Program-made: the position numbers and the translations under genes
Notes under the pieces: generated by a model
What the model was told of the DNA's origin: nothing
The model's input: only the letters and a program-made list of their open reading frames with translations
Databases searched by the model: none
Assembly: GCA_035221665.1 (NCBI GenBank)
Contig: CM069147.1
Coordinates: 44,020,001-44,084,000 of the forward strand
Origin: Okamejei kenojei
Lineage: Eukaryota
Reading direction: 5' to 3'
Length of the DNA stretch: 64,000 nt
Shown: in pieces, positions 1 through 64,000 of the stretch
Numbering within the stretch: position 1 is the stretch's first letter
How the letters are laid out: every line of letters begins with the position of its first letter

Positions 1-167
1 AGGCAACAGAGAGTGGTAGTAGGATCGGAAGTGCAGAATTTCTCCAGCAGAGGTAAAAATGAAAGCAGCAAAGTCATCATCATTTATTGAAGCAGGCAGG
101 TAACAGTATAAACAAGTTCCTTAAAATAATTGCATAGAGTTATAGAAACTATGAACAATAAGTCAAT

Positions 168-696
168 AAATTGTGTGTAGGATAGAACTAGTTTACTGGT
201 GATCGCTGGCCAGCACGGACTAGGCTGGCAGAAGGGCCTATTTCCACGTTGCATCTCTAATCTAATCAAATCAAATCAAACTTTATTGTCATTTAGAAAT
301 ACATCGATAAATGCAATTCTAAATGAAATTCCGTTGCATTTGGCATTTTGCAACACAATAATAAACAGAAGGGTAAAATGGATAAAATGGATAAAAGGAT
401 AAAATGGATAAAAAGATAAAATAGATAATGGTGGCAGCCCATTACATGGCATTCAAGAGTCTGATGGCTTGTGGGAAGAAGCTGTTGCAAAACCTTGACG
501 TTATGCTACGATATCTTTTGCCCGAGGGCAGCAGAGTGAACAGTCCATGATGGAGATGTGTGGGGTCCTTCATAATACTGCTGGCCTTAGACAAGCAACA
601 TTTGCTCGCAATTGAGGGGAGAGAAGTCCCGACGATGTTTTCAGCCGTCCTCACCACTTTCTGCACGGACTAATCTAATCTAAATTTAACTAAACT
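168..696 (+). mobile_element. 3' part of an HE1-type (elasmobranch tRNA-derived) SINE, interrupted in its tail by a Rex1 insertion
   Basis: gatcgctggccagcacggac...gaagggcctatttccacgttgcatctctaa matches the 3' end of the other SINE copies in this window; the (ctaaa)-like tail resumes at 670-696. Confidence 0.75.
268..669 (-). mobile_element. 5'-truncated Rex1/Babar LINE (ORF C-terminus, 3'UTR, (TTTGA)n tail)
   Basis: ORF 442-666: IMKDPTHLHHGLFTLLPSGKRYRSI...NSFFPQAIRLLN, a typical Rex1 C-terminus; flanked by the direct repeat ctaatctaatc at 257-267 and 670-680. Confidence 0.85.
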
Positions 697-999
697 TTGA
701 AGTTAAGCCCGCTCAGCCAGTGCTAAAATGTGCATACATGAAACATTTGAGAGTGTGGTTTTCGTCACAATGGTTGTACCAGTAATCCATGGTGGGGACA
801 TGGTGCATGCTCCCACACTTAGAGTGAGATTGATGGATCAAAAGGTCCACGGGAGAGAGGAACAGTGCGGCAAGAGAAGATACAGAGCCTGCAATCAAGC
901 TCCAGGCATCCGGAGAAGTGGAATTTGTCCAAAACCTGCCGGGCGTGAATTCATTGCAGCTTGCAGTAGCACATCCTCACTCATTGTGAAAGGGAATCT

Positions 1000-1440
1000 T
1001 TACGTGGAGTGGAGACCCATGGACTGTTTCATTGAACACTTGCACTTGATCTGCCAAGGCATGCTGGATCTCCTGTTGTTAGCCATTTTAACTCCCCTTC
1101 CCATTCCTACACTGATTTTTCTGTCCTGGGCCTCCTCACTGCCAGAGTGAAACCACACGCAAACTGAAGGAACGGCACCTCATATTCTGCTTGGGCAGCT
1201 TACTACCCATTAAACTAAACATTGAATTCTACAATTTTAGGTAACCCCCCCTCCTTTCCTTCCACCCTCTTTTCTTTCCCCCTTCCCCAAACTCTGGGTG
1301 CACATCCATGTATCTGACTATCCCACTCCCCTCCCCCTTCCATGTATATCCCTCCCTCTGCCTTCATATTTCACCCCTCTCTACTTACCTAATGCCTTTT
1401 TGCCTTCTTTTCATCTCTAGCCATTGTCCACCCATCTGCC
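1000..1440 (+). mobile_element. Penelope-like element fragment (degenerate GIY-YIG endonuclease C-terminus and pyrimidine-rich 3' region)
   Basis: Frameshifted coding for HFNSPSHSYTDFSVLGLL...KLKERHLIFCLGSL..NIEFYNFR* (stop 1242-1244); homologous to 17265-17546. Confidence 0.8.
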
Positions 1441-1817
1441 AAACTAAACTAAACTTCTCCATAAGTCAATATTTGCTGAACGATCTAAGTTGAGTTCTTA
1501 GCGGTTGTGGAATAGGCTTATAGATAAGATATATTCGGAACACAGATCAGTGCAGGACCACCTGTAAAGACTTCCAATTTAGGCTTTTCCAGAAGAGGCA
1601 AAGAAGGGAGCCCAGTGGAGCTACTGGAAGCACTTGAAGAGCAGGCGTTTGGGGCCTCCACATTGCGGCGATCAGCACCTGCATCGGGGGGATGTCAGCT
1701 CTTCCCTCCGCTGATCTGGCCACAGTCAGGCAAAGAGGGAAGGGAAAACTATGAACACATTCTGTTGTAATTTGTTGTTGTGGTTGGACTCTCTAAAGGA
1801 TCCATGTACATTAATGA

Positions 1818-2875
1818 TTAGTTTAATATTGTCACGTCTTCCGAGAGAGTGAAAAGCTTTTCTTTGCGTGCTATCCAGGCAAAGAAAAGACTACATATGA
1901 ATACTTTTAAGCCATCCATAGTGCACAGATAAAGGTACAACATTTAGTGCAAGATATAACACTGGCATTGAATTCCAATTAAGTCCGACTAAAGAAAGTT
2001 CAAAGGTGTCCAATGCGGTAGATGGGAGGTCAGGACTGCACTATAGCTGATGAGAGGACGGTTCAGTTGCCTGATAACGGCTGGGAAGAAACAGTTCCTG
2101 AATCTGAAGATACTGTATGTGTTTTCAAACATTTGTATTTCCTGCCTACTTGGAGAAGGGGGAAGAGGGTAAAGCCGGTCCTAGATTATGCTTGTGGCCT
2201 TGCCGGGGCAGCGTGAAGTGTAGGCGGGGACCTCTGAACGGAATAGGGAGAGGTTAAAGAGGTCCGTGAATACTCCCACTAGCTTGTCTATGCAGGTCCT
2301 AAGGATGCAGCCCGGGACTCCATCTGGGTTAGTTGCTTTTGGTGGGTTTGCCTCAGGAAGACCGATATAACTTCTGTAACAGTGACCGTGGGAACTGGCA
2401 CTTGACTCTTGACTTGGGTCTGTCAGGACGGATTCATCATTCCGTTGGGCTTCTGTTCAAAGTGAGTCAAGAATGCATTCAGTTCACCAGAGAGAAGTGG
2501 CAGCCAGTGACGCTGCTTGATTTTCCTTTGTAACACGCTATAGTATTCAAACCTTGTCTCAGTCAACCCTAGGTATTCGAGTGATTATGCTGGGACTCTA
2601 GTTTGTCCCGATATTGCCCCTTGGCATTCCTGACCGTTTTGCAAAATCATGGAATGATTTCTTGTATCACTCAGGATCATTTCACGTAAGCAGTGGTCTT
2701 GGCCTTTGTTTGACTTGTATACAACGGCCTTGGACTTCACCCGATGGATCTCATGGTTCGTCCACGGTTTGTGGTTGGGAAACGCTTGGATAGTCTTCTT
2801 TGGCAGGCACTCCTCTATGTACCTCCTGATGACGTCTGTCACGGCAGTAGCCTAAGTGTTCAGCTCTGCTGCAGA
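1818..2875 (-). mobile_element. Rex1/Babar LINE with an internal deletion of the RT core
   Basis: Minus strand encodes EECLPKKTIQAFPNHKPW and KATNPDGVPGCILRTCIDKLVGVFTDLFNLSL, joined directly to the C-terminal YTSRCPGKATSII; 3'UTR resembles the other Rex1 copies here. Confidence 0.8.
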
Positions 2876-3878
2876 TTATATTGAAGTCAGGCAAATGGTT
2901 CAAATGGTGGAGTCACATCAGGATGATTGTAATCTCAGAGGCAGATTCAAAAGCCAGTGAGTTGAGAGGCTTTTGTAAATAGGATGACAGCCTCAAATTA
3001 TTGATTACATTGACTAACGCCAAATGTCACACTCGAATCATGTCTTTCTGTTTGTAAAATGTTTGTCATTGAAAGATAATTGTGTTTGAAAAATCTCAAA
3101 AGAGTAGAGACAGATCCACGGTGTCTACTTGAACCACATTGTGGCACATCCCTGTGTTTCTTTCACACAGGCTTCATGGCAGTAGAATCTGACCGCGGAT
3201 CTCAGTGTAAGATCTTAGGTCAGTAATTGAACAAGTTGACATGCCAAATGGACTACATTGTGCAAAGTTTCCTCCAGTATCAAACGGAACTGCGAGGCTT
3301 CTGAATGTACATCTCCATCAAGTAAAGCGATGACCACTTGCAGCTGCTTCCTAAGTATTCCTTTGAATCAAGTGGAGATTATGAAGTGTCCTTCTGATTT
3401 CATTGAGCAGGCTTGGTATTTTGTATTGTCCTGATCCTAACTATCCATTCATGTACTTGACTGCAGGCATTTTTGTTTAAGTGGACCATTTGCTGAACAC
3501 CTGTAAGGTTTGCAAATGGGCAGAACTGTGTGCCACAAAGGTATTCAGCCCCTGAGATGAATTCACGATGCAGCAGGTGTTATGTTTGAAAAATGACGGC
3601 CGTGTACAACGAGGGGTGACGTTCATGTTTTTTTTTTTTTTTTTCAAGACTGGACAACAATGACAAATGGACGTTTGATTGAGCCAAAGGTTCTGAAAAG
3701 AAAAATAAATTGTAGAAGTGTCTGGCTGAAACTAAAAGGACTGAGGTACCTACAGCCTGCTGTTTACGGGAGAGACATTCTGCATCCATTTTAAGCTCTG
3801 TAACTTTTTGAAAATTATTCCACATCGCCATGTGGCTGCAATGGATAGGAGCTGAAACTGATTGTCTCACCGTGACTG

Positions 3879-3940
3879 AAGACAATTTGTCAGCTTCTGT
3901 CGTCGTTTAAAGACAATTTGTTGGATTCTGTTGTCGTTTA
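3879..3940. repeat. Imperfect 31-bp tandem duplication
   Basis: aagacaatttgtcagcttctgtcgtcgttta / aagacaatttgttggattctgttgtcgttta. Confidence 0.8.
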
Positions 3941-4237
3941 AATGATTTTGTTTGAGCAATCTAACAATCCATGAGTTGATATTGTGAGGCTTTTGTAAAC
4001 CATCTCAGGCTTTGCAGCACCTTCTGGGAGGTGTGCTCCTTGGGATGGCCTTGCACAGAGTAGCAGTTACTGAGGGTTTAAACCGAGTATTTCCTCACCC
4101 CATTCCTCCTCCTATTTGTTTTCCCAATGTTACAGCCAGCATCTTGGCTGTTGCTCTTTCCTCTGCTTCATCTCAACAGGCAATGGCAAGGCCAGTCTGA
4201 TAACAAGCAATCCAGTGCACAGTCATGCATTAGGGAG

Positions 4238-4370
4238 GTGTAGGAAGAAACTGCTGATGCTGGTTTACACCGAAGATAGACACAAAATGCTGGAGTAACT
4301 CAGCGGGTCAGGCAGCTTCTCTGGAGGGATGGAACGGGTGACAATTCAGGTCGAGACCATTCTTCAGACT
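4238..4370 (-). mobile_element. Penelope terminal-repeat (pLTR) short unit with degenerate hammerhead core
   Basis: gtgtaggaagaaactgctgatgctggtttacaccgaagatagacac...tcttcagact; same sequence as the 3' end of the GIY-YIG-bearing copies. Confidence 0.8.
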
Positions 4371-4848
4371 AATGACTGGTAAATATTCCAGTGTGCCACC
4401 AGTGTGCAGACAGTGAGCTGTCCTGACATGGTTTCCATGAAGCTCCCGCTGTTGACATCATGCTCAATATGAAATTGATCAACTGAAGTTTCTCAACTCT
4501 GTCCGAATGGAGCAGTCATCTGAGTATGAGATGATTCTTGTCCATCGAACAAATTCCCATTTATGTTGTAGATTAGTTCCATGACAATGGGAATCTTGTT
4601 GGAATATTGTGGTGAGAAAGGTTGATTGAAAATGATTGAGCAATGATACATTCTTTCCTTGACCTTATTTTGCATTTTGAAGACGTCTCAGGTAGACCTG
4701 TTGGTTAGAATTAATTTAACAGAAGCAAATTTCTGAAAGCAGCCAAACTTGACAATGTTTCGCCACAATCCCTCTTGGTTGACAGTGTTAAATGCTTATA
4801 TGAAGTAATGCAAGGTATGGTATGGAGGCACGCAATAGTGCTTAATAC

Positions 4849-5133
4849 TTTAGTTTAGTCTAGAGATAAAATGCGTAAACAGTCCCTTTGGCCCACCAAG
4901 TCCACACTCGCACTATCCTACACACACTAGGAACAATTTACACACTTTACCAAAACCAATTGACCTACAAACCTGTATGTCTTTGGAGTCTGGGAGGAAA
5001 CCAGAGGACTTGGAGAAAACGCAAGCCATCATGGAGAGAATGTACAATCTCTACATATAGCACCCATAGTCAGGATCGTACCTGGGTCTCTGGTGCTGTA
5101 AGGCAGCAACTTTATTACTGCACCACAATGTCC
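4849..5133 (-). mobile_element. HE1-type SINE
   Basis: (tttag)n tail, conserved central domain (ctttggagtctgggaggaaacc), tRNA-like head at the right end. Confidence 0.85.
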
Positions 5134-5706
5134 AGTGAACAAATGCCTACTCATACCATCTCCTACATTTTGCTTGGAGTTGTTGTACATTTTTCTAGGT
5201 CTGTTGGTGGATATAATGTAAATTATGAGATGGGGAACTGATCTGCAGCCACTAGTTGGAGCTAGTTAAAGACGAGCCTTGCAATAACCACTATGGCAGA
5301 TAGCTGGAGAGGCTTCTGTAGATACTGTACTCGGATTAATCTTCTTTCTTCAGACAACTTCACTCCAGAACCAAGGTCACTCAAATCTCACTCATCAATC
5401 TGCAGTACCCAGGTGTCACCTTTCTCTGCCCACAATTGGAACTCCAGGTTGGGTGATATTGAGACTGAAAAAATAGCACTAGTGATCATGAAAATCTTGA
5501 CCAAAAATGAGCTGGCTACAAACCGACTCAGAAACCACTAAATAGAGTTTAGAACATAGAACACTACAGCACTGGAAGAGTTGGCCCACAATGTCTATGT
5601 CAAACATGATGCCAAATTAAATTAATCTCATCAATTTGAATCTGATACATATCTCTTAATTCCCTGCACATTCATGTTCCCGTCTAAATACCTGTTAAAT
5701 GTCACT

Positions 5707-5928
5707 GTGTAGGAAGGAACTGCAGATGCTGGTTTAAGCCAAAGATAGACACAAAAAGCTTCAGTAACTCAATGGGACAAGCAACATCTCTGGCTAGAAG
5801 GAATGGGTGGCTTTTCGGGTAGAGAACCTTCTTCAGAGTAGTTAGGGATAAGGGAAACGAGAGATGCAGACTGTGATGTAGAGAGATAAAAAACAATGAA
5901 TGAAAGAAATGCAATAAAAGTAATGATG
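5707..5928 (-). mobile_element. Penelope 3' end (pLTR unit plus upstream sequence) with 10-bp TSD
   Basis: pLTR consensus at 5707-5838; direct repeat aaatgtcact at 5697-5706 and 5929-5938. Confidence 0.85.
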
Positions 5929-6287
5929 AAATGTCACTATCATGTCTGCTTCCAGCACTTTCCAGGCACCTAGCACTTTCTGTGTAAAAAAAAAACCTGC
6001 TCCGCATATTTCCTGTAAACGTCCCCCCACTGACCTTTAAGCCATGCCTTCCAGTATTTGACATTTCTACCCTGGAGAAAATAATCTATGTTCCTTATCA
6101 ATGTCTATCATAATGTTATAAACTTCTATCAGGTCTTCCCTCAACCCGCAATGTTCCAGAGAAAACAATTTAACCCTGTTCAACCTCTCCTTATAGCTAA
6201 TATCCTCTAATCCCAATAGCATTTCGTCAAATCTCTGCACCCCTTCTGAAGCCTTTACATCCTTCTTTTAAAAGGGGCGACCAGAAC

Positions 6288-6481
6288 GGATGAACAAAGG
6301 AGAAAGACTGACAAAGTTATTATCTTCCACCACAGTGAAGAAGTTGATTCCACTGTGGTGGATGTTCATGGTGTATTCTATTGTGTATTGTACTCTTGTG
6401 TTTGTATGGCTGCATGGCAAATCAAATTCCACTGTACCTCAATTGGTGCATGTGGCAATGAATGTGAACTTGAACTTGAAC
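6288..6481 (+). mobile_element. Short LINE 3'UTR fragment (Rex1-like) with (TTGAAC)n tail nested in CR1
   Basis: Interrupts the CR1 sequence ccagaac|tgcacacaatactcc; ends ...ttccactgtacctcaattggtgcatgtggcaatgaatgtgaacttgaacttgaac. Confidence 0.65.
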
Positions 6482-6794
6482 TGCACACAATACTCCAAAG
6501 TTTTAGGCAGCTGCAACATGACTTCCTGACTTTTATACTCAATGCGTGGATCAACGAAGGCAAGCAGACCTCACACCTCCTTTCCCATCTTATGTATTTA
6601 CAAAGCTCACTCAAAACCGATTCACACCTACATTTAGGTGATTTTTCATCTTTCCAGCACTGTTTTGATGGGTATTGCACAGATGAGTTTAATGACCAAG
6701 TTATTTGTGTAGTTCTTTGTCAACATCTCACCTAGATAGTTCAAGGTCAATCCACAAATTATAGCAAAAAATGAAATAAGCCAAATCAATAGAA

Positions 6795-7095
6795 GGGCAA
6801 ACAGTGGTGCAGCTGATAGAGGTGCTGCCTCACAGCACCACAGACCTCAGCTCGATCCCGACCTCGGGTGCTGTCTTGGTGGAGTTTTCACGTTCCTCTT
6901 GGGACCATGTGAGTTTCCTCTGTGTCTTCTGGTTTCCTCTCACATCGCAAAGACATGTAGGCCTATTGGCCTCTGTAAATTGCCTTTAGTGGGTAGGGGG
7001 TGGATGCAAAAGCGGAATAACACAGAACCAGCGTGAATGGGTGATCAATGTATGGCATGGAATCGGTGGGCTGAAGGGCCTGTTTCCATACTGCT
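6795..7095 (+). mobile_element. HE1-type SINE
   Basis: A-box-like gtggtgcagctga, B-box-like gctcgatccc, central domain, 3' gaagggcctgtttcc. Confidence 0.85.
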
Positions 7096-8149
7096 TTACC
7101 CGATTATTCAATGGTCCATGGTTCAATTATCGTATCATTAGTTAAGAAAATGCATTTACTGAGAATAGAGAGGAGAACAAACATCTTGTCAGCCCATTCA
7201 ATTCAATACCATTTAGATTTATGTTCAGACTCTTATCATATACTCCATGTACCTTTAACCAAGACTTCTCAATGAGATAATTATGGTTGCCTTAAATGTA
7301 GCTTAATCCCAACAGAAAACTCCATGCATATGCATACCTTTGTAAATCACCATATAGTTGTGACCAGTTATGCTTTAAAAAAATTAATATAAGATGATTT
7401 CGTATTCAATTATATGTAGGCATTCATCAGTACCTTTGGCCATCTACATTAAGAGCTCAGCACACAAGGAAGCCATCTAACCCATCAATGAGTTTTCCAA
7501 TTAATCCTCTGGTGTAGAAAATTATATTTCCCCGTCATTTTCACTTATCTTTAAATTGTGTTTAAAATTTGATGCCATCCATACAAACTATTGAACACAA
7601 ATGTCAGAATAATGCAATTATGGGAAACAAGAAAACAAAATTATATCTGCAAAGATGTGAGTATCAAATCTGCAACAATATTCCACCAACAAAATATTGG
7701 TGCAGTCTGTCAGAAAACAAATTTGCTTTTTATAAACTGAGGATATTTTACGATAAAGTAAATGCATGTTTAAAAAAAAGGGTAAACCCACTCTCTAAAC
7801 GGCATGTATTATGTCAAGGATTTATCCCACAAACTCATAATTGTTAACATGTTGATTCCAACCTGTGAATGAATACATCTAAATCAATTAATTAAAAATG
7901 CAAAGTACCTTTAATTAAAAGTAATTAAAATGAACTATCGACTCCAGCTCTTCTGCCAGATCCACTATTCTGGAATTCTGCCAACACTCAGAGCTGCAGC
8001 TGTGTGTTCTTTGCCACTGGTTGACTGTTTATTACATACCAATCAAAGGCCTATGTGTTTTGAGTTACTGTTGCATTTGACTACATTTTCTGCCTCTGAT
8101 CTGTCTGACGCAATACGGATTTTTTTTTAAAATCGAGAATAATTAAAGA

Positions 8150-9400
8150 TTCAAAATTTAATTAACGCACCATTGTTACCATTTTGTTTTTGTAGAGTTG
8201 CCCATATCATCATACTTTATATTTACTGTTTGGCACAGAGGTTTCTACAGCAGCTGAATTTTACAGTGTGTGATGGGGAAGGAATCAAATGTTGTTTGCA
8301 TGATAGATGTACCTGTTTAATTGGAAATGTAATTGCTAATGAGTTGATAGAAAAAGCCATTTGATGATGTAAATATGCATGTTTTGCTAATGCCAGCTGT
8401 ATATTCTTTATCACAGAACAAGTACTTGGACTTGTCAAACAAGAGTATCTTCAACCTACTCGATTTATCAACCTGCTCTTAGTGAACGTGTGATTTAAAG
8501 CGCCTCTGATCTTCATTCTTTGTGCTAACTGGCATTTACCACGTCCGAGCCTAAGGTAACCTCTTTCCTTTGATCATATCGGTTTTGCTGGTTGTTTTAT
8601 TTTTCGACCTAGCTTTGAAATGCAACACGGAAAGAAGTGAATTTAAATAATGGCCTGGATATTGTTGTGTGGCAAAAATATTTGCCATTCATCTTGCGTA
8701 CCGTTGTCCAAAGAGTCTTCATGGGGTTGTCAGCAGAGAAGGCGGGTAATGTAGCATCTAATCCAGCGTGGAGCTCTCTGCAGACTACACATGGTGCCTG
8801 TGACTAGGGAAAATGGGAAGGTGATCTTCAACCAGTCAATTTGACGGCACATGCAGGAAAAAAGAAACTTGAAAAATAGGAAGATAAATTGCAAAGGAGT
8901 AATGTAAAGACTAAGACTTGTGCATGGACTTAAGGAAGAATATATATCCAAATAGACAATAGCACACAATGTATTTAATTATGCCTAATTTATATCTGAG
9001 GGCATGAGATTGCAATGTCTTAAAATTAATTTTCAGAGCAACGGTCAATGGTAATTATCGCTCGTTACACCTTTAAGAGACATTCGGGCAAAAGTCATTA
9101 TGTGTTATGTTTGCAGATGTCTTTAGCATATGTATAAAGTTCATCGCAGTGAATTCTGTGTTAAACCCGCTTCTGTGAGAAGACTGCACCAGTGGGTTCA
9201 ATGGACCAACAGGGTATCTTTGACAGCAGCTACAGAATTCTGTAGTTAATAGATGGCACAGGTTGTTGTCCTGTCAGTTTTATCCTGTAGTGAAGGTGAG
9301 CGTTGACAGCCTTAGCATAATTAGTACAACACATTATGCTCATTGCCTTCTCTCATTTCTCAAAGTTATCCCGAATAAATGCACAAGGAAAAAATAATTT
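8150..9400. promoter_or_regulatory. Candidate conserved non-coding enhancer block
   Basis: Free of recognisable repeats; many TAAT motifs; three TGACAG/CTGTCA motifs at 9221, 9271 and 9304. Conservation not testable here. Confidence 0.4.
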
Positions 9401-10070
9401 TGAAATGCAAGCATTCGCCTTAAGTAGCTTCTCATTCTCCAGTTGTATAGAATTCTAACAGGAGAGAGGCATTGAAACTCCATTGGCTTCATAACTGTTT
9501 TTTTTTACCTGCTTGATCAAGAAATGGTTAACGTAAAAAAAAATTGCTCATTTTAAAATGGGATAAATAAACATTGCTAAATATCATTAGCATAAAAAAT
9601 TCTTGTCACCTTCCTTGAAATGGAAATTTTTCATTTTAATAATGACAATTTTTTATATTCATAATTAATGCCACTCTCCAGGGTATCGGTTGATTTTTAT
9701 TATTAATTAATAGATCCTCAATTACTCATGGATTTATTGGGAGATAGAAAAAAATAATTCATCACAGTTTGAGATAATTGTCGAAAAATTGACCCAAAGT
9801 TCACTGAATTATTTCTTCTGCATCATATAATTTCTTCTGTCTGTGAAAATGATTTCTCCCTTGTGTTCACAAGTTAGCAATTATATTAAAAAATAGACAG
9901 GTAATGGTAAAGAAATGTATGTGTTGGAATGAACCTTTATCTCAGTTCATAATTCATAATGATGGTGTCCAAGTTTCTTCAGGAGAATTTATTTACTTGC
10001 TGCACAAAGTTATGTGTAGGCTCGGTTTAGGGAAATATAGCGCAAAGGTAAGTACATGCTTAGTGTACAT

Positions 10071-10715
10071 TTTAGTTTAGTTTAGAGACACAGTGCGGGA
10101 ACAGGCCCTTCGTACCACATAGTCTGCACCAACCAGCGATCCCCGCACATTAACACTACCCTACACGCACTGGAGACAATTTTTATATTTATACATTAAT
10201 ACCAAGCCAATGAATCTACAAAGCTGCACATCTTTGGAGTGTGGGAGAAAAACAAAGATCTCGGAGAAAATCCATGCAGGTCACGGGGAGAACATACAAA
10301 CTCCGTACAGGCAAGCACCTGTAGTCAGGATTGAACCCGGGTCTCTGGCACTGTAAAGGCCCTGTCCCACTTCCCCGAGTTACTCACAAACTCTACCTAG
10401 TTTTCCCCTTGATTCGAACTCAGAGAATTACGGTAATAGCCATTCGTAGGTACTCGGGGTTATTTTTTTTTTACTCGTGGACATTTTTCAACATGTTGAA
10501 AAAACGTTCTGACTTACCTGATGCCCTGAGTTCCTACGGCTGGCATTACGAGCCGCTACGAAACATCTATGGACTCCTACGGGCTTCTACGTGCTCGCTA
10601 CCGACATTCCCCGAGTTCGAATCAAGGGGAAAACGCGGGAGAGTTCGTGAGTAACTCGGGAAAGTGGGACAGGCCCTTAAGGCAGTAGCGGTACCGCTAG
10701 GCCACCATGCCACCC
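10071..10715 (-). mobile_element. HE1-type SINE interrupted by a MITE
   Basis: (tttag)n tail at 10071; full central domain; head ctgtaa|ggcag split by the 10357-10677 insertion. Confidence 0.9.
10357..10677. mobile_element. PIF/Harbinger-type MITE
   Basis: TIRs aggccctgtcccacttccccgagttactcac / gtgagtaactcgggaaagtgggacaggccct; TAA duplicated at 10354-10356 and 10678-10680; no coding capacity. Confidence 0.9.
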
Positions 10716-10954
10716 TAAATGTAATCATATTAACACTGGCATGAACCCAATGGGCCCGAGTTGTTTCTTTTAACATTTCTATAGTTTATATCTAACATTA
10801 TAGCACTTTCAAAACTGAACTTACTGCACCATTCCTACTGTAGGTAATTAGCCCTGATTTTGGACATAAATTGGGCTAAATGGTAAATTATTTGTTTTTT
10901 TTTTGTCTGGAATTAACAAAAGATGGTTAATGGGAGTTCAATGTCTAAAGAGCA

Positions 10955-11116
10955 TTGATCTCCGCGCGCAGGTGTCGTGCGAAGATTTTGTGAATCACGA
11001 CATCCTGGGGTGCCGCGCGCAACTGCGCGTCACTGCCTACATCACCACGCACCATGCGCGCGTAATGCACACCATGCGCGCATCGTGTATCGTGACGCGT
11101 AAATTATGTCGCTTAA
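10955..11116. repeat. Short CpG-rich segment, probably an internal fragment of a young DNA transposon or MITE
   Basis: Abrupt cluster of cgcg/gcgc motifs with internal repeats (caccatgcgcgc x2) in an AT-rich background; no TIRs seen. Confidence 0.4.
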
Positions 11117-11396
11117 GGTTATGGAAACAATAGGGAGTACAATAGAGATGAAATCAAGACTCCAAGCAAAGACACTGGTCCACTTTTTGCAAATAATACA
11201 CCCTACTCAAAATGTGGGAATGGGTTAGGGTTAGGCTTGGCGTCATGTGTCCATTTTTAGTACACATCAGTCAGACGCTAAGTTGATGACGATGTTCAGA
11301 TGTGCGGACTAAATATTCAGCAGACTGTGTAGGCAAATCGCGAGTTAATTCAGACAGCGGCACTCATTGTTTGACATTCTGAAGCTCACAATTCTC

Positions 11397-11842
11397 TCAT
11401 GTTCATTAGTTCTTCCGTTCTAGAAGCATAATAAGGCCATTCAGCGCATCAAGTCTACTCCACCATTTAATCATGGATGATCTTTTTCCCTCTCAACCCC
11501 ATTCTCCTGCCTTCTCCTCATAACCCCTGACACCTGTACTAATTAAACATCTGTCAATCTCTGCCTTATAAATATCCATTCACTTGGCCTCCACAGCGGT
11601 CTGTGCCAATGAATTCCACAAATTCACCACCCTCTGACTAAAGACATTTCATTATCTCCTTTCTAAAGGTACATCCTTTTATTCTGAGGCAATGGCCTCG
11701 GGTCCTAGTCTCCCACTAGTGGAAACATCCTCTCCGTATTCACTATATCCAGGCCTTTCACTATTCGATAAGTTTCAATGAGGTTCCCCTTCATCCAGCA
11801 AGTACAGGCCCAGTGCCGTCAAATACTCATCATATGTTACCC
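11397..11842 (-). mobile_element. CR1/HER1-type LINE 3' fragment
   Basis: Minus strand encodes SQRVVNLWNSLAQTAVEAK and carries the CR1 3' tail (aggccattcagcgcatcaagtc...aatcatggatgatc). Confidence 0.85.
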
Positions 11843-12243
11843 CGACTTCATAGCCATAAATGAGTGAACAAGTGCCAGCAACTGGGAGGAGCTATCAGCA
11901 GTACATTTAAATAGATCCTTCCCTTAGTTTGGAAGTTAGTTGATTGCATCTCTCCTGGACATTTCTCTTATGGTACTATATTGTGTACTTATCTGCATGT
12001 ACTGTGGTTGGTGTTAGGCTGCTGGGTCTCAGGGAAGTACACAACACATGTCTTTGGTGGATGACCAAGAGCAGGTCCAAGCAAAGACATGGTGAACACC
12101 ATCTCAGCAATGGCAGCAGCAGTCTGGACAGATGGCTGACATCCAGCAACAAAGTGGACTGGCAAAGTGGCAGTGGTAATGACGTGGGCACAACCCATGC
12201 CATTTGAAAAAGGTTATCTCAGATTTCTGCTACAGTACTAAAC

Positions 12244-12338
12244 ATAGGCACAAAATGTTGGAGTAATTCAGTGGGATAAGCAGCATCCCAGGAGAATATG
12301 GATGGGTGATGCTTTGGGTCAGAACCCTTCTTCAGACT
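12244..12338 (-). mobile_element. Penelope pLTR short unit
   Basis: cacaaaatgttggagtaattcag...gaacccttcttcagact. Confidence 0.75.
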
Positions 12339-13739
12339 GGGTCTATCTTTGTGTTTATCTTTGGTTCCTTGTCGTTACATTCCACTTTGGTTTGCAAAGT
12401 GTGACCTGATTGTAGGTTTGGTTCACAATTGCATTATCAGAGTTGGCCATTACTTCCACACCCGAGAGGATGCAAACTCGGAGCCTGGCCTGCTGTCAAA
12501 TTGATCCTAGAATCCTTACCATCCTTGAGAGTGACTTTATGAACATAACATTCTGCATAGCAAGCCGCCTTCTCCCTGTTGATGTTTTGTACCTGAATCT
12601 ATCACAGCACAAAGGAGAAATTTGCTAAAATACATTCTAAATAAATTAAAGATGCTGGCATTTTAATAGAAAAATCACAGGATGCTTTCGAATATTCAGG
12701 GTTTTCCAGTAATTAAAATCTGATTATGATTTAGAGTTGAATAAAAAACAGTTACTGCTGAAGTAGTGAAAAAGAATTACCCTTTTAAGAAATTCTCTAG
12801 TGACTTCTGTCTGGACTTTTAATTATTTAGTTTGGAATGATTGATGTGGTAAAATGAACAGTCGTGCTTGTAATTCTTATAAAAGAGGAAGAGGTGGTCT
12901 GAAGTTATCCCCAATTTATAGCTTTAACTTGACATACAGAAATTGTTTAAATGTTTTATGCTTGGAAACTTCAAACAAAAGGTTGCAGAGAAAAAGAGTG
13001 CTATTTGTGTATGGGGACATTGACATTTTGCAAAATGGTATTAAATATGAACAAGTAGGGTTATGTAAAAAAAAACCTCTAATTATTTCTTTCAGCTGTT
13101 AATTAATATTCTGGTTTACAGAAATAGTTTCACAGAAGGAAGACAAATGTTCTATATTGATAATTAAATTAATCTAAATCTATGTGCATATAAGATATTC
13201 ATAAAAAGTTGTGTATGTGCCATAGGGGCCTATATGAAGTACATGAAAAGTTTATTAGCATTCTTATTTTTATACAATAGGTATGACATGATTTGGCAAA
13301 TAAATGTGTTGTTTTTTCACTTAAGACTATTTGTGCATTGATTTTGTTGAAAGCAAGCAAAAACGATTGATATAGAGATTTTGTTAAAATGGTATGTATG
13401 TATTTAACAGTTTTGTGATGATTTAATAGCTAATAACCCCCAATATTTGTACTTGATTTATATCTGGTAAGAATATTGGAGCTATTAAAATCCACAGGAG
13501 ATTTTTATTCATTAAACCAGTAATCCAGACCTCATCATTCATGTATATGGCATTGTTATACCTGTACATATTCTTGAATTTGGAAAGGATAAATTAGCTA
13601 TTTTTCAGCTAAAAACATCCTTTTAATAAAACTAATTGTAAGCATAAAATGCTTCATTTAATTTATCTGAAGCATTGTTTACCATGTTACCATGATTAAG
13701 GTATGCATTTTATTACAATGGCATATTCTAAACAAAGGA

Positions 13740-14330
13740 GTATGAGAAATGGGAGCAAGATCCTACAAGGCTGCTCTACCATACGATTGTGGCTAATCTT
13801 CTCAAAGGACCTTCTGGCACACTCTTTTCTCCTTGATTCTCCACATATCCCAAACCTATCAATCCCTGACTTTTATATGGTCAATGAATGAACATTCACA
13901 CAGCTCTGGGTGAGAGATTTCAATGACTTATAGCTTCCTGAGGGATAATAATGTACTCTTCATCTCACTCCAAAACGACCAACTACTTGTTGGGCAACAC
14001 AACCTTTCATTTTAGACCTCAATGTTTTCGCTGTCAGGCATCTTAAAAATTTTATGTTTCATGGAATTACTTTTCTTTCTAAAATCTGGAGGATAGATGC
14101 CTGAACCAATCAATCTCTCTGAATTAAACCATCCCATAATTGCAGGAATCAATTGACCTATTGTCACTCCTTGAATGACTAGCACATACTTCTGTGCATA
14201 TGGAGAGTGAAGCTGTGTACAAGACTGCATATGCAGTCTAATGGCAAGACTATTTTGTCTTCTATTCTAATGCCTCATGAAAAGGCTAACATACCATTTG
14301 TTTTAAAGTTTCTTGCTACACCTGCATATT
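13740..14330 (-). mobile_element. Old, decayed CR1-type LINE fragment
   Basis: Degenerate CR1 3'-end motifs (ctgggtgagagatttcaatgac, caggaatcaatt, aggctaacataccatttg). Confidence 0.5.
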
Positions 14331-14385
14331 AATGTGATTACAAACATACCTAAATGTCATTAGATCCCAACAATTCCAAGCCTCT

Positions 14386-14577
14386 GAAGATAGACACAAA
14401 AAGCTGGAGTAACTCCGCGGGACAGGCAGGATCTCTGGAGAGAATGAATGGATGATGTCTTAACCCGAAACGTCACCCATTCCTTCTCTCCACAGATGAT
14501 GCCTGTCCGGCTGAGTTACTTCAACATTTTGTGTTTATCTTCGGTGTAAACCTGCATCTGCAGTTCCTTCCTACACT
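14386..14577. mobile_element. Fold-back Penelope pLTR insertion with 13-bp TSD
   Basis: Left arm (gaagatagacac...) is inverted relative to the right arm (...cagttccttcctacac); attccaagcctct at 14373-14385 and 14578-14590. Confidence 0.9.
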
Positions 14578-14828
14578 ATTCCAAGCCTCTAATTATTTAT
14601 ACAGGGTTCTTTTTCTATTCACTCACGTGAATATTGCTGGGCAGGCAACATGTATTACTTGAACTTTACTGCCCTTATGTTAATTGCAGGAGCCTGCCAC
14701 GCTGATGTGTGTTGCAGTAATGCAGGAGAATGGTTGATATATTTCCCTGAAGTTTAGCAGCACTTTTATTTTCATTATCAAAGATACCTCCTCAATACCT
14801 GCTCACCTAAACTTGGTATCTATATGCA

Positions 14829-15280
14829 GTGTACGAAGGAACTGCAGATGCTGGTTTATGCCAAAACTAGATACTGTGCTGGAGTAACTCAACAGGTCAG
14901 GCAGCATCACTGGAGAAGTTGCCTCCTACTTCGCTTGGGCAGCTTACAGCCCAGCGGTATGAACACTGATTTCTCTAATTTAAAGTAACCTCTACATTAC
15001 CTCTCCCCCACCCGAGTCTTTCTACTAGTTCCACAGTTCATCTTTTAGTATCCCTTCAATATCATCTCTTCCCCAGTCCACAATGAGCCATTATGGGCTC
15101 CACCCATTCTTGGTCATCTGTTGCTGGTCCTTATTTGTTCTGACCCTTTCCTACCTCCATTTCCCACCCACCCCCTCTACTTTCAATCTGAAGAAGGGTT
15201 CCGACCTGAACCATCACCCATCCTTTTTCTCTCGAGATGCTGCCAGACCTGTTGAGTTACTCCAGCACTTTGTGTCTATC
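14829..15280 (+). mobile_element. 5'-truncated Penelope with inverted 5' pLTR and 17-bp TSD
   Basis: Inverted tailed arm 14829-14917, then LLLRLGSLQPSGMNTDFSNLK* (GIY-YIG C-terminus), 3' region and pLTR; atctatatgcagtgtac at 14818-14834 and 15281-15297. Confidence 0.9.
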
Positions 15281-15741
15281 ATCTATATGCAGTGTACTAG
15301 TATCCACCTCAGAGCTCATTAGATCTTCTACTTTTGTGGGCCTGGCAAACTTGCAATTAGATTCCTCTTCAAAGTTCTTTGCCTAGACTGAAATGCTCGA
15401 CACATGACAATGATCCTTGATCTAACTGACTAGTTACTGTCACTAGTATTTAACTGTGAAGCTTCCCTGGTTTATTTTATTTATTCACTCTTCAATCCAT
15501 GCTAATATATTATACCACAAGCCCATGCCCAATCCAGTGAGGTTAAGTCTAACCTCATGGTGGGATTTTGTGAACTGATTTCTAAGATGGAAATTTGAAC
15601 ACCATAATCTGCTTCCCGACATCCATTGGCTTTATCCCATTGAAACTGCAAGTTGCAATCTAAATAAACATTCACTAATATGTCCCACATGAGTCCCCTT
15701 CCATCACAACATGATTTTGCTCAATCGTGTTATGTTTTTTC

Positions 15742-16110
15742 ATTTTTCAGTTTCAGGATACGGAGTGCATGCTTTGCATGCTTTCCAGTTAAATCAGATA
15801 ACACCATACAATAATGCATTCAAGCCAAACTCAAGTGCATAGGTAGAGCGAACGGAAAGATACAGAGTGCAGAATATATGTCTCACCATTGTAGTATGAC
15901 AGTTCCTGAGACAACATCCAATGTCAATAGTGAGGTAGGTTGGAAAATTGGGCTGTACCCTAACTCATGGAAGAACCATTCACAAGCCCGCTAACAGAGG
16001 GAAGAACGTATTCCTGACTCTGTTGGTGCATGCTTTCAAGCTTCTGTATCTTCTGTTCGACAGGAGCGGGAAGAAGAAGGAATGACCAGAGTGGGAAAGG
16101 TCTTTGATAG
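15742..16110 (-). mobile_element. Rex1/Babar 3' fragment
   Basis: Minus strand IKDLSHSGHSFF..LLSNRRYRSLKACTNRVRNTFF-like coding plus Rex1-type 3'UTR. Confidence 0.75.
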
Positions 16111-17100
16111 CGGATAACTCTTGAGATACTACTACCCAATGTAGGAAACGGGTGGATGAAAAGGATCTGAGTTAGTAGGAATGGTTCCCTGTGTATTAGA
16201 GATAAATAGCAATATTTAATTTACATGCCTTGTGGAGTTTATATGGGTTTTGTAAAATAAAGAATGGAGAGGAGGTATAAACTGAGCTCTTTATAGGACA
16301 CTAGATTGATCCTTCCAGGATCAAGTTGAATACTGCAGTCTCTGTAATTTTTCTTTTTTCAGTAAAATCATGCCTGAATTGCACATAATAAGAAAACGAA
16401 CAATGCTGTGTTTGTGGCTCCCACTGTTTTCTCTCAAAGTCTCTCTGATTGCTCTGTTTCTAAGATCAGAAATGGCACAGTGGGCAGTCAGCCATGTAGA
16501 CGGCCACTCTTGTCATCAGTTTTTGGGTCCCTGTTTCTCACACTATTTCTGAGAGGCTCACGGATGGCTTGCAAGAACTGAGTCCTTAATCATTTGTCGT
16601 ACATGGTGTTTCAATCACTTTGAAAGCATAGTTGGTTGATGTACCCTGTATGATTTGTAGACAAGAACATGTTCAAATGGTGACAAGAAGCCATTTCCTT
16701 GGCCTGTTGCTTTAATAAGCAAAACTGAATCTCCTGGTTCACTGGTGGGGAGAGAGTTAAGAGATGTGAATTGAAGATAGACATCCAAATACAAATTATA
16801 TTGCAGTTTATCTCCAATAAAGTACCACAGGAATTTTGCAATGGATTTATAGAGAAACTGCATGAGATTAAATTGTGTCAAATCTAGTTTTAGTTGTTTA
16901 AATCCCTGGATTTAGTTAAATATTAACAAAATTGTTATTATTATTATTAAGCCTTATCAAATATAGGATGAAAAATGATCACATTTTTTGAGGTAACTAA
17001 TATTTTTCCATACATCGCTAGCCAATTACCATAGTTTCTTATTCAGTAATGTTACCTTTTCCATAATGTGAAGAAATAGAAATATAATTGAGTTATCTCC

Positions 17101-17172
17101 AGGGTCCTGAGTCCAGAGGAAGGGTCTCAACTCAAAATGTCGATTAACATTTCCCTCCGCAGATGCTGCCTG
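17101..17172 (+). mobile_element. Degenerate Penelope pLTR piece abutting the minus-strand Penelope ORF
   Basis: gaggaagggtctcaactcaaaatgtc...cagatgctgcctg. Confidence 0.6.
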
Positions 17173-17842
17173 GGGGGGTAGGCTGGGAAGAAGAAAGGAA
17201 GAGGCAGAGACAGTAGCTTGTGGGAGAGCTGGGAAGGAGAGGGGAAGGAGGGAGAAAGCAAGGACTACCTGAAATTGGAGAACTCAATGTTCATACCGCT
17301 GGAGTGTAAACTACCCAAGCAAAATATGAGGTGCTGCTCCTCCAATTTATGGTGGGATTCACTCTGGCCATGGAGGAGGCCCAGGACAGAAAGATTTGAT
17401 TCGGAATGGGAAGGGGAGTTGAAGTGCTGAGCCAACGGGAGATCAGGTTGGTTAATGCGAACTGAGCGGAGGTGTTGGGCGAAGCGATCGCCAAGCCTGC
17501 GCTTGGTCTCACTGATGTTGAGCAGTTGACACCTAGGAGGATGCAATAGATGAGGTTGGAGGAGGTACAGGTGAACCTCTGCCTCACCTGGAAAGACTGT
17601 TTGGGTCCTTGGATGGAGTCAAGGGGGGAGGTAAAGAGACAGGTGTAGCATTTCCTGTGGTTGCACGGGAAAGTACCAGGGAGTGGTTTGGGTGGGAAGG
17701 GATGAATTGATCAGGGAGTTACGCAGGGAGCGGTCCCTGCAGAAAGCCGAAAGGGGAGGAGATGGGAAGATGTGGCCAGTAGTGGGATCCCGATGGAGGT
17801 GGCGAAGATGTCGGAGGATTATCTGTTGTATGTGATGGCTGA
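17173..17842 (-). mobile_element. Penelope-like retroelement fragment: linker and GIY-YIG endonuclease pseudo-ORF
   Basis: Overlapping frames give IQQIILRHLRHLHRDPTTGHIFPSPPLSAFCRDRSLRNSL, RQRFTCTSSNLIYCI, and ETKRRLGDRFAQHLRSV...HFNSPSHS...EEQHLIFCLGSLHSSGMNIEFSNFR*; frameshifted. Confidence 0.9.
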
Positions 17843-17857
17843 AATAAAATGCATTAT

Positions 17858-18085
17858 AAAGACACAAAAAGCTTGGAGTAATTAAGCGGGTCAGACAGCA
17901 TCTGTGGAGAAAAGGAATCAGTGACGTCTTGGGTCGAGACCCTTCATCAAAGTTCTGAAGAAAGGTCTTGACCCAAAATGTCACCTATTCCTTTTCTCCA
18001 GAGATTCTGTCTGACCCGCTGAGTTTTCCTCCAGCTTTTAATGTCTATCTTCGGTGTAAACCATCAGCTGCAGTTCCATCCAACA
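17858..18085. mobile_element. Fold-back Penelope pLTR insertion with both hammerhead-core regions at the centre
   Basis: ...gggtcgagacccttcatcaaag|ttctgaagaaaggtcttgacccaaaatgtcacc...; arms are reverse complements, and only the right arm has the tail. Confidence 0.85.
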
Positions 18086-18202
18086 TAACTAAAATGTCTT
18101 GTTTGGTCATTGCATCTATGCTGCTTATGAAGGCTTGCCCTGCAGAAATTGCCTGCTGTGTTACTAAAATTGCAACAGTTTAAAAGTACCTTACCTCCTC
18201 AT

Positions 18203-18409
18203 GTTGAAGAAGGAACTGCAGATGCGGGAAAATCGAAGGTAGACAAAAGTGCTGGAGAAACTCAGCAGGTGAGGCAGCATCTATGGAGCGAAGGAAATAG
18301 GCAACATTTCGGGCCTTAAGAAGGGTTTCGGCCCGAAACAGTGCCGATTTCCTTCGCTCCATAGATGCTACCTCACCCGCTGAGTTTCTCCAGCACTTTT
18401 GTCTACCTT
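18203..18409. mobile_element. Fold-back pLTR insertion of a second Penelope subfamily with ~16-bp TSD
   Basis: Arms aaggtagacaaaagtgctggagaaactcagc... / ...gctgagtttctccagcacttttgtctacctt; taccttacctcctcat at 18187-18202 and 18404-18419. Confidence 0.9.
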
Positions 18410-19369
18410 ACCTCCTCATAAAGCTCTTTAAAATGTTCGGAGATCATCTCCATTAAATTCCATTTGGTGACAGAGGTTCCCAAACAAAATAATTAAGCAA
18501 AGAGTAGATATGTTGACAGCTGTTTAAATATTTAAATGAGAAAAGTTTCAGAAGTTGGGCAAGCTACCATGAATGTTCATAATTTTGGAACAACAGTTCC
18601 AGATGTTGTTTCAGAGGTTATAGGATGAGAAAGGTCGAATGCAAAGGATGGCAAGGTGTGGGACGGAGAGCAATTATGGTGAACCATGTAAAAGATACGG
18701 GATGGTGTTAGAGTCCGTCATGGTGGAGGGAAATTTCCTATTCAATATATGACCTGGGATATTAAGCCAAGTAGGATCATTGGAATGTGATTGGGGAAAA
18801 AAAGAGTGGTTTTGCAATTAACTGTTTGGTTTGAGTATTGTGCAGTAAGAAAATAAAATGAGATGGGAGCAGTTTGTAAAAATGAAGTGACATGAGTAAT
18901 TCAGATTGAAGAATCATTAAAAGATAGGAAAGTGTGTAAAAATAGTTCAGAAACTGAGTGATTCAGCCAGAATTATTTAAAATATACTGACCTTTGAACA
19001 ATATTAGGAAACTTGAAACTTGAAATGTTTCTTTCCTTCAAACCCTTGCCTTGAAAATAGGCATGTTGGGAATTGGTGAAGGAAATTATATCTTGCACTG
19101 AGCCGCTGCATGTATCCTACATCTGGATTTGTCCCATGCTCAGATGCACCTGCTCCAGATGCAAAGGGTCCAACGTGCTTGCCACTGATGAGATACGATA
19201 GGAAACAGGACTTCCAATAGGAGTCTGATGAAACCCCATCTCTGAACTGCTTCTCTAAACTCTGAGGTCCAGAAATGTGACACGACTTTGCTGGTCAGCA
19301 ATCATTGTAAATGCCTCTGCCATTAAATAACTAATACAAAGGGAGTATATGTAACTTATGGGGCTTTTC

Positions 19370-19700
19370 TAATTGCCTTGGAACAGAATGCCTTGCTGGA
19401 GGTAGTTAAGAATCTGCATTGTTAAAGGACTGGAGTCACATTTGGGTTGCAGCAGAAAAGGGGACAATTCCCTTCCTTAAAGATCATTAGTGAATCAAGT
19501 AGTGGACGTATAAAATGTGGGTGATAATGTCCAACATCAGTAAATGGAAGGTGATAAAATTTAATGAAGTAACATAACGGTCATAATTATGCTCTGAATG
19601 GAAGCAGACCAGGCAGTGTGGGTGATCAAAGAGACTTGAGGTTCACATGGTATTATAGGTAATACGTCGTCAGCTTGATAAGGTTGTCTAAACAAAACCC
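19370..19700 (+). mobile_element. Decayed LINE fragments (CR1-like)
   Basis: ttcccttccttaaagatcattagtgaatc resembles 36500-36560; tatgctctgaatggaagcagac...caaagagacttgagg resembles CR1 YxLNG...QRDLG. Confidence 0.45.
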
Positions 19701-21547
19701 CTTGTGGACTGGTTGAGCTGATAATAAGATTGGCAGCACACTTTTGGAGTGATCAAGTCTCCTGCACTTCGAATTTTCCATCCCTGGAGATTTACAACAT
19801 AATAGAGACCATTCGGCCCATTGTATCTGTGCTGTCTACTTATTCATGCATTTGGTTACTTCTACCCCGCACATAGCACTTGCAACATTTAAAAAAATAT
19901 TTTATCAACAATAAATATTGAAAACTATAATAAACTTGGAAAACTTTTAGAAATATTCTCCTCATCAGAGAGCTTCAAATTCCTTGGTAGGTTATATTTT
20001 TTTCTTACTTTTAACATTACTGAAATGAAAAGTTTGTTCGAATTTAGGAACAGCTGTAATACTGCCTATAATGTCTGATGTGTGATCCAACCTCATCTTG
20101 GCTAAGTGCCTTTAATAATTTGGGGATTTAAAACAAAATCTATCATTCTCAGATGTAAGGGTAATATTTTACCACACACCAATCACTAATAATAGAAGAG
20201 AATTCTTCAGTTTTATTTAAACAATGAAGATTATTTGAATGCTCAATTGTAATATTCATATTTTATTTTGTTCCAGTACATTCTTGACTGTTTTACTGTA
20301 CTTTTTTTTTTTACTGTTTCTACTTCCGATTTACTGATTTCAATCTTCCCAAATTCAAGTGGAACCAATCTTCTTTTATTTCATTCTTTTTCTTGCTCCA
20401 CCCTGTAACAATACCCTAAACCGACATCATTCTTTTCCACTGATCTAAGCCCCATCTTCCTCCAGCTGTACACCCCACCCATTGAAATGCAAGAACACAA
20501 CCACAGGACATCCACTTGCTATGTTACAACATATTGTGTGCTTTATAGCAGCCCTTTCATTGGAAACAGCACACTGTTTGATTCATAGGAGAGCACTTAG
20601 TTCTAGAAATATGCACAATGTCTAATTGGCACATAATCCTCCTGGTTACTACATTCATAGCGACTGCAGCATAAATTGTAGGATGAAGAATGGAAAAGCA
20701 ATGTACGATAATAAGATGCTAGTTTATACGGTCGGAAACAGTGTATTCGCTGCTTAGCCAGAAACTATGCTGACATGGTTGTATTCAGGTGCTTTGGAGC
20801 GACTGCAACGATTGATGTAGGAGTTAAATTGTACATCTGTCATAAAGCCATGGGTAGAAATAAAGAAAGTCATGAAAGCGTAGCTACTGCATTGCATCAC
20901 TTTTTATATTACACTGCGGTTCTGAAAAGGTGTACAAATAAATTTTGGCAAACTGTACGTTTTCACGAGTCTGCGGAATGCGCGCCTTGCAAGGCTCTCT
21001 GGGTGCGTGGATATATTAAATTTCATCTCTTTGTAAGTTAGTCCTATCTGTTTTTTGAATGCTTTTCATTTAAATTTAGAAAATAAATACCATGTGCGTG
21101 CAAATCTAGCCGCCAGGTTGTGCTTCTGCGAATATGGCAAACACAAGAAAGGGAGTAAGTTTCTCTGTAATCTGTAACTTTGTTGTGAAATATGTTTTGA
21201 ACGAGAGGTCATTATACAATAGCCTTTGAGTTCCTGGCACATGAAATAGGAGTGGAAAATAGAAGATTGTTATATGTTTTAAATGAAGTTCTTTCAAATA
21301 TGCAGTTATGAGAAGTTTGATGTCCCTTTGTGGGGATTTTCAAACGACTGATTCCATAATAATCCAATAAAGGAGATGGTGATGACAGTGATAAAATAGC
21401 CTATTAAAACTTTAACCTTAACTTGTGTAATTTTATTCACTGCCAAAATACCATTTAACAACAATAAAACTGTAATTGCACTCCACAATTTAAAAGAAAT
21501 GGAATGACTGGCATGTATCAAATTTGTATGGTTGGTCTTCACATTTC

Positions 21548-21584
21548 ATATTTGGTGTCCATTGTTATAATGGACACCAAATAT
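21548..21584. repeat. Perfect 16-bp inverted repeat with 5-nt spacer
   Basis: atatttggtgtccatt-gttat-aatggacaccaaatat. Confidence 0.9.
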
Positions 21585-21771
21585 TTATCTTGAACTGAAT
21601 TGTAAAAAATTAGTCCATAATCTTGGTGCACTTATGGACAATTAATGTATGGGAGTGGAACGACATGAAAGCAATAACAGTGGGAAAAAGCATTGTTTGT
21701 AGAATACTTGAACAGTACTCTCCACACATAGATCCTTACACACATACTGATAAATGTGTAAAGCATCGGAC

Positions 21772-22342
21772 TAGTTTAGTTTATTATTTAGTTACGTTTA
21801 TTATTGTCAAGTGTATTGAGGTACCGTGAAAAGCTTTGTTTTACATGCTATCCAAACTGATCAGAAGTACCATACATAACTGCAATCGTCAAACTCAAGC
21901 ACAATAGACAGAACAAAGGGGAAGCTACAGAGTGCTGTGGATGCAGTAGTTCTCAGTATTGTAGCACATTGTAGCCCATCAGTTCCATGGACACAGTCCA
22001 ATGCCTACAATGGTGTAGAGGCAACTTGAACAGTACCCGAGCTAATGCAAGGACTGTTCAGAAGCCTGATCGCAGAGTCCGAACAGAGTTCCTTAGTCCG
22101 ATGGTGCACTCGTTCAAGCTTCTGTACCTTCTGAGGAACGGCAGCACAGAGAAGAGGAATGACCGGGGTGGGACACCTCTTTAATTATGTTCCCTGCCTC
22201 TCTGAGGCAGTGTGAAGTGTAGATGAAATCAATGGAAGTCTGGTCTGTGTGATGGACTGGGCTACATGTACAGCTCTCTATAATTTCTTGCGGTCTTGAG
22301 GGCAGGGCTGTTCCCAAACCAAGCTGTGATGCAACCAGACTA
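21772..22342 (-). mobile_element. Rex1/Babar 3' fragment
   Basis: Minus strand GCITAWFGNS...IDFIYTSHCLREAGNIIKEVSHPGHSS; 3'UTR and (TAAAC)n-type tail. Confidence 0.85.
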
Positions 22343-22549
22343 TTGATCTGCCTGCAGTTTTCATCCTATGCTGAAGCTGGCCATTCAGCCCATCAGCCCC
22401 ATACTAGCTCTTGGTATGGCTATGCCATCAGTCCCATTCTTCCTTTTCCTGTCTCCTTTTCACTCTGTAACGTATCATTTCTCATGTTTAGTGGTCAACT
22501 CACCATTATTTTTTTTATTGCTGTTAATCTTCACTGAAGGGTATTTTAC

Positions 22550-22712
22550 AGTAATCCACCAGCAAATCTATTAGAATGTGGGAGGAAACTGGAGTACTCG
22601 AAGAAGCCAAAGAGGCCAAGGAGAGATTACATAAAATACATGCACAGCAGAGGTAAGGGTTGAACCCAGAACCCTGAACTGTGAGGCAGCAGCACTAACT
22701 GTGTTACCTGTG
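22550..22712 (-). mobile_element. Old HE1-like SINE fragment
   Basis: gaatgtgggaggaaactggag...gggttgaaccc...ctgtgaggcagcagc. Confidence 0.65.
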
Positions 22713-22972
22713 TTAATTGGTGCGACAGAGGTAATTGACAGATGTGAGCTGTAAACAATATATGGCTACAAATATGAATGGAAATTTATTTTTGAAAGAT
22801 GAACAATTATTCATGGCTAAGATGTAAAGTTTTCCAATAAATTATTTATTAATGACAAAATAATTGGTAAACTTTTCCACGTATTAGTAATATTCAGCAA
22901 CATTTTCATAATTTAATATTACACAGAATTAATCCTTAACTTATTCAATGTTTTCCAACCCATATCTCGTGA

Positions 22973-22980
<8 letters not shown>

Positions 22981-23007
<27 letters not shown>
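22981..23007. repeat. (TA)n microsatellite
   Basis: Direct inspection. Confidence 0.95.
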
Positions 23008-24379
23008 GTGATTCATCAGTGTGTATCTTGCAGTTAATTAGCGCATAGATACCATGGCTTGTGCAATACATTTGAATATTTTCATTGCTAATAATTTAAT
23101 TCTAGGAAGATTGTATCTAATCTGGCAGTGTATCACGGATTACATAAATACATGAAACAGTACTTACCAAAACATAAAATGCCTATTGAAAGTAAGTAAT
23201 GGTGTAGAACAATGGGATTACAAGGCCTAATTGTGGCAAGTTGATAAAGAATGTGTGGGAGAAATGAAACATGTAACAAACTAGATAAGTGTCTTATCCC
23301 TACAGCAAAGTAGCTGAACTGACCTGCACTTCATAAAGTTAGCACATTGGAATCTTTTGCATAGAAAATACCCTGTGGCATGAGAAATGTTTCCTTGTTA
23401 ACTGGTTGCGAATGTGCGAAGCAATGCAGAGGAAACAGATTGGTTGTCATTAGACAGGTGCTCCCTTAGACAGATGTACCCATTAATAAATAGCAGATCC
23501 AATAAGTATTCATCATATCTCGAAAAAGGACAGTGACTGAAACAATGAAAGAATACTTTTCTCATGGTGATTTCTTCATAAAGTTTGACTAATTTTATGT
23601 GCGCTTGTAAATATGTAGTCGATCTCTGCTGAGTTATTTTGTTGCGAGGAGTTTAAATGGTTTACTGTTTCTCTTTGACACAATTACGGTTGCACTACGT
23701 TGAGAACAATCAAGAGACAGAGGGCTGGGTTGGATTATACAAACGGCATATTTTGTGCGGCAGGTCAGAGAATAAAACATGCCACAGAATAAATATTTCA
23801 TTTGAGAAAGAGGCTTGATTGGAATGTTTGAAAGTATAAAATAAAAATGCCTGTGAAACCTTATATGTTCTGTGAATTAAACACTTTTAATCATTCATCT
23901 ACATTTACATTTTATTTCTTGAAAAGACTACACAAATATCTGACATAAAAGTGAAAATTGCTATGACCCAGCAATAAACCAGACAATTTTTGATTTCCTT
24001 CATATTTTCATTTGAAATAATAGCTTATTGATGGATTTCTTATTCATATCCATTTTTCTTATTTTCTTCTGCCAGATGTATAAACCATTATTAAAAATAA
24101 TCTAGTGTAATTATAACAACAGCATACAAAATTAAAATAATAATAAATATAAAGTAAAACTAGAATCCCTGTTCCATAGAGAAAAGATTTGTGTTTAATT
24201 CATTCTATTTTTTAGTTTAAATCGTTTTATTTTTTCTGAGACTAAATTGTATTGCCTCGCTTCTGTTGCACAGAATAATTGGCATTTTTATTTCATTCTG
24301 TTTACTATTTTACCTTAGATGTGGAAAGAAACCTATCCGATCTTGGTTCAGGGAAGCTGTACTTTTTATTAGTTCATTC

Positions 24380-25010
24380 TGTAATGCAGCAATGGCCCAC
24401 ACAGAATTAACCTTAATGTCGGGTTAAATCTGCAAATTTTGAAAGCAATATGTTTATATCATTTTCTTGGTGACTAACAGAGTTTTCTGACCACTGTCTT
24501 TAGTAAGGGAGTGGAATCAAGGCAGCAGGTGAGAGTGGAATGTATTTTCCTCAGCTCCTGGCTCTGTTAAGCTGCTAATCAAGGGCTGCTAGCAAGTGGT
24601 CCTGCTGGGTTTCAGAGTATGCCGTTAGCTGTTTTTAGCAAATCACAATCGCAGCGGTAGGCACGACTTTGGAATGGATTCACAAATTTTCTACTGGTTC
24701 AAAAAAAATTATCATTTTAGGCCAGGCTTCTTTCTAAAATTAATGATTGGGGCATGTGGAAAAGCTGTCAAATTGTGATAAAATGCTCAGTCAAAATTAC
24801 TTGTGAATTTTGTCTGGAATTGAAGGCAAAGTGAAATCATTCACTCTGCCTAGCCTTTTGTTTTGTGTGCATTTCTGTCAATTCTCTGAGGGAAAAATAT
24901 ATCCCCCATCTTTTATTGTAATCAAATTTATCTGGCATCTCTTGCCCCTATAAATTACTTATGCTACAATTGTCTGGCCACTCGTAGATTTTAGGGAGTT
25001 TATTTATTTA
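24380..25010. promoter_or_regulatory. Candidate conserved non-coding enhancer block
   Basis: Lies in a 5-kb stretch without recognisable repeats; complex sequence with clustered TAATC, TAATGATTG, CTGTCA and ATAAATTAC motifs. Confidence 0.4.
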
Positions 25011-28000
25011 TCCCCCGAAACCAAACGTTTTTGTGCCATGTTGTGTTCAGTTCTTCCAGGAGGATGAGAAAACATAAGAACTACTTTTTATTACACATTG
25101 GTTACCATAAAGCATTTAGAATCTCTGTCCCATAGGAAAAAAAGGGTTGAAATTAAAAATAATTTTTTTAAACATTTAATTTTTTGATTTCAATATAAAC
25201 AAAATTTGCTTCCCAAACACAGCATTGCTACTGTGGCATGCATTTTTGGGAGTGTTTTTTATTCTTTCACTTGTTTTCTAAAATGTCTGAACTTTGACCA
25301 AAGTCCATTATTTGAGCGTCATGATGGAGTATGTATCTCCTCTGCAGCTGGCTGTATATATTGGTTCTGTCTAAAAGAAAAAATGCAACAGATCCAGTGT
25401 TGCATATGTATACAAATTACAGGCATTTGTTACCTAACGTGATTGTGAGGTTATTGTTTCTGGAATGTCTGGTCCACAGAAAACTTGTGCTGTGGGGAAG
25501 AGTTGCAGTGCGAAAGGGAACACCCCATCTTTCACATCTAGTCATGTTGGGCTTCCTCCCTGCACCACTGCCAGTTGATTTTTGCATTAGGTCCGCTTCG
25601 AGAAAAAGTTCGCCATGTACCAAATTACGAAAAGAAGAACGTGGAAGTTAATTTTCCTAAATTGATTTGGAATATTTTGCTGAAAATATACATCACGGTG
25701 CTAATGAGAGAGGAAGCAGGTGACAGAAATGTATAAACACAGTAATATTTTTGTTGATGTATATATATAGTCATTGTTAAAAATATGACATAGGGCATGA
25801 AGCCGAAACTTGAAAGAAAAGTATTCTAGACATCGATTGATATTCAAAACTACTCCCAACGCTGTAAAAATAGACCACAGTTTAATTATATTTGGGGTAT
25901 CTTTTGTTCGGGATTTTATTATCTATAAATAAATGTACATCAGGTTGTAGTTTAAATAGTACATTTATTGAGACAGTACTTTGACATTCACCAAGTGACT
26001 TGACTTGTACAAAGTAACATGTGGTGCATGGTTGAAATAGCCCAAACTTCTGTTTCAAATCTTTCTGATTTTTTTTTCCAGTTTTGTGAGTGTCTAGTAC
26101 AGAAACAGTCTTTGTTTTAAATCACAAGGGATAACTTAAAAGTTTCAAATGCCTTAACTGCTGACATTAATTCACTATTTTAAATGAGGACTGTTGTGAA
26201 GCATACTAAAGATGAATTTACTAGTGTAATTAAAATAAAGCATATTGATTAGAAAATTGAAATATTTTTAATGAATGCAGACACGCATTCATATGTTTCA
26301 AATTATGTGTGAAACCATAGGATTTTGTTCGGTGTTTTTACTGAATCGTTATTCAATGTCTCTTCAGTTTTAAATTTTATCATTAAAATGGTTGCCAATT
26401 TTAGGTCTCTGCACAGAACTGGTTCTAAACATAACTCCAATCTTTGACATCGACCTGAATGATTCCAAAAATTGAAGGGTATCTTTACGGAACAGGATTA
26501 ATACCATTTCCATAAGTATGAATACTTACAGATTGTGGGTGAATATTGTTTTTTATTTCGATCAAAGAATAGATTTATATTCTATTTAATTAATGTACAT
26601 TTTTCTAGTTGTTATGTCTACTGAAGTTAATTCTGCAGAATTATTAAACCATTGTTTGCTATTTAATTTATATATTCTCCTTTATTGATGTTAAATATAG
26701 ACGTTGCATTTATAAATAATTCTGTAATTATAGCAATAATGCTATGGCATGGAATACATACTATAAACATTGATATAAAGAGAAAAAGGAAATTAAATAA
26801 TTTATCAAAGCAATCTAATTAAATTCTTAAAGTTAGTCTGCAAAATTTTAATGCAAATTATAACAACTTTCAATCTTTGTTATTAATAAGAAAACATCGA
26901 ATCTAATTTGGAAGTAATTGAAGTTTTTGTTTTTAGAACATAACCTAGATGTGCATTAACAAATAGAAGATTTGAAAAGTGCTTTAACCAGGCACATTGC
27001 AGATTTTTTTTTATAAAGCCTCATGAACCAAACGCACAGCTAAATCTGGGTTACATTAGTGGCTTGAGGCCTCTAACTGTGACCTGCTGTTAAATTGGAT
27101 CAGACCTACTCAGAAGATGGTGCTAAATTTTCTGCTTTGATCAAAATACTGATGGGGGATGGTTTTGGCGGGAACACCAGAGGAACCCATTTTGTTCTCT
27201 CATTTCTTTGTACTGTATGTGTGAGGAATGAATTATCATTTTTCATATTTTTGGAGTTCGTTTTGATCTGATTCTCATTTGGTGGCAGGTGGCTGGTTTT
27301 TAAAAGGCAAACACCATAAATGGTTATACATATGGAAGCTAAAATCAACTGAATTAAATTGAGATTTATGCCCAGACCAAGTTGCTGTGCAATGTGTAAT
27401 ATCGGGAATGAGTTCCTTCTGGATTTTATGAATAAAGTTAGCCAGAAATGATTATAAGTTTTTAGGACCATCAGTTTGACGAAAGCATTTAAGCTTTGAT
27501 CCATTCATACTTGGGACGCCACTGTAATGGTGTCCAACTTGCACTTACCTTTTGCAGTTATTTGTCTCACCACTTTCTTGAGGAGTCACCATTGCAGTCA
27601 TCCCAAGAGGCAGAGTGGCAATTTGGTCTCAGGTGGTAGGTTCTGTCGGCTCAACCTGTGCTGTTAAAATCCAGTTCAACTATCCCTGATGGTCAGAAAC
27701 AATTAGAGATGACTCTTATTCTTAACATTAATTGAAAAAATAAACGATAAAATAATCAAACATGAACATAAGTTTAGATTATGAGAAAAAGGAAACACAA
27801 ACTTAACTTCCACTGATCTTTTTAGAAATTCCACACCCTTCCGGCTGCACTTGCTACATCAACCATGTGCTGTGGACTTCTGAAGGGGAAGCCATTTTGG
27901 GTCAGGACAAGCCTTTAATGTGTGCTGAAACCATTGGCTGAGTGAAAGATCAGATGCAGCAACAGAACTTCTGGCCTCTTACAAGCTTAAGGTAAGGAGA

Positions 28001-28073
28001 TTTCCAACCCGATGGCTACAGTGGTGAAAAATAAAATACATTTAGTAAGATAATCTAAATATAGAAATGAAGC

Positions 28074-28179
28074 TGGACAGAAAAAGCTGGAGTAACTCAG
28101 TGGGTTAGGCCACTTCTAGAGAAAATGAATCTGTGACGTTTCAGCTCGAGGCCCTTCTTTAGACTCATGACTCATGATT
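28074..28179 (-). mobile_element. Minimal (106-bp) Penelope pLTR insertion with 14-bp TSD
   Basis: tatagaaatgaagc at 28060-28073 and 28180-28193 flanks gacagaaaaagctggagtaactcag...gtgacgtttcagctcgaggcccttctttagact. Confidence 0.9.
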
Positions 28180-28682
28180 TATAGAAATGAAGCAATGATC
28201 CTGTTCTAATTTTGTTTGAAATGTAAAGGTTTATGAATAAAGCTGCATGTTGGGAGAAGTAAAATAGACTGCTTTGAGTTAGTGTCCAATTCGATGCAGT
28301 GGTCAGTTTTCAGTTCTATTGAAGTTCTATCCCCTTATCTTTAAGTTATATTGAAGCCATTAAATTATTGGGCATTGAACAGAATAGTTGTTAGATCTAA
28401 CACAATATTTTAGTTCAGTCTTGCTATCCCCCCCCCCCCCATATATTTTATTTTACCATTGAAAGATAAATATTTAAATGAATATGCTGCTAATTTAAAA
28501 ATGTATGATTTTTGATTGCCGTCAATCCTGTTTTGAAAACATTGATGTATCTTCATCAGCAATCATTAATAATTGCACAATTTCTGGCACATATCTTGCT
28601 GATTAACACAAAGAGCACAAACAAGAATTTACCCAATTAATTGGAAACGAGTCCAAACAAAACCCAAATACCAAATGTGCAT

Positions 28683-28814
28683 GAAGACACAGAGAACTGT
28701 AGATGCTGGAATCTTGAACAAAACACAAGATGCTGGGAAGAACTCAGCCGATCAGGCAGCATTTGAGGAGTGAATTGATCGGCCACTTTTCAGGTCGGGT
28801 CCCTTCATCAGACT
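28683..28814 (-). mobile_element. Divergent Penelope pLTR unit
   Basis: gaactgtagatgctgg...ggcagcat...cccttcatcagactg; minus strand reads CTGATGA-agggacccgacct-GAAA. Confidence 0.7.
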
Positions 28815-30587
28815 GTTTGGATCTGCCAAATGTGTCTCTTTGCTCAGCCATTAGACATGAAGTAAACTGGTAGAGCTCCTCCTTGCTGAGGTTCTCCAGG
28901 ACTTGAATAGTGTTATCATCTCTCAAATACTCTCATTAAACATTGTGCAGGATCCAAGATGTTGTGGATTGCAATAGAAATTGCAGAACCACACAGTAGA
29001 AAGCACATGGGAAGATAAGACCCTTTAACATGATGACATTTTTCATAAAGTATTTAAAAAAAAGATATTTATATGATTTTGGTTGGCTTTCACTATTTTA
29101 TTTTAATTGTTATTAAATATTTTTAAAAATTATTTAAATTTTAAATGTTTTCAAATGTCTAAAGTCAGAGACATTTAAATCTTTTTGACTGAATCTTACA
29201 ACTATGACAACTGTAAATGATGGACATGGTACGTTGCCTGTTAACAAAGATTTCATGGACATTTTAGGCAAGAAAATTAAATGTTAGAACACAAGTGTTA
29301 GACAAACCTGTGTTAGAAAGTTTCACCTCTTTTAGTAATTGGCAGAATTTTATAAATATCTTTCTTATTGTTAATTTGCACCTGCTCAGTCCTCATCTGA
29401 ATATTTAATTCTCGACACATTCATTAAATCTTTGTTTTGCCGAATTGGCATTAGTGGGGGCAACTGATAAATGTAGCATCCTATGTTAAACATTGATACT
29501 GATTGAGAATTACAATATATTTTTTAGCTGCAGTATGTTATCTGTTTAATTTCTGTGCATTTGTCAAAGCAGCATGGTACAGACAGGTAACTTTAATAAA
29601 TCTTTGAAACAGAGATTAAAATAAAGATACTAAATATGGTTTTGTTTTCTTCAATGCATATCTGTTTTGTATTTCCCCCTAATCTGTGCCGGAATTCAAT
29701 TATTTGAATGCTTAAACTGTAGTCTGAAACTTTACTAAGCAATTTTCTTCAAACAAAAATAGCCTGCAACAATTTTCCGTGAACCAATTTATGCAAGGAT
29801 TAATTTCTGAGACAAATATATTTACAAAAGAGTTAGCAGATGGATAAATGTTCACTTTCATTTTGTTTTTACATGTTATCTATATTTTACTTTCAACCTT
29901 AATTTATTTCACTCCCCCGTAAATTAGTTTACTGTGATTCAATGGTGAACGGCTTTTTTTTATTTTGTATTTGCACCAAATCTTATAAATTAATGGATCC
30001 TGGTGTTGTCATCATAAAATAGGTATCACATTACGACCGAATAAAGTGTGAATGGATTATTGGTTAAGGCTACGTGATTTAAAATGTGGTCATCAGTACA
30101 TCAGTGATAGCCTGCCCAAGAAAAAAAAAACAGCTGTGTATCAGAAAGCTATTGCCAGTGTTTCATTATTCCACTGTTAATGCCTTTACCAAGTTAAACC
30201 ATGAAAACATTGAATAACAATTCTGATAGGTATCATGAAAAATATATTACTTGTTCTTTGAGGAAAGGAAAAGGAAATTGCATCAAGGGATTTGTAGCTT
30301 CACGAAATGAATTTTATTTACTGCTTTAGTTTAATTATTCACTTGCCTTCTTTCTGGGTGTTTATCAAGGTAAAGGATATCAGTGCTGGGGAACAGAACC
30401 TATTTCATTTTTGAAGCAATAAAGATACCTAGATCAGGTGTGGCACCGTCTAGACAAAGGGTAGAACGTTCTCTGCTCTTACCCTAAACCCTACCTGATC
30501 AACGTGACAGATGTATACCTCCTGCTGCCCGACTTGTGTGATGTTGTCTGTTCGGACCCTTGACTGGGAACTGAACAATTATGTATG

Positions 30588-30658
30588 CTTTCTCTCAGTT
30601 TCCCTTTCCCTCTCTTCTCGCTCTTTGACTCTCACTTTCTGCCACCTTTCTCCAGCAG
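30588..30658 (+). other. Candidate strong 3' splice acceptor (long polypyrimidine tract, CAGCAG)
   Basis: About 65 nt of pyrimidine-rich sequence with ctcac (branch-point-like) ending ...ctttctccagcag. Confidence 0.35.
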
Positions 30659-31910
30659 GACTCAATTATCCATCATCACAGAAGAAAGCACAGCAACTGA
30701 CAGAAAATCACAAATCCCTAGATTTTTGTCTTGCATTTATTGCTTGCTTATAACACAGCACGGATATTCCCCAAGAGAAGTGAACAAAACACAAATAACA
30801 AAATAAGCATAATGAGGCGATGCGCACACAAGACTTTGCTTTGTGAAGGGCCTGGTGAATAATTGGGAGAGGACTCTGTAGGAAAACGAGGGACCCACAG
30901 CCCTGGATATGTTAACAATTGTTTCTGGATGTAAAATAAAATCTGAGTGTTAAGTAGATTTAATTTTTCACTTGCTTTTCATGTCTGGTGTTAATTGCTT
31001 TCACTGTTTTGAATGTTTATAATTGCTTTATCCTCATGACAATAATTTTCTCAAACAGTAAAGTATCCAGTTATTTTAATCTTTGAGGAAAGTTACTTTG
31101 CACATTTGGTTTAGTGTTTTCAGCAAACTGACATGGTGTTCAATCATAAATGCTAAAATAGATAAGAATGTATATTCCCAACACTGCAAAAATAAAGGCT
31201 GAGAGCAGGTTTGATCAACAATGCAGACTTCATATAAGTAGGTGTTGCTGCATCTGTGCATGTATCCGAGACTCACTCCAATGCACAAATCCTAGAGTTG
31301 TGTCCCTCAGATAATATGTCAAATGTTAATAGTTGTGCCTGTCTGAATCTAAAGGCAAACTCTAACATCTTTCCAAACTCATTTACAGATGGCATCCACT
31401 CTGAAAATTATTATTTTTTCACCACTTCCTTCAGAGGTCGAAATTTACCTTTCTGTCAAATTCTGCAACACCAATTCTTCTCAATCACACATGTGCCAGG
31501 TTGCAATATGTTGAAATATTGTCTGCCTGAAGTAAGAGGTCCAATGAATTAAAACCAAATGTCCAAGAACAATGTTCAGAATGCATTGACAGACATAACT
31601 ATTGTTCATTTTAATCATGGGTCTTCTTGAAATCTTGTTTCTTTGACAGTTATTCCTATTTTTTTCTTCAACTGCGAATTGCTTCAAACAGTGCACTAAC
31701 TTAAAGCCAAGGTATCAGCAATCAGTCTTTCCCAATCTTGGGCCTCCATTGATTCAGATCTGCTCGTCTGAAGGAGCCAAGAAGCACTTGAAATAATGGG
31801 AACATTAACCTTCCTGGGAGAAAATGGTGCTTAAGCTTTGGAAGTTCTCCTGATCAGCTGGGTTGAAAAATTTAATTCAAAGAAAGGGTACCAACAAATC
31901 TACTGTTCAG

Positions 31911-32042
31911 TGTGTAGGAAGGAACTGTAGATGCTGGTTTACACCAAAGATAGACACAAAATGTTGGAGCAACTCAGCGGGACAGGCAGCATCTCTGGTT
32001 AGAAGGAATGGGTAATGTTTCAAGACCCTTCTTCAGACTGAC
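31911..32042 (-). mobile_element. Penelope pLTR unit with 9-bp TSD
   Basis: actgttcag at 31902-31910 and 32043-32051 flanks gtgtaggaaggaactg...cccttcttcagactg. Confidence 0.9.
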
Positions 32043-33399
32043 ACTGTTCAGCTCCATTGCAGTATCAAATGATCAGAGGTCCTTTGTGGCCATTTTTGTG
32101 CCATCCTTCTGCTAATTTAAGTGGGCTCCAGTAGCCAAGAACTGAGGACCAGCTTGCTGACGGTCAGAATTACCCAGTTATTTCAAACTGCTTCTCCATG
32201 ACTCTCAAGTCATTTGAATGAATGAATGAATGACTAAATGATTAGTCATTTGAGTAACTAATCAGCATGATAAGCAAGTTTGTTAATTTGGATTTAATCA
32301 AATGAGGTTCAGGAGTTAAAAATTGTTCCTCTCAATTGCTCTGCACAAGAACCAGTAGCAAAACAGCATACATAAATAATGTTCCTGAGGTTTCTGAAAG
32401 AATATCACACATGTAGGTATAAACAAGTGAGATTTCAGAAAAATATCTGAAAATGCCATTAACATCGAAGTCGCAAAAATAGTCATCTCTTTGTTGACGA
32501 TATATTTTTCCACAGATGCTCTTGCTAATGTTGTAAATATGACTTAAAACTATCTTAGTGAGCAATAACTTTGGTTCATTTTTCTAAAATAAATGTCTAA
32601 TGTTGAATCGAAAATTAAACTTGGAAAGTGGTTCAATGCCTCTGTTTTTTCTTTGAAAACACTTGCAAAGAGGACCAACGGAAAGGAGCGGCGGTAGATG
32701 CCTGTTCTTTGAACTTTTCTTTCTGAGACTGCACTGCAAATCTGGCCAGTATTAATCAGCGATCACATAAATCTTTAAGCTTTTGATAAAATGAAAAGAA
32801 AAATGAAAATTCTCAGAATGAAGCAAAAGACAACCTTGATCTTGAAGTGTGCCTTACTCACAAAGTCTGCACCTGACAAGGACACGCAATAACTGTCTGT
32901 AGCAATAATAGGCTTCACCATGGCGTTCCGAACATTCTGAAACTGTTTTGTCAGGGACAGTTTCGTGAATGAAATGTGAAACCATGAAACACTGAGTCCA
33001 TTTTCAAAGACCTCAGAGGACCCTTATTACTGTTGTGCATATGGCATTTATTATATTTTATTTTTCTTTCTTTAATTTAATGCCATGTGTAGATAGGGGT
33101 CAACTAAAGTGGTGCAAATGTGTTTACTTTTCTAAGGATCTATGTTTGTTCAGTATTAATTATTATAGATCAGTTATTCCAATTAGACCTGATTCATTTT
33201 AAGTTTACAATTGAGTTGAAATGACAGGCTAATCATGTTTTGCTAAGACAGGCTATACAAAGGCCAATAAAATATATAGTCTTAAGTTTACTAAATGAAT
33301 TGGAACTTTGAAATCAAGTTGTCCATGACTGAATCGTTCTACAAGACTTCAAGTCTTAGAGGCACAGTGAATGGCAATGAACTAATATACTTCAATGCA

Positions 33400-33980
33400 G
33401 GCTATAGAATGGGCAGAGAGGTGGCAGATGACATTTATTGCTGAGAAATGCAAGGTGTTACGTTTTGGTAGGAAAAGCACAAAGAGGCGATACAAACTGA
33501 AAGAAATAAATCCAATCTGGTGCAAAACCAACGAGATCTGGGGTGATATGTGCATAGTTCACTGAAGGTGGCAGAGCAGGTTGATAAAGTAGTTAGTAAA
33601 GCAAAGGGTGGCTGGGTTTGATGAAAAGTGAAGGAAAGTGCAAAAGTAATGAAGTCCTGAGCAAACTTTATAGTACTTTAGTTCAGCTAGAAATGGAACA
33701 TTGTGTCAGTTTTTGACTCCCTCACTTCACTTGGAAAGAAATGTAAAGATTTTGGACCCAATGTTTTTCCAGTGATGAGAGCCTTTGGTTGTGTGGATAC
33801 ACTGGACAATGCTTGGGACAGTGAGGTCATGAGGTGTTCTTACAAAAGGAGATACATAAACTCATCAAGGATATAGATCTGGTAGGCAGAGAGAAACTGT
33901 TTCTACTGGGAGGAAGATCAAGAATTGGGGGGCATTAAATGAAAGTGATTTGCAAATCAACCACAGTGGACATAAGGAAA
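33400..33980 (+). mobile_element. Decayed CR1 LINE RT/C-terminal fragment
   Basis: EWAERWQMTFIAEKCKVLRFGRK...QRDLGV...SLKVAEQVDKVVSKA. Confidence 0.85.
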
Positions 33981-34899
33981 CAAAATAGTATACAAATTAT
34001 TACCACTTTTTCCTACATTGGCACGAGTGCTCTTCAGAAAGACGGCACCTCACTGTTTGGGTAGACCTTTGAATGCTGTTGTATCAGGAACTGCTGTTCA
34101 CTTCACAGATTTGGAGTTTGTTGCATGTCTTACTGAACAGAAGACTCTGAGGATACTACATTGGTAATGAGTTTGGGATGTTGTTACTTGAGGAATGATA
34201 AAGATGTAACTTGAGGAAGGATAAAGGTGAATTATTTTGAGGGAGAAGAAAGCTGGGTTCTCCGGAGAGAGCAGTAAGAATAACAGGCAACAGGTGTAAT
34301 AGGTATGTTGATGATGTGTATATATATGTTTGAAAAGTCATAACCATTTGCTGTGTACTTAGAATAGATAGAGATATTCCTGAGAGGAAATGATATCCTT
34401 AAAGGATAGACCACAGGAGGACACAGAGAACAGAGCAATGAGGCCTTGTGGAGTGAAGGAGGCATTATATTACTCATAGTAAGGTTGGAGACATACAGAA
34501 AGCGAATGGGCTTCAAGCTGCCTGAGCCATGAATGAAGACTTTGATAAGAATATTGTATAAACTTTCAAAGGTACATTTCAATCCAGTAACTTTAGAAAC
34601 TTCTACAAGTTATACATTTGGTACGTGCAACTGGGGACCAGAAGAAAATAGTTACTATGTGTTCAGGTTATGAACTCTGCAACAAGGTGCTGAGGGACTA
34701 TGCAGCATGCATTAATATGTGGTCCGATTGGGGAGGGAATTCAGACCGAGCTCTTTGATGCAGAACGATGCTTGAGACAGCTTGGGCAATGGTCTTCATC
34801 ATAGAAATTATGTTTATGTATCCGAGGCAGAGTTGTGAGTGGGGGGGGACATTCAGGAATTAACTGTGCCTCGATCTCTGTCCACAGAGAGTATCTCCA

Positions 34900-35075
34900 G
34901 TGATACAGTCCGAGTGAAAAGCTTTTGTTGCGTGTTAGCCAGTCAGTGGAAAGACAATACATGATTACGATCAAGCCAGTTACAGTGTGTAGATCTGCGA
35001 TAAGGGATAATGTTTAGTGCAAGGTAAAGCCAGTAAAGTCCAATCAAAGATATTCCGAGGGTCACCAAGAGGGTA
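34900..35075 (-). mobile_element. Rex1-type 3'UTR fragment
   Basis: gagtgaaaagcttttgttgcgtg...tttagtgcaag, similar to 1848-1955 and 21826-21860. Confidence 0.7.
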
Positions 35076-35482
35076 AGGCTGTGACGACTCTGGTGGAAAG
35101 TAGCTAAGCAAGGTCATTCCACCGGCCAAGAAGCTGCAAGCTCACAGAACCGACACTGAAATAAATGATCTCTTCATAGTGGTGGATGGAGGGCTACAAT
35201 TGGGGTGTGATTATGAGATCATTGTTCAAATGAATGGTCATCCATTTAGGAAGGTGGCTTGCACATGTGTGGAATGCACATTGACAAGGATGTGACACAT
35301 AATGTTTAGAGTGACTCCTCCGGTTAATGGGGATACATGTGGAAATCCGACACATTCTGGGCGTAGTGTTATGACACTGTGGAAATGGCAGAAAAGCCAG
35401 ATTGTGGCCAGTTATACATGGGACTGGTGGTATCGGCATTGATCTGAAGTACTCTCCTCTTCGCATTCCCACACTGACCTTT

Positions 35483-35619
35483 GTGGGACAGCCCGAAGAA
35501 AGGTCTCAACCCGAAACGTCACCCATTCATTCTATCCAGAGATGCTGCCTGTCCCGCTCAGTTACTCTAGCATGTTCTGTCTATCTTCAGTGTAAACCAG
35601 CATCTGCAGTTCCTTCCTA
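35483..35619 (+). mobile_element. pLTR unit inserted into a Penelope endonuclease sequence (imperfect 15-bp TSD)
   Basis: cccacactgaccttt (35468-35482) vs cccatactgatcttt (35620-35634), 13/15 identical. Confidence 0.75.
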
Positions 35620-36045
35620 CCCATACTGATCTTTCTGTCCTGTGCCTCCTTCATTGCCAGAATGAGGCAAACTGTAGGAATAGCACCTCATATTCCAATG
35701 TCCCAACAAGATGAACATTGAATTCTCCAGTTTTAGGTAACCTCTAACAACCCCCCCCCCCTTCCCTTTATCCCACACAGCCCCCTTTTTATTGCCCCTC
35801 TCCCTTCTGCCTCACCTGGACTTGCACCTATTTCTCCCCTCCCCCTCCACCTATATTCCTTCCTCTGGGTTCACAATTTGTAACTCTTCAAACCTTCTGT
35901 CTTGCACCTTTGTATTCATCTCTGGCCTTTAGCCAACCATCTACCTTCCATAACCCCCACCCTCCCCTTGCCTATGTTCATCTATCATCAAACACACCTG
36001 TCCCTCCTCTTTTCCACCCTTCTCCCCCACCCTCCCTCCCTACAA

Positions 36046-36084
36046 TCAGTCTGAAGAAGGATCCCAACCCGAAACGTCACCTGT
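36046..36084 (+). ncRNA. Minimal type I hammerhead ribozyme motif in a Penelope pLTR (best-preserved copy)
   Basis: cagt-CTGAAGA-aggatcccaaccc-GAAAC-GTC-acctg: CUGANGA and GAAA boxes, palindromic ACGU stem III, GUC cleavage triplet; stem II partly decayed relative to the family consensus gggtctcgaccc. Confidence 0.7.
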
Positions 36085-38360
36085 CCATTTTCTCTGGGGA
36101 TACTGCCTGACCGTTGAGTTACTCCAGTACTTTGTTTCATTTTTTTGTAAAGCAGCATCTGCAATTCCTTGTTCCTAAATGTGAACCTACACTTGGATTT
36201 ACACTAGATTGCTGTACGGGTTAAGTCAGCTGCTGGGGATCCTGAGTTGTAAATGCAACCAAGATGATCATTTAATCGGCTGAGTTCAGGGGAAATGATT
36301 TTGCAGATTGTAATTCATAGATAGTTGAAGCAAAAAAAAAAAATGCTGTGTTTACACAATCTGAGATCATTTATTTGGGCTTTAGTATTGACCTCAATGA
36401 GATGAAGCCTGTCCAGGATAAGGTGTTTACCTGAGAACCTTCACTCATTTTTGGGAATGCTACAGAATTCCATTCATTCCCAGATGAGGTAAAGATGGCA
36501 GCTTTCTTCCCCTGAAGCCCATCAGAAAATCAGGTGGATTATTATGATAAACAGGGAGTTTCATGGTTACTTTTAATGAAATTAGGCTTTTATTTCTGAA
36601 TTATTCAATTACCAAAATTGAACTTGTATCTCCAAGCACCTTGAAACTAGAATTGCAACTTAACCCATACTGGCATCTCCGGAGATGAGGTATAGCCATT
36701 GGACACCATGGAGAGATCGTGACAGAGTGGAGTGACAGAATCTCTGCTATTTAGCACACAGTCAGTCTTTAGACTTAACGTGGGTCCTTGTTAGTCAAGC
36801 GCTTACTTTTATTAGAGTGGCTGAGTGCCAGCAGCTCAATTTGGAACAGCTGCCACAGCTAGGAAGATTCACCCCAGTGACAATCACCCTGGACTGTTGT
36901 TAAAACCCAACTGGTTTACATTGAAGTTGTTTTGATTCTCTAAATTTGAAACAATTAGAGATGTAAAATCCAGTCCAGTGGGAACATTGGTTGATTTGAG
37001 TCAGGCACCATATGGATAATATGGACAGGATACACTTTCAGCTGCTCACTACCAAGACAGGATCCCTGCAGCCCTGGAGTTTTGGTTGGAATAATGTCAT
37101 TGTGGAATTATCACAGTTCAAGATGGCACGGACATCTGACCACAAACAGTGGTCACCTGGGGCAGAATCTACATTGAAAATCATTGGGGGGATTTTGGGT
37201 CATAAACATTTGAATGAAGGATCAAATGTTTACTGGAAGCTCTATGGAATTTTCCCCTTCATAGTGGATATATACAATTCAGGCATTGAAAGATACTTAC
37301 TGATAAAGCTCTGAGAAGTAAACAAAATAATTTAGTTTATATTGAATTGCATTTTGTTATCTTAATATACTTTGTGAACAGACAATAATCTTGATTCAAT
37401 AATTGTGAACAAATTGTCCATAATTGTTTAAGTTCAAATATTTTCATATGAACACTAAAATAATATTGCTTGGATTTTTTTTTAGGGGAACCTTATTGAT
37501 CACTGCTGGATGATTACATTGTATAAATCATCAAGTCCCTAATGTAGCTCCAAGGAACAACAGGATTTGATAATTTCAAGGACTTGTTGAATGTTCATTA
37601 TACAATATTCCTGTTATACATCTCTCCAATTTGCATAAGTTCTCAATATTGCAGAAGCAATAACCTTGAACCAGATTCTGAGTTAAAGATCTGAAAACTT
37701 CAGAATACCAGGAGCAGTTATCATGACGTGTTTTTTTAAGCACTTGTCTTATCTCAGCCACACAAAGAGCCTTGTGTTTAATGCTGTGAGCTAACTTGTA
37801 ATCAACTTTTCATCTGTCTTAATGCCTTGTTTTATAGGCTGTCAAGCACATTGAAATCTTTTGTCTGATCAAGTAACCTTTTTAATGTCACGCATTATAG
37901 GATTCTTTTGTCATGACATGATGTGTCATAACAGACATTTTTAATGTGCTTTCCATGTAAAAAACGTTGCATATGATTATAAGAAGGTGTTAAAAAACGA
38001 ACCTAATGAAATCAGACTGGTAGTGTCCTCTGATAATCTACTTCACGTTTACATCTGTCCCTGCTTCCACTTCATTCCTTCTGCCCCCTGTTTTATTCCA
38101 AGGTCCATCACTCTTTCCCCAGCTTGTAGCAATGATTCTCACATGGAAATTCAATTAGTATCAAATAAAGTTCTCCAAACTTAATTGTGAGGTGTCACCG
38201 ACGACTGTACTTCCATAAAGCACAATTGTACTCCTGCCCAAATATTTTAAACCCTCAAGTCTTTTAACAAAGACACCTTCCTTGTCTGTAAATCCAGTTC
38301 TGCACTCAAAATACACAATGCGCAACTCGAACAACAGAGAAGGTTCTTTGGGAAAAAAAA

Positions 38361-38722
38361 GATGTAAAGTGCTGGAGTAACTCAACGGGCAGGCAGCAGT
38401 TCTGGAGAACATGGACGTTTTGGGTTGAACTGGTTGTAGATGGGGGGGGGGGGGGGGAGCTAGAAGCGAGGTGGGGACAGACAAAGCTTGCCGAGTGATA
38501 GGTGGATGTAGTGGAGGGGGGTTTGATTGGCTGATGGTTGTAAAAAATCCAGACATGAAAAGCCATGAACTGAGATGATGAGGAGAGAACTTGCGTTAAA
38601 TGTGAAGCCCGAGAAAGGGATATAAGTGGAATGGGAAGGGGTAAGTGGACGTGATTGTGGGAGAAGTGGGTGCGCAGGGAGGAGATGGGGGAAGAGTGTG
38701 TGGGTGTATGTTGGTTAGTTAC
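38361..38722 (-). mobile_element. Penelope 3' fragment
   Basis: pLTR (aagtgctggagtaactcaacggg...) followed by a purine-rich/poly-G region complementary to the 35750-36050 type sequence. Confidence 0.75.
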
Positions 38723-38865
38723 TCCTACTTGTTGCACCCAAGTGATCCCAAGAGCTGAACACAAGTATTCAAAAATTCACATTAATTCAACATTATCTTT
38801 CAAATGAATTTGGGACAGACTTCTATTTTTGGATTAATACTAATGCACTTGAAAGATGAGTGCAA

Positions 38866-39128
38866 TACAGTGGCACAGCAGTAGAGTTGCTGTCTTCTAA
38901 CTCCAGAGACCCTGATTTGATCCTGACTACAGGTACTGTCTGAATGGCGTTTGCATGTTCTCTCTGTGACCGCATGGATTTTCTCCAGGTACTCAGGATG
39001 CCTCCCAGACTCAAGTCACACAGGTTTGCAGGTTAATTGGTTTTGGTAGTGTGCAGAGTGATCACTGGTTGGCATGGACTCGGTGGGCCGAGGGGCGGTT
39101 TTTGTGCTGTATGTCCAAAGTCTAATGT
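38866..39128 (+). mobile_element. HE1-type SINE
   Basis: gtggcacagcagtagagttgctg...tttgatcctgactac...ggactcggtgggccgagggg. Confidence 0.85.
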
Positions 39129-39281
39129 CTGAAGTAAAGAAATGGAGGTTACTATGATTTAGAATGGATTTTTGAGATGGGAATTCATTTGTTTGGAGGG
39201 GGAATAAATATTTACAGAGTTTGGAAGTATCTGAGGTGCTTCGACCTGATGTGCTGCACTGAATGTGTTTTTAATGTACAA

Positions 39282-39408
39282 ACATCCAAAATAGGTGCAG
39301 GAGGAGGCCATTTGGCCCTTCGAGCCAGCAACGCCATTCATTGTGATCATGGCTGATCATCCACAATCAGTAACCCATGCCTGCCTTCTCTCCATACCCC
39401 TTGATTCC
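39282..39408 (-). mobile_element. CR1/HER1 3' tail fragment
   Basis: aaataggtgcaggaggaggccatttggcccttcgagccagc; reverse complement of the 43140-43245 type sequence. Confidence 0.8.
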
Positions 39409-39535
39409 ATGGGAGTTGTTTTTCTAATGGAATGATGCAATGAAACAAGTAAATGCTGAGATAACTGATTCTCCTTTTAACTTACTGCTATGCTTTATAA
39501 GTTGATAAGAAGGCATCTGCCAGTATCTCAACTGT

Positions 39536-39705
39536 AGACACAGGGAACTACAGATACTGGTTTACAAAAAGAGACAAAAGTGCTGGAATAACTCTGCAGG
39601 TCAGGCAGCATCTCTGGAGACCAATAATAGGTGACATTTGGTCGGTAGGAGAAAGCTGGAAGCGAGGTGGGGGAAGGACAACGCCCGGAAAAGTGTTAGG
39701 TGGAT
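39536..39705 (-). mobile_element. Penelope 3' fragment with internal deletion
   Basis: ggaactacagatactggtttacaaaaagagacaaaagtgctgg...gaagcgaggtgggg. Confidence 0.7.
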
Positions 39706-40328
39706 TCTTTCTTTCTTATTGGGCATTGAAGCAGTGGAGATTCATCCAAAACAAACAACATAATTGCATTGTTTTTTGAGTATGCCAGAACTCTGATTAT
39801 AAATCCAGAAGAAATCTATTTGTGTGCTTGGTCCCAGTTATTCTTCATTTCTCTGAATCACACGTCCATTTGTCTTTCATCTATATAGCTACACTCATAT
39901 ATTTTATCAATTATGATACTGCACACATGTCTATGGGACATGGAAGCTTCCTTACAAAGGATTGGACATCACATTTCATTGGGACTAGTAATGCTGGAAT
40001 ATTATCATTACATAATTTAAGCTTATAAAATATTTTTGAATATTTTGAAAAGGTGTAAGTTTTTCCATGGAAGTGAAATGACAGAAGCTGTCACCGCCCA
40101 CTGTAAGATGTAATGAGTAGATGATCGCTAAGGTGGCTTACATTGTGTCCACAGATTATTTGAACTTAGAGCTGTCCACTTCAGCTTTTTCATTACATTC
40201 TTTTCCCTTTACAATAGCAGTTTTAATAACTTTAATTATCAGTTTAATATCTTACTTATTACATTTCCAAACACCATTATGTTGCAATCAGGTTATCATC
40301 CACTGCAGAGTAATGCTGAATATTATAA

Positions 40329-40552
40329 GAAAAGAAGATAGACACAAAATGCTGGAGTAACTCAACGGGACAGGCAGCATCTCTGGAGAGAAGGAATGGA
40401 ACGTTTTGGCTCGAGACCCTGTGAAGAAGGGTCCCAACCCAAAACATCACCCATTACTTCTCTCCAGAGATGCTGCCAGTCATGCTGCTGAGTTACTCCA
40501 GCATTTTGTGTCTATTTTCGGATTAAACCAGCATCTGCAGTTCCTTCCTACT
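40329..40552. mobile_element. Fold-back Penelope pLTR insertion with 15-bp TSD
   Basis: Inverted arms around ~40420; tgctgaatattataa (40314-40328) vs tgctgaaaattataa (40553-40567). Confidence 0.9.
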
Positions 40553-41074
40553 TGCTGAAAATTATAATTATAAAATTAAATTGACGACAAGTGGTCTACA
40601 TATTTGTAAATAGTGTGAAAATCAGAAGCTTGTTATGTTTTTGACACTGAGAAAAAGAGCTGAACTGAATTCACCATGATCACAGGCGATTGATTTCCGA
40701 TGGATAAAACCCACCCATGTGCGCACTTGCAAGGAAAGCTTGAGTTTGTGCTTTACTTTTAAGTGGAAAGTGAGGAAGCTGAGCTTGATGCCACAGTTAT
40801 GTACTTGTAAAATTCTGAAGAAATACCAAACTTCCCTATTGTAATCTGCAAATTCCCAAAGTTCTGTATCCAAGAAGCGTTATTACACTGAGAACACATT
40901 TTAAATTTTGCAGTCTCTTAGCATTAACCCAAAACACAGGGGTTTATTTTTTTACATTTAAGGCACTTGATAGAGAAAATAGCTGTGTTCAGATTATTTA
41001 GAATATCACACTGAATGCCTCGCGTGGGACCTGTCAGTGTGTAGTAAATTGTTAGTGCGTAGCAAATAGGACAA

Positions 41075-41395
41075 CAGGTAGTGCTGCTGGCTCACCATTC
41101 CAACAATGTATAAAAATGAGCTCTAGTGCTGTCCGTGCAGAGTTTGCATGCTTTCTCCATGACCATGTTGGCTTTCCCTGAGTGCACCAGTTTCTTTCCA
41201 CATCACAAAGAGGTGCTGGTTAGCAGGTGAATTGGCCGTGGTGATCTGCCGTCAATGTAAGTGGGTGGTGGGAGAAACAGGTTGCAGCTGATGGGCCTCT
41301 GAGAAGGAGAATGATTTGCATGGAAGCAAAAGAGGGAATGGGATTGATGAGGTTACTGTGAGAACTCGCCAAGGACGTTGGAGCAAATAGCTTCT
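41075..41395 (+). mobile_element. Old HE1/V-SINE-like element
   Basis: gtgctgtccgtgcagagtttgcatgctttctccatgacc...ccacatcacaaaga (SINE central domain) with a different 3' part. Confidence 0.6.
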
Positions 41396-41511
41396 TATTG
41401 AAATATGAGTTGAATTAAATATGATTCATGTGCACATTTAAAAGTAACGTTTTGTGTTCATGTTGAAAACAACATTTTGAAAACATAAAATAACCTTCTT
41501 TAGCTGTACAT

Positions 41512-41607
41512 TGCTGAGAAGGGTCCCAACCCAAAATGTCACCTATCCATTTTCTACGGAGATGTTGCCTGACTGGCTGAGTTACTCCAGCACTTTGTGT
41601 CTATCTA
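41512..41607 (+). mobile_element. Penelope pLTR unit (no tail)
   Basis: gagaagggtcccaacccaaaatgtcacc...gttactccagcactttgtgtctatct. Confidence 0.8.
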
Positions 41608-41639
41608 AGTCCTGCAATGTTGCTTTTTACTTCACATAC

Positions 41640-41953
41640 CGATGGTGCAGTGATAGAGTTGCTGCCTTACAGTGCTCACAGCGCCTGACACCCGGGTTTG
41701 ATCTTGACTACAGGTGCTGTCCGTACAGAGTTTGCACGTTCTCCCCGTGACCGCGTGGGTTTTCTACCGCTTTCTCCCACTCTCCAAAGACGAACAGGTT
41801 TGTAGGCTAATTGGCTTGGTACAAATGCAAATTGTCCATTTTGTGTGTGTAAGATAATGTGAACGTGCAAGGATCGCTAGTCGGCACAGACTTGGTGGAC
41901 CGAAGAACCTGTTTCCACGCTATATCTCGAAACTAAACAAACTACACTAAACA
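41640..41953 (+). mobile_element. HE1-type SINE
   Basis: tRNA-like head, central domain, 3' cctgtttccacgctatatctcgaaactaaac tail. Confidence 0.9.
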
Positions 41954-43036
41954 AAACCTGATGCTGTTATTTTAATGCCAATATTGGCCTGATTCATGGA
42001 TATTGTGTTTGTAATATTTCTCAAGTAGTAAAAAGTTAATGAGTAACATCTTGCAAATTTCAATTCCACCTGTTTACTGTAATAAAAACAATAAATAGCG
42101 TGTTGGAGAAAATATATTTAAAAGTTGATATTTTATTACATTATCTTTTTTTATATTCTGTCTATCCTTAAGGCATTTAATACCTGACAACATCACAACT
42201 GTTTCTATTAGCTCACTAGTATGATTTATCTCTGATAGTAAGCTGGTAGGTGTGTGCATACCAAGCATGTTCTAAATATTTTTGACTTGTTTTGTGCAAC
42301 ACAAAGCATGCAGAAGTTGACAGCTGAATCCTTGTGATTTTATCCAGTTGCTTTCTTCATTGGGAAATATACATACAGCCGTGGGAATTTGGTTTTGAGA
42401 TGTAGACTTTTTCTGCTGTTAAGTTTGGACAAAAGCTTGAAGTGTGTCTCTCATGTCCAAAATACAACTTTGTTAATGAAATGCAAAAATGCATTAACCA
42501 ACTCAAATTCATCAGGGTGCTAAACACTTGCTAAAACAACCCAATTTAAATAAATTTGATCCTGAAATTATTACCAAAGCAACTTGAGATGTCCTCTTTA
42601 AATGCTCAAATGACTTTTCTGAGACACTGATGATTGGAACTTTCCATAATGTAAAATGTTGATATACCAGAAAGCTAAGCCAGAATACATGGAGCTGCTG
42701 ATGGAGTCTTATTTCACTCTTTGATTGAGTATGGTATCAAAAGGCTATATTCTAATCCAACTGATGCAATTTGCATTCGGGAAAAAAATTGGTCTACGGA
42801 GGATATCATCTCTCTTGCACTGTTCAGCCCTGAATCTCCTTGACAATAAGAAACCTATGTCAGGGTGCTTTTCATTGACCACAGCTCAGCCTTCAATACC
42901 ATAATGCCAAGTAAGCTCATCCCTAGACTTCAGAACCTTGGTCTTAGGGCCTCCATCTGCAACTGACTTCTGGGCTTTTTCATTGGTAATGAAAGAGCTC
43001 AATTAGTTAGAATTGGTCATAATTCTGGTCATAATT

Positions 43037-43270
43037 GGTCGTGAATCTGTAGAATTCTCTGCCACAGAAGTCAGTGAAGGCCAATTCACTGGATGTTTTC
43101 AAGAGAGAGCTAGATTTAGCTCTTTGGGCTAACTGAATCAAGGGATATGAGGAATGGGGTACTGATTTTGGATGAGCAACCATGATCACATTGAATGGCA
43201 GTGCTGGCTCGAAGGGCCGAATGGCATACCGCTGCACCTATTTTCCATATTTCTATTTTTCCATGGTTCT
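43037..43270 (+). mobile_element. CR1/HER1 3' end nested in Rex1
   Basis: VVNL*NSLPQKSVKANSLDVFKRELDLAL and 3' tail ggctcgaagggccgaatggc...(tttcta)n. Confidence 0.9.
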
Positions 43271-43503
43271 ATAATATCTCTTCAATTCTGCCTCTCGACA
43301 CTGAATGTTCCGTAGGGTTGTGTGTTCAATCCCATGCTCTTCCTCCTGTACAATCATGGCTGTGTGGGGAAATACAAAACATCATTTTGATCTATAAGTT
43401 CTCCGATGATACCACTGTTGTTGGCCAAGTTCACAACAAAATGCAATGTTGTACATGAAAGCGATTGAGAACTTTGAGTCATGGAGTCAGGACAATCGCC
43501 TAA

Positions 43504-43791
43504 AGGGGCTGTCCCACTGTACGAGCTAATTCAAGAGTTCTTCCGAGTTTTCCCTGATTGAACTCGGAGAATTACGGTAATAGCCGCTCGTAGGTACTCG
43601 GGGCTCTCGTGGACATTTTTCAACATGTTGAAAAAATCTTCACGAGCTTGCCGCTTTTCCAGAGTACCTGCCGTTTGCGTTACGAGCTCCGACATACGCG
43701 TTACGTACATTCTACGTGCTTACCACGAGTTTGATTTTTTTTTTAAACTCGGGAGAGCTCTTGAATTACCTCGTATAGTGGGACAGGCCCT
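43504..43791. mobile_element. PIF/Harbinger-type MITE (same family as 10357-10677)
   Basis: TIRs aggggctgtcccactgtacgagctaattcaagag / ctcttgaattacctcgtatagtgggacaggccct; TAA at 43501-43503 and 43792-43794. Confidence 0.9.
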
Positions 43792-44768
43792 TAACCCTTA
43801 ATCCCAGCAAGATGAAAGAGTTGATGATTAACCGATGGAAGTGAGGGGGTGAACACATCTTGTCCACCTCAATGGGGCTGCTCAGAGAAGGTGGACAGCT
43901 TCCTACGCATCCATATCACCAGCAATCTAATATATTCCCTTCACACTGATGCAGTGATCAAGAGAACGTATCAGTCTATTCACTTCCATAGGCATCGGAG
44001 AAGATTTAGTATGTTCACAAATATTCAGGATTCACGTGGACTTGTTTAGATGCGCTATCTAAAGTATTCTGATGGGATACATCTCAACCTGGTGAGATGT
44101 CAACTGCTCTGCTCATGGCCGCTTGAACATGTAGAGAATAGTGAACACAGTCTGTCAACATCGGCTCAGTGTTTCCTCCCAACAAGTCCATCTTCATGCT
44201 GCATTGTATTGGGATGGCTGGAAATATCACCAAGAATGCCTGCCACCCTGGCCATTTGTGTTGTTTTACTTTCCACCTTCTGGGAGAAGGCACAGGTGAT
44301 TGAAAACTTTCACATCCAGACTTAAAAGCAGCTTCTTCAAACTGCTCTAAAACTCATGAACCAATCACCTTTTTCACACCCAATTCCCAGAGGTGCTGCC
44401 ATGTAGTCTTACTCTTAACCCTATTTTATTAGCTTATTCCATTCCTATAATATTCCTTTGCACAGCTTGCGTTTTGCAACACGATCGTGCACCATTTTGC
44501 ACCCACTGTAGTATTTGTTGTTGTATTTTTTTCATTATTCTATGTATATTGTTTGCTCTGTGAGAAAATAATTTCACTTGTAAAAGAATATGTTCAACAA
44601 CTCATGCATCACTTCTCAATCAGAAGATAACCTTAAGATCCGCCCAGAGTCCCAAATGAGGTGACTAAGTAGAATCATTGACGTAACCCATATTCCACTA
44701 TCCATGGTAAATAGATTGTATTATTGGGTCTCCATTACGTTATATGTATAGATGATCCAAAGACTGAG

Positions 44769-44871
44769 ACCCATTCCTTCTCTCCGGAGATGCTGCCTGT
44801 CCCGCTGAGTTACTCCAACATTTTGTTTCTTTCTTTGGTGTAAAACATCATCTGCAGTTCCTTTCTACACG
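44769..44871 (+). mobile_element. Penelope pLTR unit (tailed, truncated just after the hammerhead cleavage triplet position)
   Basis: acccattccttctctccggagatgctgcc...cagttcctttctacac. Confidence 0.85.
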
Positions 44872-44874
44872 TTC

Positions 44875-44897
44875 TATATATATATATATATATATAT
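44875..44897. repeat. (TA)n microsatellite
   Basis: Direct inspection. Confidence 0.95.
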
Positions 44898-44989
44898 TGC
44901 CTTCTGGCCTCTTTGTCATGCAATGTTCTTGTCAGCTGGAAATGGAAAGATTCTTCGAGACTGACAACTTTGACCACAAGTCCATTAGG

Positions 44990-45340
44990 CAGTTGTTTGC
45001 ACGAAACATCCTACAGATGCAATGAGCGATGTACTTGATGGAGCCTGTGGGTGGGTTTCTGTGTAGATCTGGCAGGATCACCTGTACTCACCGACAAGTA
45101 CCAAGACTTGACTTGGCTGGAGGTGCCCACCCAGTTAGATCCTTCCTGTATGGTTAGAATCTCACTCCCAATGCACTCTCCCTTAGGATCGCTGGGATGA
45201 GGAAGAGACGATTGCCCATTTCTTAGCAGACTGTGGATTTGTTAAGAGGTTCTGACAAAGGATGCAAGGGTCCATATCGCAGCTCATCCTGAGTAGCTGC
45301 TTAGCTAAAGACTCTGAATCAAAGGCTTTTCCCAGGGACA
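44990..45340 (+). mobile_element. Tx1/L1-clade LINE ORF2 C-terminal (zinc-knuckle) remnant
   Basis: LTDKYQDLTWL..PVRSFLYG*NLTP....EEETIAHFLADCGFVKRF*QRMQG resembles the ETxxHxxxxC zf-RVT motif. Confidence 0.7.
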
Positions 45341-45389
45341 CACTCAGAGAAAAAAACATTGTGCTGCAGGCAGACCATCAACACAGTGA

Positions 45390-45414
45390 GTGTGTGTGTA
45401 TTTATGTATATATG

Positions 45415-45447
<33 letters not shown>
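45390..45447. repeat. (TG)n/(TA)n microsatellite
   Basis: Direct inspection. Confidence 0.95.
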
Positions 45448-45450
<3 letters not shown>

Positions 45451-45712
45451 CCGACTATGCCACGCTTGTATGTCTAAATATATTTTTTGATACTTTGAAT
45501 GGAGAAATAATTGCCCACCATATAGTAGATAACCAGGTCAAGATTGGTGAAAGTAACCTGCTTGAAGAAGCAAAAGTGCTAAATATAATTGAAATCCTAT
45601 TGAAGGTTTCTTACTTAAAGGCTTATGGCTTGAAATCACATCTCGACACACCTATTTTCCAATTTAAGAGGCCAGTTCAGATATCAGTCCAGTAACTTAT
45701 TGATTCTGGTAA

Positions 45713-46030
45713 TTTAGTTTAGGCGATACAGCGCGGAAACAGGCCCTTCGGTCCACCAGGTCCTCGCCGACCAGTGATCCCCGCATATTGACACTATCCT
45801 AGACACACTGGGGTCTTTTTGTTTAACATTTCACAAGCCAATTAACCTACATGCCTGTACTTCTTTGGAGTGTGGGAGGAAACCGAAGATCTGTGAGAAA
45901 ACCCACGCAGGTCACAGGGAGAATGCACAAACTCTGTACATACAGCACCCGTCGTCGGGATCGAACCCGGGTCCCCGGTGTTGCATTCGCTGTAAGGCAG
46001 CAACTCGACCGCTGCGCCACCGTGCCGCCC
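45713..46030 (-). mobile_element. Full-length HE1-type SINE with intact Pol III A and B boxes
   Basis: Minus strand A box TGGCGCAGCGG (46009-46019) and B box GGTTCGATCCC (45957-45967); CpGs largely retained; (ctaaa)n tail. Confidence 0.92.
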
Positions 46031-49000
46031 CTACTCAGGAAGTGACCCAAAGTTAGGTCAGCTCCTGCAGTGTCTTGATTTGGGGCTTAACCCTATTTTA
46101 TTATCAAGTTTGTCCCACTCAAAAGTCACAGAGCATTCAGAGTTACCTCAGCCACGTACCATTTAACCGGCATTCCTTGAAAGGACAACTGGAAAGAATA
46201 CTGAAAAGTATATATTTTTTAAATGTTGAGGCAGGAGAAGGCATATCCCTTCTGACAGACCTTACTCTGGCTTTGTGACCAATAAAGTACTGCAGGGATG
46301 GTCACTGTTGCTTTCTGCTTCCCAGCTCTGTGCTAATGAGCTTGGTGGATCCAGATTGTCATGTTCATGGACTTTGGCCTCATTAGTGCACGTTCCAGTC
46401 TCTGGGTCAGTATTATTCTTCTCATGTCAATTTAATCTATTCAAAATCAACTCAGCATTAACATCTATATACTTTCGTTCATTTAGAAATAGAATAATCA
46501 GTCAAGGATTACAGTAGAAAATAAATAAATATAATCATAAATATTTATAAAAGTCATGAAAGTGCTCAGTTTTTAAATATTTCCTACAGATCTCATGACG
46601 GGAATAAATATGAAATATAAAATGTGAAATGTAATATTTTATAAATGAAGTATGGGATTCCTTTCTTGGAATATATAAAACCGAGTGTTGGTTAATAAAT
46701 TAGTAGATCATTTCTAACTATCGACTCTCGTGAAATCTTATGCTTCCGTCTTTTGAACTGAGGCTCTAATTCTAAATTTTGACATAATTTTCAACTTTAT
46801 TCCATCTATTTTTCTGTGGTGCATAGAAGCTATCGTATTCCTGTGCATCAGTCATCGTAGTAGGGTTACCAGAAACTGATGAACCATGACCCATCAGACT
46901 CCCACGGCACAGCCTTGAACATATTTCAGTCCATGTGGAATACAAATAATGCTGTCCACTAAACTGGAGACTGTAAAAGGGCTAACAATCTCCTGCTTAA
47001 TTTAAAGACAATTGTGCCACTCCTAGCCAACAAAAACATGAGAGAAGGTGAATTCCTTTGTTTACCAGAGCCACGTTGATCAGGCAGTTTAACTGCACTC
47101 CCAACAGAAGTATTAATACATACGGATATATAGTTGTGTATTCATTGGGATATATAAGTGCACAAATACAAAAGTGCTTTGGATTTCAGGAACACAGTGC
47201 TTATTCCATTAACGAGTGCAAGTTTAACCAAGTTAATGAGTTACCAAGTGGAACAACTGTGATATTTTCCAATGGTGGAGGCGGCATTCTAGACATCCGA
47301 TTGACCATTTTCACGCTCACCTTCTATGTATAAATTTGTCAATGATCTCAATAGAAAATTAGATCTGGCAATGATTACAACCATTCACCAAACTATACAT
47401 GAGATTGACGTCAACGCAAAGGGCTGAAAACCTATGTCGAGTGTTATTAAAAATTTAAGATTTAGGGATGCACTTAGAACTTTGATCTAATATGGTTTTC
47501 TTATTCTGCTGTGCTGTACACTGCCATGCAAAGTAGACTCACTGAATGTTTAGGAGGAGGACTGACTCTCTGACATCATTATATGCTAGTGGATTGCAAA
47601 GGAGAATGCTACGGCGAACATGTCTGTATGAGTGGTACTGCAGGAGTTCACCTGAGGGCAAAGGTTTATTTGTTTTTTATTTTATTTATGTGCTGCTTGT
47701 ATAAGTTTATTTCAGGTTGTATAAGTATTTTGTGGGCCAGCTGGGTACCATCAGTAAACCATATATTTTTTTGTGCAATTGATTCTCCAGAATGCGTAGC
47801 TGCAGTTATGGTGAGGAAGATATCATGTTAGCAACAGTGTACCCAGTGAGTGAGAATGAGAAAAATAATGTTAAATTTTGAAAATACAACAAAACTCAAT
47901 TTTTAACATTGTCATATTTCAGTAAAATGTGAAAAAGCATATTGCATGAATGAGATTTTCTGCTGCAGTTAAAAGCATGCATAGTTTATCTGGAATGTAT
48001 GTTTAATCTATACATCGTGCACCACCTAAATTTGATGGACTGAGTGGCTTCATCCTGTTTCTGTTTCTAGTTTCTGGGTTTCTATTCTGTCTTTTCATAC
48101 CATTTGGTCTTTTTATAATGTTTTCACATCAAGTCAAGCCAAATGACTTGAAGAACGTGTGATGATAAAATGCAGATTATTTCTCATTAATTCAAAATGG
48201 AACTTGCACTATTTAACTGATAGATTGCTTGGCTATGCCGGAATTGTGGGACATAGTTGGCCACAGTGAGGTATCAGGACCCTACATTGAATGGTAGGAT
48301 GCAAGTAAAGTCCAAAAGCCCCCTTGTGATTTTTCCTTTGACTCTATCATCAAGTGAAGGCTAGCAAATCCTCAGGATGAACACATCTGCGTTGAACCTT
48401 CAAGCTCTTAGCATGTCAGACCTGGGCAGTCGGAATCAATTTGTCCCATTGTGAAGAGGTCAGGTCTTCACCTGTGGGTCTCTTCCACAATTTTGTGTTC
48501 TTACCTTTTCTGACTTCCAGGTTCTGACTGTTTAATGGACTTTCCTGAAATAATCACCCACTGGTTCTACCAACTCAACGGCCATTTAATGGGAGCAATA
48601 ATATCGTAAAACTGTGAACTGGTATCAGATTAATCTCATTCACTCTTTATTGTCCAATGAAATCCTGAACTGACCACATCACTTCTATTTTTTTTTTGTG
48701 ACTCTCGAATATAATTGAGAGATACCCATATTAACAAATTGCTAATATGTGATTGTTTTAAAATTTTGCATTCCATAGTAAGCGTTTTTATTTTGTGAAC
48801 AAAATATATGTGAACAATATAGTACAATATAAGTTTTGCTAAATGTTGTCTGCAGATTATATTCACTGAAGTTAAATGGTATTATTGTGTGGCTAAATGT
48901 CCAATTTCCAGAATAAAGCCTGGGCAATTATCAAAATGTAGAATAATTTGAATATGTTTAGTTTTTTGTATAAATTGACAGAATGTTATTTGATTTTTGC

Positions 49001-50203
49001 AAATTTTATGCTTGTGATTTCTTAGTATTATTTCATTTTAGAAAAATATAGAAATAGAAGGTTCCAGTAAGAAAAGTAATTGATTAGTGACATATAAATT
49101 TTTAAAGGACCAAGTCGGTGTCATTTTAAATCTGAAAAATGTCATCCTGCTTAACATGTCAGTGTACACTTGTTGTTCCACGAGCTACACCCTCTTTATG
49201 TCGATACCCATATCACAAAGATGACTTTTCCTCCCTTACATCAATAAATATTTCTGAAAATAAGACTTTTAGAGCTGAATAATTCATTATTTATGATCAG
49301 AAGACATATTTGAGGAAATGTAATACCCATTTACCACTATCTTCTTTCGAGAGTGTTTGTCTCTGGTCGTGGATTTTCATTGTCAGAGGTTGTGACATCT
49401 ATTCTCCATGTGATCTATCAAATGTACAGACAAACCCGCCTGTCATTTGTTGCAAAAGGACCATAAAGAGCCAGTATGGATCCTAAATATCAAGTGCGGA
49501 GGTGGTTCAGCAATAATGTAATTATATTACTCATTCACTTGTTGCATTGGGAATACACGTTTTTTGTGATTGAATTTTAAGGAATTCTAAGTGTCCCCAT
49601 CACATGGTTAGCAAGATGTAAGCAAGCACTTTTTGCAATGGTTCGAGGCAGGCTACCTTAAAATATCTTCAACATTTTATAATAAGCAGAATGTACAAAT
49701 GATATGGAAACCACCAGCATCGTGGATTTAGAAATAAAGTTTACAGTCCTTGCACCAGAGAGCAGTTTGCACCTGTAAAAGAGAAGTTGCAATGACAATG
49801 TCGTTAAATAATAAGCACAATGCGAACAAAAGAAAGGCCAGGCGGGAGGAAATTGGGATGATGAGTGTGGATTCCATTACAGGGTGGCAGCTGATGGTTT
49901 TTCAAGTGAAAGGAGGCTTTGAAATGCTGGAATGAAATGGAAAACATTTGGTTGACCTTTGAAAAATCACAGGTGTACAACCATCCTTCAACAAGTGAGT
50001 TACAGGTATTGATCAAATGCACCACCAACAGAAAGTTAATCACTAATTCCTGACCCAATACCTCGTGTGCTATAATAAGCAAAAACAACAAAAAAAGCAT
50101 ATTCTAACATCAATGAGGGAGTGAAAAGAGATTAAAGGTCAAGAAAACAAGATTGCAGCTAAATAAGATTGCACGAATATCTACAAAAATCGATAGGTGG
50201 TTT

Positions 50204-50522
50204 GGGTGGCATGGTGGCGTAGAAGAGGAGCTACTGCCTTATATGCCAGAGACCTGAGTTTGATCCTGACTACGGGTGCTGTCTGTATGGAGTTTGTACA
50301 TTCTCCCCCATGACCTGCATGGGTTTTCTCCGAGATCTTTGATTTCCTTCCACACTCTGTAGAAGTACAGATTTCTATGTTAATTGGCTTGGTGTATGTG
50401 TAAAGTTGTCCCTCGTGTGTGTGTGTGTGTACGGTAGTATTAATGTGCGAGGATTGCTGGTCAGTGCAGACTCGGTGGGCCGAAGGGCCTGTTTCTGTGC
50501 TGTTTCTCTGAAACTAAAAAAA
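50204..50522 (+). mobile_element. Full-length HE1-type SINE
   Basis: gggtggcatggtggcg...gagtttgatcctgactacggg...gggccgaagggcctgtttctgtgctgtttctctgaaactaaa. Confidence 0.9.
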
Positions 50523-50871
50523 CCTAGATTGAGAAACATCATCAAAAATGTTGGGAAATGGACTATCAAGTGAAAGGGTGGGAGAACCTGATTTGAAGAT
50601 GAGGGTAGTTGTGGTTACCAGTCACTCTTTTCAGTGTAGCTGCCGAAGTCCTCAGAGGCAGACATATTCTTGAAATGTGTACTCACTGGGGATAGACTGG
50701 AGGCAAACAACGAGGAAATGGAGCAGGGGAGAGTTGAAATGGCTTGTTACACAGTTGGAGTAATATGTATAAACCGAGAGGTGAGGATATGCTGGCTGCT
50801 TTGATAGAGGAAACCGCCATCAATATAAAGAAAGACTGAAGAACAAAATGTGTTTCTTCTGCAACATGGCA

Positions 50872-51125
50872 TGTAGAAATAAGGAACTACAGATGCAGGT
50901 TGGTGGACAAAAGGTCACAAAGTGCTGAAGTAACTCAGCAGATCAGGCAGCATCTCGGGACAACATGGATAGAAGATGTTTCAGACCCTTCTTCAGACTG
51001 TTTGTGTGTGGTGGGGGGGGGGGGGGGTGCTGAGAAAACTGGAAGATGGACAAGCAGGACAGAGTGTGGCAGATAACTGGGAAAGGAGGTGTATAATAGG
51101 CAGATGGTTGGAGCTAAGTCCAGAG
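50872..51125 (-). mobile_element. Penelope 3' fragment
   Basis: aaggaactacagatgc...cagacccttcttcagactg then poly-G and a purine-rich region. Confidence 0.8.
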
Positions 51126-51921
51126 ATTTCTTATGATGGCCCACACCAAAGCTTACCATATATTCCCTTTCTAATGTTACAGCAGCTACCTGTCGTCACT
51201 GCCTCATGTGCTGGGAAAGTGTGTGTTTATGTTTACCCAACAATCTGACATTTCACCAGCCGTGCCACTGAAATTATACGCCAGTGAGTTTAAGAATGCC
51301 GGGAATATGTCGGAAGCGATGAGACCAGAAAAGGCATTTGACAAGATGGAAGGCAGGAAAGATTAAATGACAAAAAGTCAAGAAATGGGGAAAGTGAAGA
51401 AAATTAAAAATGGGTCAGGAGGATGCATAAACGGAAATAGCAGAAACATAAGATTGCTGAAGAGGTAGCAGATTTGATTTATTTGGTACTTTGATTGGAA
51501 GGGAGATGGAAGTACCTAAGACCTCCCAGAATAGCTGTGGATAACATTAGGATAATAAAACACACACTTTCCAACCCAGTGAGGAGATTCCAAGGCAAAC
51601 ATTAATAGTTAGTTGGAGAGGGAACAAGGATATAACCTCAATCCTTGCCTCACATGTTGTTTCATCCACATTTCCTTATTTCTGCACAATATATAATTTC
51701 AACACCAACCCCTTTTGTCTCTTATATATATATTTTTAAAGCTCTGTGCTATTCCACTTGGTGCTGTTAAGAGGAGATCTTAACTAACTTAATGTGCCAT
51801 GGAGTTTCTGGTTGCTGGTCTTGGGGATACAGAAATGGAATGGAGACAAAGGGGAGCTGGGTGGAGTAAATGTTTTGAAGAGCTGAAATCAGTAATGGTT
51901 TATAAAATGTTGTTTGGTGAT

Positions 51922-52096
51922 TATCCTACAAACCCGCATGCCTTTGGTATGCGGGAGGAAACCGGAGCACCCGGAGGAAACCCACATGGTCACAGGGAGA
52001 TCGTGCAAGCTCCACAAAAGCAACACCCAAGATTAGGATCAAACCCGAGTCTCTGGAGCAGGAAGGGCACAGCTCAGACAGCTTTGCCACTGTACT
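51922..52096 (-). mobile_element. HE1-like SINE 5' half
   Basis: ctttggtatgcgggaggaaaccggagcacccggaggaaacccac...aggatcaaacccgag. Confidence 0.8.
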
Positions 52097-52829
52097 GCTC
52101 TTCCATAACATTTCTGGTTGTTTTGTATGTATTCCTTCCGACAGGAACTCTTCTCTCTCCATTAATTAATACACTGATTTGTCCTTCACATGTTGAATTT
52201 CATCTGCCATTTCATAGCCAAATATTTAAGTCTTTTTGGTAAATTCCTGATCTCATCTCTACACAATTTTTCAAACTTTCCACCTTGCCCTTGAAAATTG
52301 GAGAAACAAAACTATTCTTTCATCCATGTCTTCCCACGTGTCGGGTGAAATTACCATTACTCATAAAGCTGATTGGGGGAACACAGTGTGCTAATTGATG
52401 TTTTCTGAAAAAAAATCTGTGGCTGCAAATGAACCAGTTAGAACTAATTATCCATGTAACATAACTTGACATATGCTTTTCTTAACGTTGGACTCAATTA
52501 TAGAATTTCCTACCTTATTGATGCCTATTCTGACCAAGGATTCACATCAGATACATTTTCCTATGTCAATGTAGGTTGTCCTGTCTCATGTCTTATGTTT
52601 CATGTGCTCCAAAGTACTGCAGTTCTTTCATCAAGCAAAATATTTTGCAAAACTGATTATATCCAGAGGCTAATGCAATTAGAATTGGACACAAGGCTTG
52701 ATTGTAGTTTAATGTGACAGATGTGTGGATGGGGTTTAGGCGTAATATTTGGATGAGCTATATTATTTGAGGCATGACAACAGTGGGCAAAGTGAACTCT
52801 TTCCTTAGTACTTGAGGCATGACAATAAT

Positions 52830-53290
52830 GACACGATATGATACGACATGATACGATAGGACTTTATTTATCCCAGGAGGGAAATTGATCTGCCAACAGT
52901 CATAAACACAAGAAACATGAAAGGTGAAATTAAAGTGATGAGTGGAAAGGGTTGGGGATGTGCAAAGAATGCGGTGGGGGGGAGTCAGTCTACCCCACAA
53001 CAGAAGGTGGAGGAGTTGGTACAGTTTGATAGCCACAGGGCAGACAGATCTCCTGTGGCGTTCTGTACTGCATCTTGGTGGAACCAGTCTGTTGCTGAAG
53101 ATACTCCTCAGGTTGACCAGTGTGTCATGGAAGGGGTGAGCTGTATTGACCAAGATGCTCCGTAGTTGGAGGAGCATCCTCACCTCCAAGACCAACTCCC
53201 ATGAATCCAACTTCCCCACCGGGACAGAGCCAGCCTTTCTGATGAGTTTGTTAATCCTGTTGATGTCTGCGGCCTTCGCCCTGCAGCCCA
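52830..53290 (-). mobile_element. Young 5'-truncated Rex1 LINE with (GTATC)n-type tail
   Basis: Open frame KAADINRINKLIRKAGSV...ILVNTAHPFHDTL...RLVPPRCSTERHRRSVCPVAIKLY; 3'UTR ending gggataaataaagtcctatcgtatc. Confidence 0.9.
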
Positions 53291-55088
53291 AATGGGCCCA
53301 TTTTAACCCTTCTCCCTTGATGATAACTTAGCAAGTTGCCAGTTAAATAGACTGGTGTAACCAAGATTCGCTTGCCTTTATAGGCTGGAATCTTAATCTG
53401 CTCTTCTGAGCCTATGAGCGGAACACTTGCAAGAGAACAGCAAAACTTTCCATCAAAAGTGTAGATTATGTTCCAATGAAGATATCGAGCCTCACCTGCA
53501 AATTTAATCTGAGGTCTTCATTTAGTTATTTAACATTATTTATTTGTTCGCAGAATCACTTGCATGAAACATGTTAATACCCAGTCATAAAGGCAACTTT
53601 ATCAAATATCTTATTAGATATATATATTTGAAAATCTTGTGCATTTTAACGGATTTTATATGTGGCCACTGCTGGGTGTTTCTATGACTTTGGGGATCTT
53701 TAACCCTTGTGCAGAACAGTTCTGAATGTTTGGGTATTACGGTTAAATCTCCGTAACCATTGTATTAAATTGGCAACATTGTGATTGAAACCATTTTCTT
53801 CAAACACATTTTATTATTAGTGGATTTATTAGTCACATGCAACCTTTTGTATGTGTGAAGGCAGCTATTATTGAACAGCAGGTCTTTTCTGATGCCTGCT
53901 ATAAAACCATCTTATGTCCAATTTGGGATTAGAAACAAGTTTTTAAACAGGGAATGTCTAGAAGAATGCGCAGTATGAGGTATCAAAAAATGTGTCCTTA
54001 CTAAAGTAAAATACAAAAGATGAAGGAAGCTGCAGAAAAAATAGCACACAATGCTGAATAAAAAGATAAGTGCTGAACAAATCTTGATTCCAACATAAAA
54101 CATTTCCATTGCTGCTCTTTTGACCCTGGGTGCAGCTTCTACAAAGCTGAAGCTTTTAGCTCTGAAATTAAGGTTGTTCTAAATTTATTACTATTAAGTA
54201 TTCAATTTATTCTTTTTTTCAACCGCAAATGAAGAAGGCATTAAGCGTTCAAATTCTGCATTCATTTTGTATTTGCGCCCCCCCAAGAAATAAAGGTACT
54301 TTATACATTGTTTGGAGATTGAAAACCCAACACTTTTGTGACCATCTGTGCATTTATTTTCTAATTTTGCTCCACATGTTCTCTGCTTCCCCATTTACCA
54401 GCCTCCAGTGCTTACACTACAATAAAATCCTCCCCTGTTAGGTCGTTTAACGTGTCAATCTCTTTTGTGGATGTTATTCCTTTTGTTGATCGAAGAGAAC
54501 TCTCTTGTAGAATGTAAACATGGTTTCCCCTAGCAGAAGTGAATCTTCCTTTCCCAGGGATGACCTGCCTGAGACAGGAACACGCGATTCAATATGATTC
54601 TAGAGTATCTGCATCAGCTGAGAGTTGTGTTCAAATGTACAGTTCCTGTTCAGGAGTCCAGTCGTCTAACTATGGAGCAATTGTTTGCTGGCTTGGTACA
54701 CTGCAAACAAGGAATCAGAAAGCAAAAACAACTGTATTCACAAATCTTCACAGACAAGTGAATATACTAAGTTTCTGATTGCCAATTGTTTTCAATGATC
54801 CATTTGCTTTGCAAAGTTGGCAAAGTTGAATGCCTGCTTTTCACTGAGGGATTTTATCCAGAGCAATATTGTTTTTAGAGGCTAACTTGGAGAAATTCAT
54901 CACTGCTTGTTACTTCAAGTAATGAATTCAGTTCTTTGTGGGATCTTTAAACGTGCAGAGTGCAAGCAGGTGGTTGCGAAGTGGAAAAGCCCCAATCTCC
55001 CTTTCAGCAGGCCTGTGTTTAAATGGTGGTCTCGACTGTCATTTTAACTCAAGCTCCACAATCGTTGAGTATTGCCTGTGTTTAGTTA

Positions 55089-55107
55089 GGCCACCAGATG
55101 GAGCAGT
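55089..55107 (+). promoter_or_regulatory. Candidate CTCF binding site
   Basis: GGCCACCAGATGGAGCAGT closely matches the CTCF core CCASYAGRKGGCRS (one mismatch) in unique sequence. Confidence 0.6.
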
Positions 55108-58100
55108 ATGTAGTTATAAAACATTTAAAATCTGCTGGGAACCCTGGCCCACACTACAGAAGCACACCTCACGTCGGTGCCTACAAAGCAGTGTTGACAA
55201 TAGATCTGGAGATGTCCTGGGCTGAAGCTGTCTGCTATTCCAGGCAGACACATGACGCAGGAAATTAATAAACTTTAGGCGGAGGGAGTAAAAAAAAAGT
55301 TTAAATCAATGAAGCACTCTTAAAGTTCCACCTCAGAAGTGTATCATCTGTTGTGACTGATATATGAAAAAGGCTTAATATTGTTGTGGATTTCTGAAGT
55401 ACTTTTGTCAGAAATGTCATAACCAGATTGAGAAAAGTAAAGTTGAAAGAATTTCAAGGACAAGATTTAAAGCATTCTTACCGTCATATCTGTTAGATTT
55501 TCTGTGGGGATGCATCACTTAAAATGGTGCTGACACTAACTAATCTTTTTTACTTAAGTCATATTTTATGCCATTGCTTCAGGAGCTGTGTCTAGGAAAT
55601 GTCTAGATAAAAAAAGCCCTTGTCCCAGTAATTAATTATTCCTTCATATTATTCTACAGGGTAAAATTACAGATGTTATTGATAAAGCCAGCAGACACAC
55701 AGGAGGGAGGGAAACCTGTCTTCTGAATAAGTGCACAGAACTGAAATATTTTGACTTGCACAAAATTTCCAGATGCCCGTGTGCAGACTCCTCGTCTTTT
55801 CTCAGCGCTTCATATGTGGCAGGAGAATTGTCTGGTTGTCAAGATTTGTGATGACCTCAAATTGTGTCCATAGCAGCAAATGTCATTCTTTTGTTGTGAC
55901 GCTGAGCGCTGGCTCTCGTCGCATTGGCGATGTGATTTTTTGGAGAGCTTGTGATAAATTGATCTTACATTTTCAAAAATCATTGAACCCCTACTGATTA
56001 TTCTGTATGTAAATTCTCTATTCACCACAACATAAAGTTTAGCAGCCTCCCACCTCTACAGGAGACACTAAAATGGATTCTGCACCACATTGTTCCCAGC
56101 TCTAGTCCTTTGGCGGGTTATGTTCAGCACCGCTTTGTTTTGTTCCTCATAATTGCCTAAATGTTCTCTTCAGGGTTTAGGTCTAGATTTAATCGTGGCC
56201 AACTTAGAATGCCTACTGTTTTTGATAAAGCACTGTTGTGTGTACCAGCCCTAGTGTTTCCGCATTATAATAATGCATCGCTGTTGGGGTACAGCATTGT
56301 GGCAGCCCAGTGCAGATGCCCATCAACAGTTCCTGGACAAGTCACCTATTGAAATGTAAATAAGCCTCACCCCCATCAGAGCTGCAATAATAAAGGATGC
56401 GAGACCGCATTACTCAAGACATGACCACTGCGGACATAAAATTATGCTTAAAAGATATTTAGAATGTGATTCCAAAATGAAAAATCTATACAGTTTGATG
56501 GAGTTTAATTTCCTGACTTATATGATATGCAGTATACCTTCTTGAAATGTCTTTGGAATTAATAATAAACATATTTTTAATGACCACTGTGCAGTTCTTT
56601 GTAGTAAATTGATGCAAGCTTGATAATGCAAGATATTGAACATTTGTTTATTGTAAAGGCTATATCTCCTTGCAGCTTTAATTTAGTTTATCTTCATTTT
56701 GCGGGATGACAGTGTAGGATTTTCTGTGCAAATGAACGTCTATTGTAGCCGGAGGCTAAATCAGCAGGAGTGAAAATGTGTGACCATGCATACCCAGGAT
56801 GAATGTTTGGTTATGTAGTGTCAAAAATTAATGTACATTATTTGAGTGTTTAATACAAGTCAAACCCTTTGAGGTTAAATCTCGTGTGCAACCTCAAAAT
56901 CGTCTTCTGCTTTTCTTTCAACAAGCTGGGTTTTGTATAAAAATAAATCAGTTTTACCATGGGTAAGAACAAAAAATATTCCTTTCATATGCCAATTATC
57001 TATTTTCCATTAAACATTGCTCTCTTTATTCTCCCCTTTTTTTTTAACTTAATTTCTTCTTTACTTTGAAATTATTCTTTTGGAATTTGTAACTCATTTA
57101 GAATTTTAGATTCACCATTATACTGCTGATGCCTTAGTCCTGGCACTTTATTCATTCTGAACTATTTCATAATTATTTCTGATTTGTAAAGCATTCTTTT
57201 TACTTTGGTTAAAAAAAAAAAAGTTTTAACTTTGATCATGAATTAGTTAAGGGATTGTGCTGAAAACTTGCAAATATATCCTGGGCTGCTGTGAATCCAC
57301 GCAACATAATGTGGAAATATGATTGCAACCCACGGCACTGCATATATCTTTTGATTTTCATCATTTTAGAAGCCCTCTGCTGAATTGTTGTTTGAATATA
57401 ATTCAAAGTTGAACAATGCCAGATATTACCTTTCAATAAGAAAATCCCAAACCTTTTGGGTATATACGCTTAAATATCCCCTTTAAATAATCAATTTTAT
57501 TTCGAACAATTTGCATTCGTACATTTATTATAAACTTAGTTGTTTGAATGTCAAGAAACATTAAGAAACCTTGACTATTTAATTTGATCCGTCATCGTGT
57601 TAACAAGCAAAAAGAACTGGATAAATGGATCTTTACTGTAAGTGATTAAACTTTTTGTAGGAATACATATTTAATCCCTTATTGATGGTTTTCCTATGTT
57701 TAGTGGCACACAATCAGACAACTCTGTCTATAGCAAAGTTTTTTTTATTCAAGTGAGGGTAGTATCACATTATCCAAATGCACTTTGGGCAGCTTGCATG
57801 TATGAATTATAAATTATGCGACATATGAGACACAAAGTTGATAATTCAAGGGAATCGGATCAGTGAATATATATATATATATTATGTCTTCTGCGTGGTT
57901 CAAACTATCCACTTGTACATGAGATAAATACATGACAACCTGGGAGACAGCAAACCGCAGCAATGCCCTTCCCGGCAATGAGAGATCAGTTCCTTGAAAC
58001 TCATCCGTATTTTCTGGTGTCATTTGATAACATGGGTTAAAAAAAAACTTCAAAATTAAGAGAAAGGAATATTAAAGAAAGAGCTGTCAAAATATTTGAA

Positions 58101-60185
58101 AAGTATTATGAAATTTCAAATATTTTGGAAGGACTTTTAGTATTTTCTAGAGCTGCCATGAAGGATAGGGATGCTGTATCTAAAAATGGACTGCATAACA
58201 TTTCGTTCCAAAGAAATGACAAATTCTGAACAGTGTTGCATGTTATCAAAGTAACACATTATATGTAACTGTTTAAAATTAAAGCTGATTGTTAATATCC
58301 TTCACTTTTAAATTCAAATACGTTTCACATACATTTTGATTAAAAATAAGAACGAAAACTAATAATTAGAAATGTCTTTCATAATACTTCATGGCCTATG
58401 TGTCAGTTTAATGTTGGAATTCTATATTAACAAGCAATTGGTTACTGAAGACCTAATAATATTTTTTAATTCCTGGTTCACTTTTAGGAAATTATTCCTT
58501 CCAAGGAGTGGCATAATTTAAAATGTATCACAAAGCCTTTAAAACTCATTGTTTCATAACGTTAAATTATCATACCACTTTACAGATTTTTACAACCCAT
58601 AATGAATGAATTTTGTTCAAGTAAGCTTTATTACAAAACAAAATATTTAAGGAAGTATGGCTTTGATAAATAGAATCTACAATTGGACCCTCACAATCAT
58701 TTAATAATTTTCAATTTTGTTAACTAGTTTGAACTTAATTTCTGACATTCTAATAAAGTGCAGATGTGTTTTTGTTTGTTGTTAGCATTATCTTTGTCAT
58801 AAGATATTTTTGGAAACCATTATTACAACATGCACAAAGTGAAGTACAGAGATAATTTGAAGAAACAGTATACAGTAAAATGTTAATGTTTCAATGCAGA
58901 GTATTTGTACGAACACTGCCATATATTCACTCACACACACAGAGTTATGTTCACGATCAAAAGATTGTACCTTCCGACTTAAAGTGAAATCATTTTGTTT
59001 CTATATAGACTAATAATCTAAATTAAATTAAACATTTCCGAAATGGAATTTCAAGAATATACAATTACGACGGTCTAAGTAATTTTGCTTCTATTTTCAT
59101 TTAATTATTTACTCTTCAGAACTCGTTTTATATATGTGCACCCTTTAAATACAGATTCACAACAAATTCCATGGGAGTTTTTTGTGTTTAAAATCAAATA
59201 AAATATACAATAAAAGGTTCATAATTGTTTTAATTATTTATGTTATTTTATTGCCCACCAAATGGATAAAATTGAGGGTTGTTTTTACCAAAACCTTTAC
59301 AACCTTTTACAATTTTCTGCAGCAGCATACAATAATCATGAGAAGATTAATGGTTCAGACACCTTCGAAAATTACATCGCACTTGGATAGTAAAAGAAAC
59401 AGGTTTTTGTGTTTTAGTGGGATATATTAGAACAAGATCATATTCAGTGAAACAATGAAATCACTGAATTTTCCTTTTAAGATATGATATGCTTTAACGG
59501 AGGACCCGCATTAAATAGATACATTTAAAGGTTGTGTTTCCACAGACAAATACTACTTTAACACATGTGATTTTGATTACATTTTTTGCTCTATTCTGTG
59601 TGACAATATATTTATTACATTTAATATTCTTCTCCCATAAATGGTGGAAAATTTGTAATCCAAGATGTGCATTTATTTGTTCTGAAGCACCTTTTCCCAA
59701 GAAGAAGTCTGGAAAAAGAAAAGTGCAGCTAGAGGTGTCAATGAAATCAAACCAGGAAATTCTCACTTAGCAGTAACCCTGGTCTCTTCCTATAACATTC
59801 AAAGATGCCAGAAAATGATATGCTCTGTCACACTAAAATAAGAAATCTGCTGATTGCTGAAATATTAATTTGTTTGCCATTGTTTCCCCAGCCTCCTTTG
59901 TGGCCCATGTGGGATGGCATGTAAATATTTGACTGTTCCAGTAGCTTCCATAGTGCCGTGCAGTGACACTGGATTAATTTGTGTCTCATGCATTATGATA
60001 GGGTGCCAAATATTTAACAGCTGGTCTTGAGCCTGATTGAATCAAAATATTGTTTTTACAAGTTGATGAAAGCTTGATTGATATGCTGCTGGTGATTCTT
60101 TGATGGATTAAATTGTGTTTACAGATTATAGCACATATACCATCGGCAGAAAATGTGATTCTCAGAGCTAAAAGTGCTGCCATAT

Positions 60186-60390
60186 TTCTTTCCCCCTCTC
60201 TCCCACTCTCGCTGTCCCTCTCCCCCTCTCCCTCTCTCCCTCTCTCCCTCCTTCACCCTCTCCCTCTCTCTACCTCCCCGTCTCTTCCCATCTCTCCTCC
60301 TGTCTCCCCCTCTCTCCCTCTCCCCCTCTCGCCCTCTCTCTTTCCCTCTCTCCCTCTCTCTCCATCTATATATGTGTGTGTGTGTGTGTG
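60186..60390. repeat. Compound (CT)-rich low-complexity tract followed by (TA)n(TG)n
   Basis: Direct inspection; explains the Pro/Ser/Leu-rich ORFs at 60113-60424. Confidence 0.95.
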
Positions 60391-61410
60391 TACCTTTCTT
60401 TCTTTCATTTTAGGTAGAAAGTGAGTTTTTTTTCGTTGAATAATATCATCAGGTTAGCAATAGTGATCGAGAGAGGATTAAAATTATCTTGCCATATCTC
60501 ATCCTTTCTAATGTTGTCCTTTTATATAAAGAATTAGAAATGAAAACAAATGGATTCAGAAATGAAGAATAATATATGTCAGAAATTTATGGAGGAAAGT
60601 GATTTTACTTTATGCATGGTCAGATTAAAGTGTTTCACAGCTTTGCGACTTAAGAAAAATCTTCAAATGTATTTTGGCTTCCACAAGAAATTCAATGATT
60701 TCTTAATGCTTGAAAACATTTATTCCATAAAATGAAATTGATATATTTTTTGTGTTGTTTTAAAAGAAATTAGCCTTTTAAAATTCATCTCATTTTGTAA
60801 TTGCTAAATGATTAAAATAAAAGGGATACATTCATCATTTACATATAAATGTAAAGATGATTATCAATAACTATGATATTGGTTAATGAAAGGGAGAAAA
60901 GGAAGAAATGAATTTACCTCTTAACTTTTCAGGATTCAGTGCTTTACTTTCATAAATTGTAACGTGAAGTTTCCTAAATTGCGATGTGAAGTTTCATGTA
61001 GATTTTCTTGCAGTGTCTGACATGAATCTTTGCAGTCATTCAATGAAATGCCGTGTTTGCAATTCTTCTCTGTCCCAGAGATTTTATTAGCAGCGGGAGC
61101 TAATTTCTTTGTGAACAAACCTGAGGTAGATTCTGCGAAAATCATTTGAAGCCCGCTGAGCAAAAAGAAACCACTAAAAAGTTTGATTAAAGCTAAAGCT
61201 CTGGTAGTCACAGCATAAATATAACCTAAATAGTAGGTTGTTTAGATTATAATATAAATAATAACAACATATTTTACTACAGGCACTGTAGTAAAATAAA
61301 TGCCTGTAATGAGTGTCAAGGATGTATGCTGCATTTCCCATAGATAAATTCTGGCTTTTGGATCTTGTCTTCCCGAAAACCGCTTTGCTACATTGCCACC
61401 GCTTGCTTTG

Positions 61411-61422
61411 CAACATGGCGTC
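61411..61422 (+). promoter_or_regulatory. Candidate YY1 motif
   Basis: CAACATGGCGTC vs YY1 consensus AANATGGCGGC, in a small CpG-containing patch. Confidence 0.35.
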
Positions 61423-64000
61423 TCAAGTAATGTAGGTTATTGTCTTGTTTGTTGCTTGACAATGAACCTCAGCCTATTTTCCTTTCTGCAATCTAAGTGT
61501 GACAGATTAACATTCACTGAGACCCAAGTGAAATATATTTGTTTGTCACAAGGGATATAATATTCAGATATCTCACCGTCATTATCATCCAAACAGAAGT
61601 GACTTCAGATTTTCATTCATTTTTCAAAAGTAATTATTTTCTGGGCCCCTGCTTAGCAAAACATGAGAATATTCATAAATGTAATGTTCAGATCTTAAGG
61701 TGCTTAATGTTTAAACTTCAGGTGTACTGCCTTCTGATGCTACAATTGGAAAAGTTCAGGAATAAATAATTCAATCTATCTAATGAAAAAGGGATTCACA
61801 TCAATATAGAAAATGCAATCTTAACTCTCATCTTTTTTAACCAGGAATTTCTGATATTTTGCACCTCTGTTTTGGTGAGAAGCTGCACATTGGCTTCAGA
61901 AAAGAAAATATTTTACATTATTTTTGGTGATCAATGGATTCTAAGAAATAAGATTAGTTCATTTCCCACAAAATATTATTTTATATTTTGCCTTGCAATC
62001 ATTATAATATCGAGTGATGGAATAATTACACCCTTCCACAATTTAAAAAAAAACTTGTTCCTCTTTTTAAAAGCTGCAGTTTTTGAGTTCAATATTTTAA
62101 TCTAAAGTACAAAGAAAGTCACATTTGGATTTCACTTTCTTTGCTAACCAGCTCATAACCATCACATATATCTGAAACAATTATAAGGCTAATAATTAAA
62201 AATTGTTGAAAAAAAAACTGTTTGATATTTGCTTGCAATAATTTGCTCTCTCTTTATTGGTCATAATAGTATTTGTTTCATAATAGAAATTGTAAATTTA
62301 ATAAATGGAGGAAATTTTGAACCAAGTTAATTGAAGAAAAAAGGCAGCTAAGTACTCTAAGTGACCAATCAAATGAAAAAAAAAATCACCTCCCATCATT
62401 GCAAGGCAATTTTACTTGCCCGGTTTGAACTCAAACTGTAGGACCTTTAATCCTTTCCAAAGAGGTAAAATTTATGCCGGTTTAAAAGGAATACAATAGT
62501 CTAAAAGATTCTTCTATATTTTTGATAGTTAATCAAAAATCATAGTATGTGATGCATAATGCATGCTGGTTTGTGCCAATATGTTGTAATAAAGTATTTT
62601 TTTCAAATGCATCGTAATACTGAAGAAGATGAGTTTAAATTATACATGAACTGTGGGTAGGTTGAATTCATTCACTGCAGACTGTAGGTGAATCTCACAG
62701 TGACCTTGATAGACTGGGGTAGTATAGAATAACGCTTGTAAAATGACTGGAAATTCTACCATTTCAAATGATTGCTGAGGCCAGAGTAGCTGATTTCAGC
62801 ATTATTCCCGGAAAATGATACTGAACAAATGTTTAAAGTACCAGTGGTTCAATTGGAGCAACGAGTTTAGACTTTCCTAAGTATTAATTGTGCAGTATTG
62901 TTGTGGAATACATTATATGTTAATCGCAAATTAATTAGAAATATTTACTAATACTCTTTGCTGGTAGTAGTGTGAAGCAGAAGCAATTTATTTTGTACCA
63001 AGACACTCAAGAAGGATGTACGATATTTACAAATAATGATGACAATGAAGTCAGACTTCAGGTTAAATTACAAGTTATAATGGAATTTTAAAATTAAGAT
63101 TGGAATGAAGCCTGGAGACACGGAAAAGATTCAGGATGATTTTGATTGAAAGAAGGATGGATGACGATTTGCAGTACCCTGTGAACTGGTTGCAATCCTC
63201 AGATTAATAATTGACTCATGGCATGTGTTCAATTCAACAGACTATTTACCATTTTGACAAAATAGTGGAAACCACTAATACACAGGGAAAACCTAGACCT
63301 TTTTTAGCATAAATAACCCTGGACAAGACTTCTGTAGAGCAATGCGTACCAGCAAAAGAGTCATGTTCAAAAAGATTGTTTCAACACTAATGAATGTATA
63401 AAATAAACCACATTTATACCCGACGGTTCATGATATGTATTTTGACTTATTTGTTGCAGTGGTGACATCAATGGAAATAATGAACTTAAAGGGACGTCTG
63501 GGTTAAGTTACACCAAGATATTAACGTACATTTAAATGCTGTTTATTATAATTCAGCTCCTTCTCTTTTTGAGCTACCAAGCAGCCCTGAATGTGAGTTT
63601 AAACAATCTGCTTTAAAGTATCACAGAAACTTGAAATTCATAAGCCGATAAAAAAAAAGTGTTTAAAATGGTGATGTGCGTGATGTTTCCATGCCCAACC
63701 TATGCAACGCTGTGCTCTGTGGTGTCACTGATTGCAATGTCTCCTCCATTAATGTGGGTTCAGGAGTTGCCTGCAGTCACTGAAAAATCACCAGTGTTAA
63801 CTGATGTTATGCCCAGACCCCTGAAAGAGGAAGCGAGCACTGAATTCACAGTTACGGCAGCAGGCACATAACTAAACCGTGCAGAATTTAGTCAGTTGGT
63901 GGGCCTCAGAAATGATCAGGGATAGACATAAGGTTCTCAGGGGAGATGGACATTACGGCAGGAAAATTGCAGGCACAGTGTGCTGTCTTATGGTGAACAG

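Follow-up and report, generated by a model that had tools for sequence, protein, structure and literature searches.

In LINE-1 twin priming, both target nicks prime cDNA synthesis, and the product carries an inversion inside a single target site duplication (TSD), with the two pieces joined by microhomology; these pieces derive from separate RNA segments that for the most part do not overlap. The closest known layout to the one described here is that of endonuclease-positive Penelope-like elements, whose complex insertion units are depicted in PMC8557442, PMC3846280, and PMC2377424 Fig. 1. Published units of this type include a truncated copy in inverted orientation, and only one end bears a tail (PMC8557442 Fig. 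2 and PMC3846280); TSDs are 8 to 10 bp in the rotifer examples. For PAc, a Poseidon element from the green anole that has been examined in vitro, the accessible text of PMC11167929 describes AT-leaning targets nicked and extended on both strands, a predicted dimer, and a purified reverse transcriptase (RT) that starts internally, without homology to the target, at both edges of a tail lying downstream of a minimal hammerhead, whatever the RNA 3′ end. The start site does not differ between strands, and the same text reports no coupling of the two sites. Minimal type I hammerheads in Penelope-like repeats, as outlined in PMC4209133, can occur as paired motifs 100 to 700 bp apart on opposite strands. 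Later steps of Penelope-like integration are given as unproven in both PMC8557442 and PMC11167929.

The window analyzed here is a whole stretch of 64,000 nt of Okamejei kenojei DNA. At five window loci, two copies of the same terminal repeat stand head to head, as the sequence-only reading had stated, and in all five one arm carries a 34-nt tail and the other is tail-less. The tail has seven window matches at ≤3 mismatches, compared with none in 100 shuffles. The window holds 24 arm matches overall, 14 of which lie outside the five pairs. The features are as follows, with arm positions counted from the C in CTGAAGA, the hammerhead core.

14373..14385, no strand: left TSD of hairpin 1, 13 bp, exact
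14386..14456, minus strand: tail-less arm of hairpin 1, positions 27-96
14457..14576, plus strand: tailed arm of hairpin 1, positions 11-130, tail at ~14543-14576
14578..14590, no strand: right TSD of hairpin 1, exact match to the left copy
14818..14834, no strand: left TSD of insertion 2, 17 bp, its final 6 letters overlapping the tailed end (11 strict)
14829..14917, minus strand: tailed inverted arm of insertion 2, on the left side, from ~position 41 (truncation) to the terminus
14918..15184, plus strand: element body of insertion 2, comprising the final 21 ORF codons plus the 3′ UTR
15185..15280, plus strand: tail-less arm of insertion 2, preceded by ~270 nt of element body
15281..15297, no strand: right TSD of insertion 2
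17176..17841, minus strand: neighboring Penelope-like body fragment, endonuclease end, which served as query for longer relatives
17842..17851, no strand: candidate left TSD of hairpin 3, weak, 10 bp with one mismatch, partner at 18087-18096
17858..17949, minus strand: tail-less arm of hairpin 3, positions 2-90, with hammerhead-like core
17954..18085, plus strand: tailed arm of hairpin 3, positions 0-129
18187..18202, no strand: left TSD of hairpin 4, 16 bp, partner at 18404-18419, 6 letters common with the tail-less end
18203..18313, minus strand: tailed arm of hairpin 4, positions 18-129, subfamily B tail
18315..18409, plus strand: tail-less arm of hairpin 4, positions 1-94, with hammerhead-like core
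40314..40328, no strand: left TSD of hairpin 5, 15 bp with one mismatch
40329..40420, minus strand: tail-less arm of hairpin 5, positions 8-96, ~5 extra letters at the outer end
40422..40552, plus strand: tailed arm of hairpin 5, positions 2-128
40553..40567, no strand: right TSD of hairpin 5

Of the TSDs of 13, 17, ~16, and 15 bp noted earlier, the first and last stand, whereas the 17- and 16-bp figures include ~6 nt shared with the element. No TSD had been claimed for hairpin 3, and a weak duplication was found there. The description of these loci as ~200-bp ORF-less hairpins fits the larger sample considered below (median, 197 bp) but not insertion 2, which is 452 bp long and has a coding remnant whose peptide end is identical to that of endonuclease ORFs in longer relatives. 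Hairpin 4 belongs to a different subfamily (B) from the other window loci. Seven other window ORFs gave no Pfam match, so no host gene was identified among them.

Judged by sequence, the arms are dead, truncated ends of endonuclease-bearing, Neptune-like Penelope elements, which upholds the family proposed earlier. In longer relatives, RT motifs and a GIY-YIG–type C terminus lie directly upstream of the same repeat; this linkage was established for subfamily B and for the ORF end within insertion 2. ESM Atlas matches of 0.96 to 0.97 were obtained to PF26215 and PF01541 clusters, while the Pfam search returned a single weak RVT_1 match (E = 0.0024, below the cutoff) and none for the endonuclease fragments. 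Ahead of the endonuclease, P0001 and its relatives carry a Cys-x4-Cys-x2-Cys motif, and this cysteine linker is what makes the elements appear Neptune-like and sets them apart from the Poseidon element PAc. One copy, L172, consists of a 411-nt truncated copy, the tail, a full body, and a tail-less end, with repeats 89% identical, i.e., the partial-tandem pseudo-LTR structure of endonuclease-positive Penelope-like elements. The optional 30- to 40-nt tail and the inverted truncated copy inside one TSD are further hallmarks of this group found here. A putative minimal hammerhead motif has four window matches at ≤3 mismatches versus none in 100 shuffles; Rfam listed no hammerhead at E values up to 1. 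The motif has in common with the hammerheads of PMC4209133 the CUGANGA core, stem II, GAAAC-GUH, and almost no helix III.

To assess the tail rule outside the five loci, where 5 of 5 corresponds to p ~ 0.03 if half of the arms are tailed, we used 1.2 Mb of unselected genome sequence together with the window; it is this sample that settles the rule. An initial genome search had yielded 40 scored full-length matches, which were biased to the asymmetry of the query and were excluded from the counts. After removal of two local duplicates, 122 of 124 fold-back pairs were counted. Exactly one arm was tailed in 61 of 62 TSD-flanked fold-backs (p ~ 1e-17; chance expectation, about half), in 57 of 58 when the window was left out, in 33 of 34 with strict TSDs, and in all 13 with perfect TSDs of at least 13 bp. 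The one-tail count was stable across cutoffs of 105 to 118. Among all 122 fold-backs, 96 were one-tailed, 23 had no tail, and 3 had two. None of the 23 untailed fold-backs has a TSD; 10 of them were inspected by eye and included several with decayed tails or later insertions, which explains a part of the 23. The 3′ ends of 614 arm matches were bimodal, falling at approximately columns 90 to 104 and 128 to 133, with tail-less ends spread over ~10 nt. The rule was also kept by further TSD-flanked insertions in which an inverted piece sits at the far TSD: all 18 rows, representing 12 distinct insertions, conformed, with inverted pieces from a 15-nt stub to 2.4 kb. The one-tail observation is thus confirmed and extends beyond the window.

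Compared with the published complex insertion units, the commonest product here is a two-arm unit of ~200 bp without an ORF, TSDs are 11 to 16 bp, and the one-tail pattern is near absolute and counted. The asymmetry itself is not new, given the one-ended tails already shown in PMC8557442 Fig. 2 and in PMC3846280. Less familiar are pairing that is strictly one of each, a frequently greater 5′ extent of the tail-less arm, and the clustering of arm 5′ ends before the hammerhead core. A literature survey, mostly of openly available main texts, revealed no coupled twin-priming account of Penelope and no such hairpins in cartilaginous fish beyond the papers cited, though Fig. S2 of PMC11167929 may bear on novelty.

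The abundance of the hairpins (92 per 1.2 Mb, 2 to 18 per 100-kb block), their narrow median size, inverted ends, and TSDs could suggest a nonautonomous, MITE-like or SINE-like family that copies as a unit, one of two origins considered in the sequence-only reading. Centre junction pairs, however, were distinct in 94 of 96 one-tailed fold-backs, which refutes a self-copying hairpin family for the bulk of copies. The layout also occurs in four subfamilies, with the two arms of a hairpin agreeing in subfamily, at sizes from 103 bp to 2.4 kb, and persists unchanged up to arms of ~900 nt. A copying family is consequently highly improbable, and the other origin, de novo truncation, is favored.

The junctions bear on a different possibility as well, namely that a single cDNA, started at one of the nicks, doubles back or switches to itself as template, making the second arm a self-copy; self-priming was proposed from junction palindromes in PMC3846280. 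Arms within one hairpin shared private variants more often than expected (2.9% versus 1.4%, maximum 1.8%, in 300 within-family shuffles), although the same effect could arise if the arms underwent gene conversion with each other or if a single source copy gave rise to bursts. In addition, 30 of 96 junctions overlap by at least 1 nt, some of them falling on palindromes next to the core and within stem II. Yet the tail-less arm extended further 5′ in 55 of 96 fold-backs (by at least 10 nt in 44) and the tailed arm in 34 (Wilcoxon p = 0.003); in the subset with tight junctions the bias was weaker (33 versus 22, binomial p = 0.18). Since a copy cannot contain sequence absent from its template, a simple self-copy fold-back is excluded in this direction, and a tail-less template could not supply a tail in the other. 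Versions with later trimming of the first cDNA, which would be needed in most cases, are unlikely.

Instead, we favor, with a probability of ~0.7, a reading in which each hairpin likely formed anew when two staggered nicks primed RT at two internal RNA sites, the edges of the tail. The endonuclease would nick both target strands 11 to 16 bp apart, as the TSDs suggest and as double nicking of another element in vitro makes plausible. Each nick would then prime one cDNA, with synthesis beginning at the near edge of the ~34-nt tail for one and at the far edge for the other; the end positions were observed here, and for another element internal starts were seen in vitro. That the two edges are used one each is shown statistically in the present sample, and its cause would probably be one dimeric protein on one RNA. 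The tail-less end may often use 1- to 6-nt pairing with the target, seen as overlap. Both cDNAs end early, and arm 5′ ends cluster just 5′ of the hammerhead core, where the template's 5′ end would lie. Microhomology or short fillers would link the cDNA ends, and remaining gaps would be filled; the repair route is suggested by the junction letters. The two priming events at two nicks posited by the sequence-only reading are thereby supported, and single-arm TSD-flanked insertions, tailed and tail-less, are both common, suggesting that the second priming is optional. In contrast to LINE-1 products, the arms here are both copies of one shared stretch, begun at two fixed start sites. The mechanism is read from old copies, diverged by 7 to 15% from the family yardstick.

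A candidate junction at the hammerhead cleavage site was ruled out, as arms usually extend past this site; the arm ends, clustered 5′ of the core of the putative ribozyme, differ in this respect from the arrangement described in PMC4209133.

Two alternatives concern the origin of the tail edges. In "EN-mediated resolution," given as the likely origin of the tail in PMC8557442, the endonuclease cuts a DNA intermediate at both edges. The fly enzyme requires the tail for recognition, as cited in PMC11167929, and the 5′ end of 8 of 25 copies bearing the ORF start lies at or within the tail region, which could reflect cuts there. RT starts in vitro nevertheless coincide with the tail edges (PMC11167929), tail-less ends are spread over ~10 nt, and the TSD-template overlap at the tail-less end (mean 1.7 nt versus 0.36 nt in the null; 21 usable of 33 strict-TSD pairs, the other 12 being left out with an unaligned end) fits priming. 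This brief overlap contrasts with homology-free initiation by PAc; the TSD composition (66% AT versus 56%) is AT-leaning, as are PAc targets. We regard resolution by cutting as improbable.

The second alternative, put forward by the sequence-only reading, is that the templates, one per nick, are two RNA species that differ in their 3′ ends. Body-linked copies end with and without the tail in similar numbers, so that both read-through RNAs could exist. Free choice between them would, however, leave about half of the fold-backs one-tailed, far from the proportion counted. Sequence also continues beyond the tail into the ORF in L172 and 24 further copies, and 3′ extensions of the RNA left the product unchanged in vitro (PMC11167929). 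The internal starts at the tail edges described there favor two start sites on one kind of RNA, and differently ended templates are very doubtful.

For the paired starts we tentatively consider a more specific version, possible rather than probable. A Penelope dimer might hold one RNA with one tail edge at each nick; the upstream polymerase would lead, the downstream one would follow and displace its cDNA, and both would run off a defined RNA 5′ end before the hammerhead. Only 3 of 17 copies bearing the ORF start and a contiguous upstream repeat begin near −2, indicating that a fixed RNA 5′ end is not general. If the dimer version is true, the hairpins, ~200,000 genome-wide by extrapolation, would be a direct record of obligately paired, same-template twin priming. 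We know of no other retrotransposon class with this behavior. The counted one-of-each rule and the 5′ extents of both arms narrow the models of integration and offer a stringent test for the in vitro system that already exists.

Window positions 14100-18700, a range that leaves the 40329 locus outside, were compared with contigs from four other organisms. Flanking contigs enter the same insertions: those of one run reach 59 letters into hairpin 1 and those of another 62 letters into hairpin 4, so relatives share at least two of the insertions. The remaining contigs enter by 22 to 28 letters, under the 31-letter threshold. No empty site appeared among the joints listed for this range, which were dominated by repeat copies. 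When the L172 repeat-ORF junction was compared with contigs of three runs guessed as RNA, canonical intron ends at −2 were seen in 0 of 15 joints listed, in contigs of a kind that cannot show starts or editing.

For annotation, the hairpins resemble MITEs or microRNA precursors, and their proper label is Penelope ends. Rfam gave sub-threshold matches alone, as for any long hairpin, with microRNA matches far below gathering scores. If transcribed, hairpins in such numbers are predicted to be a large source of intramolecular dsRNA; the sequence-only reading saw in their stems possible ADAR or Dicer substrates. Two loci folded as RNA gave −104 and −145 kcal/mol, with z scores of −13.6 and −19.5.

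The five fold-back loci of the window (G000:C17:44020001–44084000; genome size, 2.76 Gb) are head-to-head pairs of one repeat in which a single arm carries the 34-nt tail, as the sequence-only reading had described. The size that it gave, ~200 bp without an ORF, does not hold for 14829–15280, which is 452 bp long and retains the final 21 ORF codons. The target site duplications (TSDs) of 17 and 16 bp that it reported are present, but in each of them six letters fit the element end too. The window repeats presumably resemble those of skates and rays. Positions near the repeat start are counted below from the C of its CTGAAGA hammerhead core.

Features of the window
14386, 14829, 17858, 18203, 40329: fold-back pairs (hairpins); 17858 has a weak 10-bp duplication at its flanks
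17100–17841, minus strand: Penelope-like endonuclease-end fragment adjoining the weak TSD of hairpin 17858; its terminal repeat piece (~17110–17175) is inverted relative to the body
4238, 5707, 12241, 28069, 28688, 31912, 35490, 36045, 39544, 41517, 44751, 50881: additional single arms of the hairpin repeat, tailed and tail-less; that at 28069 is tail-less, has a 14-bp TSD and starts near −2
4944–5026, 10195–10309, 45826–45940, 51905–51987, and at 6838, 38903, 41684, 50246: other dispersed families (D11, D14, D15), probably SINE or LINE ends

The body fragment at 17176–17841 served as the starting point for finding longer relatives, which have reverse transcriptase motifs, a cysteine linker and a GIY-YIG-type end, all upstream of the same terminal repeat. 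Their protein was grouped with PF26215 and PF01541 clusters in the ESM Atlas (0.96 to 0.97); Pfam alone gave weak support. The hairpin arms are Penelope-like ends, and the cysteine linker suggests that the elements are Neptune-like. The terminal repeat is common to four upstream bodies and begins with a minimal hammerhead motif, recognized by sequence, of the type described in PMC4209133. One longer copy, L172, is a partial tandem whose sequence continues past the tail into the ORF.

To sample the genome, twelve 100-kb blocks picked regardless of content were added to the window. The 3′ ends of the 614 arm matches formed two clear modes, and head-to-head neighbours were strongly enriched at short distances (112/190 lay no more than 20 nt apart versus 8/186 tail-to-tail). 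Pairs less than 60 nt apart were counted (n = 124; 122 after removal of two local duplicates): 96 were one-tailed, 23 had no tail and 3 were two-tailed. Among the 62 pairs with a TSD above threshold, 61 were one-tailed, so that the rule proposed for the window holds beyond it; since the threshold was only at the ~96th percentile of shuffled flanks, a few of these TSD calls may be false. The one-tailed share was 33/34 with strict TSDs and 13/13 with perfect TSDs of at least 13 bp. None of the 23 pairs without a tail had a TSD, and the sole TSD-flanked two-tailed pair has ~13 additional letters after one tail that resemble a tail-less terminus. Counts barely shifted with tail cut-offs at 3′-end columns 105 to 118 and degraded, as expected, once the cut-off fell within a mode (100 or 124). 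TSD candidates were found for 76 of the 326 other arms (null, 17); those starting with an inverted piece (18 rows, 12 distinct insertions) were all one-tailed, and single-arm insertions of both kinds were also present. A 2.4-kb fold-back in the C11 block at 30000001 (offsets 84696–87190; arms of ~860 and ~945 nt, 87% identical) likewise has one tailed arm and sits within a 16-bp TSD.

Each hairpin was likely made anew: centre junction pairs were distinct in 94 of the 96 one-tailed cases (30 overlaps, 9 blunt, 57 with fillers or unaligned letters), and sizes were 103 to 264 bp for these pairs, with arms of up to ~900 nt in longer units. The unique junctions argue against the self-propagating hairpin family that the sequence-only reading had entertained. 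Fillers of at least 9 nt matched the repeat in 16/28 cases (~7 expected).

According to PMC11167929, a Penelope-like protein, predicted to be a dimer, nicks and extends both target strands, and synthesis begins inside the RNA at two sites bounding the tail. Together with our counts, this makes priming at both tail edges the simplest account of the hairpins: each target nick would prime one cDNA, the two starting at different edges of the tail, after which the cDNAs would be joined at their ends. The two start-site choices are coupled, because independent choice predicts half one-tailed pairs; the cause of the coupling we infer. Plain self-copying is excluded for most hairpins, since the tail-less arm extends further 5′ than its tailed partner in 55 and the reverse holds in 34; this difference weakly fits a leading and a following polymerase on one RNA. 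Private variants were common to both arms at twice the shuffled rate, which fits a single source but gene conversion as well. Target-template overlap at the tail-less end averaged 1.7 nt versus 0.36 in the null. In 8 of 25 ORF-start-bearing copies (L193, L194, L195, L197, L198, L199, L202 and L206), the 5′ end lies at or within the tail region; therefore, tail edges mark long-cDNA stops too. In repeat subfamily B, an 11-nt box occurs on both sides of the tail, which forms the spacer between them (L172, minus read, ~1605–1665; L191–L215); the box follows the tail in 24/25 copies and precedes it in 18/25, and the paired boxes are possibly binding sites for a dimer.

The hairpin layout itself is already known for Penelope insertions, and the observation is real, general and well explained by it. 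In the literature covered, mainly open-access main texts, we found no paper counting the pairing or naming coupled twin priming. The strict one-of-each pairing and a 5′ cliff before the hammerhead core are modest, testable additions.

Arm 5′ ends cluster at −6 to +2 of the core (205/610 arms versus 28 in the next 18 upstream positions), alike in hairpins and TSD-flanked single arms. For non-hairpin arms, part of the pile-up could reflect alignments ending at a body absent from the four family reference sequences, an artefact to which tight junctions and TSD-flanked single arms are immune. The site reads YCAGT in 35/38 body-linked copies and is kept in all four subfamilies. Consensus forms of both the initiator and the splice acceptor are compatible with YCAGT. 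The pile-up may mark the start of an RNA, a splice acceptor or a point at which the polymerase stops. In the fly element, an intron has its end on the corresponding side of the ribozyme (PMC4209133), with the start site located further upstream (PMC2377424). Of 17 copies that have both the ORF start and a contiguous repeat, only 3 start near −2 and 7 start 60 to 485 nt upstream, which counts against a fixed RNA end. In the C30 block at 15000001 (offsets ~75079–75400 and 44426–44600), an internal piece of the repeat, ~66 nt long (positions 22–87), forms short tandem arrays.
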